From contig MEDY01000212.1 of NCBI GenBank assembly GCA_001724265.1, positions 1 through 64,000 on the forward strand: a stretch of DNA of 64,000 nucleotides, written 5' to 3'. Every line of letters begins with the position of its first letter. The stretch's first letter is position 1. This DNA is from Rhizaria sp. SCN 62-66. Its lineage: Eukaryota. The notes under the pieces are model-generated. The model was given only the letters and a program-made list of their open reading frames with translations, was not told where the DNA came from and did no database searches. The position numbers were made by a program, and so were the translations under genes. Shown here piece after piece: positions 1 to 64,000 of the stretch.

Positions 1-2
1 TT

Positions 3-3000
3 TTCCACACGTCGTACCCCGCCAAATATACTGTGTCTGCAGTACTTGACGTCACCAACTCATCGCCGTCGCCTATTTCACTGACTCTTCGGCGTATCAT
101 ACTCCAGTCACGTGTGTCAGGATCACAGACAAAGCTTGCCGTGTCGTTTAAAGCTGATTTTGGAGAATGGGACACAAAGGGCTTTAATTTGATGATTGAG
201 GGGCCATTTGATTTCCTTGCAGGAAATGGAAGCGGCAGGTCAATGAATGGAATTGAGTTCACATTTGAGTGTTTTCCTGAGTCGGCGGACTGTGCTTTTT
301 CCACGCAACAGCCCCAGTTTGCGCGTTTCGACTAGTACCGTTTTGAGACGCTTGTGAAAGTGCAGTCTATCGTGTCGGCCTTTAGTAGCGGCGGATCTCC
401 GACTCTAGCTACAGCTCTCATCAACGTGGCCTGCGGTGATGGTCCCGAATGTACGAGCACCGCTGAGCACGAGGTAAACGACTTGCTCCCAGTGCTTCCA
501 CCAGCACTGCCGGTTTCTTTGCCGACTTCAATTGTGGCAGCAAACCCTGTGTCCGCGGAGAACGTGAAGGCATCCAACGCAGTAAACTGGTTTCACTCAA
601 CGTACTCAACCTGCGCCGTGCTGTACGAGCACATTTTTTGTTTCAGCGTGAACGCCAACTCAATATTCCAAGCCAATGGAATGATGGAGTACAACGACGT
701 CCAAGTCCGTGCCACGCGCCCTCTTAACACCATGCTTCCCAGCAAGCTCAAACTCATGGCTACGTCTCCTGACGCAACACTGTTGTTTGTTGGAAATGCA
801 AAGCCGTCGTATGTTTCAAGTAATATTGATATGGTTGAACACACGGACTTGGACATGGGCTCCTTTTACTTAACCTACAACTCTGACTCGGTGTCAGAGT
901 TGTCGGCGCCTGAGTACGTGTACATCACTACTTCGCTTTTCAAGAGCGCAAACCTCGCGTTTATATTCGGGAAGAATCTCGTCCTCCTTGCTGTGCGCCG
1001 CGTTAACGGCGGCAAAGCTTTCCGCACACAGTCTGTCTCCGGACTAGACTCGCTCACAGGCGCGTTTCTCGACGCTTACAGCGCTACTGATATTCTTAAT
1101 CAGGGCCAAGCGACTGTCAATGTGACTACGTCTGATACAGGTAATGTTCTTGCCGGTGTCGCCGATTTCACTGAGTTTAACGAAAAGCAAGTTTTCCCTG
1201 GTGAGCAAGCCGCCATCCTTGTTTTTGCTTTTCGCAGCGGTTACGTACGTCTCTGCACGGGCGCCAGCTCCATCGCTGACGTCATCACAGAGACGGACCC
1301 TCATATGCTGCTGCAGTGCGAAGACGCTGTGTTGGTGTCGCCCAGCTCTGAGATTACCGCCATCACCGCGCTGAGCGGCAACGCTGTGGCGTACGTAGCG
1401 ACGGCCAGTGGTGACTTCTTTATCCTCACGCCCGACGCAGCTGCGCCAGGTCTGATGAATGCCACCAAGTCGCCCATCAACGCCGGCTGTCATGTTCGCT
1501 CTCTTGCTCTACACCCGGCACAGACGCAGCTAACATTTTCCTGTAGTAGCCCGCGTATTGCCTCCATTGCTGTCGACCCCGAGACGGGCGTGCTAAGCGA
1601 GCTCTCATTTACCGGCAGCGCTGACCGTGTGTGGATCGAGTTCCCCTTATGGAATCTTTATTCAATCTCCTACTCGCGCTTTGGCACGCATCTAATGATG
1701 ATTGGCGCAACCGATGACAAAGCAGTCGCGGTGCCGCTCCCTGTCGCGTCTATTGCGACTGTTCTTACCGGTGCGTCTATGCCAGCGGCTGGAGTTAAGG
1801 GATCAGCCTCATTTCAGCTTCAACCGCCGCCCCTCAAGATTTCGAACACTATTCTCGTCGCAATTAAGTTTCCGCAGTCGACAATGTTTAGCAACATGAC
1901 GAAACTGTCTATCGGGGGCTGTACAAAGGTAATGGACGTCTTTGGCAACGTCGTGTACGGGTCAATTCCTCCGGACTGCATCGACCTCAGCCTGCCGCTT
2001 ACTGTAATTGTCACCGACGTCGCGGCGGGCGCTGCAACTATGGCGGAAGAAACCGCTCTGTTCGCGGAGTTTCGTCTCTCGAGCGAGACTACGGGCGTCT
2101 CTGTTTCTCCTGAAATGTGGGAGGTGGCGCCGACGCTGTTCAACTCGCCGCGCATGCCGCCGTGCTCGCCGCGCTCACAGAGTACTCGTTCTGCCTTCGC
2201 TCGTACACAACCACGCTGCCCACGGTGCACCTCAATCTCACCATCGGCCGCGTGGCTGACGGCGACGGCCCCGGCATGGACCCCGACGACCGCCTCGCGC
2301 CGTGTCTCTTTACCGCAGCGCGCTCGCGCCACCTGCGCGGCTTTTTCTTTAGCGCTGGAGTCGCGTTGTCGGCTCCGCTGGTCGTGCGCTGCACCGCCGC
2401 CACCGAGTCCGTGGGCAGCAACAGACACATGATCCGAGCCTTTTTCACAGAGATCGGCGCCAAGTGGGAGTCTGCCGCCTTCGCTGTTGCGCCCACGGTC
2501 ACGGTCGCGCTTCGAGTGGCGCAAGGCTCTTCCGTTCTGATTGATCCGCCGACCTTGCCTGTTGGCGTTAAGTTTATGGTGCAGTCAACGTGGAATGTAG
2601 CGCCAGTTGAGACAATTAGCCTCCGACTTTCTGTTGATGATGGCAACTGCGCGTTTGCAGCCGGAAATACGGTAACAGTGGACCCTTGGGCGTTTCATAA
2701 CAACACTCTGACAGACGACCTTGCAGCTGTCCAATGTTCCTCAACCAGCGCGACTGGCGCTTCGTTTGCAGCGGAGCTGATGGTCTCAAGCCAGACTGCC
2801 GCGTTTGTGGAGATGAACAAAGATGCGCGGCCTGTAATTGGCACGCTCTTTATGCAAGGAAGCTCAGAAGACGAGCCCTTTGTTTTTTCTGCCGACGACA
2901 CCTACGACGTTGCGCTTATCGCGAGTCCAACGCCTGCAGTTGCGGTAAAGGTTGAGCTAACTATGACGCGTAACAACATCCCTCTGCCGCAAATGGCGTG

Positions 3001-6000
3001 TTGGATTATGCCCGACGAATTTTCTTCAGTTTCTCTTGTGCTTGTGAATCCGGTTCCAATGAAGATCAAATGCTCGCGTCCCGTGGCGCACGAAGAGCAC
3101 GTTGAGATTCAGCTGAAGTCAGAGCATGGCAAATCGCTCGGATACGAAGTGCTTAACGGCAATGTTATCACTGCATACATCGGCATCACGCAAAGCGTGT
3201 GGCCTACTGACCGCCGCGTTGCTGCGCTGACCACGGCCCGCCTGTCGCTCATTCCTGCGCGCCCGCTGTCGCACAAGACCACTGTCCTGTACGAAGTGAT
3301 AACCAATGACGTGCGCTGTGCGCTTGCCGCAGACAAGACCGCACTTGCACACATGACTGACTCGCAAGAGGCCTTTGATCACGGTGACTTCGGCAGCATT
3401 ATCAGCATGAATAAGCTCACAGTTGAGAGCCCCATTGGCGCCACTGCACTCGACGTCTACGCGCTGTGTGACATGAGCGCCGTGCTCTTCACCGTGCGCG
3501 TGCGCTATACTGTGCTTAAGGGCACGCCGTTGCGTGACACATATATTGGCACTGGAGTGTTTGACCTTGACGTGCGCAACCGCATGCATGTGCGCTCGCT
3601 TGTCCAGCCGCTAGGTGACACTCTCATTGACAACATCATCTTCAAGAACCAGCCCGCTCCGCTGCGCATTGAGTACGCGTTTTACAATACCGTGGCCCCG
3701 GTGCTGCACGTCAATACCGACCACGGCGATGTGTGCAAGATTTACACCGCTAATGGCAGCTTGGCTGGCAGCGAGATTGATATTGCCACGTATGGCTTCA
3801 CTGGCGTTGAGAATGTATTCCTCAAGTGCTCTGAGCCGCGCGCCAATGTCACATTTAGTGTGTCTTGCATGGCTTTTGACGGCACGGTGATTGAAGAATA
3901 CTCCAGTTCTTTCCATATCAATGGCATGATCAGCATGAAGCTGGCATCTGAAAGTAGCGGCATTGAAACCATAATCGCAGGGCCTGGCGCTGCGACCACA
4001 GCATCTGTTCCGCTGTTGGTGTTGCATACGCTATTCTTGGCAGTCACCCCTAGCACTCCGGGTGCGATGCTTTACGCCAACTTTTCAAATCAAAGCGGCA
4101 AATGCCACATTCACGAAGCTGTCGACGGCATGACCGAATGCAAGACTGATGACAATGGTGTGTGTAAAATGACACTTGCATGCGACGCGCCAGCGCAAAC
4201 GCCCCCGTCCGTAATTGTTCACAGTCGAGGTTTCTTTGCGTTTGCGCAAACCGTCTCCACGCCACTGCAGACCAAGGGCAACCTGGTTGTGGAGCAGCTG
4301 GACCTTGCCGACGGCTTTGACCCGCAGCCGGAGGAACCTGTGGTGGTGCGCGTGGTGCAGACGACGACGGCGGCGAGCTGTATGTTTACCTTGGCGGACA
4401 ATGATAAGCGCATGCAACGCACAATTCAGTGGCAACACGTCAATCTTGCTGACACTCTTGTGTTTGGACTTATCTGCAGTCGCCCGCACTCAGTAGGTTC
4501 GATCATTGCCATCGAAACGACCGCGTACATGCCCTACAACCTTGGGCCGATGGTCACCTACGGCCGCATGTCGCTCGAGTTCAGGATGCCCACTGACATC
4601 GTTGGTACCGCTCGTGACGTCACCGACATGAGCGCGCGCCTTGCACTGTCGAACACGCCTGTTGCACCGCAGTCTGTGCTACCTAAGCCGTTTTACCTGC
4701 GCGCCCCCGTAACCAACATGACGACATTCCGCCTGCGTATGCAGCCTGCCGTGGTAACGCTGACAGTTATCAACTTCAAGATGTCATCCGCGGTCTCCGG
4801 CTGCCAGTTCTCCATTGCCAAGCCCGGCGGCGGCTCCGAGCTTCTTGGTGCACAGGCGCAAATTCAGTCCGTGCTGGGTGAGACCGAGCGCGACCTGCTC
4901 ATCTCATGCGATCTACCGAAGACCGAGAGCTTCTACGTCATCGCCGAGATCACGTCCGGCAGTCCCTACGTGCCGCTGGTGTCGCTGCCAATGCAGCCGC
5001 GCGGCACAGTGCGCATGACAACCGCAGGCATCGCTGCCGGCACTGCATTCACGGGCGAGGTCTCCTCGTTGCGTCGTTGGGTCATGCGTTTCGTGCTGAG
5101 CCCGCTGCCGCCGGAGCCTGCCACGCTGACGCTTTCCGTTGTTACAGGCCCGAGCAAAGATTTGGTGTCCAGCTGCCGGTTTTACGGAGAGACGGATGCT
5201 GATGTCATGGATGCGACGCGCCCAAACACTGTGATTTTTACGTCCACTATGGTGACGGTCGGCGTTGCAATGGTTTGTGACGTTTCGCTCGAGAACAGCG
5301 CGTTCATTCAGGTGATCAACAACGAGAATCTCTACGACAACTTCTTCTCCGCGCCGTTCCGCGTGCGTGGCGCCGTGTGGACCGAAGACGCCGCGCTGCC
5401 CGCCTATACTCAGTTCCCTGGCACCGCGTCAACCTACGGTAACGTTGCCGTTGCAGTGCCGCATCCTGTGCGCGTGCGCGTGATGCCGACCTGGCCCGAG
5501 GACGCCACGCTGACTCTGTCCGTCAACACCTCTGTGTGCGGCGTCGCACTGCTGCACTTTGATGATCTTGGCCTGCCGCTGACCGACGGCGTGGCGGTAA
5601 TGTTCAGCGTTGACGTGCTGATTCCGGCCGACCAGGACACGGTGCACATCTTCCTGCTCTGCAGCACGGTCGCGCACTTCGTTTCGGTCACGCTAGGGCC
5701 CCGTGACGCGACCACGCTTTTTGCGGGCGTGCACGTTACAGGCGCCTTCTCCGCGCGCAACCGCTACGAGGTGCGCAGGCTGCCCGACAAGCTGCACGCG
5801 CGCGAGCCCGTGCTGATTGAACTAGGCGTCTTGCCTTCGTACGCAATTATGGGTGCCGGCCAAACAACCGCGGCGCGTGTGTCAACCAACACGGCCTTCG
5901 CAAACTGCTCCGTGTCACGTGCATCTGCTGGCGCAAGCTCCAAAGTGCCGATTGAGTCGGCGTGGGCGTCTGTAAACACGACTGCATCATTCCAGCTCAC

Positions 6001-9000
6001 AATCTCCTCGGTCGATGCGGTCTATCTATGGGTGCGCTGCTGGCAGCACACGGTCAACGGCGCGGGTGTGCCCGTGGAAGGTGCTACGAAGCCATTATTC
6101 AAGTTCGACTACGTCAGCGGCATTGCGTTCCTGCCTACGGCCACGTACGAGCTTGAGGTTGTGTACATCGATTGCGGTGCAATGGTCAAGCTTACTAACG
6201 GGAACGTCATCTATGATGATAATGGCTTTGGGCCGATGGCCTTCCTTGCCCGTGCCACCGCGGTGTGCGAGACTGGCTATGATCTCGTGACAAGCGCAGG
6301 TCAAGTGATCACGTGCGCGACGCTGCCATGCAGCTGGAGCACCACGTGCCAGGCAGCGGGCTGGGGCGAAGCAGCACCGCACTGCGCCATCCACAACTGC
6401 GGCCCGGCGCCCGTGGCGGACAACAAGACAGCGACGGGGCCCGTGTACACGGTCGCCGGCGACAACGGCGCCGCGACGACCTACGGCGCAGTGCTGACAT
6501 ACGGCTGCGCGAACGGCTTTGAGTCAGCGAGCACCACGGCGTCGCTGCGCTGCACGTCCGGGGGCTGGTCGCAGCCCGCTGCGCCTGCCTGCATGGCTGT
6601 GACGTGCCCGGCGCTGACCACGGGCGCCAACACGCTGTAGCCGACGTACAGTGCGACGCCCAACGGCATGCGCCGCTTCGGCTCGACCGCAACCTGGGAG
6701 TGTCTACCGGGACACACGCTGAGCTCTGGCAGTCTCAACGTGACGTGCGGCGCCGACCGCACGTGGAGCGGCGCGCCGCCCGTGTGCCGCACCAACATGT
6801 GCTTGCAAATCTTTCACGACACGTCGACGCAAAAGCCGATCATGTTCTGGTACAAGGACAAAGCGGCGACGGTGGACAAGGTCACCGGGTTCTACTTTGT
6901 TGATACAGTCGCTGAGTACGCTTGTAATGACGGGTACGCGTGGATGGACCCGGACGCATTGCACACGCGTACTTGCGTGGACGACGAAGGCTGGCAGCCG
7001 GTGCTTGCGCCGCGCTGCCTCCCGATGTCGTGCCCGCCGCTTGAGTCGATCTTCTACGGCACGATCAAGCAAGAGCCTGCGGAGCTGGCAAACCTCTACG
7101 GTGTCACCGCAACATACACGTGCGAATACGGCGCAACAGTGACGCCGCAAGGCGGCAGCATCTCGTGCATGGTGAACGGCAGGTGGTCCGGCACTCCGCG
7201 CACGTGTCAGCCAATCCAATGCGCAAACCCTGGCGCGTTCTCGGGCGGCCAAGTGCAGGAAATCGCGACGGGTGTTAATGGTATGTACTCCAACAACTCC
7301 GTCATCGAGTACCGCTGCAACACGGGCTTCAACCTTGTGTACCCGGGCATTGCGCTTGACACCAAGTACTACCTGTCTATCACCACGGGCGCCGGTGTTG
7401 CCATTGAGGTTGGCCGCCGCGAGTGCTCGCCCACCGGCTGGCTGCCCACCCCGCTGCCGCAATGCAAAATCAACGAATGCAGCATGCTGATGAGCACGAT
7501 CAACGTCGAGTCTATTACGTACACTAACGGCAACGCCGCAACAACGCCTTAGTACGGCACTATTGCAACGTACACATGCTCGCCGGGCTACGAAACGCGT
7601 GACATCTACGACGTCGTTGTCCCTAACACGCGTCTCTGCGGCACACGCGACCAGGGCTGGCTGCCACTTGAGCAGCCGCGCTGCGCACCAGTTGACTGTG
7701 GTCTGATTAATCGGACTGAGATCGACAACGCGCTGCCTATTGAATACACGTGGGATGAAGTTGCAATCAAGGGCCCCACGCGCCTCGGCGCCACAGTTGA
7801 CTACACGTGCAAGACTGGCTTTGCGTTCAGCAACGGAAACACTACTTTCACGCGTACTTGTGACGCCACTCGGCACTGGAGCCCCAACGAGCCCACGTGC
7901 AATGACATCAATGAGTGCAACGCCAACGTCTTCGGAGGCAAGTACTTTGTCAACTGCACAAAGCTGCATGGCGCACGCTCGCAGTGCATTAACACGTATG
8001 GCGGCTACATCTGCGTCCCGCTAGTTTGGTGGTGTTACATATGACGCCGTCGAGAACGTCTTGACGCCCAGCAACGCCGCCGGCGGTCAGCGCATCAAGT
8101 TCGCTGTGCGCGCCGGCGCTGGCCTTGTAAGGCCTTACTTTAGCCGTGTTCGCTATCTAAACCCTGACAAAAAACTTTACGATAACCCATCGTGGCTGCT
8201 GTATGAGTGCACTAACGTCGAAGTCAATACAGCAACTGCGTCTGCAAGTGCAGCGGTTGGGTTTGACTACTTTGACGTTTCATGTGAGCTGTCTCCGGGT
8301 CAGGGTGAAGCCCTGTTTGTATCTCTGCAGTATTGCGTTGGCGTTTACGGCAGCAATGTCCCCGACTGCACGCACTGGAACTGGGACTGGCAAGGTACAT
8401 ACAACTCTGTCGACCTGGAGCAAGTGCCGTTTAACGAGCGCTTGCGTGTGACGTACCCAATGCCCATGTTCGTGCCGCGCACACTGCAGGGCGTAACTGC
8501 AAACGGGCTGACGCAGATGACCAACGAATACGTCAGTCAGACCTCGCTCGGTGAGGACGTACTTATGGCGGTCAGCAACTTTTACCTTGAGCGGCCGCAG
8601 CTTATTACAATGCGCTATGGTGAAGCGCTCTCGGCAGACGACTTCCCGTTTATGTGCGATTTCAACCACGCAATGTCGCTAATGTACAGCGGTTATGTGC
8701 TTACGGTTGCGTGTCACACGCAGGACCGTGTAAACCTGATTGATCTCCGCTTCCGTCTTTGCATTGCAGGCCGCTGCGTTATCTCTACAGACCGCTATTC
8801 GTACCCGCAGATCCCCGAGATTACGGCTGTGTACGGCTGCCCGCATGACGACGTGATTAACGGCCGCACAAGCGGCTGCCCTACCGACGGCGGCGACGTG
8901 CGCCTCACGATTATGGGCACAGCCTTTCTCGAGCCATTATCACTCATTATTAGCGGCCATCAGTGTTTGCACATGGAGCGTGCCAACAATACGTTTTTCA

Positions 9001-12000
9001 CGTGCGCGCTGCCGGTCAACACGGGCGAGGCGCTGACCGTGACCGTCAAGGCCGGCTCACAGCGCCTCGAGTCGCGCAGTCGCGTGTCGTACGCAGGCCC
9101 AACAATCACGGGCATTCGTGGCTGCGAAAATGTATCGAATTTGATGATCCGCGAGTGTAACCGCCTGGGCAGCAACAAGATCGAGCTGATTGGACGCAAC
9201 TTTGGTGTCATGGCCTCGACAGTTATGGTTGGTGGGCAGAACTGTCTCAACGTAACGCATGACCCAACGTACCCGCATGAGCGCGTTACGTGCACCACGC
9301 CCCCCGGCTCCGCGAGCGAGCGCACAGTCACGCTAATGCAGCGCTATGGAACGATGTCGCTCGATAACATCCTGCTGTCATACGTGCAGTGTCCGCCCGG
9401 CCAGTATGGCCTTGACATCTTGTGTCTGCCTTGCGAAGCGGGCTACTTTAACGATATGTGGTCGCAAATGACCTGTCGTCAGTGCTCGCCCGGTCTCTAC
9501 TCCAACAGCACCGGCGCTATCAGCTGCACAGTCTGCCCCGCCGGCCAGTACTCCGACCTGGGCGCCCAGTCCTGCGGCGTCTGCGCGCGCGGAAGCTTCT
9601 CCGGTGAGCGCTCCGGTGCCTGCATGCAGTGCCCGCCCGGCACGTTTGCGCGGCTAGAGGGATCTTCCGTCTGCGAGGCGTGCCCACTCGGTGCCGAGAG
9701 CAACGAAGACTACACATTCTGTCGCTGCGCAGTGGGCGCATACATGGACGCTGACGGCACATGCGTCAAGTGCATGCTTGGCGGCGACTGCACTGTTCCC
9801 GGGACGACGATCTACAACATTAAGTCTCTGCCTGGATTTGCGCCCGCAGTAATCCGCTACAAGCGCGACAGCGTTGTGCGCATGCGGTTGTACGTGGCCA
9901 TGCACAGTGCAAACGAGGAGGCGCGCAAAGCGGCGCGTGCCACGGTCACGAAGCTGCTCTACGACGACTCTAACATGCCGCTGGAGCGAATTGTGCTTGT
10001 GGGGCTAAACTTTACCACGGAGGGCGAGCTTAGGGCTGCCAAGCTTGCTGTTGAGCATAGTGCTGGCAGCAGCAGCAGCTCAACTAAAACCGGAAAGCGC
10101 AGTGTTGCCTTTGCTGCCGCTCAAACTGAGGTCTTCCGCCTTACAAACGACACATTAACGCGCGACGATGCGGCTTTAGTTGCCGTGGTTGACGTCGATG
10201 TGTACCCCAGTGTCACCGGTGCTTACTCTCGCAATAACTCTAGTGAGGATCTGTACCTGCGTGCTGTGGAGCAAATCAACCACAACGCCGCCATGTTTCT
10301 GACCCGCAACGGCTTTTCTGCGCTCACTGCTGGCGGTTTTGCGCGTGACACGGAGTTTGAGCGTTTCGCCACGCCGTCGTTTGAGCTGTGCATCAACAAC
10401 GCGTGCCGCGGCAGCGACGTCTGTCTTGAAGGCCACACCGGCAACCTCTGCGCGGTTTGTCTTCCCGGCTACGGCAAGAGCTCAGCGTTTGAGTGTGCGC
10501 GCTGCAACAAGCCCGCGCTGCGCACGTTCATTCTCATTCTTTCCCTCCTTGGCGCAATCGTGATCTGCACCATCCTGGTCTGGAAGCAGATCACCGACGG
10601 CAAGCAGTCGATGAACGAGCTGCCCGCGCCCGCCGTGCCGCTGCTGCTTAAGGTCGCCACGTCCGGTCTGCAAGTAATGTCTATTGCCGCGCGCTATGAC
10701 CTGCAGTGGCCCGGCTTACTCGCTGACGTTTTCAGCACTGCGGACACTGCCGGTGGCGTCGGCACAGCATTCCTGTCTCTTGACTGCTTCCTGGCCGAAA
10801 ACCCCGCGGTGCAGCCGTTCTGGATAACGACAATTAGCATAATGGTGCTGCCACTGGTCGGCGTTCTGCTGCCCGCGATGGTCTTTACGCCGATGTACTA
10901 CGCCGCGCGTCGCCGCTATTGCAGGGAACTGCTCAAGCAGGCCGCTGAGGAGCGCGCGCTGTCGGCTGAGGTTATCGTCGAGCTCAAAGAGAGCGAAAAG
11001 CGCGCCCGCGGTGAGCAGGTGCGCAAGCGCCGCGAAAAGATCGAGCGCGAGAATACGCTCGTGTGGGAGCTCGTAGATGAGGGCCAAGGCCTTGCTGTGG
11101 ACAGCTACAACACATTCGACCCCATCACGGGCAAGACTGCCCTCCGCAGTGTCAACGACAAAGCCGCTGATAGTAGCGCTGCGGATGCCGTCAGCGCTAA
11201 CGGGGCCCCAGCACCGTCAGCCGTGTGGTCGCTGCGCCAGAGCCCCGCGCTCGGCGCCAGTAACTTGCACGCCGACGGCGGCAGCGGCCGCGCTGCTGGC
11301 GCCGGCCGAAAGCGCCGCGTTGCTGTCCGCCAGCGGCCGCGCATCGGGGTCAACTCGGCAGGCGACGTGGCCGAGACGCCACTGCCGCCGCCGGTGCGCC
11401 CGCCAGCGCACTCGCGCCCAGACAGCCACAGTCAGAGTTAGAGTCACTATGACTATAGTGCGACCGACGAAGACCATGACGAAGATGATGAGGAGCTTGG
11501 TGAGTTTGTGGTTGACTATGCACATAACACCGGTGTAGCAAACAACAACAACTACTACAACAACAACAACAGCAGCCCGCTTGTTGCCGCGACGTCACTG
11601 GCCCGTGGTCCCCTTTCTGCCCCCGACTCTAACTCATCCTCCGACCTAGGTGCTGTGCCCATTCTCGGTGACAGCTCTCCAGCGCACAACGTGCAACAAG
11701 CAACGCTGCTTGCTGCCGCCAATGCTCTGCATGCGCGCCACAGCCTCCGTTCCCCCTTTGCGGTTGGCAACGTCTCACCCGCGCTCACGTCTTTGTCCCC
11801 TAGTGCAGCCGCGAATGCCCCTGGCAGCCCCGCGTCCGCCACCGTTGCTTTGTTTGCCCGCAGTCCGCGCCTTGGTGCGCAGACCACTGTATTAGACCCC
11901 GTCGCGAGCCTCGCCGGTCCGCTTTTGCGTGGTCAGTTGCTCTCACAGCTTAAATCGCCCACTCTCGGCGGCAGCAGCCCGCGGTTGCACCCGCATCAGT

Positions 12001-14573
12001 TCCAGCTCCAGCAGCAGGAGCGTTCGGTGACGCGCGGCGCAGCGCGGCACGTCAGCATCGGCGGCAGCCGCACTCACGTAGGCCGCGGCAGTCGCAACAC
12101 CGCTGACGCCGTCGAGCTTGGCAACGCGTTTGCCGCAAACGATGAGGTGTCCTGGCGCAACGAGCGCGCAGGGCAGACACTTTCGCCGTACTTAGCGGCC
12201 GCAGCAATGGACGGCAGCACAACGTGTGACATCGAATTTAAGCGCAACGACTTCATAGACGCAATGGATTTCAACGAAAGCGACGAAAACCTCGACACCG
12301 CAACGGGCGGTGAAGACGACGCTAGCGCCACCGGTGGGACCGATAACACCAAGTTCCGCGTTCGCCACCTTCATTCGTGCTCCACGTTTGCCGACGGCGA
12401 CACTGACGCGCACAACGATAACGACGGAAGTGAAGCGCACTCGTTAGCCGCCGCCAAGCGCCGTATACTGGGCAGGCGCAGCTCTCTTGCCAAGAGCAGT
12501 GCGCTTAGTGCGTCGATTGACAGCGCAGTGTTTTCTCATTCCGACAGCAACTCTGGCAGCAGCGCGACATCGCCCAAACGCAACACACGCGCCCGTCCCT
12601 TGGCCACAGGCAACAGCCACTGCAACGACAACGTCGGGGACGCATTGTTTGTGGATGATGACGGCACAACCGTTGACCTGCGTCAGTACTCGCAGCACGC
12701 AGCCCGCAGAGACATCGACCTCATCCTGGACGACTTCGCAGCAGACATGCGCCAGCGGCTGGATGACGCCGACGCCTCCGAGGGCGTGTACGCAGCCGAG
12801 CTCGCGTCCGCGGCCCGTACCAAGGCGCAGGAGCTGTCCGCGCGTGCCGGGTGGACCGCGCTTTTTAAACAGTACCGCATGTGCGAAGGCGACTTCGACG
12901 ACGCGCGCATTAGGGCCGACGCCAAAGGGCGCGTCGCTGAGGCCACGTCGAGCTTCGAGATCGCCAACGTGCTGCAGGACGCGACCGATATGGAGAACGC
13001 CTACGCTGTCTCCTGCGAGTCCGCTGAGGTCGAGTACGACGCTGAAGTGCTGCGTGACCACACCATCCGCCGCGAGCGCGCAATCGAGCGCGTGCGGGCA
13101 CACAAGCAGCTCACGTGGTACCTGGCAACGTACGGCGAAGAGAAGGGCAAGGAAATGTACGAGTCCGCTCGCGAGCAGCGCGCGCGCGCTGTGAAGCCGC
13201 GTCTCACGCGCGCAGAAATGCGAAAGAAGCTCTACGCCGCTGAGCACGCGCTTAACAACGTGTTCGCCGAGTTTGCTAGCTACATCATCACTGCCATCAC
13301 TGTTGTCATGTTCATGATCCACCCCAATATCACGCGTCAGTTCTTCATGGTGCTGTCCTGTAAGAGCATTGGCGGCATTGCGGACCCCGGCGCTAGTTTC
13401 ATGCTCGGAGACCTCAGCGAGCCCTGCTACTCGGCGCAGCACGTGCTGTTTATCCTCGTCCTCGGCGTGCCAATGCTCATCTTCTGGGTGCTTGGCATTC
13501 CGCTTTTTGCATGGGTCATTCTGTACCGCAACCGCGCGTTGATCCAGGCGCCTGTCACAGGCACCTCAGCTATCTTGCGTGCGCAAAAGAAGGTCTTCGA
13601 GGCGCAGATGGCCTTCCTGTACCGCGGCTACAAACCTACGCGCTACTACTGGTTTCTGGTCGAATTGTTCCGCAAGGTTGCGCTCGTCGGCATTGCCGTC
13701 TTCTTCCCCGGTGCGCTGCACACGCAGCTCATGATGGCGTCTCTGTTGATCTTTGTGTGCATTCTTGCACAGATCTTTGCCAAGCCGTTCGAGAACCGTA
13801 TTCCAGGCGCAGTGGAGTTCCTGTCGCTGGGCACGTCGTTCATGATATTCTTCCTGGCCAACTTCCTCTTTGTCGAAACTGTCTCGCACACCGCCAAGGT
13901 CGTCGCCACCATGTTTATCTGCATTCTTGTCATCTTCTTTTTTGTGGTCGTTGTTATTGCGTTCATTGTGCTGCAACGCGAGGAGATGCAGCTTGCACCG
14001 CTTCGTCGCCAGCTGCGCGAGGCCTACATTCTCGGCCACGACATCCAGCAAGTCATGCGCAAGTGGCGCCAGGACAAGCTGTGCGAGAAGCGCGCGCACA
14101 ACGAGAAGAAGTCTTTAGCACTCGCCGCGGCCAAGGAGCGCAAGCTCGCCGGTGAGGACGACGTCAACAGCGCCGCTGCCACGCGCCGCCGCTACCTCGC
14201 CGCGGCCGCTGAGGCCGAGGCCGCGCTCGAGGTCGCTGTGGCCGACGGCGGCCACGTCAAGCGCGGCCGCAACAACCACGACGAGGTGCTGTTGCTGTCC
14301 TCCGGCGCCATACCGGGCTGGTCCCGCACGCTAAACCTCGTCCGCGACCAGGCCGCCAGCACTGACGACGGCGTCCACGGCCGGCAGAGCGTCGCGGCGG
14401 CGTCGCTGGCTGCCACGGCGGCGGCGGCAAACCGCGTCGACGGCGAAGGCCGTGAGCTCGGCGCCTGCAACGCGGACACGGCGGCGGCGGACGCGATTGC
14501 GGGCGCTGAGGCGAGGCGGCGCAGGCGTGACACGACTGACGACCCGACACTTGTGGTGACTCTCCATAATTGA
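3..14573 (+). CDS. Giant multi-domain membrane protein (5'-partial, >4,800 aa): long beta-rich ectodomain, 8 sushi/CCP repeats, Ca-binding EGF, IPT/TIG-like repeats, TNFR/GCC2-GCC3-like Cys-rich repeats, multi-pass TM C-terminus split by a long low-complexity loop
   Basis: ORFs 33-335, 354-2432, 2117-6640, 6668-7552, 8061-11441 and 11508-14573 join into one frame via in-frame TAGs at 333, 6638, 7550 and 11439 plus two single-base frame breaks (~2156, ~8025). Sushi repeats C..YxC..GY..C..W..P.C span ~6170-7900; DINEC...CINTYGGYIC EGF at ~7904-8015; CPPGQY/CEAGYF/CPAGQY repeats at ~9390-9800; GHTGNLCAVCLPGY then hydrophobic helices; FLYRGYKPTRYYWFLVELFRK motif; ends at TGA 14571-14573. Frame is open to the window edge. 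Confidence 0.85.
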
Positions 14574-15126
14574 GTGGCGCATCACTCACTCACTCACTCA
14601 AATCGCGCCTGATTAAGTGTGCAACTCCGGCCGGTCATGACAGTATTGCTTTGGAGCACCTTGCTCCAAAGCATCTTTTTGTGACTGTGCGCGTGTGTAT
14701 GCACAAAATGCCACTCATAGAAGAATTCATGCTGCCTGAGCTACGCAGGTGGGTGTTTGTCACTCTAAATTTTTATGTTCCCCGATTTCGTTTTACACCA
14801 ATCGATTGACTATAGTAAAAAACTAACGAATTGAACGACTTTGTATGTTGCTAAGCTGCTCTTTGTGTGCGCTTGGGCGTTTTCTCACAGTATTTGATGA
14901 GAAAAATAATCATACGACGAATTACTTTTCACAGTCCATAGTTGTCTCCTCTCTCCCTGTTCGTGTGCGCCAGTTATGCAAAATGCAGGATTCCCGGGTT
15001 TAGTCCATGATGTTATTTCTTTGCTTTATTTTGTTTGCTTGTATTTTGTAAGTTCACTTGTGTTCGCCTGTCCCTTTATCTTGTCATCTGTCTGTATTCC
15101 CTCCTCAAGCTGTCCCATATCAATCG

Positions 15127-15273
15127 ATGAGTGTGTCGGCCCGTGACGGTGCACATCGTGTATACTCATGTTTGCTGTACATGGTGTTCGTAGCGGCAGC
15201 CTTGACTACTTTTCTTTTGTGCCTCGTTTTGCCCCTGGCACTGGGTTTGATGTACCGCTACTGCCGCTGGTGA
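15127..15273 (+). CDS. Possible small TM peptide (48 aa)
   Basis: MSVSARDGAHRVYSCLLYMVFVAAALTTFLLCLVLPLALGLMYRYCRW-TGA; hydrophobic stretch plus basic tail, no recognisable family. Confidence 0.2.
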   Translation: MSVSARDGAHRVYSCLLYMVFVAAALTTFLLCLVLPLALGLMYRYCRW

Positions 15274-15808
15274 CTGTGACTACAGACGGCACAGGATGCG
15301 CCACTCGAGCAAACTTGCGTTTTCAGCTAAGTCCATAACTTTATATGATCCGAACCTTCTGTCTGATACAATTGAAAATGTTCCTCCCAAACTTGCCTTT
15401 GTTTTATTTTATTTCATTTCGTTAGTAAGGCTTAGGTTAATACAAAAAATACAAAGTTATTCACTCCAGCAGTGAACAAGTGTAACGCACAGTCGAAAAG
15501 GCATTGCAGAACGTGAGAACGAATTAGGAGAACAAATATATTCTTGTTTGGATATGTTTCTTCGTGAAATTAAATTGTCTAAAAGTAGAAACTCCTCTGT
15601 ATAAAATCATACATGTATGATCGTCGTCGTCGACCGAGCGACTAAAAACAGCTATTTAAAGTGCGTAAGACCTCTGGTGTTCAAAACAAACAGCAACCTC
15701 TCCGCAAAGACGAAATAATAATATGGTTAATTAATGCTTAAACATAAACAAGTGCGTGTGTAAATCAAAGCGCTTTCTTGCACGGCTAAACCTGTCTCGG
15801 GAGGGTAC

Positions 15809-18412
15809 TTAGTGGTCTGAGATGACTGTGTCGCCACTTACACTGTCGCTCCTGATCACGAACTGGTCGAAGCCGCCGCCGCCGCCGCCGCCAGGACCGC
15901 TTCCACTGCTGCTGCTACTGAACGGAGACGGCCGCATTGCAGTTTCACTGCGACCACGGACGTTGTCGCTGCCGCGACTGCTGTAACGGCTGCTGCGCAT
16001 GTTCGCGCTCACGTCCGCGTTGGCGTCGCTCACGGCCGCGCGGCCGTCGCCCTTGTCGCTGGCGTTAGCAATAGCACTCGTGTGGGTTTTCACGCTGGCG
16101 TCAGCGCTAGTCCTGGCTTCGCTGCGGTGGTCGCGCGGCGCGGTCATGGCGGCGCTCCACTGCGAGAGCGCGTTGTCGCCCGCGCCCGCGCCCGCGCGCA
16201 GAGTCCCCGCGGTCACGCCCGCCTCGTCCATCGCCACGCGCACAGCAGCGCTCAGCCCGCGCAAGCTGGAGCCGGCTGCGGCCGCCGCGGCCGCCGCGGT
16301 AGTCGCGGCGTTGGTAGCCGTGAGCGTGTCATCCGCCGCCGCGTCCGCCGCGTCCGCCGCCGCCTCTGCGGCCGACACGGCCGTCTCGGCCTCCGCCTCG
16401 GCCTCGGCGTCGGCCAGGTCACCCGCCTCGGTGGCAGCCACAGCCAGCGCGCGCGCCTGCGCCTGCGCCTGCGCCTGCTGCTGCTGCGACAGCGACTGGG
16501 TAGACTGAGAGGGGGACTGAGGCTGCGGGTCGGCGGCGGCGGTGCGGGGAGGCGTCAAGAGCGCTGCAAAGAGCTTGCTCTGCACCGCGGTCGCCCCCCG
16601 ACCCTGGCCCCGGCTCGGTCCGGTGCCGCTAAGAGAAGGCTTGACCGAGTTGTCATCAGCGGCACGAGCAGCGGCAGCGATTTCGCTCGACAGACGGCCG
16701 AGCCCTGATCTCTTGGCAGCATTGCCGGTGCCGTGTAAGCCAGAGACGGTGCCCGACGCCGCGAGGGCAGCTGCGGCGGCTGCGGCTGCGGCAGCGGCCG
16801 CGGCGGCCGCGGCGGTGGCCGAGGCGGCCTGCTGTTGCGCAGCGGCCGCGCGCGCGGCGGCCTCCTTGTGCTGCAACAACGCGGCACTACCCACCCCCTC
16901 AGCCACTGCCGCCGCCTCAGCAGCAGAAGCTGCAGCGGAAGCCGGTGCAGCATCTGCGTCCGCAACTGCCGCGGCCGCAGAAGTGTGGGCACTGGCGTCA
17001 GCGCCCGCGGTGGCAGCGGGAGCGACCGCGGCGCTTGCGCGCGCACTCGGAGTCTGCGACTCCGACGGCGAGGGCAGCGATGAGTGCGACCGCTGATGCG
17101 GCGGCAACGGCGGCGGCTGCTGCTGGTTATTGTTACCCTTGTCGTTATTATTGTTGCTATCGTGAGTATTGCCCAGTCCGAGGCCAAACAGCGCATCGAT
17201 CGAGCGCACTACGGGCACGTCGTCGAGCGACACGTAGCGAGACGATTTGGTCACAGTGGACCCCGCATGAGCGTCAGCGCTAACGGCGCTGGCGACGTCG
17301 GCGGCGTTGCCGCTCGCGGCGGGATTCGTGGCAGAACTGCCCCCAGCGCCGCTGCCACTGCCACTGGCACCGCCAGCGCTGCTATGAGCTGCGCCCTCGC
17401 TGTGCCGGTGGAGGTCGACAGCTGCGGTGTTGCTGCTGCGACCAGCGCTGTCGCCTTCAGTCAACTGTTGCTGTTGCAGCAGTGAATGCGCCTGCGCTGC
17501 CGCTGTCCCTGTCGGCGCGGCGCCTGCTGCCGCCTCTTTGGTGGTAGTGCTGCTGCTGCTGCTGCTGTTGCCGCTGCTGCTGCTGCTGCTGATGCGCATG
17601 GCGGGCTGCGCGACGGCGAAGACGAGCACGCCCAGCACAAGCAGCAGCACGCGCACGGGCGTTCCGTTAACCGTCGCCGCCACGCCGTTCCACAGGTCCA
17701 GCGTCGGCGTGCGGCCACGGGCGCGCGCGCGACCCGACTGCTCGTGCTTCTGCTCAACGTAGTCGGCCAGGGCGCCGCCGCTGCCAGCACTCGCGCTCGT
17801 ACTGCTCATGTCAGAGCCAGCGCCAGTGCCAGTGCCAGCAGTCGCATCGACAGCAGCGCTCTTACTACTGTGACTGTGCGTAGCAGTGCTTGCGCTTAGA
17901 GTGGCGGTTACGTGTGTGCGAGCGCCACCGCCGCCGCCGCTGCTGCCGTGGCTGCTGAAGAGCGGCACCGCGTCGGAGTCGGAGTCGTCGTTGTTGCCGC
18001 CGCCGCTGTTGTCGTTGTTAGTGTAGCGGCTGTCGCAGAAAGAGCGAGAGCTCGTGCTGCTAGCGGCTGCGCCAGTGGCGCTTCTGCCGCGACCGGGCGC
18101 GGTCGTTGAACCAGCGCTTGTGTTAGAGTTGTTATGGCCAGAGCCACCGATCGTGCTGACAGCTCCAGAGCTCGCGTTTGCGCCAGTGTTCGCGCCAATC
18201 AAGCCCGTGCTAGAATTTGAATTTTCATTAGGGGCACTGTGGCCACTCGCCCTGCTGCCGTCGCCAGCGGTCGCGGCGGCCGCGGGCGCGGCTTGCGCAG
18301 ACTCGGCCGCCAGCAGCCGCGTCAGCGGGTCGACGGCGAAGGCGAACTCGCCGTCGTCCTCCAAGCCCAGGGCGGAAAAAAAGCCACCGTCGGTATTGTC
18401 GTCCGACTCCAT
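15809..18412 (-). CDS. Ala/Ser-rich low-complexity protein with one predicted TM segment (VRVLLLVLGVLVFAVA); start uncertain, an upstream exon is possible
   Basis: 899-aa ORF in a GC-rich block flanked by AT-rich DNA; ends at TAA 15809-15811; first in-frame ATG (MESDD) at 18412; acceptor-like ccttgcag near 18514. Confidence 0.6.
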   Translation of the reverse strand: MESDDNTDGGFFSALGLEDDGEFAFAVDPLTRLLAAESAQAAPAAAATAGDGSRASGHSAPNENSNSSTGLIGANTGANASSGAVSTIGGSGHNNSNTSAGSTTAPGRGRSATGAAASSTSSRSFCDSRYTNNDNSGGGNNDDSDSDAVPLFSSHGSSGGGGGARTHVTATLSASTATHSHSSKSAAVDATAGTGTGAGSDMSSTSASAGSGGALADYVEQKHEQSGRARARGRTPTLDLWNGVAATVNGTPVRVLLLVLGVLVFAVAQPAMRISSSSSSGNSSSSSSTTTKEAAAGAAPTGTAAAQAHSLLQQQQLTEGDSAGRSSNTAAVDLHRHSEGAAHSSAGGASGSGSGAGGSSATNPAASGNAADVASAVSADAHAGSTVTKSSRYVSLDDVPVVRSIDALFGLGLGNTHDSNNNNDKGNNNQQQPPPLPPHQRSHSSLPSPSESQTPSARASAAVAPAATAGADASAHTSAAAAVADADAAPASAAASAAEAAAVAEGVGSAALLQHKEAAARAAAAQQQAASATAAAAAAAAAAAAAAAALAASGTVSGLHGTGNAAKRSGLGRLSSEIAAAARAADDNSVKPSLSGTGPSRGQGRGATAVQSKLFAALLTPPRTAAADPQPQSPSQSTQSLSQQQQAQAQAQARALAVAATEAGDLADAEAEAEAETAVSAAEAAADAADAAADDTLTATNAATTAAAAAAAAGSSLRGLSAAVRVAMDEAGVTAGTLRAGAGAGDNALSQWSAAMTAPRDHRSEARTSADASVKTHTSAIANASDKGDGRAAVSDANADVSANMRSSRYSSRGSDNVRGRSETAMRPSPFSSSSSGSGPGGGGGGGFDQFVIRSDSVSGDTVISDH

Positions 18413-19044
18413 CGGCTGCGGGGGGCCGCGCTGCGGGGGTGGCGCACGCAAAAGGAGGACGGGTGGGGGCGGGAACTCGGTGCTGCCAATCCAGTCGAGT
18501 GAGAGCAAAGGAGCTGCAAGGGGGAGTTGGAGGAGTGTCTATATGGGTGAATGCGGCGAAATGAAAAATGAAATGAGAAATAAACAAGTTGTTCTTTCTA
18601 AATAATTGTGCAGCCTCTCAATTGGCGGACGGCACAGACATGACCATACTCGTTTTAATATCTCCTCACCTCCTTCACAGTCCCCCAATACCCACCACCA
18701 GCCGCGCTCGCTTGGCTGAGCAAGGTAACTGATTCAAGATCATATGCTACAAATTGATTGTCAAAGTGCCTGAAACTGACTGCATCAATGTTTATTGTAC
18801 ACTTTTTAATTTATATATTTGGCTTAGCTTTTGAAAACGTTGTCTAACTTTTGTAATCGTCTATGTTAACCCCCACGCTCGACAGACTTCACGTAGGGTC
18901 ATATCACCCTGTCTACCGACATTGCTTTCTAAGTATTCGCCATCCACCGCGCAGCTATAGTGCTGTCCGTTTTCTCCTGCTTCAGACAACGAGCTTCACC
19001 TTCAACTCACACCGCAACAACTAACTGCGTTCGTTTCTTAGGCA

Positions 19045-20154
19045 ATGTCGCGGCGCACGCGTAACCCAACAGACCTTGCAGCAGTCCAGACAAGTCGTGG
19101 AACAACATCTACTGCTGCCGTTTCTGCTGCCGTTAATGTTTTGAATAAACCGCGTGTAACGTAGTTTAGGCCTCTCTACTTCGCCCTGGTGTCGAACAGG
19201 CACGGCTTGTCTCAGCATTCGCAAAGCTCTCGCGTCGCAGCATCTGACTCGCGTCGTGACTCGTCGAGCCAGATCAACATCAACAATAACAACAACAACA
19301 TCAGTGACAACAGGAACTGTGACCACGACGACAGTGACAGCAGTTACGGCTATTACGACGAAAGCGACAACTATATATATGCCTCGGGGTCTCAAGTCAG
19401 CACTAGCACCAAGCGTTTCAGGACTGCGGGCGCGAGCGCGAGTGCCGGTGCGCGCGCGGGCGCAAGTTATCCTGCTGATCTAAGGCCGATGGCTGATACT
19501 AACAGCGGCAGCAGCAGCAACACCGACACCGACAGTGGCAGCAGCAGTTACAGTGACCCGGATAGCGATGACACGGACGCTGATAGTGGCAGCACAGACA
19601 CCGACACCGAGCGCTCTGAAAGCGACAACGAACGCCCTGGCGGCGCAGCGGTGGCCAGCAAGCATACCCCGTGCAACGCGGCCAATGGGCGCTTCGAGTG
19701 CACGCTTTGCGACCCGAGTGTTTATTTTGCGTGCGAGCAGAACCTGAAGAACCACATAAATGCGCGTCACTTGGATATCAAGCCAATTATTTGCACCTAT
19801 GAGGGCTGTGGCAGGAGCTTCGCTCAGAAAAGTCACCTTACCGTTCACATCCGCACGCACACAGGTGAGAAGCCTTTTTTGTGCTCCTATGAAGGCTGTG
19901 GCAGCAGTTTTAGTCAGAATAGTGACCTTACCGTACACACCCGCACGCACACGGGTGAGAAGCCCTATGTTTGCACATTTGAGGGCTGTGACCGCAGGTT
20001 CACTACTAAGAATCGCCTTAACACTCACCTCCGCACGCACACGGGAGAGAAGCCTTATGTGTGCACCTATGAGGGTTGTGGTCGCAGGTTCACGACGAAA
20101 TATCCTCTTAACATGCACACCCGCACACATACTGGTGAGAGACCCTACGTCTGA
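19045..20154 (+). CDS. C2H2 zinc-finger protein (5 intact fingers before a TGA; N-terminal Ser/Asp-rich region)
   Basis: ATG 19045 ([11 protein letters not shown]) is in frame with ORF 19189 through a TAG at 19162-19164; [10 protein letters not shown]...[10 protein letters not shown] repeats of 90 nt. Confidence 0.8.
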
Positions 20155-20580
20155 TTATATGAGGGTTGTGGCTGCAGCTTCACGAAGAAATAAAAGCCTA
20201 ACTATCACATCCGCGTGCACGCGGGGTAGAAGCCTTATGTGTGCTCTCATGAAGGCTGTGGTCGCAGGTTTCGTCGAAATTGGGACGTTAACATACACAT
20301 CCGAACGCACACGGGCGAGAAGCCTTATGTGTGCTCTCACGAAGGCGGTGCTCATCGCTTTAATGATTCAAGCTACCCCACTTTGCACGTCCGCAGGCAC
20401 ACAGGAGAGAAGCCTTATGCGTGTTTGTATGAGGGCTGTGGCAGCAGCTTCACCCACTCACACAGCCTCACTCTGCACATGCGTACGCATACGGGCGAAA
20501 AGCCCTATCATTGCGAGCGGTGCCAGTGGTACTTCGGTTATTTGTCTTCTATCAAGAGCCACATGAAAACTGTCCACAAA
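19780..20580 (+). repeat. Tandem 90-nt C2H2 finger repeat array (~9 units)
   Basis: Recurrent gagggctgtgg...cgcacgcacacgggNgagaagccNtat with 90-nt spacing. Confidence 0.9.
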
Positions 20581-20991
20581 CTCGTCATTTGCGGCATTCG
20601 TTGCATCTCTGGCGCTGCTGCGGACTCTGACTGTGACTATGATTCTAGATCCTCTACTCTAACTCGGACTCGGACTCGGACTCGGACTCTGACTCCACAA
20701 CCAGCAGCCATGCGAGCGTCAATCGTGGCAACCTCAGCAGTGTCGCCGCCGCGGGCGGCGAGGCGCTGCAGGCGGACCCGCAGCTCGTGCGTGCCGGGCG
20801 CTCCAGTTCAGCCAGCTCCAGTGCAGCCAGCTCCAGGGTGCCGCAGCATTTGTGGCCGCAGGACTGCGCGGTGGCCAAGAGTAAATCCTGTGCTGGCCAC
20901 GATGGTTGCGGCTGTGACGGCTGTCAAAGGGTGTTGTCTGACGCAACGTCGACTCACATGGTGGACTCCAACATCTCCGCTTTGCATGTGA
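20155..20991 (+). pseudogene. Degenerate 3' continuation of the zinc-finger array (5 more fingers, two damaged)
   Basis: Same frame continues past TGA 20152, TAA 20191 and TAG 20227, all within one finger; a later finger has lost its second Cys (CSHEGGAH); last finger is CERC...HMKTVH. Confidence 0.6.
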
Positions 20992-21354
20992 GCTGAAGAC
21001 TTTTTGTTGCGACTGGGACTCCATGCATCTATCCTTCTTATTGACACGATCGGCCAAACATGTACGAATACAAGAGCATAGAAAGCGTTGTCATCCAGCT
21101 ATAATATGTTCACTTATCTTCGCAAATTGTTTTGTTTTGTATGAAAGTGTCCTGTCATGCCGCCGCAGCAGCACGCCGGTTTGCATTAATATAGTTCCCG
21201 TATCTCCCTCCTCCTATCAGCCCCCGAGCAGTCAAACCTCCGCGAGGAGTCCGTCTGCGCCTCAGAGGCGTCGATCCATAGATAGTTCGCGTGTCAGCCC
21301 ATGGCCGCCACACATGCCGTCTCACCCGTCACCACGCGCGCGCGCGCGCCGTGC

Positions 21355-21936
21355 TTAGAGCGTCTCGGCAGGCTTGACCTCGCCGCAGGCGTCGATGAAG
21401 ATGTTGACGAGCGGCTTGTCGCGGCCGTCGGTGCGCGCGTCCTCGATGGCGTGCACGACCTCCATGCCCTTGACGACCTCGCCGAAGACGACGTGCTTGC
21501 CGTCCAAGTGCGGCGTGGGCACCGTCGTGATGAAGAACTGCGAGCCGTTGGTGTTGGGGCCCGCGTTGGCCATCGAGAGCAGTCCGGGGCGCGAGTGCTT
21601 GACCACGAAGTTCTCGTCAGGGAACGAGCGGCCGTAGATGGACACGGTGCCGGAGCCGTTGCGGGCAAGGATGTCGCCGCCCTGCAGCATGAAGCGGCGG
21701 ATCACGCGGTGGAAGGGCACGCCCTTGTACGTCAGCGGCGCGTTATTGACGCCGCCGCGGTGGCCGCCAGTCGCCAGGGTGCGGAAGTTGGTCGCTGTCT
21801 TGGGCACGATGTCGTCGTAGAGCTTGAACTCAATGCGGCCAAGGGACGTCTCGCCGGCCTTGACGTCGAAGAAGACGTTGGGGAGGGCCTTAGGGACCTC
21901 GGCGAACGCGCGGCGGGTAGCCTTGAACATGCTCAT
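21355..21936 (-). CDS. Cyclophilin-type peptidyl-prolyl isomerase, probably mitochondrial (short Arg/Ala-rich N-terminal extension)
   Basis: [78 protein letters not shown]; intronless; ends at TAA. Confidence 0.97.
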
Positions 21937-22405
21937 TGGAGTGTGCGGGTCTGCGTCAGGGAAGTCGAGATAGCGTGCGAAGAAGGGAGTGCGATGAAGT
22001 ATGAATAATAAAATTAAACCGATGCCGTTAATTATATGTCATACTATTAGAGATAAACGACGCGAACGATGGGGGGATGCGCGACACAATCTGGCTTCGT
22101 CGAACTTTCGCGACTGCTTCATGCCGGTTCGGTCTTGCTCCAGCTGCTCACAGTCACCTGCTGAGTGACATTGGTGGTAAAATACCCAAAAGCAAGGCTA
22201 CATGAAGCAAACAGAGCTATTGTACGAAAATAACTTAATATACTATTTATTGATGTGTAACTCGTGTAGATAAAATGATATTATAACGATTATATAAGAT
22301 ATGATACTGAAAGTCGTCTTGCTGTCAGTAAAAGCACGCTGCTTTAAGTTGCGGATCGCTTCTGTTGACGAGCTAATGACGCTAATCATGTTGCTGGTAA
22401 CAGCA

Positions 22406-25400
22406 TTACGGCCTCGGCTATTGCTTAATGTTAGTGGAGCCAATGAAACTGTGGCTGCGGCTGTGAGACGACGGCGGCGGTGGCGGCGGCGGCCTAAACG
22501 GCTGTGGAGGCTGTTGTGGTTGCTGTGGCGGCTGCGCTTGTTGCTGCTGCTGCCCTTGGGGTGGGGGCGACTGCAGTGGCGGTCGAGGCGGCTGCTGCGG
22601 CAACGGCTGCTCGTGCTGTGGCTGTGAAGCGTAATAGTTCGTCGAAACGCCGTAGGGCGCATGCCGCTCTGCATGATTGCGCTCATACGGGCGCTCGTGC
22701 TGGCCCTCTCGGGCACGCTCGCTGAAGCGCTCGCGGTCGCGGTCAATCACGCGTCCACGGTCACGCTCGCGCTCCATAAAGCGCTCACTTTCACGATCAA
22801 AGTCACGAGCAAAGTCACTCTCGAGAGGCCGTTCAATCGGCCGGTCCCAGTAAGGCTCCCGGTCACGGTTACGGTCACGGTCACGGTCACTGAAGGGCGC
22901 ACGTTCACGCTCCCAGACCCGCTCCCAGTCGCACTCCCGATCGACGCGGCCACGCTCGCGGTCGCGCTGCGGAGCGCGCTCCGGTGCGCGCCGGCGCTCT
23001 GGCGAAAGCTCGCGCTCGAGCTCGCCTCGGTCGGGGTCGATGAAACGCGCGTGGGCACCGTCGCGGTCGCGGTCAAAACCATCGCGCTCAGGAGGGACAA
23101 GAGGGCGGTCATAGTCGCGCACCCGGTAGTCATAGCCGCGCTCACGGTCAAACTCATGGTCAAAGGCGCGGTCGCGGTCATACGGGCGGGAGTATATGTC
23201 GCGCTCACGGTCAACGCGGTCGCGGTCTAGAGGGTCGAAACCGCGAGCAGGCAGGAAACTAAAGTCACGGTCATCCCGGTCGCGTTCGCGGTCACGCTCA
23301 CGGTCTCGATCAGGGTCACGATCAGCGCCAGGTCCGGCGCCAGGAACAGTGCCGTAGTCGCGCTCGCGGCCGTACGCGGGGCCAAGCGCTTCGCTACGGC
23401 TAGAACTGTTGCTAAGAGCAGATGCATGCGGCTTCAGTTGCTGCTGCTGTTGCAGCGCCTGTGGCGGCACCTTGCTGCTGACGGGCTTGCCCGCCGCGGG
23501 GGCGTTTGACGTGTTCGCGCCGGCCTCCGAACGCGCTCGCGCGATCTTTGCTTCCTTCTGCTTGATCCACGTACTGACAGCAGCTAGCTCACACTTGACC
23601 TCGCTTGTCCGGGTCTTCCTCGCCGCAATGGCCGCATCAGTGCTGGGCTTCTTGCCACGTAGAAGACCTGTCAGTTCGGCGTTCAGATCCTTGCGATCCC
23701 GGGTCAGCACAGCGAGCTCCGCCTCAAGGCCGCGGAGATACTTCGCAGTCTGGGCGGCGGTCCACTTGGGCCGCGGCGGCGCTACAGCACTGGACGCAGG
23801 GGGCGTACCGACTCCCGTAGCCGTTGCCGTTGCCGTTTCCATGGCCGTGGCTGTATCCGTTGCCCTAGTCGCGGTGGCTGGGGCTGCAGCCGCGGTCGCC
23901 CGCGCCCCCAGCGTTTTCCTGGCCGCGGCCAGCGCCCGCGCGCGCACGTCCACCTCCTCAGCGACGTCGGCTATCCAGGCCTGCATGAGCGCCAACTGCA
24001 CCCACGCCGCAGAGTGCACCAGCTTCACAGTCTCTTTGGCCTCGGCGGCGTGGGCCAGCAAGCCGTCGGCCGCCGCGGTCACGGCCGCAGTTAGACTGTT
24101 CGCGCCCATGTCGTCGTCGCCGCCGCCGTCGCCGCCGTCGCCGTCGCCACCGTCGTTACCTCTGCTGGGGAAACCGCCGCGGCGATCGAGCTCAAGGTCG
24201 GCTTCAACTTCCTGCCGTTGTCGCTCCAACTTCTGCTTGACACCCGCCAGCGCCGGTGACAGACTGCAGTAGCGGTCGCGCCACAGGTCAAACACAAGAT
24301 AGGCCAGTGGCCGGCTCAGAAGTATCGCCAGCGGCGACCAAAGCGGCTGCGATTTGTGCACCAAACACACCAGCGCGGGCGCTGTGCCCTGCCAGAGCGG
24401 CGGTGCGGTGGCGCAGCCGTCCTGCGCGGCGGCCGCAGCCACAGTCGTCACTGCAGTCGCTGCCGCCGTTGCAGTCGCCGCATGAGCACCGTGCGCGCGG
24501 AGACGAGCGGCGGCCGTCTTAGCCGCAATGTTAGAGGAATCTTTGCTCGACATGCGGGAGCGCAGCGGCCGCGGCGAGACGGGGCACGGCGAATCGAGCG
24601 CGAGCAGCTCAGGCAGGATCGGCAGTCGCGAGAAATCCACAAGGGCAGACGCCCGAGCTTTGTCGGGCGTGCGCTGCGGCGGCGTGCGCACCTCAGCCCA
24701 GCCGCCCGCGCCCGCGCCCGCGCCGGCACAGGAACCGGGGCCGGAGCCTGTATTCACACTCGCAGTGGCGCTGACGCTGGCGTCAGCGCCCGGCGCCTAA
24801 GCGCCCGGCGCTTCAGCGGCCGCGGCTTCCTGGGCCAGCAGAGTCTTGGTCCGGGCGAGCCAGGCCGCCGCCCACCGCCGCAGCGCCCGCCGGCGCTCAG
24901 CGAGGCGTGGCATCGGCGGCACGGGCCTCGGCCCTCGCTCCTGCTCCTGCTGCTGCTGCGGTAGCTTCTTCGGCCCGCTCTGCGTCTGCTGCGCGCGCGC
25001 GCGCCACGCGCGGCGGCACGCGCGGCCCCACGAACGCAGCGCCCGCGCCACCGCCTCGCAGCGGGCGCGGCCGCGCGCGCGGCGCAGGCTGTGGACGTTA
25101 TCCGCGGCAGCGAACACCGGCTCGGCGCTGTGGCGGCGCACGGCGGCACTCGCTCTCGCACCCGCACTCGCGCTCGCAGCCGCAACCTCGGCCTCGGCAG
25201 GGTCAGCAGCGGCAGCAGCCGTGGCGGCGGCAGCCGTGGCGGCAGCAGGGCGGGCGGCGCGGCCGCCGCGCGGCGCGAGTGCAGCGCTCGCTGCGGTCTC
25301 GACGGCGACTGCCTTGTTGAAGCACTTCTGCCGGAACCGTAAACTAGATTTAGGATTGGGGAGCGAGGCGGTGTGCGCCTGCTTCTCTGCGAGGAGAACG

Positions 25401-28400
25401 GCAGCCACGTTGGCCAGTTGTGCCTCGGCGATGCGGTGCAGCGGCGTCAGCGCGCGCGCCGCAGCCACCAACGCGCGCTGCCGCCGCTGCAGCAGCTGCA
25501 GCCGCTCGCGGCGCTGCTGTCGCGGCACGTCGCCGCCAGGGTCGCTCAGGCTCGGCATGTCGCTACTGCTGCTGTTACCACAGTTGTTGCTACCGTCGTT
25601 GTTGTTGCTCTCGCTGAATATGCCCGCAAGCGCGTTTTGAAATGTCGCCTCCATACGTCGGCGCTCTTGCACAATTTGGTTCTGAAAAATGCCGAGCATG
25701 GACATGATTTTAGAGCAGAACTTCATAATGCGCTCGAGCACCGCGCAGCGCGCGCGCGCACTGCCCAGACATTCGCTCGCGATGTCGGCCCGCACCGCCG
25801 CGCGGTCCACCGCCACGACCGCGCCCGCGGAGTCGTCGCCCATACCCTGGCGCTGGCTCTGGCCCGGGTGCAGGGCAGTGAGCGGGGCCGTGCGCGGGGC
25901 GGTGTGCGGGGCGGTGTGCTGGACAACGCGAGTGCCAGCTGCGGTAACGAGTGACTGTGAAAGCAGAGAAAGCAGCTGCGGAGGGGCCGGGACCGGCAGC
26001 CCCGGCGCCTGCGCCTGCGAATGCGAATGCGACTGCAACTGCGAAGACGGCACCTGCGCCTGTGGCTGGGGCGTTTGCCGGGCGCGGAGGAGAGGCGGCG
26101 GCGGCAGGGTCCGCAGCGCGCGCACAAGCGCCCGCGGCACCAGCGCACTCAGCCTCAGCTCGGGCTCCCGTAGTGCTGACACAGCTGCACTCGCAGGCGC
26201 AGTTGCAGCCGCAGTTGCAGCGGCAGCTGAGGTCGGAGTTGCAGGGACGATTGCAGTCATAGTTGCAGTTGTGGGTCCAATTGTAGTTGCAGCGCTTGCA
26301 GTAGACGCAGCAGACGCAGGTTGCGGTGTGAGCGCAGGCTTAACATGTGTGTTACTTGTTTTGATGCTAGAGACTGTTGAGCTGCTCTCTAATTTGACAG
26401 CGTTTTCTGCCTTGAGCGCAAACGCACTCGCGGTAGCAGCAGCAGAAGCAACAGGAGCAGCAGATGCAGCAGCAGCAGATGCAACAGCCGAAGCAATAGC
26501 AAAAGCGTCGTGATCACTCATAGGCACCACAGCTGCGCTTTTATCGTCGGAGCTGCTGCCGGCAAGGCTTGCGTCCATCGCCACGGACGGGGGCGGCTGT
26601 GCAGCGCGCCTCGCGAGCACGAACGCTGCCAGAGACAGCCGCGGCCGGCCCTGGCCGTCGGTCGCAGTCGCTGCCCGAGCAGCCGCAGCCGCAGTCGTTG
26701 CAGGCGCGACGGGGGCGGGGAGCAAGGCTGCGATGCCGCTGGCCTCTGCCGAAGCCGTGAAGGCAGCGGCCGCGACGGCGGCCACCTCCTCGGCCGCCGC
26801 CAGCGCCGCCGCAAGCTCCGGCGTCACCAGAGAGCGCGGACTACTGTCCGCAGAGTCAATGGCAGCATCTGCGGCGGCGGCGGGCGGCAGCGGCAGAGCG
26901 AGCACCGGCGCCGTGGCCACAACGCCTGCGTTCGCCGCCGCGAAAGACGGCGACGGCACCGGCGACGGCACCGGCGACTGCGACTGGTGTTGCTGCTGCT
27001 GTTTTTGCTGCTGCTCGTTGTTGATGCGCCGGAGTGGCGTCCACGGCGGCAGACAGGGCGCGACAAGTGTCGAGTCGACGCACAGGCGCTCGGGCGCGCC
27101 TGACAGCAGCCCCCGCCTGCGCATGCGGGCGAAGCGGGCCTGGCGCCGTGCCTCGGTGCGCGCGCGCCGGCCTGAGCGCGCGCGGGCGCGGGCGGCGCGC
27201 GCCGCGGGCGCGGGGTCGTCGTCGCTGTCGCTGCTGCTGCTGCTGTCACTGCCGTACCAGTCGCCGTCGCCGTCGCCGTCGCTGCCGCTGCCGCTGGTAT
27301 GGATGATGTTGTTGCTGTAAGCGAGCACCGCGAAGGCCGCCTCGTGCGTGGTCGCGGCGATTGAGGTGGCGACGGCGGCCGCGGCAGCCCTGTCCTCCGC
27401 CGTGGCGGCCGCGGCGCCCGGCTCCTGCGCGCGCGCGGGCAGCAGCCGCGACCACGCCGCACAGAGCCCGCCCACGCGCGTCTCCAGCACGCCCGCGCGG
27501 CCCGCCTCGGCCAGCGCGCACCGCTGCAGCAGCACCGCGCGCAGCGTCGTCGTCGCTCCGGACGTCGGCGACAGCGGCGACTGCGACTGGGACAGATAAG
27601 GCTGCAGAGCGGGGAACTGGGCGGCAGAGGAGCCCGCGGTGACGGCGGCGTTAAGCAAAGCAGACGTGACGCCGCTGTTGCTGCTGGTTGCGGGAATCGG
27701 GGCGTAAAAGCGGCGCTCAAAGTACGGCAGCACCCTTAGACCAAGGCTGGTGGAGGTAATTACACCGACACCGTTGGCTTTGTCGTTGTTCCGGTGCAGA
27801 GTGGCCGTCGCATCCTCCCTGTTGACCAGGAACGTTGTGATGAACGGGTCGCAGCCGCCGGCGACAGCCAGCCGCGCCGCCACCGCCGCCGCAGCCGCCG
27901 CAGCCGCCGCAGCCACCAGCGGACAGTCAAGCGCGCCGCCAACGCCGCCACTGCCGCCCGCGGCGTTGGCTGCGTTGACCGCGCTGACGGCCCCGAGCGC
28001 GGCGGCGGCCTCGGCGCCGTGGTCGAACAAGAAGGGATCCCGCATCGGCGGTGCGGCGGCGGCGACGGCGCGCGCGGCGCGGGCCGCCACGGCCGCGGGC
28101 AGCCGCAGCGGCCGCAGCGCGCGCGCGTCTGGGCTGAGCCAGTAGCAGTCGGCCGCGGGGGCCAGCGGCCGCAACAGCAGCGGCACCAGCGGCGCCAGCG
28201 CGGCGTGCGCGGCAACAACCGCTGACCCCGCGGCCACTGCGGCGGCGGCGGCGGCGACGGCGGGTCGGTGCGCGTCGAGCGCGGCGACGTGGTCGGGCCA
28301 CGGCGGCACGAACAGCGGCGCGCCGGGCGCCAGCGCGGGCCCCGCGGCAAGCAGCGGCAGCGCCGGCAGCGGCGGCAGCGCGCGCGCCTCTGCGGCCTGC

Positions 28401-31400
28401 GCGGCGGGGTGCGGCAGCCCGCCCTCGACGCGATGCCCGTCGAGCACGAAGCTCAGCGCCGACTCGAGCGTCGCCGCCAGCCGCGACGCGCGCGGGTCCC
28501 CACCCAGCGCCAGCCCGCCGCCCGCGACGGGCAGCGCGGGGACGCCGCCGGACAGCGGCCGCAGCAGCGCCGCGGGCAGCGAGGCAAATGCAGAGGCCGA
28601 GAGCGGCGCGGCGGCGAGCGCGGCGGCGAGGCCGCTCGTGTCGCCGTTGCTGATGCTACTGCTGCTATGCCCGTAGCCGCGGGCGTTCGTGCTGCCGCTG
28701 CTCGCGTTGTTGGCTAGGACGGCGAGCGCGCGCAGAGGCACGGTCGAGAACACCGGCAGCGGCACTGCGACGGCGGCCGCGGCAGCGAGGGCTGCAACGC
28801 TCGCACACGCCGTCGCCGTCGCTGCTGTCGTCGTCACGGGCGTCGTCGCAGATGCTGCTGCGGTTGCTGCGGTCGGTGAGCGCCAGCCGAACGAGCTGCT
28901 GGCGTGGAAGCTCCGGCTCCCGCCGCCGCTGCTAATACCGCTCGTCGCGGTGTCGGTGCGGGTAGGGCTGCTGCTGATGCTGGTGCTGCTGAAGAAGCCC
29001 CCCGTCGCGCCGGCAGCCGGGCTCGCTACGGGCGCGGCACTCGCGCTCGCGACGGGGCTCGCAATGGCAGTCGCAGATGACGCCGGCGCGGCCGTGAGCG
29101 CGAGCGCGGCGGCGACGGGCGCCAGGGAGGGCAGCAGGAACCAGCCCGCCTGCTGCTGCCGCAGCTGCCGCCTGAGCGCTTGTTGCGCAGCCTTGCCGCC
29201 CGCGGTCGCGGCGGCCACCTGCGCCAGCGGCGGCAGCGCCGCGGCGGCGGACTGCGGCGCCGCGGGCGGGAGCCTGATGAGCACGCTGTTGGCCACGGCG
29301 GCGATGGCCAGCGCCTCGGCCTCCGCGGCGGCCTCGTCCGCCGCCGCCGCGCGCACCGCCGCCGCGTCGGCCTCGGCGTCCCCGCCCGCGGCGCCCGCTC
29401 CCGCGGAGCCCACGGCGGTGGCGCGGGCGCGCGCGAGGGCCTGTGCGTGCGCGTGCGCGGCGGCCTTGGCTGCAGCTGTCGCGGCGGCCGCGCGCGAGTC
29501 CTGGCGCCCGACCGCCCCGACCGACGACGAGGATGATGAAGATGCGGAGGACTGGTCGAGGGTGACGAGCTCGCCGCCCTGGAAGCGCACCGGCACCGAC
29601 AGCGAGTCGCAGGGCAGCAGCGGCCGGCGCAACGCCAGCAGCACCAGCGGGGACAAGAAGCCCGCGACGGGCGGCAGCGACTTAGCATTAAACTGCTGCG
29701 GTACATTTGCAGTCGCTGTTACTGATGCAGCTGCGGTCGCACAAGAGGAGTTGGAAGTCAAATCAGTCATTGCCGTCGCCGCTGACGCGCTCGGCACTGC
29801 GACTAAGGCTGAGGGCGCCGGCGCGAGCGTGCTGGCGCTCGCAGCAGAAGCTGTGTCGGCGTTATTGCCACTGCCTTTGCCTGCGTTGTTTGCATCGCCG
29901 GGCTCCGACTTGACTGAGCGCTTCTTGCGAGCCCTCTTCGCACGAGGCCCAGCCTGTGCCTCAGCCTTCACGTCAGCAGCATCAGCCCCAGCGTCAGCGT
30001 CAGCGTCAGCGTCGGCGGCGCGCCTGGAGCTGGCCCAGACTGCCGCGGCGGCCTCGGTGGTGGCGGCAACCGCGGCGGCCGTCGTCACCGCGGCACCGGC
30101 GACGGCTGCGAGCAGCGCGGCGCGGTGGTGCTCCGCCTCGGCGCGCGCGCGCAACCCGGGCGTGAGCAGGGTGTGCGTGAAGGTGCCCGCCGCGTTGTGC
30201 ACCGGCGTCGGCCGCACCGGCGGCCGCTGCAGCTGCGGCAAACTCAGCGCCAGCGCCAGCGACAATGACGACGACGCCGATGATGAAGCCGCAGAGAGAG
30301 CCTTTGCGGTGCTCGTGTCGCAGTGAATGTCGACCTCGTCTGCGCCACTGCGCAGACACAGCGAGGCGGCGTCGATGCGCATTGCTGCCGCGACCGCAGC
30401 CGTGGCTGCGGCCTCGGCGGCCTCGGCGACGGCGGCCGCGCGCCGGCTGCGGAGGCGGCTAGGGCACTCGCAACAGAAGCCGCCCCAGCCGCCCTTAACA
30501 GCCGCGACCGCAGCTGCAGCCTGAGTGCGAGAGTCGAACTCAGCGTCGGAGTCAGAGTCGCCCCAGCAGCCCTCCTCTTCCTCCTCATCTTGCTCGTCAT
30601 CCTCGTCGCTGTCGCCACCGTCGTCGCCGTTACCGTTATTGTTGCCGCCGGCAGGACCGGTAGCGTCGCGGTCCGAGTCGTCCGACCCGGACCCGGAGTC
30701 CCCAGAGTCAGAGTCAGAGTCAGAGTCAGCGCCGGCGCCCGCACCGCCGCGGCTGCCGCCTCTCGCGCCGATCCCAGTCCGCGTCCCGAAGCGGCGCTAG
30801 CAGTAGCACAGAGCGCGCCGCGAGCGGGCGCGGACGCTGGCGCGGGCCGCGGCCGCGGCGGCGGTCACCGAGCGGATCGCCTCGGCCGCAGCGACGTCCT
30901 CAGACTGCGCGTGAGACTGTGACCGCGAAAGCTGCGAGAGCGACGTTGAGAGTGACGTTGAAAGCGACTCCGTCATAGTGACCGTGAGCGAAATCTCCGC
31001 AGCGCCGTCTAAGGGGCCCATCTTGCGGCCCCTTAGATCGCTGAGGCGCGCGCGCCTTGGCTCCCACCAGCCGCGCTGCGCGGGGCTAAGCGGGTACACA
31101 GGCGCCGCCGCGCAGAGGACGCTGGGCGGCAGCGCCCCCGCCCCCGCCATAGTAGCCAGTTGCGTCGCGGAGAGCGAGCGCGACTGTGGCTTCGGCTGCG
31201 GATCAACGTCGACAGTCGTCACAAGCGCTGTGACAGCAGTAGTGGCATCAGCAGGAGCAGCAAGAGCAGCGGTAGTGGCGGCAGCAGCATCGGCGGCGGC
31301 GTAGGACTGCTTCACGCGCTCAAGCTTCCGCAATTGCTTCAAAGGAACAGCTTTAGTCGCAGGCACCGTCTCAATCGCAGGGAGATAACCGAACAGGCCA

Positions 31401-34400
31401 GAGCTCCTGCTCTTGCTCTTGCTCTTGTTGCTGTCGCCTTGAGCGTGGGTGGCGCCGCAGCTGTCGTTGTCCCCGATGATATAGTCATAGTAGTCGTTCT
31501 CACAGTCACGGTTATTATCGCTGCCAGTTTCGTCGTCCTCGCCGTTATTCTCAGCGCCAGCGTTGACCGTGCGCCTCGCCCTCATCTGAGCCTTCGCCCG
31601 GCCGGCAGCACGCACCCTGGCCCAGTCTATCGCGGCCACGGCGGCGCGCGCGGCCTTAACGGCGGCCCACACGGGGCTCAGCCGCGCCGTGGCTGAGGTC
31701 GTCGCGGCCGCCGCCAGCATGTGCTGCCGCCGCTGCTGCTGCTGCTGCTGCTGCAGCAGCCGCTGCCTCTGCAGCAGCGAAGACGGCACAGCAGCGCCCG
31801 ACGCTAACGCTGACGCTGAAGCAATGCGGGGGCGCTTGGTAAGCTGGTCATGTGGCTCTCGCTTCGTGGCTGGGCTGGCAGCCGCTTTCGCCCCAGCCTT
31901 CGCTGACGCGACGTCATCAGAGTCGGAGTCAGCGTCAGCGTCTAAGTCTGAGCCCGAGGTAGAGATAGAGCTCGCGTCAGAGTCGGAGCCAATGACGACG
32001 ACGTCGCTGTCACTCTCAGCAGCAGCAGCAGCAGCAGCAGCGGCGGCGGCAGCAGCCCGTTCGCGACTGCGAATCCTCCGCCGCTTTGCCCTGCGATTAC
32101 CGCTGAGGCTGCCAGCGGCGCCGTCGCTGCCGCTGACGCCGCTGCTAGCTTTGTCGCTGCCACCGTTGCTGTCGTTGCCGTTGCCGTTGCCGTTGGCGGC
32201 TTTCACGAACGGTGGCGCGCGCTTAAGCCCCGGCGACAGCGCCACCTCCGCCGCCGGCGACTGCAGCACAGCGCCGCCAGAGCCTGCGCCAGAGCCAGTG
32301 GCGGCGCCAGTGGCGGCGGGGGGCTTTCGCTGCGACGACTGCATCTGCGACGGGGAGACCAGCGGCAGCAGCGACTGCGAGCCCGAGCCCGAGCGCGCGC
32401 GCTGCACGGCCACCGGGAGCGAAGACGACGCGGACTTGGACTGCGGCGGCAGCGGAAGTGCCACCAAGCGCTCCTTGCCGCTGCCGTCGTCGTCGTCGTC
32501 GCTGTCGCCGATCAGCGTCGCGCTCTCGTGCGCGTCACTGGCGGCAACATCACCGGCCGGAGTCGGGCTTGCAGCAGCAACAGCGGGCGCATCAGCCACA
32601 GCTGCGGCAACGACAGCATAGCCTCCACCAGCAGCCGCGGCAGCAGCAGCGGCGGCAGCGGCGGCCTCGGCGGCTTGATCGCGCGCGTTGGCCTCCGCCG
32701 CCGCCGCCGCCGCCGCGCGCCCCGCCGCGGCCTGCGCTGCGCCCGCCGCCGCCGTGGCCAGAACCTCAGCCACAGCAAGCGCGGCGCTCGCGGTCGCCTC
32801 GGCGGGGGCGATGCCACCGCGCCCGCGCCCGCGCCCGTAGCTGCAGCCCGCGGCCACGAAGGCGTTGCGGTCGGCCAGCAGCCGCAGCCGCGCGCTGGGG
32901 GGCAGCGCGGCCGCGGCCGCGGCGACCGCAGCCAGCGCGCGCGCGCCTTCCGCACCCGCAGTTGCAGTGGCGCTCGCGATGGCGCTGCAGTCGCAGACGC
33001 CGGTGCGGAGCACGAGGTCGAGCGTCGCGGCGGAGCCCAGCCCCAGAACAGCGCAGTACTCGGCGACGGGACGCGCGGCCAGCGCCGCCGCGGCCGCCGC
33101 GCCCGTGATGGCCCGCGCGACCGCAGCCTCGGTCTCTGGGCTGGCCGTGAACGCGCCCGCAGCCGTGACCGCGGAGTCGGCTGTGTTTAACGCCGCTGCT
33201 GTAGCTGCTGCTGCTGGTGCTGCTGCTGATGTAGCGGCGGCGGCGGCGGCGGCGGCGGCAAGCGCGGGCGCGGCGCCGGCCCACCAGCGGCGCGCGCGCG
33301 CGGCCTCCTCCTCAGCGATGCGCACCCACAACGACAGTGGGCCCGCCAGGCAGCGCGCGCGCACCGCGGCCGCGCCCGCCCCCGCCCACTCGGAGACTGG
33401 CGCAGACGCAGGCTCCAGGTCTGCATCCGCGAGTGCGCCTGCAGTGGGGGCGGCGCCACTGCTCGTGGTGCCGCTGTTGGCCTTGGCGTCGGCGCCACCG
33501 CGCCGCAGCCTCGCGGCGGCGGCCGAGGCGGCGGCAACAGTGAGCGCCAGGGTCTGGTCGCCCGCGGACCCGGGCGCGCCGCCGCGCACGGCGCCATGGG
33601 CCAGCAGCCGGTCTGCCCGCGCGCGCGCGGCGGCGGCGGCGGCGTAGTCTCCGGCCACGGCCGCTGCGGCGCCCGCCAGCGCCAGCGCGGCCCCGGGGGC
33701 GTCGCACGCGCCCCGCCGCGGCGCGCAGAGGCCCGCGACCGCGGCGCCCGCCACGCTCGCGGCTGCGGGGGGCGCCCGGGCACTCGCACTCGCAGTGCTA
33801 GCGCTTGATCGAGAGGCAGAGACTGCATTGGGCAGGGGCGCGGCGAGCGCGACCGCCAGCGGTGCCGGCAGCGACAACGACAGCGCACGCGCGAGGCGGG
33901 CCGCCGAAGCGTTTGTGGCCAGCGCGGCTAGCAGCAGCGAGGCCGGGACGTGCTCCTGGCGCGGCGGCGCGCCCTCCTCGGCAGCCGTCATCGCGGGGGG
34001 GCTCGAGTTGGAGCCAGAGGTCGACAGAGCGCCGTGTGTCAAAGCACTCGGCAAACTATCGCCAGCGCCGCTGTGGGTGCTCTTGCTACTGGCGCTGCTG
34101 CTGCTGTAGGGCTGCAGCAGCGTGTCAAGCGAGAGCGTGACAGAGCCCGTCACGAGCAGCGCGGCCGCGGCCACGACGTCCACCCAGCGGTTGCGCAGCA
34201 GCAGCATCACGGCGCGCAGCAGCGGCTGCGGCAGCGCCAGCGGCTGCAGTGCCGGCCGCAGCCGCGACCGCAGCCGCTGGTTCGCCACCGCCGCGCGCGC
34301 GCGCAGCACATGCATCGGCGCGTTCGACGCAGCCGAAGACGCAGCGTTCGCAGCACTCGAAGCAGGGGCCTCGTTGGGGGGCCGGCGCGGGTCGATGGCC

Positions 34401-37400
34401 AGGAGGACGGCGTTGGCCAGGACCAGGAAGTCGGGCGGCCCCAGCAGCAGGTCGACGCCCTCGACGTCGTGGCCCTGCTCCGCCTGCAGCCGCGCGCGCG
34501 CCGCGGGGTCACGCGCGCGCCGCGCCACGAGCAGCCCCAGCGGCGGGCCCAGTCCCAGGGGCGCGCCCTCGCGCGGTGCCAGCGCGGCCACGGGCGGCTC
34601 CAGCGCCGGTGGCGGCGGCTGAGAGCCGGGGGCGGCGGCGGCGGCGGGCGCGGCGGCGCCGTCGTTGTTGTCGGGGAGGGAGGTGCGCTCGTGCGGGTTG
34701 TGCTGCGGGTCGAAGGTGTTGTAAGTGCCGTAATGGTTATTATTACCGATGCTGCTGCCGTTGATATAATTGTAGTATGTCTCCAAGCCGAGCCCCATTG
34801 CGGGCGGCTGGGGGATAGGGCCGTCGCCACTTCCGCCGCCGCTGTTGCTGCTGCCAGCGAGACTGTTGTTGTTCTGACTCGCGGCTGCGATGAGAGTGGT
34901 GGGGGTGGGGGCGGCAGGGATCACTGCGGACCGGGCGACACGGCCTCTGCAAAACAATTGGGACAAAAGCAAGCATAGGTAGATTAAGAATGAGTTGTGT
35001 TGAAAATGAAATATATCATCGGGAATTTAAAATCTGATCCAAATAATATCATATTTTACGTCCACGACTCTCTCGCCACGTACCGCGCAGGCCCCGCGTC
35101 CCTCTTGCCGAGCGCGAGCCCGAGCGTGAGGGCGTCCGCGACGGGCGCGAAGACGCCCAGCCCCAGCGGCGGCGCCGAGAGCAGGCGGCACGACCCGGGC
35201 GGGTCCCCGCGCACCAGCTCCACCACCGAGCGCCGCAGCGGCGCCAGCGCGGCCTCCTCTTGCAGCGCGGACTCGGCTGCCACGGCCGCCGCAGCGGCGG
35301 CCGCGGCGGCAGAGGCGGCAGAGGCAGAGGTCGCCTGCGCCGCCGCCAGGGCGGCGACCTGGGCGTGCGTCGGGGACGCTACAGAGCAAGAAACAGTGTC
35401 GCAGGGACAAAGGGGCAAAGAATAAAGAATAACGTGTAAGAATAAAAGACAAAACGTGAAAGCAAACTCGAATGCAATTCAAAATCAATGAAAACAGTTT
35501 AAATGGCACTAGGTAGTCGTAGATATCTCCGCCTTGAACTTGAACACACTGACGCACCTGCACTGGCGCTGGCCGCGCTGGCGGCGCTGGGGCTGTGCCC
35601 GGCCGCGGCCGCGACGGCCGCCGCGTGCGCCGCCGCGAGCGTGGCCACCGCGGCCGCGGACCTCGCCGCAACTGCCGCGGCGGCGGCCTCCTCGCCGCGG
35701 GCCCTGAGCGCGGCGTCGGCGTCGGCGGGCGCGGCGGGCAGCAGGTTGAGCGCGACCCAGTCGAACTCCAGCAGCACACGCGCCAGGCGGTCCGCACGCG
35801 GCAGCGGGCGCCCCTCGGGGACGAGGCCCAGCGCGCGGAAGCACTCGGGCGACGCGAAGGGCGATGGCAGCGGCTCCGAAAAGACGAGCGTGGGGCATGC
35901 CGCCAGCGAGACGGCCGCGGGCGACGAAGGACCTACCAGCGGCAGCGCGCGCAGGATGCCCCGCAGCCGCTGCGCCGCGTCGGAAGCGGCGTTTGTATGC
36001 GCAGCCGCCGCACTGGCGCTGGTGAGCGCGCGCGCGGCGGCGCGGAGCGGCCGGGGCGGCGGCAGCAACTCCAGCAGGGGCGCGGCGGCGGGCGCGGCGG
36101 CCGCAGCGGTCCGGGCCGCGGCTGGCGCCGCGCCGGGGCCAAGGCCCCAGTGGTCCGGCAGCACTGGCCGGCCGGGCGCGGCAGGCCCCCGCAGGTCCCC
36201 GGCCACTACGGCGGTCACAGCGGCCGCAGCGGCGGCCGGGGCGCCCGTGGAGAGCGCCGCGAGCGCCGCGGCGGCGGCGGCGGTGCGCGGGCCCAGCGGC
36301 GCCGGGGAGGCCGGGAGCGGCCAGTGACGGCGCAGCACGGGGCCCGAGCAGCTCAGCTGCGGCCAGTCCGTCACGGCGGCGGCGGACCCGGCGGCGGCAG
36401 CGGCGGTGCACTGAGAACAGAAGCAAGGGGCTGAGACAGAGCCTGGGGCAGAGCTAAAGCCCGAGATAGAACTAGAACTAGAGTCATTCGAGGCCGCATT
36501 CGATGTGTCATCGTCCGTCATCGCAGTCGCGCTCACCCTCGCACTTGGACTGCTGCTGTTGGTGCTGTTGCCGTTGCTGCTGCGCCGCTGCCTCATCGCG
36601 TGCTGCAGCTGCATCAGCGCGCGCTCGGGCGCAAGCGCGGCGGGGCAGCAGTGGCGGCCGATGGCGATGGCGCCCACGCCCGCGACCGCGAGGGCAGCCA
36701 CGGCGCGCGCGCGCGGCGCGGCGGCGGCGGCCAACAGCGGCCGGCTGTGCAGCAGCGCCGCCAGCGCGGGCGGGGAGGCCACCAGCCGCACCGGCGACGC
36801 GGACGGCGCCTGCCACGCATGCGCGCTGGACACGGCCGCGGCGGCCGCGGCGGCCACGGCGACGGCGGCCGCGGCCGCGGGAGAGCTCGAGCTAGAGCTT
36901 GCGCCTGAACTCGCGCTGGAATGACCGAAGTCGCTGGCGACGCTTGCAGCAGAAAGAAAGGCAGATGCGGGAGCTGGGGCGGGGGCGGGGGCGGACGTTT
37001 GCGGCGGGCCTGCAGCGGCCGTGGCCGTCGCTGTGGCGAAGTCGAACGACGCGGGGGCGCTCCGCGCGGCTGTCGGCGAGCCCTGGGGGCTGTGGCTCGG
37101 CCGGTTCGCAAACCCTGCAGTTGTAGCGGCAGCAGCGGCGCCGGCGCCGGCGGCGTCGGCAGCGTTAGCGGCGTTGGTGGCGCTGGTGGAGGTGCGGATG
37201 GGCAGCGGCAGCTCGGCGGCCAGCGCGACGCCCCAGGCCGCGGCAGAGTCGGGCCTCGGCAGCGACGGTGACAGCGCCTGCAGCGCGCGCAACAGCCCCG
37301 CGGGCACCGCAGCCGCTGCCGTTGCCGCTGCTGACGCTGCGGCCGTTGCTGCGGCCGCGTTCTTGGGCTTTGTACTGGCATTCACCTTGCTGCCGTCGCC

Positions 37401-39893
37401 TTCGCTTGCGATCACGACTGCGCCGCTGTGGGAGAGAGGCAGCAGCGCTAGCAAGGACTGCACCAAGTCGCTCCCCACGCCGCCGCCGTCGCCGCCGTCA
37501 CCACGGCTCAGACCGACGCTAGGCAGCGCCACGGCGTAGCCAGATGCCGCCTCCGCCGCAGCGGCCACGAAGTGAGCCACCAGGGGGTCCCAGGGGCCCT
37601 GGCGCGCGCTGGCCGCGGCCGCCGCGCCCGCCGCCGCGCCCGCCGCCGCAGCAGCGGTCACCGCGCGCGCCGCCGCCTTAGCTCGGGCCGCCTCGGCCGC
37701 GGCGGCCACGTTCGCGGGCATCATGGGCATAGTCGTCGCCGCAGCGGCAGCGGCAGCGACAGCCGTTGCAGCGACGGGGGACAGACACGAGGCCGGCAGC
37801 GCGGCGGTGGCGGCGGCGGCGGCAGCGGCGGCGGCGGCGGCGCCCGCGGCCTCGGCCTCGGCCTCGGCCTCGGGGCCCGTGGCCGCCACGCCGGTCAGCG
37901 CCGCGAAGATGCGGGTCGGCCAAGACGCCGGGCTGACCCAGGGCTCCGTCGCAGAGCCTGCAGCGCCCGCAGCGCCTGCTGTGCTAGCGGTCCTGAGGAA
38001 GCCAGAGGAGCCGCTTGGAGCACTAGGATCGCAGTCATTGTCGATGCTGTCGTTATTGTTGTGTGAGACACTGCTGTTGGCGCATGCGGTCGGCGGCATC
38101 GGGAGCACCAGGCTCTGCGGCAGCGGGGCCAGGGCCGCGCCCACGAACGCGCACGCCAGCTGCGGCAGCAGCAGCGGCAGCGGCGGCGCGACCACGGCCG
38201 CCACAGCTGCAGCCGCAGCAGCAGGCGCAGGCGCAGGCGCGGACGGCGAACTCGCGCCCGCAGTGCTACCGGTATTGCTGATGCCTTTCTGCGGATTTGT
38301 TAAGGCGCCGCTGTTGGCGCTGGCCAGAACAGACGGCGCGAGATGCGTGGCCAAGGCGCGCCAGACCGGAGCCCGCAGCCGCTGCGGCTCCCTCTCGCCG
38401 CCCTTGCCCTTCCCATGCCGCCTAGCGTGCAGCAGCATCGGCTGCGAGTGCGCGTGAGTTCCGATCATGTGTGTCGCAAGCCTACTGGCGTCAGAGCCTG
38501 TGGGGGCGTCGGTGTCGGTCGCGGCGGCGACTGCAACTGTGGCCGCCGCCCCGGCCACCGTCGCCGCCGCCGCCAGAGCCAGCGGGCCCTGGGACTGCGT
38601 CAAAGCGCTCGAGGCCACAACAGAGGCGGCGGCGGCGGCGGCGGCTGCGCTAGAGCCGCTGGTGCTGTTGCAGTGGTTCGGGCTAACGGGACCACGGCCA
38701 CGCTGTAGCTGCTGCTGCTGGCTGTTACTGTGATGGTAGTTGCTGCCGGCAAGAGCGCTTGCGCTTGCATTTGCGGCCAGAGTCAGGGAAAGTGGCAGTG
38801 ACCCCGTCAGTCCGGCCAAATACGGCACCAGCGCACGCGCAGTCGCACTCGCGCTAACAGAGCCGCTCAGGCTGCCACTACGGCCGCTGTTGGCGAAGGC
38901 GCCGCCGCTGTCGCTGTTGCTGTTGGCCGAGAGCAGCGGGGCGGCAGCGGGCACGTAGAGGTGGAGCTGCTGCGGCACAGTCAGCTGCGCGCACCTGGGT
39001 GCCGCGCGCGCGGGCCCCAGCCCCGCTGAGGGCAGCTCGGCGCCGGCCCAGGCGCGGCGCCGGCCCAGCAGCAGTAGAGCCAGCGCCAGCGCGCGCGCGA
39101 CGGCCGCGCAGCGCAGCACCGAGGCTGCGGGCACGGGCACCGCGGCCGCCACGACGGGCGGCGGCGGCGCGCGCAGCGCAACGAGAGCGGCGTCCTTGCT
39201 GTCGCCATTCCCGTTGCCGTCGTTGCTCACGCTGTTCAATTTGGCGGAGGCGGCGGCGGCTTTGGCGCGGGCGCGTGCGCGCGCGTGCGAATGCCTGTGG
39301 TCGCGCGAAAACGGCAGCGCAGACACCGGCAGCAACAGCGCGCCAGCGCCAGCGCCAGCGCCCGCACTCGCATTCGCGCTCGAGCTCGGAGTGAAGGCGG
39401 AGGACACAGCGGTGCTGGCGCTTGCGCTGGCGCTGGCGGCTGAGACGAGCGCGGCGACCGAGGCTGCCCACGGGTCCCTGCCGCCGCTGCCGCGGAGCTC
39501 AGCGGCGGCGGCGGCGTCCCGCAGCGGCCGGTAGAGCGCGCACACGGTGCCGTAGTCGAGGGACATCAGCGCCAGTAGCCCCGCGTACATGCCGTCGGTC
39601 GGCGGCGTCACTGATGCTGCGGCGGCTGCATCTGCGGGATCAGCTACAGTGGCCGCCGCAGTGGCCGCCGCGAGCGCAAGGGGGTGCGCGTAGGAGCCCG
39701 GCGCGGCCCAATCAAGCAGTGGCACAGGCGGCGCGTCAGCGGAGGCCGGCGCTGAGTCGAAGACAACGAGCAGGCAGCGGTCGTCTAGCACGGTGGGATG
39801 CAGCGCGCGCGCCGTGACGAAGGCGCGGACGCCGCGCTGCGCGGACACCCACGCCGAGGGGTGCGCCAGGTCCACCAGCACCAGAACGTTCAT
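22406..39893 (-). CDS. INTS6: Highly expanded Integrator subunit 6 (INTS6/DDX26)-like protein, ~5,700 aa; exons 39893-35558, 35378-35084, 34946-~22406
   Basis: N-terminus MNVLVLVDL..AQRGVRAFVTARALHPTVLDDRCLLVVFD resembles the INTS6 vWA start (recalled MPILLFLIDTS..AKGAVETFMKLRARDPASRGDRYMLVTFE); later blocks RRRAWAGAELPSAGLGP, TEPW..WPTRIFA, RHWPLP and FDWVAL come in the expected order. Two phase-consistent introns; in-frame TAGs at 30797, 24797 and 22418 join the ORFs. The extreme 3' end is uncertain. Confidence 0.65.
34947..35083 (-). other. Spliceosomal intron 2 of INTS6-like gene (137 nt, phase 2)
   Basis: GTACGT...TTTTGCAG; CG|A restores CGA in frame with ORF 30797-34972. Confidence 0.8.
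35379..35557 (-). other. Spliceosomal intron 1 of INTS6-like gene (179 nt, phase 1)
   Basis: GTGCGT...TGTAG, AT-rich; G|CG restores GCG in the correct frame. Confidence 0.8.
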
Positions 39894-40491
39894 GGCGCGC
39901 GGGGGCGGAGCGGGCGCGAGGGCAGGGCGGGCAAGAAACTGGGCTGTGGAGGGAAGCGGGGCTGCCCGGGGGAAAGGAAACAGGGAGAGAGAAACCTCGA
40001 GGCGAACGGAGTCTGCTGCGGTCGGCGCGTGAAGGACGATGTTGGGGCGAGGTTGAGAGGTTATGAGGTGGATTATTGATATTGTATAGAGTTCATTCAG
40101 AGATTAAACAACATTCTAGTCGCAATGCTATTGACGGAGTCTCTGATGAAAGGCACGCCTAATTACAAAGCTGCTGATCGCATGATGCGAGTCGAGCAGC
40201 CAGGTGGCGACACTAGCCATTTTAAAAACGTCTTTACAGCGTCGCGATTTGATCGTGTATAGCGAAAAAACGTGTTTATATCGAATAACTACTGAGTATT
40301 CTGCTTGTTATTTTTATTATATTTCTTCAACCTCCCTCATAGCTCTCTCCGCACGGCCACAACGCGCACCGTAATTCTGTGCGCTGTGACGACTCGCTTC
40401 CCCGCAACGCTCGCTCGCACCAACAACCTCCATTTTCAGCCACATCTGCGGTGTCTTGCCTAGACGCGGCGTTAATAGTCCTGCAACGGTA

Positions 40492-43400
40492 ATGTTCCGC
40501 TCCGCAGCCCTCACCACCCTCTCCCGCACTCGCACTCGCGCGCGCGCTAGTGCCCTGCCCCTGCCCCTGCCCCTGTCGCTGGCCCCGCAGATCCGCGCTC
40601 TCTCCAGCACCAGCGGTGTGCAGAGCGCACCCGCTGCGCCCGTGGGCGCGACGCTGCAGTCGCGGCAGATCCTGTTGGCGGGCTCCCCGGGCGTGGACGT
40701 GTTGCCCGTCGCGCGCGCGCTCTCCCAGCTCACCGACACGCCGCTGCTCCTGCTCTTCCCTGGCAGCAACACCCCCAGCAACACCAACATCACCACCAAC
40801 AGTAAAAACAATAGTATCAACAACACGCAAGCGAGCGATGCACCCAACGCCAGTGCGATTGCGCACGCGGCCGCGGCGGAGAACGCGATGGGCGGGCCGC
40901 TCTCGGCCCAGCTGCACGCGCTCGCCTCGGCCCGCAAGACCCACATCCTCGCTGCCGCCGCGCACGGTCACGGTCACAGTCATTCTGCAGCATCTGCGGC
41001 TGTGAAGGCGGTGGTGACGGGCGACTCTACGGCGCTGCTGGCGGCGCCCGCGCTGGCCGCGCTGCTGCCCAGCCCCTGGATCTCGGTCGTGTACCTCGAG
41101 AACGACGGCACCACGGCCTCGGCCAACCACCTCCGTAGCAACAGCGGCAACAGCAGCAACAGCAGCAGCGGCAGTAGCGCTCAGACAGCAGCGAACGCAG
41201 CCCACGCCGGCGCCCACAGCCGCCCTCGCGCTGGCGGTTTCAACAGCAACAACGCCAACGCCAATGACGCCGACGCCGACGCTGGCGCCGATGCGCCCGC
41301 GGCGGGCAGCGAGGACTGGGCCGGCCTGGCCACTGCGCTCTGGCCGAGCTCCAGCGCCGCCGCGGCCGCGCGCCAGGGCCCGCGCGCGCTCGGCCCCCTG
41401 CTGCAGCGCTACACGCTCCGCGTCGCGGCGCCCGCGCGCGCGCCGCTGCCGCCACCCGCCGCCGCCGCCGTCGCCGCGCGCGTGGCCACGGCCCTCGCTG
41501 CGTCGCCGCACCTCGTATCCACCCGGGGCCGGCCCTCCGCCGCCGACAACGCGCAGCTCGAGGACGCGCTCTCCTCCTCCTTCCTCAGCTCCAGCAGCAG
41601 CAGCTCGAGCAACAGCTCGGCTGTGACGGCGGCGCTGGCGGCGGCGGCGGCGGACGCGGGCGCGGCTCTCTGTGCGCGCTCACTGGCGGCCGACGGCGGG
41701 CTGCTGCTGCCGGACCCCGTCGCGGCGGCGCTGCTGCAGCCGCTGGGTCCGCGCGCGCTGTGCCGCCTGCGCGGCCTGACCTACGAGCAGCGGCTGCTGC
41801 GGCTGGCCGAGGCGGCGCCACTCGCCCCGCTGTCACCACAGGCGCTCGCGGCAGCCGTCAGCGACGCGTTCCTGGCCTCAGGGACGGCCGCCGCGCCCAT
41901 CGTGCTTGCGCCCTTCTCGCCGCGCCGTCTCTCGAGCCTGAACACCAACAATAGCAACATGGGCAATAGCGAGGGCGTGGAGAGCAGTCAGGCCGACGCC
42001 GCTTCAGACGCCGCTGCCTTAGACGCCGCCGCCCTCGACGCGCTGGTGCCGCGGCTGCGCGTGCTGGAGCTGTTCCACGGCCCCGCGGCGGGCGCGGCGG
42101 CGCTCTCGGCGCGGCTGGCGCTGCGCCTGGCCGAGGCGGCGGACGAGGCGGCCGTGGCGAGCAGCTCCGCCAAGGCGGCGACCGCGGCGGCCACGGCTGA
42201 GAGCCTCATTGCGGCCGCGGAGGCCGCGGAGAAGGGCTCGGCCGCCGCCAGGGCTGCGCGCGCGGATATCGCCGCAGAACTTGCCAGGTATGAAGAAAAA
42301 TATGATCGAAAATCTGAAAGACAAGCCCTTACATTCTTGTTTGTCGTTTGTGTCCCTTCAAGTTGCGTTGTCTTCTTTTGAAGCGATAACGTGCTTTCAT
42401 ATGCGAATGAATTGAATGCAAACTTTATTAACACTGTACAGTACATGTAATCTTATTCTCTTTATTTATGTCAAATTGTATATTTTTTTTAATCTTTCCT
42501 TCCCGCAGGCAAAAGGCCGCGACCCGCGCGGAGGCTGCGCAGCGGCTGCGTCAGCGCTCGCGGGCCATGGTGGCGGCCCCCGGCTGCCCGGCCGCGGCGG
42601 CCGCGCTGCTGGACAGCCTGCCGCCGGGCGCGGCGCCGCTGCTGCTGTTGCTGCCCGGCGACGCGCGCCAGCGGGCCCCCGCGGCGGCGGCGCTGCTGCT
42701 GGACGCTGCGCGGCGCCGCCCCACCGGCCTGCGGGCGACGCGCATCGTCGCCGCGGTGGGCGCGCGCAGGCGGGCCGCGCTGGCGCGGGCGCGGCAGCGC
42801 GCGCAGGCCGACGCCGCGGCCGCCAGGGCCCGGGACGCGGGCGGCGCTGGCGGGGCTGCCCGGGCCGCCGTGGCCGAGGCACTCTCCGACCTCACCGCGG
42901 CCATGGCTGGGACTGGAGCGCAAGACGGCGGCAGCACTGCTGCGGATGCTGCGGGGGCCGCTACTGCAGGGGCTGATGCGGCGGGGACAGAGCAGGAGCA
43001 GCAGGAGCTGGAGAGTGGCGTTCTGCGCCTCGAAGATGTCCTCGGCTACACTGACAGCCACCTGAACGTTTACACGCACTCTGCTGCTGGCTCGACTGGC
43101 ACTGGCACTAGCACTAGTCTGTCGCTGTCGCCGCCGAGTGTGCTGATCCTGGAGGTGGAGGGCGCCGACGCGGCCGCCTGCGACCGGCTGGCCCGGGCGC
43201 TGGCGGCCTCTGCGCCCGCGCTGCCGGCCCGCCTCCGCGGTGACGGCACGGAGCCTGCGAAGACAGAGACTGCGAAGGCGGGAACAGGCGCGGCGACAGG
43301 GGGCTGGGCCTGGGTGCAGGCCGACGCGGCGGCGGCGGCAACGGGCGCGGGGCCCCAGGGACTGGCGCTTACGGCCGCGATCGCCTCCGCCGTCGCCGAC

Positions 43401-44744
43401 GCGCTCGCAGACGCGGACGCCGGCCGCACGGACGCTGCAACCGCGTATGGCTCAAGTGTGAACTCTTATGACTTGGAGGCCGACGAAGAGGACGGCTTTG
43501 ACGGGCTCGCCTCACTCACGCGCAGCCTCTTCGCTGGCGCGAATGCCGCTATCACTGGCAGCAGCGAGAGCGAGAGCATTGGCAATCACAACAAGACTGC
43601 GCAGTCCGACTGCGTCGTCGCGAGGCTGGTCCTCTCGCCCCGGCAGCCCGCCGTGCTGGCCGCGGCCGTGGCGGCGCGTGCGCTGGGCCTGCCCGTCACG
43701 CTCGCCATCGCCGTCGAGGAGGGACACCCCGCAGACGAGCCGGTCCGCGCGCTGCTCGCCGGCGGCGACGGCAATAGCGGCTCGCTGCTCCGCACCAATG
43801 CGGCGGTGGCGGCGGGGACCGAGGCGGCGCTCGAGGCCATCCTCTTCCTCGAGTCGGAAATGTTCGAGGTACGCCTCTAGATTTATTGCTGAAGCAAAAC
43901 GCTTGAAGTGCAGTCGTCGTGTATTCTTGCATTTGTGATGTTTATCTTCGTTCATCATTTCTCACTTTTCTTCCTCTTTGCTTCTTCACTGCGTGGCGTT
44001 ATCCCCCATTCCGCAGGTCTCCAAGGCGCTCCCAGCGCTGGCCGAGGACCCGGCTTTGACGCTGGTCTCAGACGGCGCCGCGTCGGCCGCCGCCGTCGCC
44101 CGCCTCACCGCCGCCCTCTCCTCGTCCACCTCTTCCTCAGCAACTGCGAAGAGCAAGGGCAAGAACAGCAAGTCCAGCAAGGACACTGCGCCCGCGTCTG
44201 CGCCGGCGGTCGCGGGGCCCGAGCTCCAGGCGTGGCTGCGTCGGCGCCTGCCGCTGGTCTCCGTCTCCACCGCCGCGGCCGCCGCGGCCGCGCGCCGGTC
44301 CCTGGCGGTGCACGGCCGCCTGCTCGACAGTGCCACCGCCGTCGCCGTCGCCGCGGCGGCCAAGGCAGAGACAGAGGCACAGGCGGCGGCGGATGCAAAG
44401 GGTGCAAAGTCCATTGCATCGCGGCCTGTGACCGTGGTGATCGCCGCCGACCACCCCCAGCTCACGCTCGCCAACAACAGTAACACCGCCGCCGCCGCTG
44501 TCAAGGCCAAGGCTGGCGAATGCGAGGCAGCGCTGGGGGCGCGCGCACTGGCCGCGGCCCGCACCGCCGTCGCCGCCGCCATCGCCAGCGCCGCCAACAG
44601 CAACATCAGCAACGGCAGTCTTAGCAGCGGCTCGGTGGCGGTGCGGCCCCGCTTGCACGAGCTCATGGGCGCGGCTGAGGAGGCCCTCACCGCCGCCGCG
44701 GCCGCTGGCACAGTCGTCACTGATACTAACGATCAGAGCAACAA

Positions 44745-44778
<34 letters not shown>

Positions 44779-44961
44779 GCCAGCACTAGCGCTAAGACTG
44801 CGACGAAGACTGCTGCCAAGGGTGCGTCAGTGCTGCTGGAGGAAGCGGCATTGCCCGTGGAGACCGTGAGCAACGATCCGGCGGCAGTGGCTGCGGTTGC
44901 GGACGCGTTTCTGCGCGTCTTTTACCACTACTCCACTCAAAACAGCGACAAGCAGCAGTGA
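40492..44961 (+). CDS. Threonine synthase-like 1 (THNSL1)-like protein: degenerate shikimate-kinase-like plus threonine-synthase-like domains, mitochondrial-type presequence; exons 40492-42287, 42509-43868, 44017-44961 (1,366 aa)
   Basis: MFRSAALTTLSRTRTRAR presequence; ILLAGSPG (P-loop-like); LVSTRG..SLAADGGLLLP..LTYEQR..VLELFHGP; VLILEVEG; AAAVAARALGLPV; GRLLDSATAVA; ends at TGA. Confidence 0.75.
42288..42508 (+). other. Intron 1 of THNSL1-like gene (221 nt, phase 2)
   Basis: GTATGA...TCCCGCAG, AT-rich; AG|G frame-consistent. Confidence 0.88.
43869..44016 (+). other. Intron 2 of THNSL1-like gene (148 nt, phase 0)
   Basis: GTACGC...TTCCGCAG; frame-consistent. Confidence 0.88.
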
Positions 44962-45274
44962 GTGCGAGACTGTGAGCAGAGTTGCGAAAAGATGCATATG
45001 GAGTGGCATATAATGATATTTAGTATTTATATAATAATAAATTGTAAAAAATACATAATTTATTCTTCCTAAGTTATGTCTACTGTATCTTCCGAGATAA
45101 AATATCTCTTGCAGTGCAACAGCAACAAATCTTGTCGAGTCTGTTGCCTCACATCTTCAAGTTGACTTTGACGTCCCCTAGAACCAACAACGACTTAAAC
45201 AAGAGTGATTTACAATACAATAAGACGTAGCTAGCTCAACACCCGCGTTTTCATCCTCTGAACACGTATGTAGA

Positions 45275-47177
45275 ATGTCTCAAGAGTCTGCTCCAGCAGC
45301 AGCAGCAGCAGCAGCAGCTGATTCGAGCGTCCCCAGTCCGTGCAAGCACGACGAAGCTCGGGACGACGCCAACAAGCAGCTGGCCGTGTGCCCCATTCTG
45401 CGCATACCGCGCTTCGACGACTGGCACCTGCACCTGCGCGACGGCGCCGCGCTACCCGAGTACGTCTGGGCGTCTGCGCAGCGGTGCCGGCGAGCGCTGG
45501 TAATGCCAAACCTGGCGCCCCCCGTCACCACCACTGCGGCCGCGCTGGCCTACCGCGCGCGCATCCTCGCCGCGCTCGCCGCCGCCGCCGCGCGCCGCGG
45601 GCTGGCCGCTCCGCCGCCCTTCACGCCGCTGATGACGCTCTACTTGACGGAGGCCACGACGGCGGAGGAGATCGCGCTCGCGGCCCGCTCGGGTGCGGTC
45701 GTGGCCGCGAAGCTCTACCCCGCCGGCGCCACCACCAACGCGGCCCAGGGAGTGCGGGATATAGCCCGGCTGGACCCCGTGCTGCGCGCAATGGCCCGCG
45801 CAGGACTCGTGCTGTGCGTGCACGGTGAAACGACGGACCCGGCCACGGACGTGTTCGATCGGGAGGCGCAGTTCATCGCCACTGTGCTCGTGCCGCTGCT
45901 GGCCCGGCACCCGCGGCTGCACGTGGTCATGGAACACGTGACCTCCGCCGCCGCGGTCGCGCTCGTCGACGCTGACACAGTCCCGGCAAACACGCAGACA
46001 CCAACGCAAACGCATGCAGCGGGCGCTTCAAGTGCCGGCGCAAACGCTGCTTCAAGTTGTTCAAGTGTGCCTATCGCGGGGCGCGTTGCCGCGACGATCA
46101 CCCCGCAACACATGCTGTTCTCGCGCAACGCGCTGTTCCTGGGCGGCAAGCTGCGTCCGCACGCCTACTGCCTACCCGTGTACAAGACGGAGCGCGACCG
46201 CTGGGCGGTGGCGGGCGCGGCCGCGGGTACCGGGGTCAGGCACCCAGAGCGGTTCTTCGCCGGGACCGACTCCGCGCCGCACGCAATAGACGCAAAATGT
46301 AAGAAAAAGCATACGACTAGCAGTTTTAAGTTGTTATATAGTCAATATCCTTGTTATATCCCTCAAAAAAATGGTTTCGCCTATCTTTAACCACCCCTCA
46401 CTTCCCTCACTTGTGCCGCTTGTCTGTCCTCACTCGCGCCCGTAACCAGAGTGCTCCGCCTGCTGCGCGGGCTGCTATACGGCGCCGGATGCCGCCGCGC
46501 TGTACGCGGAGGCCTTTCTGCGCCACGCCGAGGCGCTGCTGCTGGCCGGCGACCTCACCGCGGCAGCCACGGTGACCGTGGGCCGGTTGCGCGCCTTCCT
46601 GGCGCGGGACGGTGCCGCGTTCTACGCCCGTGCTGCCCGCGCGGCCAGAGCGGCCGCGGAGGGGACGGCAACGGAGGGCAACCCTGCTGGCGATGACAAC
46701 CGCTCCAGCAGTGGCAGTGGCAGTGCGGGGGGCGCGGACCCCGCGCTGTTGGCCGCACTCGACTTGCCGCAGCACAGCACCGCGACGGCGACTGAGAACA
46801 ATGACAGCAGAGACAGCAACGACGACAGCAGCGACGGGCTGGTGTTGCTGCACTGCCGCTGCGACTGCTGCTGCTGCGGCAACGGCGGCGGAGGCGGCGG
46901 CGGCGGCCCGCGCGGGTGCCCCGCAGGCGCCCCGGGCTGCTGTCTCACGCGGGCCAACAACGAGCAGGCGCAGGCTCTACAACTGCAACAGCAGCAGCAA
47001 AGTGACTACAACGACGATGCGGCGGCGGTGACAGTGCGGATGGCGGCGGCAATGGCGGTGCGCCTGCGGTGGACACACGCCGCACACGTCACAGAGTGCG
47101 CAGAAGGCAGAAAGGTCTCCGAGTGCACAGAAGTAACTCTCGGGAGCAGCGGCGTTAGCAGCGTTGGTAAGCAGTGA
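45275..47177 (+). CDS. pyrC: Class II (PyrC/URA4-type, stand-alone) dihydroorotase; exons 45275-46298 and 46450-47177 (could extend to TGA 47329-47331 if there is a +1 indel near 47142)
   Basis: DDWHLHLRDG, ALVMPNLAPPVTT, PLMTLYLT, KLYPAGATTN, VHGE, FDRE, MEHVT, ATITPQH, PHAYCLPVYK, FAGTDSAPH, then after the intron CAGCYTAP..LYAEAF..LRAFLARDGAAFY. Confidence 0.95.
46299..46449 (+). other. Intron of dihydroorotase gene (151 nt, phase 1); splicing creates a T|AG codon
   Basis: GTAAGA donor, ACCAG acceptor; a TAA at 46443 in the exon-2 frame constrains the acceptor position. Confidence 0.85.
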
Positions 47178-47527
47178 GTCGGCCGCGATAGCAAGCACTT
47201 GCGAGATGAGCGTCGAGCTCTGCGCAGCGTGCAAACACGGTGAGTCACACACCCGCACGGACGGCATCGACAAGGACAATCCTGCGGGAATTGCAGTCAA
47301 AGCATGGCCATGTGAACTTCATGAAAAATGACATTTTTTCGAACGACTAATGTATCAAAATTGTTAATCAACACCAAAATACAGAGCAAAATAACCAAGG
47401 TTTCAGAAAACTAAGGATCGAATATACGAACAGCGTCTGTGCCGGTGACAGCGAGAGCGACGTTGGCATAGTGCGAGAGATTGCTCACCACCGCAAAGCC
47501 CCCGCGCTGGTCTGCGTCGTCACGTCA

Positions 47528-48052
47528 TCAGAACGCCTTCTTGCGCGACTGCTCCTCCGACCGCGCCTGCGCATACTGCGTCTGCGCAGACTGGGTCGGC
47601 GACTGCGCAGGTGACTGCGGCGGCGAGGAGGGCACGTAAACGTCGCGGGCGGGCATTGGGGCCGCCCCATGCGGCCTCGCACGCACCGCGTCCTCGATCT
47701 GCCCCGCGCGCTGCCGCACCGCGCCCGCCGCCGCCTGTGGGGACTTGCTACCGCCGCTGCCGCTGCTGCCACCGCTGCCGCTGCTGCCGCTGGAGAGGCC
47801 AACGACGTGGAGGATGAAGAGGACGGTGCGGCCAAGGTAGCCGAAGAACTCGACGCGGAACCGCTCACTGTTGACGGGAAGTGCAGAAAAAAGCGTGATA
47901 AACGATGTCGTGATGAGAGTGTCGTTCGCTATATGTGTCAGAGACGTCGATAAGAAGCGTGAAGTAAGAGTTGGGAGCATGATTGAGATGAGAGGGACGT
48001 ACGAAAGGACGATGGCGGCGACAAGCGCCACGATAAAGAGCAGCACAAACAT
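47528..48052 (-). CDS. Small membrane/secreted protein (129 aa); exons 48052-48003 and 47867-47528
   Basis: MFVLLFIVALVAAIVLS|ERFRVEFFGYLGRTVLFILHVVGL; intron 47868-48002 GTACGT...CAACAG; ends TGA TGA. Confidence 0.6.
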   Translation of the reverse strand: MFVLLFIVALVAAIVLSYVPLISIMLPTLTSRFLSTSLTHIANDTLITTSFITLFSALPVNSERFRVEFFGYLGRTVLFILHVVGLSSGSSGSGGSSGSGGSKSPQAAAGAVRQRAGQIEDAVRARPHGAAPMPARDVYVPSSPPQSPAQSPTQSAQTQYAQARSEEQSRKKAF

Positions 48053-48534
48053 GGGCCAGTGCAACTCAAGCAATGCTAACTTCAACGAGTCTGTTGCTGC
48101 TAAACAGCAAGCAAATGAGAGGTGGAGTGAGAACAAGGACGAGATTGCAAGAGAATATTAGCACGCAGAAAAACGGGGTGAAACTTCGGCGGGAATTTTA
48201 CAGGGTTACCGGACACTGCAGAAGATATAAAATCATGAACAAAATGGTGCGATCGTAAATCGTATGGGAGTTTCCAAATCACGACTATTTAATGTCCAAA
48301 CAGGCGAGAAATCTCAGCACTAATCCCCCTTTTTTAGCGGACTGGGGTTGCTCCGAAGAGGAATTGCGTGCAGTGTGCGATTGTATGCAGCAAATCGGTC
48401 GTCAAAGAGTCTGAAACTCATTTCGTTATTATTGAACGTACCTTCTCTGTATTATATTTTTGAGAATGTTTCTCAATTTCTTGGCTGCATGCACTCTCGC
48501 CCCTAGCTCGACTGCGCTTCGAAGCGCTTAAAAC

Positions 48535-49330
48535 AAAGGGTCATATCCCGCTCTCTACCAACATTGCCAAGTATTTGTTGTCCACCGCGCAGTTTTAGTA
48601 TTTTTTATTTTCACCTGTTTCCTACTGCGAGTTTGTTTCACGCTGAACTCACACCGCGACGACATATTACTGCGTTCGTCGCGCCGACAACGCAATCCTG
48701 TTCAGCAATGTCACGCACGCATAACTCAACAGACTTTGCAGCAGCCTAAACAAATCATCATCGTATAGCTTCAACTACTGCTGTTGATGCTGTCGTTCCG
48801 AATGTACCGCGTGCCAAGTAGTTTCGGCCCCTCTCCAACAACAGCTTTACTAGTTTCATCGGCGACAACATGTGACAACGACGACAGTGACAGACAGCAA
48901 TGACGGCTCTCACGACGGAAGCGACAAGTGTATGTATGCCTTGGGGTCTCAAGTTAGCACTAGTAACAAACAGCCTCACTCCGCACATGCGCACGCACAC
49001 GGGCGAGAAGCCCTATTTGTGCTCTTATGAAGGTTGTGGTAGTAGGTTCACTATGAAGGGCTACCTTTACGTACACACCCGCACGCTCACGGACGAGAAG
49101 CTTTATCAGTGCGAGCGATGCCAGTTGTGATTTGGCCTGTTAGAGTTGGCCAACATCAGCACCTTAAGCGCCACATGATGCGGATTCACAAACTCGCCAG
49201 TAGCGCTGCCGCTGGCGCTGACTCTGACTCTTGTGAGCTCTTGTGAGCTCTGTGACTTACCACCGTCGTTGCAGTGGTTGTCCAAAGCCTCCACAAGTTT
49301 GCAACGCACATGTTGTTGATGTTCGCGCTT
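48535..49330 (+). pseudogene. Decayed, internally deleted duplicate of the zinc-finger gene at 18895-20991
   Basis: Collinear similarity including upstream DNA (agggtcatatc..ctacc.acattgc..aagtatt..tccaccgcgcag), MSRT.N.TD.AA start, ggggtctcaagt.agcactag, [23 protein letters not shown]; stops and frameshifts present. Confidence 0.85.
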
Positions 49331-50266
49331 TACACGTCCGATTGGCTTCGCTCGCTATGCTCTTGCGAAGATATATAGCTTCTACTGGAATAATAAATAT
49401 GTCCATGGTTAATTTCACCGTTAAAAGGTGTATCAACTTTAAAATTAGCGCTACAACAAGAGATTGTACTTCGTTTTATCTTGTTTTATCCAAAACTCCC
49501 CGTCCAAATGCGTTTGTGGTTTAAAAGTTTTCTGGTGACTGGTGACTGTGATCAGCCCGATCGCGATTCGATCGACTCGCAGTGAGAATGTGGTCGGCGA
49601 AAACGGAGTATTGGCGCTGTACCGGATCGACACGGCGGTTCAATTTCAATTTTCCAACTAGAATAGTTGCTTTACTACTCAACTGTAATTTATTTCTTGT
49701 GCGGCGCTATGTGCTGTCTGCGCTGGACAACCGGATGTTAAGCGATGATGGCAACACGGTGGATGCGTTCAAACCGCCCCTTGACCGCGCCCGCCGCATC
49801 CCTATTCTCCAGCGCAGCTACTCATCCTTGTGCAGCGTTGCCACCGCGCGTATGCACCTCTCGCGCAAGTTTGTGGCTGTTTGCGTCTGATGCACACGCC
49901 ACGGCACTTGTCCGGAGTCGCTGGAGAGGTGGCTCTGCCACCCCCTGTCCTTCTCCCCTCGCCAGGTGGCCGCAACGCATACTAGACGCCGTGAAATCGC
50001 GTTTGATAGCCGCGTTTCATTTTTCTTGTCGCGAATCGCTCTCTTAATTATTCCTGTCAGCTGTTTTTACTTCTAATCTCTCAAAACTCACGCACATATC
50101 CTCACAATTCTCCTCTCTTCTTCCCTTCCCTCTTAACTTTTAAAATTCAAACAGCCTCTTTCTTTTTCGACAACAAGGCCCACCAAGCTTTGTTGCTGTT
50201 TCTTCTCCTCCGCCCCCCGCGTTGCCCGCTCACCACGCCCTGCGCGCCCCCGCCGGAGCCCCGCCG

Positions 50267-53200
50267 ATGAGCCGCCCCGCGTCCGCGTCGTCCGCTGCGG
50301 CCGACGCCCGCGACCGCGTACGCTCGCTCATGGTCGCCGACGACCTGCCCGCCTACCACCTCTCCATCGCCTCCATCGAGCTGGGACTGGGCGTCTCCGT
50401 CAAGCGCGGTCTCAGCGCCGAGCAGGTCGCCACGAACCGGCTCAAGTACGGCTCCAACCGTCTGCGCGAGCCCAAACAGCTTCACCCGGTGCTCATGTTC
50501 CTCAAGCACATGGTCAACCCGATCACCTTCATCCTCTACTGCGTCTTCATCATCCAGGTACGAGTCCACCAATGTTGTTGCCTATAATATATGTTCATTA
50601 TATTTATATGTATTTTTGCTATCTTACTATATCATCACGCTTTTATTTTAAATAGCCCTCTCTCCTCATGATCTCCCCGCAATATATCCTCTTGTGCTGC
50701 TCCTCACTACCAGGCCGTGTCCAACGAATGGATCGACGCAGGCGTGGTGATGTTCCTCATCGTCGCCAACGCGATCCTGGGCTTTGTCCAGGAGCTTAAG
50801 TCGGTGATGTCGCTCGCGGCGCTGCAGTCGATGTCGTCGCCCGTGGCCACAGTAATGCGCGACGGCGCGTCGATGGCCGTGGACATCAACGACATCGTCG
50901 TCGGCGACGTCGTGCTGCTCAAGCAGGGCGACCAGGTCCCCGCCGACCTCCGCGTCGCGCAGGCGCTCAACCTCGAGGTCGACGAAGCGCTGCTGACGGG
51001 CGAGTCGGTGCCGATCTTCAAGCACACGGACCCACTGCCGCTGCCCAAGCAGGAGCGCGCCGACCTCATCGTCTCGGTCGCGCTCGGCGACCGTAGCAAC
51101 ATGGCCTTCCGGCAGACCACGGTCGTGGCCGGCACGGGTGTGGGCGTCGTCGTCGCGGTCGGCGAGGCCACCAAGGTGGGCCAGCTCTCGGAGCGGCTCC
51201 TCAGCGCGGGCAACCCCAAGACGCCGCTGGAGCGCAAGATGGCCATCTTCATGTACTCGGTCTTCGGCATGGCCATCATCCTCGCCATCATCATCTTCGG
51301 CGTCACCGGCTTCACCTTCGAGCACGACACGATCGTCTACGCCTCGGCCACCGGCATCGCGATCCTGCCCGAAAGTCTCATCGCCGTCGTCACCGTCACG
51401 CTCTCGCTGGCGACGTCGCGCATGGCGGCCCGCAAGGCCATCGTGCGCAAGATGGGCGCCGTCGAGATCCTCGGCAACGTCACCAACATCTGCTCCGACA
51501 AGACCGGCACGCTCACGGAGGGCAAGATGGTCGTCAAGCGCTTCTGGCCCGTCGGCTCCAAGTACATCTACCACGTCACGGGTGGCACCATGGACGCCAC
51601 CGGCGGCTTCGGCCTCGAGCACGACCCCACGGACCCAGACGCGCCGCCCGTCGAGCCGGGCCGCCGCTCCTCGCGCGCCGCCTCCCGGGCCTCGCGCGCG
51701 GGCACACGCGCCTCGCGCGCCGCCTCGGGCACCGGCGCCGCCTCTGTCGGCTCTATTGGTGGGACTGTCTCCGGCCGCCCCAGCACGGCCACGGGCGAGT
51801 CGCGGCGCTTCCGCGCGCCGTCGTACGCGCACACGGTGGCCAAGGTCTCGCAGGGGCTGCCCGAGTCTGACTTCTCGGCGGTGCAGAAGGCGGCCGAGGA
51901 GCTAGCGCTGGTCTGCGCGATGTGCAACAACACGCAGCTGCAGCACGACGAGGAGGAGGACAAGCTCATCGGCACCGGCAACCCCACGGAGCTGGCGCTG
52001 CAGGTGCTCGCGTACAAGCTGCAGAGGTCCCCTTACTACTTCGAGGAGGACGAGGGCTGGCTAAAGTGCGGCCAGTGGGCCTTCGACTCGGGCGTCAAGT
52101 GCATGTCGGTCGGCCTCGTGCGCGACGCCGAGCTCAAGGAGGAGGACGAGGCCTCGGGCCGTGAGGACGGCGACAACTCGCTCGAGTGCAAGGTGCTGCT
52201 CAAGGGCGCGCCCGAGGCCGTGCTGCCCAAGTGCCCAGGCGCCAACGTCGACGAAGTCATGGCCAAGGTCGCTCACCTTGCCGGCCAGGGCTACCGCGTG
52301 CTGGCCTGCGCCGCGCGCGACGACCTCAGGCTGGCCGACCGCGACGGCGCGCGTCTGCATGACATCGACCGGCACCTGGCCGAGTCCAACATGCGCTTCG
52401 TGGGGCTTGTCGTGGTGTACGACCCGCCGCGCGAGGAGTCGTACGTGGCCGTGCGCAAGTGCAAGGAGGCGGGCGTGACGTTCCACATGGTGACGGGCGA
52501 CCACCACGGCACGGCCGAGGCGATCGCGCGCAAGCTGGGCATCCTGGAGGACCACCAGGGCCGCGACCGCGTCACCACGGGGCCAGTGTTCGATGCCATG
52601 ACGGAGGAGATGATCGACCTGATGGAGGAGCTGCCGCTGGTTATCGCACGCTGCTCGCCCGAGAGCAAGGTCAAGATGGTCGAGGCGCTGCACAGGCGCC
52701 GCCGCATCGTGGCCATGACCGGCGACGGCATCAATGACGCGCCCGCGATCAAGATCGCCGACGTGGGCGCTTGCATGGGCATCGCGGGCACGGACGTCAC
52801 CAAGGGCGCCGCCGACATCGTGCTGGCCGACGACAATATCGCGACGCTGGTCAACGCCGTCGAAGAGGGCCGCCACGTCGCCGCCTCGATCCGCAAGTTC
52901 ATCGTGCACCTGCTTACGTCCAACATCGCCGAAGTGATCGTGCTCATGATCGGGCTCGCGCTGCGCGACGACAACAACGAGGTCGTTTTCCCGCTCTCCC
53001 CGCTGCAGATCCTCTGGGTCAACATGTTCACGTCGACACCCCCCGCCATCGGTCTGTCGCTGGACGAGAAGAACCCTGCGCTGATGCAGCAGCCGCCGGA
53101 CCACCGGCCTCTCTTTTCGCTCGAGGTCATGACGGACCAGTTCATCTACGGCATCATTCTCGGCGGCCTCACCTTCGGCGGCTACCTCGTCGTTATCTTC

Positions 53201-53686
53201 GGCTTCGGCGATGGCGAGCTGGGCACCCACTGCAACAAGACCTCCGGCGAGCACACGTGCCACCTGGTGTGGACGGCGCGCACGACGGCCTTCGCGACGC
53301 TCAACACGCTACTGCTCTTCCACGGCTACGTGTGCCGCGATCCGCGGCAGAGCGTGTTCGCGCGCTCCTGGCTCAGCAACAAGGTGCTCCTGTGGTCTCT
53401 CATCGTGGGCTTCGCGCTGCTCATGCCCGTCATCTACATCCCGGGCGTCGCGCGCACGCTCTTCCGCCACGCCTACATCTCCTGGGAGTGGGTCATCGTG
53501 CTCGTCTGCATCGTCCTGCACCTGCTGCTCACCGATCTGTACAAGTTCGTCAAGCGCCAGCTCTACGGCGAGAACCACTGGGAGGCCGACGGCGGCCGCG
53601 CCAGCGCCGGCATCAAGGGCGGCAGCCGCGGCGCGCGCACCGTCATCACCGAGGACGGCGGCCGCATCGAAATGATTCCCGTCTAA
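50267..53686 (+). CDS. ENA: P-type ATPase, ENA-like (type IID Na+/K+ efflux); exons 50267-50557 and 50714-53686; 5' and 3' ends slightly uncertain
   Basis: GLS..RLKYGSNRL, DEALLTGES, IAILPESLIAV, ICSDKTGTLT, GNPTELALQV, KGAPE, DPPR, HMVTGDH, ARCSPESKVKMVEALHRR, MTGDGINDAP, ILWVNMFTSTPPAIGL. Confidence 0.92.
50558..50713 (+). other. Intron of P-type ATPase gene (156 nt, phase 0)
   Basis: GTACGA...TACCAG; joins IIQ|AVSNEW between TM1 and TM2. Confidence 0.9.
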
Positions 53687-55199
53687 GGCCACGTCCGAGT
53701 CCAAATCGAAGTCTAAGTCTAAGGGCCTCGCGCCGCAGTTTAAGTACCCAGACGACGAATCGAGTCTGAGTGCTTCTCGCTTTCTTGTCGTGTTTTGGTG
53801 CTTAGTTGCTTTGTATTTTATTGTGATGTATGGTGTATTTTTATTGTTTGTTTGTGTTTTTTTTCGATTTCGTTTTTCAACGTTATGTTCTGGTTTAGAT
53901 TTCGTTTTGATGCTTGTTTGTGACGATGATGGGGGAAAGACAGTCTGAAAACCCTCGATCGAGGTGAGAATGCAAGCGTATCATGTGTGAGTGCAAAATA
54001 CTGTGTGCGTGTGAGTATAAGTGTGATTGTGTGCGATGTTATGAGCTTTTTTTAAGCTTTATCTTGAATCTGGCACGGCAGTTTTTGTGTCTTCTTTCTT
54101 CCTTTGTTCTTTTCATTCATTACGTACGTACGTCTGTGTTGACTTTTCAGCTCTTTTTGTGATTTGCCAACGTGTGCTAGCCAACTTTCCTTCCCTTTGC
54201 GCCTCCGTGAAAGCCAATAACTTCGCACAATTTATACGAAACGAGAAACAATCATTCTAACAACAACTGTAACAATGTGCCCATTGAAATAGCTGGCATA
54301 GTAACACTGCCGTTACTGCTGTGCTTTCTGCCCGCAGTCGTTCACAATTGTTGGGATTGCAGTCAGCTTAGAACAAAGTTTCTGTAGTTGTTTCTGCATC
54401 TCATTCGTTTTTGAACACTTTCCTCGCGCCTTCACATTAACCCGCACACACCTGCGCACGCACTCATGTATACGCTCCGTTTTACGCTCGCACTTGTTTG
54501 CTGTCGCTGCTGTTGATAATGCTAATGGTGATAATGTTGTTTGTGCTAATCGTGCTCGTTGTCTTGTAAAATCTCGAAGTGCTACTGCTGATCTTGCTTT
54601 AGTTCATTGAACTCTTCGTGTTTCATATTTCAAACGACTCAGCTATGACTTATAGTTAATCCTAATAATGATTACTACAACTAACAATATTACTGCTATA
54701 TAACGTGGATAAATACAAATTTGCTTTGCTTTTATTCTTTGAATAACATTACAGTTGCAACAAGACGTCACACTCAGTCACAGTATCGATGTGAGAGCAG
54801 TTGGCGTTTGCAAAAAAAGATCTAGATAGAATCCGAAATTTGTTCTAAGTAATCGTTGTGATTGTGCGCTAATAAATCACATTAACGCACAATATGTCTG
54901 TACCTGAGCGTTTTGAGATGGGCACCCTACGGGCACCGGAAGCTTCTCTTCTTATCGCGATTCGTTTAATTTAGATGAGACAGTTCAAAGTTACAGTACT
55001 TCAGTGTTAAACTAATATAAAAAGACAACGCGGTGTCTATCCAGTCATAAGCCTTAGGGTGCCCATCTCAAAACGCACAGGTACAATCTATTGCAGTCGC
55101 ATAGGCAACCCCATGAAAAGCTGTGTTGTTGACACAGCGGTTGTCGTTGCTGCTGTAGCTCTTGTAGCTCTGCGCACAGGCACAGCCTCAGAAGCTGTC

Positions 55200-57446
55200 T
55201 CACTGCATGAGGAAGGCGACGATGCCGGTATCGAAGCCGCAGCCGCCACAGCCGGCCCGCAGCCCCGCCTCGGCCGCCGGGCGCCCCCAGGGGCCCGCAG
55301 CAGAAGGAGCATTGGTACTCGCACCAGCACTAGCATTTGCACTCGAGTAGACTGCGGCCACGGCGGGGGCCTGGGCGAACACAGGGGCCAACGCACAGCA
55401 CCCTTTGTTGCTCTGAGGCAACTGCGACTGCGACTGGGCGTGCGCGTTGTGCGCTGCGTAGACGGCCCCCAGCAGAGCCCGCGTCCGCGCCGCCGCCGCG
55501 GCCACGGCCGGACACGAGCACAGCAGAGCCAACGCAGCGACACCCACCGCACCAGGCCCAGACGCAGACGCAGAGTCTGTCGGCAGCCAGAGGGGCGACT
55601 GGGGGCCGGCCTTGGCGGCGGCCGCGGCGGCTGCGGCGACGGAGACGGCGTCAGGCACCTCCGCGATGTGCGCCCCCGCCTCGCAGCCGCAAGCCATGCT
55701 GCGACTGCCAGCGCTGGCTTCAGCGGTGTTGTTTGCGATGTGAGTATTACTCGCGAGTGCGAGTGCTAGGGAGCAGTGGCAGGAGCAGCAGCCGAGCCAG
55801 AGCAGAGGCACCGCGCCGTCCGAAGTTAGGCCGCCGCCACCCCGTGTCGCGGAAGTTAGGCCGCGCGGTTCGAGCACGCCCGTCGGGCACAGCGGGCACT
55901 GCGACAGCGCGGCGGCCACGGCGGCGGCGGCGGCGGGCGCGGGGCCCGGGGCAGCGCTCTCGGCCACGGACAGCAGCGCAGCGGCGTCAGCAGCAGCCTC
56001 AGCGGCGGCCGCAGCCCCCGCGGCGGCCTCGGCCTCGGCAGCCACCCACCAATCGCAGTCGCTGTCGCCGGTCTGCGCATTGGCGTTCGTGTTAGCTGTG
56101 CCATTGTAGTACGCAGCGGCAGCCTCCTCGTCGAATGCTTGTTGCTGCTGCTGTTGTTGCTGTTGTTGGTTATGCAGCCACTGCTGTTGTTGTTGCCGTT
56201 GCTGGCTCTAATCTTCGTCCCGACATGCCTGGCCGACGCCGCCATACGCGGCAGCAGCACCGCCGCGACTGTACCCGTCGCCGTCGCCGTCGATGGCGGC
56301 CGCGACGGCCGACTGGACCTCAGCCAGTTCCTCGCGGAGGCTCTCAGCCAGCAGCGCGTCCTTCATCGCCAGCATGATGTCCACCATGTCCTCGCTCGTC
56401 AGCACGCTGCCAGTGCTGTCAGGGGCGGCGGCGGCGGCGGCGGCGAGACCTGTGAGGATCAGAGACGAGCCGTCGTCGCACATGCTCCCAGTGTTGTGAC
56501 CAGACTGCGCCTGCGCCTGTGTCTGTCGGTCCGGCGACGCTCGGGCTGAGGCCTGCGCCGAGGCAGTGCGGGAGATGGCGGCGACGGCGTTGCGGCGGTA
56601 CCACTGGAGGAACCACTCCTTGCTGTTGCCGCCGGAGCTGCTGCGCGTCACCGCGGCGTTGTGGCGGCTGCTGTCGTCGTCGTCGCCCATCGCGGGGCTG
56701 CACGTAGTACCGCCGAGGCTGGTGACGGCGGCGGTGGGGACGCGTGACAGCACCGCCGGCAGTCCGAAGCCGGGAAACGACGACGAGGATGAGGACGAGA
56801 GCGACGAGGAGGATGAGGGCGTTGTTGTGATGGGAGACGAGCCAGAGCTGGAGCCGGCGCTGGCACTGGGGCCGAAAATGGAGCCGAAGCTAGCGTTGGT
56901 GCTGGCAATAGCCGCAGCGTTGGAGTTAGCGTTGCTGCCGAAAGGGGTCGAGAAACCTTGCTGTGGAGCTGTACGGGCTGCGTTAGGCGTCATCGGGAAC
57001 GACGCGATAGTAGCAGCAGCGCCGCTGTTGCTGCTGCTTGTGCTGAGGGCGGACTGAATGATGCCATGGAAGGCGGAGGCCATGCTGGCAGCGGCGCGAC
57101 GGGCACTCAAGCGGCCGGCGGGAGCACTGCCACCGCAGCTGCCGGCGTGAACGTCGGCGGTGTTGCCGTTCCCGGTGAGCCCCAGACCAAGGCCGAGCAC
57201 GAGGGCGTTCTCGTTGAAGCAGCTGTCGTCGTCGTCGTCGTCGTCGTTGCCGTCCTGGCCGTCGCCGTTGCTGGCGTTCGAGCCGCACGAGGAGCCGCGG
57301 ATGCGGGTAAGGATCTCGGAGCGGTTTGCGCGTACGAGGTCGGCACAACGCGACATCATGCTCGCCTTAATCGACTCGCGCGTGCTCAAACCACGCGCCT
57401 TGGCCGCCGCGAGAGACGCGCCGGGAGACGGGCGGGGACGGAACAT
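55200..57446 (-). CDS. RPAIN: RPA-interacting protein (RPAIN/RIP)-like, 748 aa, with an in-frame TAG at 56208-56210
   Basis: N-terminal RESIKASMMSRCADLVRANRSEILTRIR, middle EDMVDIMLAMKDALLAE, C-terminal Zn finger CPLC..CSC..H..C..P.F..CGGCGF..IV; ends at TGA. Confidence 0.75.
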
Positions 57447-58638
57447 GAGCTGGCGGAATCGACACCACGAGAATGGGAAATAGATGCGAAAATAATGAGC
57501 CGTACCGCACAACAAATTGTAAACAATAGCAAATAATCACGGAGAATATGGAAATAACATCGAAAGCGCCGTTTACGGTCGGTTATACGTTGTGACAAGT
57601 GCAAACCAGGGTCTCTAAGCCTTATTAAAAGGGCGCCAACTGAACAAACGGAAACAGCAGAATAAGCCGGAATCGACGGTTTTACAAACTCAATGGCATG
57701 AAATCGGTACGAAACGCACATATAAACGCGTATTTGTTGATTTCTAGAAGGTCTTTAAGTTTTAACACGCGAGAAAAGCATATACCCAAGAAACCTGCAG
57801 ACTATCTCGACGCGACAAGATATACACAGGTAAAACCAAGCTCATAACAAATAAAATACTGTGAAAGATTTTCAATAAATATTATTAAGCCCATGGAATT
57901 TTAATATTATTATTATTACTGCTTAGATTAATATATCTAAAAATTGTATCGTTTTTTACCATTATAAATAATTGAAAACTGTTGAAACATATATCAATAA
58001 CATTTTAAATTGTTAGTTTCTTTTGATGCTTCTCTGCCAATGACAGTAAAAAGCTTTTTTTCTTATTGATCTTGGAGCAAACCAAGGTTCTGACTTGCAC
58101 AAAAATGTTAAAAACTGTTAATATCAAACAAAACGTTTTAATGTATTTTAATTCTATTTAAATAAAATTAAACACTATTACAACTTGATAATAAGATAGT
58201 CGTATAATTATAAAATTAAAACAGTATATAATATTATTTAATAATTTATGTTAAATTTCTTAACTGAATATTTGACTCTCACAGTCAAATCAAAGAGTGT
58301 AGCTCTTTAATCAAGAGGTTCGCTTGACGCATGATTAAATATGATGGATAGCAAGGAGCAGTTACCAATGGTCATAATCACAATGATAGATTTGATTGGG
58401 AAATTTTGTATTACAGTGTACGTATATGATAAGTTTGTAACAGGTTAGTTTTTTGATTCTGGGCTCATCACCACAGAAAGACAACATTCGGCAAGTCCGA
58501 AGCAACGCAAATCCGACATTATTAAAATCTCCTAAGACGTTGCCCACGACACATATTTAGCTTCATAAAAACTAAAACTCGAATTTAATTTTAACAAATT
58601 TTGTTCGTATCTCGTATATTTTTATGAGATGACCTTAC

Positions 58639-61600
58639 TCACTCCGCAGTGGTGTAAGAGTACTTGTTATCGCTAGAGGGCTGATTTGCCTAATCGGACT
58701 CAGACTTCTTGTTGGAGTCATCGTCATCATCCTTGGCAGCGGCAGCCTCCTCCTCAGCCTTCTTGGCAGCGGCAGCCTCCTCCTCAGCCTGCTTCGCAGC
58801 AGCAGCCTCCTCCTCAGCCTTCTTGGCAGCGGCAGCCTCCTCCTCAGCCTGCTTCGCAGCAGCAGCCTCCTCCTCAGCCTTCTTGGCGGCAGCGGCAGCA
58901 GCGGCAGCCGGCAGCAGCGGCAGCTTCCTCCTCGGCCTTCTTGGCGGCGGCGGCCTCAGCAGCGGCCTTGGCCTCAGCCTTAGCCTTAGCGGCGGCAGCC
59001 TCCTCCTCAGCCTTGATGCGAGCAGCCTCAGCCTCCGCAGCAGCCTTAGCCTCAGCAGCAGCCTTAGCCTTAGCCTCGGCCTCAGCCTTGGCCTTGGCGG
59101 CGGCAGCCTCCTCCTCAGCAGCGGCCTCGGCAGCCGCCTTGGCCTCGGCCTCGGCCTTGGCCTTGGCGGCCTGCTTGCGCTTCTGGCTGTTGCCGGCCTG
59201 GCCCGCCTCGGGGAACTCGTCCGCGTCCACCTTGACGTTGGCCACTCTCTCGTCAGCGCTAGCGCCAGCAGGAGCCTTGGGGTGGGCGTGAGCGTTAGAG
59301 TGCGCCGCGGGGGCGGCAGCGGCGAGGCCGTGGGCCTGGCGCATGATGCCGGCCCAGCCGCCGGGGGCCGCCGCGGCCTTGGTGGCGGGAACCACAGGCG
59401 CAGCAGCAGCAGCAGCAGCGGCGGCGGCCTTCTTGCCCTTGGGCTGCTGCTGCTGCTGCTGCTTAGGCTCAGCGGCAGAGGCAGCAGCGGCAGCGGGAGC
59501 AGCCGCCTCGGCGGCCGCCTTCTGGTTCTTCTTGTTGTTGCCATGAGTGTTCTCCTTCTTCTCAGTCGTCGTCGTCGTGGCAGCAGCAGAAGCAGCCTTG
59601 GCCTCAGCGGCGGCGGCAGCGGCGGCCTTCTTGTCGGCCGCAGCGGCGGCAGCGGCCTTCTTGTCGGCGTCAGCGGCCTTCTTGTCGGCGTCAGCGGCGG
59701 CGGCCTTGGAGGCCATCTCGTGCTGCCGGCGCTCGCGCTCCTTGTCGGCGGCGGCGGCGCGGTCCGCGGCGGCCTTGTTGGCGGCGGCCTGCGCGTCCGC
59801 GAGCGCCTTCTGCTCCGCGGCCGCGGCCTCGCGCGTGCTCTTGGCGGCGAGCGCCTGCTGGCGCTGCACAGCTGTCGCGGCGAGTCGGCGCACGACGGCC
59901 ACGTCGATGGGGAAGGCCTTGGCGTCGAGGTCGGCCAGCAGCGCCGTGAAGGCCGCGAGCGACAGCGCGTCGGGGTCGCAGCGCCGCAGCACGCGCTCCA
60001 GGTATTGGCCCACCTGCGTGGCCAGCACGTGCAGCTCCTTGGCGTCGGCCGCGGCCTGCTCAGCCATCTGAGTCTCGAGCGCCAGGTGCTGCGACACGAC
60101 CGAGGCCGGCAGTGACAGCGCGCGCGCGCGGGCCTGCTCCTGGCGCGCCTGCAGCGCCGCCGCGCGGCAGCCCGCGACGCGCTCGGCGAGGAACTCGTGC
60201 AGCCGCTGCGCCGACGCCAGGTGCGCGCGCAGGGCCGGGAAGAAGCCCGCGCGCTCGGCGGCGGCGGCGGTGGCGGCCTTGGCGCCCAGCTCCTGCAGGC
60301 GCAGCGCGAGCCGCTGGTAGAGAGCGATCGTGAGCCCGTGGAGCGCGTCGCCGGTCGCCTTGTCGGCGGCCAGCGCGGCGGCCGCGGCCGAGGTGTCGGC
60401 CTGGCGCGCGGAGACGTCGCCGCGCAGCGCCGCGTAGCGCGTGCGCACGGCCTCGGCGCGCGCCGCGGCCTCGCCGAGCTGGGCCTCGGCCGTGGCCAGC
60501 TCGACCTCGGCGCGCTTGAGCTGCGCCTCGAGCAGGCGCTTGCGCTCGCGCGCGTCGTCGCGCTTGGCCGTCAGCTCGGCCACGCGCGCGGCGTGCGGCG
60601 CCAGGTCGCGCTGCTGCAGCGCCTCCAGCTCGGCCGCCTTGGTCGAGGAGCCAGAGGCGAGCGCGGCGGCGCGGTCCAGCTTGGCCTGCGCCTGCGCCAG
60701 CTCGCGGCACACGCCCGTCTCGAGCAGGTGGAACGCCAGCTGCACGTCGTGCTCGTGCTTCGGCCGCTCCTGCAGCGCAGACAGCAGCGGCGCTAGCGCT
60801 GAGCTGGCCCTGGTCAGCGCCGCCGCAGAGGCCTTGTTGGCGTCCTGCAGCACGCGAAGCGGGTCGCTGCCCGCGGTGGCGGTCGCAGCGCCCGCGGGGC
60901 CGGCGCTGGCGGCGATGTTCTGGGAGCCCCAGGGGCCCTGCGGCGCGAGGGGGGCCGCGGCGGCCGCGGCGGCGGCGGACGCGGCGGGCACGGCCTGCTT
61001 GGCGGCGAGCGCGCTGCCCAGCCCGGCGACGTGGACCGACGCCTCGCGCTGCGCGGCGAGCAGCTTGCGCACGAGCGCGGCGTAGCCCGCGGCGGCGGGC
61101 GCGGCGGCCAGCGGCTTGCCCAGCAGCACGAGCTGATCCAGCAGCCACGTCGCCTGCGCCAGCTCGCTGCCGAGCACGTTGGCGATGAGGCGCGCGAGGT
61201 TGGCCTTGGCGGTCAGGACGACGCCTGCGTGGCCGGGTGCGGCGCGCGCGGCGGGGTCAGCGCAGAGGCGGGTGAGGAAGGCCAGCGCGAGGTCGTCGAG
61301 CGCGGGCGACGACGCCAGCGCGGTCGCGATCGGCGTCGGCGCGCCCGCGGCTGCTGCGGCGGCCTGTTGGAGCTTGAGCGTCCACGTGCGGGGCAGTTCC
61401 GGGTCCGCGCGGGGGTCCCAGGCCTTAGCCGCGGCCTCCAGGGAGAAAATGTCGCTGAAGTCGGCGGGCGCGGCCACCGCAGGCAGAACGACAGCAGCAG
61501 CGGGCTTGGGGGCAGCAGCAGCGGCGGGGGCGGGGGCGGCAGCGGGCTTGGCAGCAGCGGGGGCGGCGGGGGTCTCGTCGTCGGGGATGCCGCGGATGCC

Positions 61601-62329
61601 GTTGTCGATAATGCGGGGGCCGTTGTTGTTGTTCTCGCCGTCCTTCTTGCCGCGGCGGCGGGCAGCCTTGCCACCAGCAGCAGCGGCGGCGGCGGGAGTA
61701 GCAGCAGCGCTCTCGTCGTCGTCAGGGATGAAGGCGACGGGGCCCGGCGCGGAGCCGGCCTTAAGGGCCGAGGCCGGCGCGGCGGCCTCGGCGAGCCCGG
61801 ACTGGAGCGTCTTAAGCATGAGCGGGAGCGTAACGAGCCCCGAGGCCGATGAGGACAGGAGGCTGTAAGCCATCTCAATGTCGTCGCGGCTGTAGTCATC
61901 CGCGAACAGCACGCGGCACGCCTCGATGGTCAGCGCGCGCGTCGCGGGCTGCGCGGGCTTCTCGCCGCCAAAACTCACCTTGCTGCGGAGGAGACAAGCG
62001 GAGTTAGTTGTGAGGCGCACGAAGCAAGACAGTGAGGGACGGGGACGCGGACAGGCAGTTGGGCGTTTGAGGTCGAGGTTAGGAAGTCAAGAAAAGATAT
62101 GGAGTGATAGAGCATATGTAAAGAGATAAATAGGTGAGTCTGGGATATTTCCGAGTGCTCTTAAGTCAATAGTTAGATAAGAGTGCCTGTTTGTGCGGAG
62201 TACAGCGCGTGGCATGCGCTAGTGAGAAAGGCAAGAGTCGGCAAACGGGGGGATTTGGCGAGAGACGTACACAGCCTTCTTCTGGCCCTGGTGAACAGAG
62301 CCCTGGGAAGCAACCTGAGCGCTAGACAT
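58639..62329 (-). CDS. Ala/Lys/Glu-rich coiled-coil protein; exon 62329-62271, intron 61983-62270, exon 61982-~58639; +1 frame break at ~58909 and in-frame TAG at 58690
   Basis: MSSAQVASQGSVHQGQKKAV|KVSFGG; GTACGT donor, CTAAC branch-like motif, TCCGCAG acceptor, phase-consistent; long heptad-like helices; after the TAG it reads ANQPSSDNKYSYTTAE-TGA (a GTGAGT donor overlaps this TGA, so a further exon is possible). Confidence 0.75.
58732..58890 (-). repeat. Coding tandem repeat, 30-nt unit (KKAEEEAAAA/KQAEEEAAAA), ~5 copies alternating as a 60-nt higher-order unit
   Basis: cttggcagcggcagcctcctcctcagcct alternating with cttcgcagcagcagcctcctcctcagcct on the + strand. Confidence 0.92.
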
Positions 62330-62995
62330 CTTCCCTCTGTGGGGCAACACAAAGCAAGAGAAAAGCGAACGAATGATGAGCACACGGTGCGGAACAACGG
62401 CAAAGAGAGAGGCACCGCAGTGGGGGAACGCGTCCAAGGCAACGAAAGTGCTGACACGGCAATTTTGAGCTGTGCGGGACACCAAGAGCAACGCACACGC
62501 GCGTGTAAACAAAATAAATACACACCCAGGCCATGCAACAGCGCTATCCAGATATAAATATCACCCGCAGTGTCATGTTTCACGCCGCAATGGCTTCTGC
62601 CAATGGTCCTCGTTGTGGGCTCAAATCTGTCGCCTCAGTAGGCCAGACCTGCTAGAGCCAAGCAGAGACGGCTAACTTTCCATCGGCCAGGAGCCCACAG
62701 TCTCACCAGTCTGAGTCCAACGGGTCGCTAGCTCGTCCGACGAGAGAAGAAGAAGAAGCTTGTTGTTCTCGGTGAAGGCTACGCACAAGGGGTTCGAGTG
62801 GGTATATAGACGCCGTCAAATGTTATTGTAACGACATAACCGAGTTGTTTTGTACTTTCTATTATATTTTCTCTTTTGTTTTCTCTCCACGTGACTTCCC
62901 TGCCCCATTCTATTCCCGATTCTCACCCCGTCTCGCTTCCCCTCTCTTCGCCCTCCGCGTGGTGTCCCCTTTTTGTCTTGCAGCCTCGAGCACTG

Positions 62996-64000
62996 ATGAA
63001 CAAGCGCAAGGGCGACCATAGCAAGTCCTCCGGCGGCGTCGTCTCGTTCGCCGACGACGCCGCGGACCCGTCCCCCTCGGCCGACTCCTACGGCGGCGCC
63101 TCCAAGGGCTCGGCCGGCACAGGCACCAAGAAGTCCCGCCCCGCCGCCGACCCCGCTAAGGGCTTCGGCGCCGCGCTCGCCGCCATGATCAGCATCCCCA
63201 CGCCCGCGCCCGCCGCTACCGCTGCCGCTGCCGCTGCTGCTGCTACCGCTAAGCCCGTTGCTGCTACCAAGCCCGCTGCTGCGCCGCAGTCTGCCGCGCG
63301 CGCCGCCTTCGCTGCCGACAAGCACATCAAGCACGCCGAGCGCCTCTCCAAGAAGGAGGCCGCTGCTGCCAGCGCCGACGCTAACGCTGACGACGCCGCT
63401 GCACCCGCGAGCATCGCCTCTGCTGCTGCGGCCGCTGCGATGGACGCGAAGCTGAGCTCGAAGCTGCAGCGGCGGCTGGCGCGCTCGGGCGTCGCGCTGC
63501 CGGGCGCGGCGGTGCCCGCAGCCGTGATCGCGCGCGCCGAGGCCGAGGCCGCCAAGGCGCTGGCCGAGGCGCAGGCGCGCGTGCGCGAGCGGCAGCGCCG
63601 CCGCCAGCGCCGCCTGCTGCTGAGCAAGGACCACATGACCGCTGACTTCACGGACCTAGAGCGGCGGCTGCTGCGGGTGGCAACCAAGGGCGTGGTGACG
63701 CTCTTCAACGTGGTCGCGCAGCAGCAGAAGGATCTCAGCTCGCTCGAGGCCGCGGGCTCGGGCACGGCTGAGGGCATCAAAGATAAAGCGACGAAGCACC
63801 TCTCGCAGGACGGGTTCGTTGACCTGCTCAAGAAGCAGTCCGCCGCCGCCGCCGCCACCGCCGCGGCCGCCGCGGCCGCCGCCAAGAAGAAGAAGTCCAC
63901 GTCCAACGGCAGCGACGACGACGACGACAGCGACAAGAGTGGCAGCGGTGACGACGATGATGACGACGATAAGAAGGCCAAGGCCAAGAAGGGCGACGTG
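62996..64000 (+). CDS. RRP15: Ribosomal RNA processing protein 15 (3'-partial; missing from the ORF track because it runs off the window)
   Basis: MNKRKGD..KGFGAALAAMI..LERRLLRVATKGVVTLFNVVAQQQ..LSQDGFVDLLKK matches the Rrp15 motif; acceptor-like ttgcag at 62983 suggests an upstream exon. Confidence 0.88.
   Translation, partial: MNKRKGDHSKSSGGVVSFADDAADPSPSADSYGGASKGSAGTGTKKSRPAADPAKGFGAALAAMISIPTPAPAATAAAAAAAATAKPVAATKPAAAPQSAARAAFAADKHIKHAERLSKKEAAAASADANADDAAAPASIASAAAAAAMDAKLSSKLQRRLARSGVALPGAAVPAAVIARAEAEAAKALAEAQARVRERQRRRQRRLLLSKDHMTADFTDLERRLLRVATKGVVTLFNVVAQQQKDLSSLEAAGSGTAEGIKDKATKHLSQDGFVDLLKKQSAAAAATAAAAAAAAKKKKSTSNGSDDDDDSDKSGSGDDDDDDDKKAKAKKGDV

Follow-up and report, generated by a model that had tools for sequence, protein, structure and literature searches.

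UAG as a probable glutamate codon, with UAA and UGA as stops, in nuclear DNA of an uncultured microbial eukaryote

Several genes in the 64,000-nt stretch of DNA analysed here (the window) are crossed in frame by TAG, which raises the question of whether UAG is translated in this organism and, if so, as which amino acid. The window is nuclear DNA of an uncultured microbial eukaryote that lives in wastewater reactors and has a GC-rich genome. An earlier interpretation made from the letters alone (the sequence-only reading) had taken TAG as a sense codon at ten triplets and at one codon assembled by splicing. All ten triplets are present, and the T and AG of the spliced codon flank a GT..AG intron (Table 1). 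We found eight robust internal TAGs in five genes, past which both the open frame and the coding score continue; these are 333, 6638, 7550, 11439, 24797, 30797, 56208 and the spliced dihydroorotase codon. The claim that all of them have coding sequence on both sides did not hold for the remaining three. TAG 19162 may lie in a 5′ UTR, because its upstream frame comprises just 109 open codons, holds two further TAGs and has a low coding score, and 22418 and 58690 lie beside terminal stops.

Table 1. Positions of TAG codons, stops, introns and frame breaks in the window
Feature	Position	Strand	Remarks
In-frame TAG	333..335	+	N-terminal part of giant receptor; 698 open codons after
Frame break	2138..2170	+	Window short by ~55 nt relative to homologue P0253
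In-frame TAG	6638..6640	+	Between Cys1 and Cys2 of Sushi unit; passes strict six-frame flank test
In-frame TAG	7550..7552	+	Between Cys1 and Cys2 of later Sushi unit; passes strict six-frame flank test
Deletion junction	8026..8027	+	Window lacks 32 nt present in L001
In-frame TAG	11439..11441	+	Low-complexity linker upstream of the receptor's best-scoring membrane region; 1043 open codons after
TAG	19162..19164	+	Upstream of zinc-finger gene body; left out of count
Decayed C2H2 unit	20152-20241	+	TGA at first Cys, TAA, TAG at Glu of TGEKP linker
Terminal TAA	21355..21357	-	End of cyclophilin gene
Ala-rich gene, 12.6 kb	22406-35026	-	Carries TAGs 30797 and 24797
TAG	22418..22420	-	3 codons before terminal TAA of 12.6-kb gene; ambiguous, sense or stop
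In-frame TAG	24797..24799	-	12.6-kb gene; 796 open codons after, log10 P -13
In-frame TAG	30797..30799	-	1409 open codons before, 2796 after; passes strict six-frame flank test
Split codon T/AG	46298..46451	+	T at 46298, AG at 46450-46451, intron between
Dihydroorotase intron	46299-46449	+	151 nt, GTAAGA..ACCAG
ATPase intron	50558..50713	+	156 nt, GTACGA..ACCAG, 37% GC
Terminal TAA	53684..53686	+	End of P-type (ENA-like) ATPase; Pfam domains; genuine stop
In-frame TAG	56208..56210	-	Gene 55200-57536; 442 open codons before, 335 after
TAG	58690..58692	-	16 codons before TGA at 3′ end of gene 58639-62086; ambiguous

Across 17,647 coding-frame codons we counted seven TAGs and the one made by splicing, with no TAA and no TGA, the two zeros being partly by construction as the segments were chosen as TAA/TGA-free frames. 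Off-frame, the same segments contain 145 TAG, 195 TAA and 568 TGA. Since TAG makes up only 16% of these off-frame stop triplets and is the rarest of the three, the probability that all eight interruptions would be TAG is about 4 × 10−7. Each of the seven directly read TAGs is followed by a TAA/TGA-free frame of 163-2796 codons (log10 P from -2.1 to -25, given the local off-frame stop density). TAG 56208 is the weakest of the eight because its log10 P is only -2.1, and for 24797, 30797 and 56208 the support comes from the window sequence itself. The names 'INTS6-like' and 'RPAIN-like' earlier given to genes on the minus strand found no backing in Pfam. As a control, the only TAA or TGA lying between coding flanks of the same frame falls inside the AT-rich GT-AG intron of the ATPase gene. 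Introns are of the GT-AG type and about 150 nt long; the two measured have 37-43% GC, compared with 52-81% around the eight TAG sites. The statement that every interruption is a TAG stands for the eight internal sites and fails in the zinc-finger gene, where one decayed C2H2 unit also contains TGA and TAA. This unit is flanked by intact-looking units in the same frame, and the coding score is negative downstream of it.

The giant receptor carries four of the internal TAGs. Pfam Sushi matches this protein in five stretches (E = 5.5 × 10−37), and TAGs 6638 and 7550 do fall between the first two cysteines of Sushi units, as had been noticed from the letters; the units were delimited by eye, and a regular expression recovered only the one with TAG 7550. 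Another metagenome contig (L001, 8179 nt) matches the window at 100% across TAGs 6638, 7550 and 11439 and forms a single open frame of 2726 codons interrupted only by these three TAGs. A further metagenome contig (L002, 1290 nt) is 100% identical over TAG 6638. At 333, the homologue P0253 has Glu in the TAG column, with 12 identical residues before and nine after it, and is 89% identical over the stretch. The matching contigs of four out of four runs, one of them a polyA RNA library, read GAG at this site; T was found there in none of the four, and TAG 333 is without support outside the window. Comparison with other contigs left three receptor TAGs unchanged and returned GAG for the fourth.

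Two changes of frame in the receptor, near 2140 and 8026, had been taken for introns; they are deletions in this assembly. At 2138..2170 the identity to P0253 falls from 89% to 61%, and at 8026 the frame is continuous once the 32 nt of L001 are restored; in run X4 one contig carries 30 additional letters at this junction. The window assembly is evidently not error-free, since it contains at least two such frame-breaking deletions. Of the 818 differences that separate the window from variant contigs in the receptor, 40 were listed: 24 synonymous, 15 non-synonymous and one TAG/GAG. The synonymous share (24/39) exceeds an expectation of 30% (P = 4 × 10−5), and downstream of three TAGs six of nine listed differences are synonymous. 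Differences are mostly synonymous before and after the TAGs, and the reading frame is under selection. These data show that TAG interrupts functional, selected reading frames.

In the dihydroorotase gene, canonical splicing yields K-TAG-C. Seven in-frame GT/GC-AG pairs were examined, and only the intron at 46299-46449 keeps the spacing seen in homologues. The TAG column is Glu in all 118 informative homologues among the 120 listed, the other two being the ORF of the window itself and a relative at 59%, both of which read into an intron at this point. The E. coli dihydroorotase chains likewise have Glu here. The T at 46298 is implied by a database protein (P0007, four contigs), and in the 59% relative the same intron splits a codon that begins with G, as judged from its read-through translation. 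The conserved C-terminal exon is retained 3′ of the TAG, and this essential enzyme needs its TAG to be decoded.

TAA and TGA behave differently. The P-type ATPase has its C-terminus, at a TAA, where its relatives P0134-P0137 have theirs, and the cyclophilin matches Pfam Pro_isomerase to profile position 158 of 159, with its TAA stop eight residues later. To judge from these two endings, TAA is a true stop. Over the 13 genes grouped from 16 ORF ends, eight end with TGA and five with TAA.

That TAG is translated and TAA and TGA are not, as the sequence-only reading held, is borne out by the eight internal TAGs set against no TAA or TGA, by the synonymous excess and by dihydroorotase. Taken together, UAG inside genes is probably decoded as glutamate in this organism, with UAA and UGA terminating translation. 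The amino acid is assigned because the two informative sites, dihydroorotase and 333, independently have Glu or GAG in relatives; its identity is read from these two sites, the other six TAGs being at unconserved positions. By analogy with other UAG reassignments, the decoder would be a tRNA-Glu that has acquired the anticodon CUA, which differs by one base from that of the GAG reader, acting alongside an eRF1 that recognises UAG poorly; GAG-to-TAG changes would then now be silent. ARAGORN detected no tRNA gene in the 64,000-nt window, and no eRF1 gene was recognised by Pfam searches among the window genes. TAG occurs about once in 2,200 codons, and presumed Glu codons comprise seven TAG, 565 GAG and 116 GAA. 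That TAG accounts for only about 1% of them, that 333 corresponds to GAG in P0253 and that TAG lies just upstream of two terminal stops suggests a young reassignment.

The sequence-only reading had left the amino acid unnamed; the evidence is for Glu, and not for Gln or Leu as in the examples it cited. Codes in which UAG stands for Gln or for Leu were rejected on this ground, both informative sites being Glu and neither Gln nor Leu. A code with both UAA and UAG as Glu, of the peritrich or Blastocrithidia type, was discarded as the codons counted include no in-frame TAA and TAA ends the ATPase and cyclophilin genes. The use of all three stops as sense codons was also dismissed, in-frame TGA or TAA outside introns occurring only in the decayed zinc-finger unit.

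Four other explanations have to be weighed against the reading of UAG as glutamate. One is that UAG is ambiguous, being Glu inside genes and a stop near mRNA 3′ ends, as in Condylostoma, the karyorelicts and, for UAA, Blastocrithidia. It draws on TAGs 22418 and 58690, which precede the final stop by three and 16 codons in two of 13 genes, where 0.09 would be expected of an ordinary rare sense codon (P = 0.004). Two of the 13 gene ends are ambiguous, and the claim that genes never convincingly end at TAG is not established. The same pattern would arise, however, if both were leftovers of earlier TAG stops that translation now passes on its way to the next one, and gene 58639-62086 meets its TAG only once the frame has slipped within a 30-nt repeat near 58900. 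We consider this ambiguity unlikely. It is still less likely that UAG is sense for an amino acid other than Glu, be it Gln, Leu, Ser, Tyr, Lys or Trp, or for a near-cognate mixture, with the Glu matches as tolerated substitutions. The UAG-only codes in the accessible literature do use Leu, Gln or Ser, and only two sites inform the identity. Against this, the dihydroorotase column is invariant among the informative listed homologues, the 21 residues flanking 333 are identical in P0253, the alternates at both sites are of the GAG type, one base from TAG, and the split codon of the 59% relative begins with G.

The organism might also use the standard code, and the TAGs might mark pseudogenes or null alleles hit by nonsense mutations, or be errors of assembly or sequencing. 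The frame-breaking deletions at about 2140 and 8026, the slip in the repeat near 58900, the GAG found at 333 in four runs and the clearly decayed zinc-finger unit would all fit such a view. It does not account for the exclusive occurrence of TAG at the eight interruptions or for the recurrence of three TAGs in further assemblies without the deletion at 8026, nor for the synonymous excess that extends downstream of the TAGs, the conserved dihydroorotase exon after the TAG and the spread over five different genes. We regard this explanation as very improbable. We hold it to be just as improbable that the code is otherwise standard and that a few UAGs are edited in the RNA or passed by site-specific programmed readthrough. 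The rarity of TAG would be in line with it, but no sequence context is shared after the eight TAGs (the next bases are T, C, T, A, C, G, A and T), and no common readthrough motif was found there. TAGs in the cores of Sushi domains and at an invariant enzyme residue would moreover demand efficient decoding. Known A-to-I editing would yield Trp and not Glu, which counts against editing.

With UAG as glutamate, the window might come from a previously unsampled eukaryotic lineage with a young UAG-to-Glu code and UAA and UGA as stops, maybe at an early or ambiguous stage. Signs of such a stage would be the TAG share of about 1% of Glu codons, new TAGs arising from GAG between close homologues and TAG at some gene ends, where termination may persist. 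If true, a code of this kind would be a new entry among natural codes, with a code table of its own, and would offer a natural setting in which to test codon reassignment by way of an ambiguous intermediate. If it is recent, the organism and the close relatives bearing homologues in the same reactors could show the capture of a stop codon. There is also a practical side. Calling genes by the standard code splits them in public protein sets: P0129 (three contigs) stops exactly at TAG 7550, and the dihydroorotase protein P0007 runs into the intron. Metagenome pipelines will therefore mis-annotate this organism.

Changes of the nuclear code are rare, and those that give UAG and UAA different meanings are rarer still. 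Such a split is described as particularly interesting in the available text of PMC11687900, as the termination machinery must separate two very similar codons. In the accessible parts of PMC5304391 and PMC11687900, UAG-only codes that keep UAA as a stop are given as Leu for the rhizarian exLh and three TARA phyllopharyngean ciliates, as Gln for Iotanema spirale, Hartmannula sinica, Trochilia petrani and Protocruzia tuzeti, and as Ser for Scotinosphaera. Like these, the present code appears to have UAG as sense within genes, TAA and TGA outside coding frames and at gene ends, and different meanings for UAG and UAA. Unlike them, it has Glu by both informative sites; its genome is GC-rich and non-ciliate in style with TAG at ~1% of Glu codons, and TAG still stands beside two terminal stops.

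UAG as Glu is known from codes of another kind. According to the text available in PMC11687900 and PMC12153298, peritrich ciliates read both UAA and UAG as Glu, Blastocrithidia nonstop has UAR as Glu and UGA as Trp, with UAA also serving as stop, and the oligohymenophorean ciliate of PMC10553269 has UAA as Lys and UAG as Glu. The likeness lies in UAG as Glu, presumably through a tRNA-Glu with changed anticodon. In all three UAA is reassigned, whereas here TAA is a working stop and TGA is likewise never in frame over the codons counted. Full-text searches of the accessible literature returned no UAG-to-Glu code in which UAA is kept as a stop. Context-dependent stop/sense codes are reported, in the portions available, for Condylostoma, the karyorelicts and Plagiopyla (PMC11687900, PMC4967479). 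The TAGs near two gene ends make a comparable dual use of one codon conceivable here, but in those organisms all three stops are sense codons, and in the present genome this would concern TAG alone.

The GC content of the window lies between 55 and 75%. A codon-usage scan trained on the window's own domain-bearing open reading frames (ORFs) delineated 14 genes on both strands, with AT-rich spacers between them (see table). The labels 'INTS6-like' and 'RPAIN-like', given to two minus-strand genes in the sequence-only reading, found no support, and Pfam was empty for the Ala-rich 12.6-kb gene (22406-35026, minus strand) and six other ORFs. ARAGORN detected no tRNA genes in the window, and there were no Rfam matches at the gathering threshold. 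Two stretches of 1.5-1.9 kb (48200-50100 and 53700-55200) are devoid of coding signal in every frame and likewise lack Rfam and tRNA matches. Metagenomes from bioreactors and wastewater, generated in several studies, contain the sequence of the window.

Annotated genes, domains and introns of the window
Feature	Position	Strand	Evidence or description
Giant receptor	1-14573	+	Pfam: Sushi (E 5.5e-37, 5 stretches), TIG, ephrin-receptor-like repeats
C2H2 zinc-finger array	19792-20453	+	Pfam; 90-nt period
Third intron	starts 43869		GAG/GTACGC at its start
Type II dihydroorotase		+	PDB matches, E down to 7e-68
Dihydroorotase intron	46299-46449	+	GT..ACCAG, AT-rich, well defined
ENA-like P-type ATPase	50267-53686	+	Pfam
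ATPase intron	50558-50713	+	GT..ACCAG, AT-rich, well defined
Cyclophilin			Pfam; ends at TAA
Rrp15			Pfam match in window

All ten TAG triplets that had been proposed to be read as sense were found at their positions (333, 6638, 7550, 11439 and 19162 on the plus strand; 22418, 24797, 30797, 56208 and 58690 on the minus strand), and the T and AG of an eleventh, spliced one (46298/46450) flank the dihydroorotase intron. Sorted by coding signal and an open frame on either side, eight of them are robust: 333, 6638, 7550 and 11439 in the receptor, 30797 and 24797 in the 12.6-kb gene, 56208 (gene 55200-57536, minus strand) and the spliced dihydroorotase TAG. The proposed coding sequence on both sides was not borne out for 19162, 22418 and 58690; TAG 19162, as well as TAG 18539, may lie in a 5′ UTR. 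Past the seven directly read TAGs the frame continues without TAA or TGA for 163-2796 further codons. Given an off-frame TAA/TGA density of 1.4-4.5% per codon in those stretches, log10 P ranges from -2.1 (TAG 56208, the weakest of the robust sites) to -25. The 17,647 coding-frame codons include seven TAG, plus the one split by the intron, and neither TAA nor TGA; these two zeros arise partly by construction, as the segments were chosen as TAA/TGA-free frames, and it is frame length that carries weight. Off-frame, the same segments hold 145 TAG, 195 TAA and 568 TGA. Since TAG is the rarest off-frame stop triplet, the probability that all eight interruptions are TAG is about 4e-7.

A stricter test, in which one frame had to score best of six on both flanks, yielded TAGs 6638, 7550 and 30797 together with a single TAA and a single TGA; the latter two belong to the ATPase intron, the length of which is divisible by three. 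The GC content at the eight TAG sites is 52-81%, as in coding sequence, compared with 37% in this GT-AG intron. This serves as a control: TAA and TGA interruptions accompany an AT-rich GT-AG intron, whereas TAG interruptions sit in GC-rich coding sequence. As had been noticed before, both Sushi TAGs are located between Cys1 and Cys2, each in a four-Cys unit that is complete in other respects; these units were read by eye, and a regular expression caught only the second of the two. No common downstream context was found after the TAGs.

A metagenome scan led to two contigs of other assemblies, L001 (8179 nt) and L002 (1290 nt, the same sequence as window 5909-7198). L001 corresponds to window 5692-13838 with 100% identity save for 32 extra bases (L001 2336-2367) between 8026 and 8027 and, with these bases included, is a single 2726-codon open frame broken only by TAGs 6638, 7550 and 11439. 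These three TAGs have thus been assembled independently, and the frame switch near 8030 reflects a deletion in the window and not an intron. A contig of sequencing run X4 carries 30 extra letters at the same junction. The sequence is also backed by two database ORFs identical to the window: P0129 (three contigs) terminates at TAG 7550, and P0007 (four contigs) continues across the dihydroorotase intron and has the T of 46298. TAGs 24797, 30797 and 56208 are attested in the window assembly alone, and at site 333 every covering contig, whether from the three DNA runs or from the polyA RNA run, has G and hence GAG.

The frame is also broken at about 2138-2170 in the receptor, where approximately 55 nt are missing relative to the receptor homologue P0253 (26 residues versus about 8). 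Identity to P0253 is 89% before this break and 61% after it, so that the window may join two diverged copies there. A motif of the type K-K-A-E-E-E-A-A-A-A is encoded by a 30-nt tandem repeat (7.6 copies) at 58732-58957. Within this repeat, gene 58874-62086 slips from its main frame and goes on in another one to 58639; the slip is probably another assembly indel.

When the window was compared with variant contigs, 40 of 818 differences were listed, all of them within the receptor: synonymous changes at third positions account for 24 and replacements for 15, and the last one is TAG/GAG. The synonymous excess (P 4e-5 against a 30% synonymous expectation) is also seen past the TAGs, where six of nine differences downstream of three TAGs are synonymous. 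The receptor frame is therefore under purifying selection there, which argues against a pseudogene. TAG is tolerated within functional genes, and selection acts through it. In the polyA RNA run X14, contigs without differences from the window cover the receptor and gene 15809-18733 in part; DNA carry-over is possible for these contigs, and the listed pieces cover no TAG of the window's own sequence. A search of sequencing runs listed no RNA run matching window 5500-9500. We consider it very probable that TAG is a sense codon.

The final stops of 13 genes, into which we grouped 16 ORF ends, are eight TGA and five TAA. The TAA of the ATPase coincides exactly with the ends of its four closest relatives and that of cyclophilin follows eight residues past the domain end, which confirms that TAA is kept as a stop. 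TAG 43878 was ruled out as a gene end, being located just inside an intron that begins GAG/GTACGC. TAG 22418 precedes the final stop of the 12.6-kb gene by three codons, and TAG 58690, reached after the frame slip in the 30-nt repeat, lies 16 codons before the final stop of the gene ending near 58640. Two TAGs so close to a final stop compare with 0.09 expected from eight TAG per 17,647 codons (P 0.004); each is a former stop, with translation now running on to the next one, or else a stop in current use. The statement that no gene ends at TAG is not established, as a TAG stands just before two of the 13 final stops.

The amino acid at site 333 can be read from P0253 (2052 aa), the sole match to the first 712 residues of the receptor in a search of 1.84 billion representative proteins, with 89% identity over window residues 1-719. 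P0253 has Glu opposite TAG 333, with 12 identical residues before and nine after it. The contigs with GAG at 333 were assigned to the P0253 homologue because their 730 C>G exchange matches its Thr-to-Ser change. This P0253-like sequence occurs together with the window sequence in runs X1, X2, X4 and X14 (polyA RNA), X4 showing both receptor versions at 730-809, and could represent a paralogous gene, a second haplotype or a sister strain. For the Sushi region, a search among shorter proteins gave four matches, namely the window's own ORF and three animal Sushi proteins, and no close relatives.

Exon 1 of the dihydroorotase gene ends in DSAPH, four residues and K, and exon 2 opens with C-S-A-C-C-A-G-C-Y. 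Full enumeration gave seven GT/GC..AG pairs near the junction that keep exon 2 in frame. GTAAGA(46299)..ACCAG(46449) is the one pair that retains the two conserved flanks as well as the homologues' spacing, and its product reads K-TAG-C. Of 8000 homologues scored, the best 120 were listed, and in 118 of these Glu directly follows the K or R of the motif. The two exceptions, the window's own ORF and the metagenomic relative P0008 (59% identical), were both gene-called into an intron exactly there. P0008 reads on as K-G-T-D, which, as we infer, fits an exon whose last base is G, with GT after it; the split codon would then start with G where the window has T. In PDB alignments, the Glu opening the E. 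coli motif E-S-S-C-G-C-A-G-C falls at the TAG position. P0008 (3931-nt contig) has an apparent intron that agrees with that of the window gene in codon and phase and may stem from an organism related to that of the window. The C-terminal dihydroorotase exon (46452-47174) keeps the conserved motifs and contains long inserts of low complexity, with runs of Gly, Cys and Gln. A GTAAGC stands ahead of the TGA that closes its frame and may mark a further intron.

TAG 20227 was considered as a third Glu site. It stands at the Glu of TGEKP in zinc-finger unit 20152-20241 (30 codons), which is in frame with intact units on either side; the site was not counted because this unit also contains a TAA and, in place of its first Cys, a TGA. 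The claim that every interruption is a TAG is accordingly valid for the robust sites and fails in this unit. The coding score is negative from here onward and a later unit has no second Cys; the array looks like one recently truncated by a premature TGA, with a decaying tail after it.

Wherever homology is informative, that is at two sites, TAG takes the place of Glu or its codon GAG by sequence comparison. For the code as a whole, TAG probably means Glu, with TAA and TGA as stops. TAG is rare (seven versus 565 GAG and 116 GAA), both inferable alternates are of the GAG type and TAGs occur at gene ends, which suggests a recent change. By analogy with other lineages and from general background, a tRNA-Glu with anticodon CUA, one base away from the GAG reader, would decode UAG, and an eRF1 with weakened UAG recognition would be expected.

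In a FastTree phylogeny of 44 rows chosen by us from 120 listed, the ATPase groups with four database proteins (P0134-P0137; 53-61% identity) with full local support, and this group of five stands apart from kinetoplastids, Andalucia, fungi and plants. An ESM Atlas search with the ATPase returned a mixture of fungal and bacterial clusters and gave no placement. The contigs carrying the four relatives reach up to 318 kb, and these proteins are the best leads to kin of the window organism.

No UAG-to-Glu code with UAA as a stop was found in full-text literature searches, although supplementary code tables could hold cases. According to the text of PMC11687900 and PMC5304391, UAG alone is reassigned and UAA retained in the rhizarian exLh and three TARA phyllopharyngean ciliates (Leu), in Iotanema, Hartmannula, Trochilia and Protocruzia (Gln) and in Scotinosphaera (Ser). 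UAG is described as Glu only in company with a reassigned UAA: in peritrichs and, with UAA as Lys, in one oligohymenophorean ciliate (PMC11687900), and in Blastocrithidia (PMC12153298). As far as these texts go, the window would resemble exLh, the TARA ciliates, Iotanema, Hartmannula, Trochilia, Protocruzia and Scotinosphaera in retaining UAA but differ in the amino acid, Glu instead of Leu, Gln or Ser, whereas it would share UAG as Glu with the peritrichs, the oligohymenophorean ciliate and Blastocrithidia and differ from them in leaving UAA unreassigned.

Follow-up and report, generated by a model that had tools for sequence, protein, structure and literature searches.

The 64-kb stretch of nuclear DNA analysed here (the window) carries long genes interrupted by in-frame TAG codons, which raises the question whether TAG is translated in this organism and, if so, into which amino acid. 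The host is a GC-rich eukaryote that occurs in wastewater and bioreactor metagenomes; the coding DNA of the window has a GC content of 60-75%, with GC3 values of up to 0.97. An earlier note on this DNA had proposed that TAG is a sense codon and TAA still a stop. The counts agree with this: in 16,924 conservatively chosen CDS codons of the window, we found eight in-frame TAGs and a ninth that is split by the intron of a dihydroorotase (DHOase) gene, as opposed to not a single in-frame TAA or TGA. The terminal stops of ten gene ends were five TAA and five TGA codons, none of them TAG. Six stop codons have a standard ORF of 300 codons or more on either side, and five of these are TAG. The in-frame TAGs, which occur at a frequency of about 0.5 per 1000 codons, are found inside conserved coding sequence in the sushi repeats of a surface-protein gene (two TAGs), in the DHOase gene, and in four further genes or positions. 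They are absent from the three genes with the highest GC3, which are those for an ATPase and a cyclophilin and gene 14. Under the GC3-rich codon usage of the window, random nonsense mutations would produce TAG in 62-66% of cases; nine TAGs out of nine, taken alone, then correspond to p of only ~0.012-0.023. The base following TAG was T, C, T, A, T, A, C, G, C, and A at ten sites and T at the DHOase TAG, and no common readthrough context was present downstream of these eleven codons.

Four in-frame TAGs are located in gene 1, a giant surface-protein gene of more than 4,800 codons (x marks the TAG here and below):

333..335, plus strand: N-terminal TAG of gene 1, FARFD x YRFET; the ORF of P0391 starts seven codons later
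6638..6640, plus strand: TAG in sushi repeat 3 of gene 1 (Pfam Sushi), GANTL x PTY; also in L001
7550..7552, plus strand: TAG in sushi repeat 7 of gene 1 (Pfam Sushi), ATTP x YGT; also in L001
11439..11441, plus strand: TAG in a cytoplasmic, low-complexity part of gene 1, CAG AGT / TAG AGT; also in L001

A metagenome scan for more DNA of the host yielded only L001, a sequence from a separate assembly that overlaps the window. In L001, one ORF of 2,726 codons spans the TAGs at 6638, 7550, and 11439 without a frameshift. P0391, a product of 2,131 residues from another assembly of the host, lies between the TAGs at 333 and 6638, ends directly before the latter, and is likewise free of frameshifts. 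These TAGs recur in two other assemblies. P0389, the sole ortholog at our disposal, comes from a related organism and is 70% identical to the gene 1 product over 660 residues without gaps; the identity was 0.69 upstream of the two sushi TAGs, 0.70 between them, and 0.73 downstream. At both of these TAGs the residue of P0389 is Gln, and the flanking residues are identical at 16 of 20 and 14 of 20 positions, respectively. Besides the two TAGs, 59 Gln sites of P0389 were compared, 57 of which are listed; the window has Gln at 41 and Glu at three of these 57, and Leu at four of the 59. For the TAG at 333, neither a homolog nor an internal repeat supplies an ancestral residue, and P0389 is gapped at the TAG at 11439 and therefore uninformative there. 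The surroundings of the latter were as described before: positions 11427-11447 read CAC AGT CAG AGT TAG AGT CAC (HSQSxSH) in the frame of gene 1.

Three TAGs belong to a giant low-complexity gene, which contains an ORF of 4,206 codons without a frameshift, and one more lies elsewhere on the same strand:

22418..22420, minus strand: TAG close to the 3′ end of the 4,206-codon ORF, whose terminal TAA follows four codons later, NIKQ x PRP stop
24785..24814, minus strand: tandem 15-nt units GAA GCG CCG GGC GCT / TAG GCG CCG GGC GCT, with the TAG at 24797-24799
30797..30799, minus strand: TAG of the giant gene, ALCYC x RRFG, with 1,409 and 1,999 open codons on its two sides
56208..56210, minus strand: TAG between acidic and poly-Gln runs, RDED x SQQRQQQQQ

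The TAG at 22418 may be a sense codon, or it may once have ended the gene and now be read through to the nearby back-up stop. No significant Pfam domain was found around the TAGs at 333, 11439, 22420, 24799, 30799, and 56210. The motif RDEDxSQQRQQQQQ, which had been listed as a clue for Gln, is present on the minus strand as described. Three other TAGs were rejected as coding: that at 43878 lies inside an intron with a GTACGC donor, that at 8022 falls out of frame when a 32-nt gap of the window is filled, and that at 18541 is located upstream of the start Met. Considering the occurrence of TAG but not of TAA or TGA within genes, the codons used at gene ends, the two assemblies with the same TAGs, the lack of frameshifts, and a degree of conservation that does not drop behind the TAGs, translation of TAG in the host is very probable.

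The one TAG under strong constraint is that of the DHOase gene:

45275..47177, plus strand: type II DHOase gene, exon 1 at 45275-46298, intron at 46299-46449, exon 2 at 46450-47177

The T of this TAG is the last base of exon 1 (46298) and the AG the first two bases of exon 2 (46450-46451), separated by an intron of the type GTAAGA...CCAG; the donors of the three introns seen in the window are GTAAGA, GTACGC, and GTACGA. The codon would be joined by the predicted splice between T and AG. In the spliced reading it aligns with a conserved Glu that follows a conserved Lys. This column, cited previously as a clue for Glu, held up well: it contains Glu in 118 of 119 close homologs, and the 119th runs into an intron at the same spot, so that all 118 homologs reaching the column have Glu. 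In a wider set of 93 cluster representatives at 50% identity, the column was E in 66, Y in 7, L in 5, H in 3, and Q in 1. Exon 1 aligns through residue 285 of chain 4lfy_A; the match of exon 2 to this chain is weak (E 0.21), and an ungapped extension places the TAG at residue 286, in accordance with the alignment of the 119 homologs. The motif of exon 2 is retained. In the three nearest eukaryote-like homologs, P0002, P0241, and P0243, the similarity ends right after the Lys and the sequence goes on with G-T or G-K, which fits an intron at the same site whose last exon base would be G as opposed to T in the window. In the residues just 3′ of the TAG the DHOase of the window deviates from the family consensus, and the constraint on this Glu may be relaxed in the host lineage.

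A different situation was found in a zinc-finger gene:

20149..20232, plus strand: decayed C2H2 finger with in-frame TGA at 20152, TAA at 20191, and TAG at 20227 (HAG x KPY)
19162..19164, plus strand: possible further in-frame TAG near the 5′ end of the gene, KPRVT x FRPLY, in frame only with the upstream Met as start; the GC3 signal is weak

The TGA, TAA, and TAG of the decayed finger align with Cys, Tyr, and Glu of its sister fingers, each one mutation away, and the fingers on either side are intact. Outside this finger, TAG is the only stop codon that occurs in-frame. The linker HAGxKPY at 20227-20229, which the earlier note had counted for Glu, does exist; as a clue it is nearly void because the same finger contains an in-frame TGA and TAA. 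Removal of the decayed finger by splicing was rejected, as the sole frame-keeping GT...AG pair (20149-20229) begins with a GTCTGA donor, which differs from those of the three observed introns. The two units of the tandem repeat EAPGA/xAPGA are present as quoted (minus strand, 24814-24785), and their value for Glu is weak since both differences between them fall in the first codon and the other 12 bases are unchanged.

Only three informative TAG sites are firm, namely the two Gln-aligned sushi sites and the Glu-aligned DHOase site; the Glu type thus comprises one firm site (DHOase) and two weak ones (tandem unit and finger linker). Each TAG with a readable ancestry is one mutation away from CAG (Gln) or GAG (Glu). 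These two codons head the one-step sources of TAG in the window, CAG being the largest with 45%, and a split between Glu and Gln is therefore expected. The split was in fact sharper than previously claimed, with the DHOase Glu column on one side and two ortholog Gln sites on the other. Leaky or mixed decoding is not needed to explain such a pattern, because a rare young codon should show CAG and GAG ancestry. A naive tally of the aligned columns gave Q:E 531 for the two sushi sites versus E:Q 66 for the DHOase site, i.e., about 8:1 for Gln. A codon-aware likelihood for the three firm sites gave E:Q values of 3.6 to 12 (kappa 3, average Q/E acceptance 0.1-0.25, DHOase-site acceptance 0.02). Across all codon-aware model settings tried, the probability of Glu, given Glu or Gln, varied from 0.05 to 0.91 and hence depends on the assumptions.

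Our estimate is that Glu has about an even chance, that Gln is a tentative second possibility, and that any other outcome is unlikely. By this narrow preference, Glu would be the residue inserted at UAG. A code in which UAG alone means Glu and UAA and UGA are stops is an evenly balanced proposition; it would be at an early stage, with UAG making up about 1% of the Glu codons. According to this proposal, UAG would be translated as an amino acid, presumably by a tRNA whose CUA anticodon does not recognise UAA, and UAA and UGA would still terminate genes. UAG would be young, since it is so rare. Glu is favoured because, at the only TAG site under strong constraint, the codon stands in place of a Glu shared by all close homologs that reach it. 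The Gln-aligned TAGs lie on the surface of sushi repeats, which would tolerate a change from Gln to Glu.

The main alternative, possible though less probable, is that UAG specifies Gln, decoded by a tRNA-Gln(CUA) or else by near-cognate tRNA-Gln(CUG) in combination with a weakened release factor. The host would then represent a new lineage with the UAG=Gln-only code, which is already known, and the DHOase would have tolerated an exchange of Glu for Gln. It is in line with the Gln of P0389 at both sushi TAGs within well-conserved flanks, with the predominance of Gln in the window at the other Gln sites of this ortholog, with the pair CAG AGT / TAG AGT, and with the naive tally. The step from CAG to TAG is a transition from the most abundant source codon, and among the cases listed in PMC11687900, Gln is by far the most frequent result of UAG or UAR reassignment (see also PMC5304391). 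The DHOase site, which rests on a predicted splice and is followed by residues that are off the consensus, belongs to a column that is not absolutely Glu in the wider set. However, Gln occupies that column only once among the 93 representatives and in none of the 118 close homologs reaching it, and the model expects an estimated ~9% of young TAGs to stem from GAG, whereas one firm and two weak cases were found among six. A further single residue as the meaning of UAG, i.e., Leu (as in the rhizarian exLh), Tyr, Ser, or Lys, is very improbable. Leu occurs in a sister sushi repeat, and the wide DHOase set contains both Leu and Tyr, but none of the three firm sites points to any of these four residues. 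The clue for Leu (LANLYG versus ATTPxYG) was removed by the ortholog, which has Gln and not Leu at the sushi sites; the window rarely has Leu at the other Gln sites of P0389. The column of the TAG at 7550 varies across the eight sushi repeats of gene 1 (T, R, L, R, M, Y, A) and gives no signal for Leu, and we rejected the gene's own repeat columns as a guide to the meaning of TAG because they are too variable.

Two improbable explanations do without a single amino acid for UAG. Termination at UAG might be leaky, with near-cognate tRNAs inserting mixed residues where identity matters little. This would agree with the rarity of TAG, its absence from the three genes of highest GC3, its location mostly at low-complexity or variable positions, and the mixture of Gln and Glu as ancestral residues. 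Yet with four TAGs in gene 1 and three in the giant gene, little full-length protein would be formed, a TAG is present at the constrained DHOase position, and the TAGs have no readthrough context in common. Alternatively, and with equally small probability, TAG could be an ordinary stop and the in-frame TAGs nonsense codons in decaying genes, masked alleles, or assembly errors. The high share of TAG among random nonsense mutations, mainly from CAG and GAG, would alone explain the split between Gln and Glu; moreover, the zinc finger is truly decayed and carries all three stop codons, and the window assembly contains two frame-breaking deletions that other assemblies do not have. Against this, all nine codons are TAG, separate assemblies share them, none of the ten gene ends uses TAG, conservation downstream is undiminished, and the DHOase exon 2 motif is intact. 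So many nonsense hits should also have brought indels, but the 2,726-codon ORF of L001, the 4,206-codon ORF, and P0391 are free of frameshifts.

If UAG means Glu, the host differs from the known cases of this assignment. According to PMC11687900, UAG alone has been reassigned to Leu, Gln, and Ser, and UAG=Glu is on record solely where UAA is recoded as well, in agreement with the earlier note; in the literature searched, no report of UAG=Glu with UAA as stop was found. The UAG=Glu codes are those of Blastocrithidia (UAR=Glu, UGA=Trp; PMC12153298), the ciliate PL0344 (UAA=Lys, UAG=Glu; PMC11687900), and peritrich ciliates (UAR=Glu). A Glu meaning of UAG would be common to them and the host, but all of them recode UAA, whereas the host has none in-frame and uses it at five gene ends. 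Like the host, Blastocrithidia is reported to lack the recoded codon in genes that look most highly expressed; unlike the GC-rich host, it is inferred to have had a low GC content as early as its common ancestor (PMC12153298).

The UAG=Gln-only code corresponds to NCBI table 15. Nuclear codes of this type are described for Iotanema spirale, Hartmannula sinica, Trochilia petrani, and Protocruzia tuzeti (PMC11687900, PMC5304391). They resemble the host in that UAG is sense and UAA a stop, and two of the three firm sites of the host are Gln-aligned. They differ in using UAG widely, in phyllopharyngeans in 78-91% of genes at a GC content of 27-54% (PMC11687900), whereas UAG is rare in the GC-rich coding DNA of the host, and the host has one TAG on an invariant Glu. 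UAG=Leu-only codes are described for the rhizarian exLh and for uncultured phyllopharyngean MAGs (PMC5304391, PMC11687900); in these, only UAG has changed its meaning, UAA is retained, and the material is uncultured, as here, but the host has no Leu-aligned informative site among three. The assignment UAG=Ser, cited in PMC11687900 for the green alga Scotinosphaera, likewise concerns UAG only, with UAA still a stop, but no Ser signal appeared at the informative sites of the host. The context-dependent codes of Condylostoma and karyorelicts have all three stops in-frame, whereas the host, the decayed finger aside, has only TAG, and programmed readthrough needs a fixed motif after the stop, which the TAGs of the host do not share.

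A Glu meaning would be a code not yet described, and a Gln meaning a further independent origin of a known one. Codes that separate UAG from UAA are rare and bear on the co-evolution of release factor and suppressor tRNAs. The host is very GC-rich, whereas other reassignments in the literature consulted are tied to AT-rich genomes. As the codon is very rare, the lineage may be at an early stage of reassignment; with such a young codon, tallies of aligned residues mix its true meaning with CAG and GAG ancestry, so that small samples can mislead.

ARAGORN and Rfam revealed no tRNA or other RNA genes in the window and hence no tRNA(CUA). A giant-virus origin, which PMC13524828 had prompted us to consider, was set aside because no viral hallmark genes came to light, the genes are cellular (DHOase, ENA-type ATPase, and cyclophilin among them), and spliceosomal introns are present. 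In the ATPase tree, the sequence from the window groups only with four sequences of 53-61% identity; its named relatives, from kinetoplastids, Andalucia godoyi, Tetraselmis, and fungi, are 35-45% identical over the best local match. As far as this tree shows, the lineage would be neither ciliate nor fornicate and is unplaced in phylogeny. A scan of viral contigs for further DNA of the host gave no match, and a scan of genome contigs with the relative P0122 brought up 71 P-type ATPase loci of bacteria or archaea (24-40% identity) and no eukaryotes. In public databases, standard gene callers truncate the proteins of the host at every TAG, as seen for P0001 and P0391.

In a conservative choice of coding sequence from the window (16,924 codons), eight TAG codons were found in frame, together with a ninth that is split by a predicted intron in the type II dihydroorotase (DHOase) gene, and no in-frame TAA or TGA. 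The ten gene ends carry TAA (five) or TGA (five) as terminators and none carries TAG, and of the six stop codons lying between two standard ORFs of 300 codons or more, five are TAG. Three further TAGs were rejected as in-frame codons, namely the one at 8022, which falls out of frame when a 32-nt gap of the window is filled from the overlapping contig L001 of a separate assembly, the one at 43878, which sits within an intron, and the one at 18541, which is located 5′ of a start Met. The six sequence clues to the decoded residue quoted in the earlier note were all recovered at their positions. Taken together, TAG is very probably translated. TAG is absent from the three genes of highest GC3 (cyclophilin, 21355-21960; a P-type ATPase, 50264-53686; gene 14, 58874-61880; about 2,285 codons) versus about 1.2 expected, which is not significant but agrees with Blastocrithidia, where recoded codons are reported to be avoided in highly expressed genes. 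At 22406-22420 (-), within a giant gene, a TAG is followed by three codons and then TAA. This TAG could be a former terminator that is now read through to the adjacent back-up stop, a pattern expected shortly after a reassignment.

Alternatively, TAG might be an ordinary stop and the in-frame TAGs plain nonsense mutations. Under the GC3-rich codon usage of the window, 62-66% of random nonsense mutations would yield TAG, so that finding nine TAGs out of nine has a p of only about 0.012-0.023, and since CAG (45%) and GAG (19%) are the main sources of such TAGs, a split between Gln and Glu would arise automatically. However, the frameshifts of decaying genes are absent: the L001 ORF of 2,726 codons spans three TAGs, and a giant ORF of 4,206 codons, likewise unbroken, contains three. 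P0391, the ORF of the giant surface-protein gene (gene 1) from another assembly, has 2,131 residues without a frameshift, starts just past the TAG at 333 and ends just before that at 6638. Compared with the gene 1 ortholog, identity is 0.69 upstream of the two TAGs in the sushi repeats, 0.70 between them and 0.73 downstream, free of gaps, and DHOase exon 2 retains its motif beyond the TAG. A common readthrough context was not found after the TAGs. Plain nonsense mutation is thus very unlikely, and we hold mixed or leaky decoding of TAG to be just as improbable.

The strongest argument for Glu comes from the DHOase gene (45275-47177, +), in which the TAG is arranged as follows.

T at 46298, 151-nt predicted intron at 46299-46449, then AG; + strand; split TAG codon of the DHOase gene

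The alignment of exon 1 reaches residue 285 of chain 4lfy_A, and ungapped extension of a weak exon-2 match (E 0.21) leaves residue 286 for the TAG; an alignment of 119 homologs gave the same placement. The column of Glu after a conserved Lys, which had been proposed as a clue, was confirmed in 118 of the 119 homologs, the remaining one running into an intron at the TAG position. Among 93 of 148 cluster representatives (50% identity) that have the motif, the column holds E 66 times, Y 7, L 5, H 3 and Q once, besides others. In the three nearest eukaryote-like homologs (P0002, P0241, P0243), which probably stem from related eukaryotes, the Lys is followed by G-T or G-K. Judged from their sequences, they seem to share the DHOase intron at the same position and codon phase, with predicted proteins that run into it. 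The residues after the Lys fit a shared intron preceded by G as last exon base, which points to an ancestral codon that was probably G|AG.

Evidence for Gln comes from the sushi repeats. A search for longer proteins recovered P0389 (2,260 residues), which shows 70% identity to the sushi region without gaps and 60% identity overall (2,218 of its residues in a 2,303-column alignment), and whose domain set agrees; it is the gene 1 ortholog in a related organism. P0389 has Q at both sushi TAGs (GANTL-Q-P and PTP-Q-YGT), where 16/20 and 14/20 flanking positions are identical, while the TAG at 11439 lies opposite a gap. At its 59 other Q sites, the window has Q at 41, L at 4, E and R at 3 each, K at 2, and S and M at 1 each (counts from an eight-category table), and at 86 E sites of the window P0389 has Q three times. 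Leu, which had been kept open on the basis of LANLYG versus ATTPxYG, lost its support, as the orthologous residue is Q and the paralog column reads T, R, L, R, M, Y, A. Decoding as a single residue other than Glu or Gln is the least probable option of all.

In a naive column tally, the two sushi sites gave a Q:E ratio of 531 and DHOase an E:Q ratio of 66, i.e., about 8:1 for Gln. As TAG is rare (9 versus 553 GAG and 440 CAG in 16,924 codons), each TAG has probably arisen recently, by a single step, from a neighbouring codon, and the informative question is therefore how readily each residue change is accepted. If TAG encoded Glu, two Gln-to-Glu changes would be required at variable surface positions of the sushi repeats; if it encoded Gln, DHOase would have had to accept Gln in place of a Glu that does not vary among 118 homologs. 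The codon-aware likelihood derived from this reasoning gave E:Q ratios of 3.6-12 at middle settings and 0.29 to 51 across all settings tried, which were assumed. With a prior of 1:5 against Glu, the probability of Glu, given Glu or Gln, was 0.05 to 0.91 over these assumed, not measured, settings. The weaker clues for Glu and Gln roughly cancel. They include the tandem EAPGA units, which are present, but the first codon (GAA/TAG) differs twice while the remainder is identical, and this makes them a weak argument for Glu. The split between Glu and Gln described in the earlier note holds and is sharpened by the Q residues of P0389, whereas the Leu clue fails and the zinc-finger linker contributes little. 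We favor Glu, with about an even chance of being correct; Gln is possible, but less likely.

Reassignments of UAG only are listed in the available part of PMC11687900 for Leu (rhizarian exLh, phyllopharyngean MAGs), Gln (Iotanema, Hartmannula, Trochilia, Protocruzia) and Ser (Scotinosphaera), and UAG=Glu appears there, as had been supposed, only alongside recoded UAA (peritrichs, PL0344). Blastocrithidia has UAR=Glu and UGA=Trp (PMC12153298, part of the text). Among the papers searched, supplements aside, none described a UAG=Glu code that retains UAA as stop. UAA is recoded in the peritrich, Blastocrithidia and PL0344 codes, whereas TAA is a stop in the window, which places it outside each of them. 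The window fits the class of UAG-only reassignments, and an anticodon CUA decodes UAG but not UAA (PMC5304391, part of the text). Within this class, Glu would be a variant not yet reported and Gln one more member; in either case, the GC-rich genome and the very rare recoded codon are unusual.

The linker HAGxKPY, cited as a clue for Glu, is present but weak, because the same zinc finger has an in-frame TGA and TAA, facing Cys and Tyr of its sister fingers, and is therefore a decayed unit. A stray finger fragment with an in-frame stop (48900-49150, +) is paralogous to the 3′ part of the finger gene at 19165-20600 and indicates that this family is decaying in the genome. In gene 1, the window lacks 32 bases at 8026|8027 that L001 has at 2336-2367. 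They restore one continuous frame, and P0389 has the corresponding residues; the window thus carries a frame-breaking deletion that stems from an error of assembly or from a variant allele. A second frame break lies at about 2150-2175, where P0391 has roughly 20 additional residues between ...SPRMP and VLAALTEYSF.

The coding DNA of the window has a GC content of 60-80% with a GC3 of up to 0.97, and AT-rich spacers separate the genes, which occur on either strand and contain few introns (donors GTAAGA, GTACGC, GTACGA). Pfam searches identified Sushi, TIG and ephrin-receptor-like domains, all in gene 1 (>4,800 codons), C2H2 zinc fingers and the P-type ATPase, but no domain in several very long Ala-rich genes; the cyclophilin and DHOase were recognised by translation and homology. 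Seven studies have runs from bioreactors, wastewater or activated sludge that contain the same DNA. A literature search on activated sludge yielded nothing relevant. Since the ATPase clusters solely with four database proteins (53-61% identity) and its named relatives (kinetoplastids, Andalucia godoyi, Tetraselmis, fungi) reach 35-45% over the best local match, the lineage is unplaced. Antisense to the ATPase gene, 1,104 codons (50666-53980, -) are open save three TAGs, owing to a GC3 near 0.95; long open frames in such DNA are not evidence for genes. At 40390-44961 (+), three successive ORFs are separated by short AT-rich gaps with GTA donors and resemble the exons of a single gene more than three separate genes.
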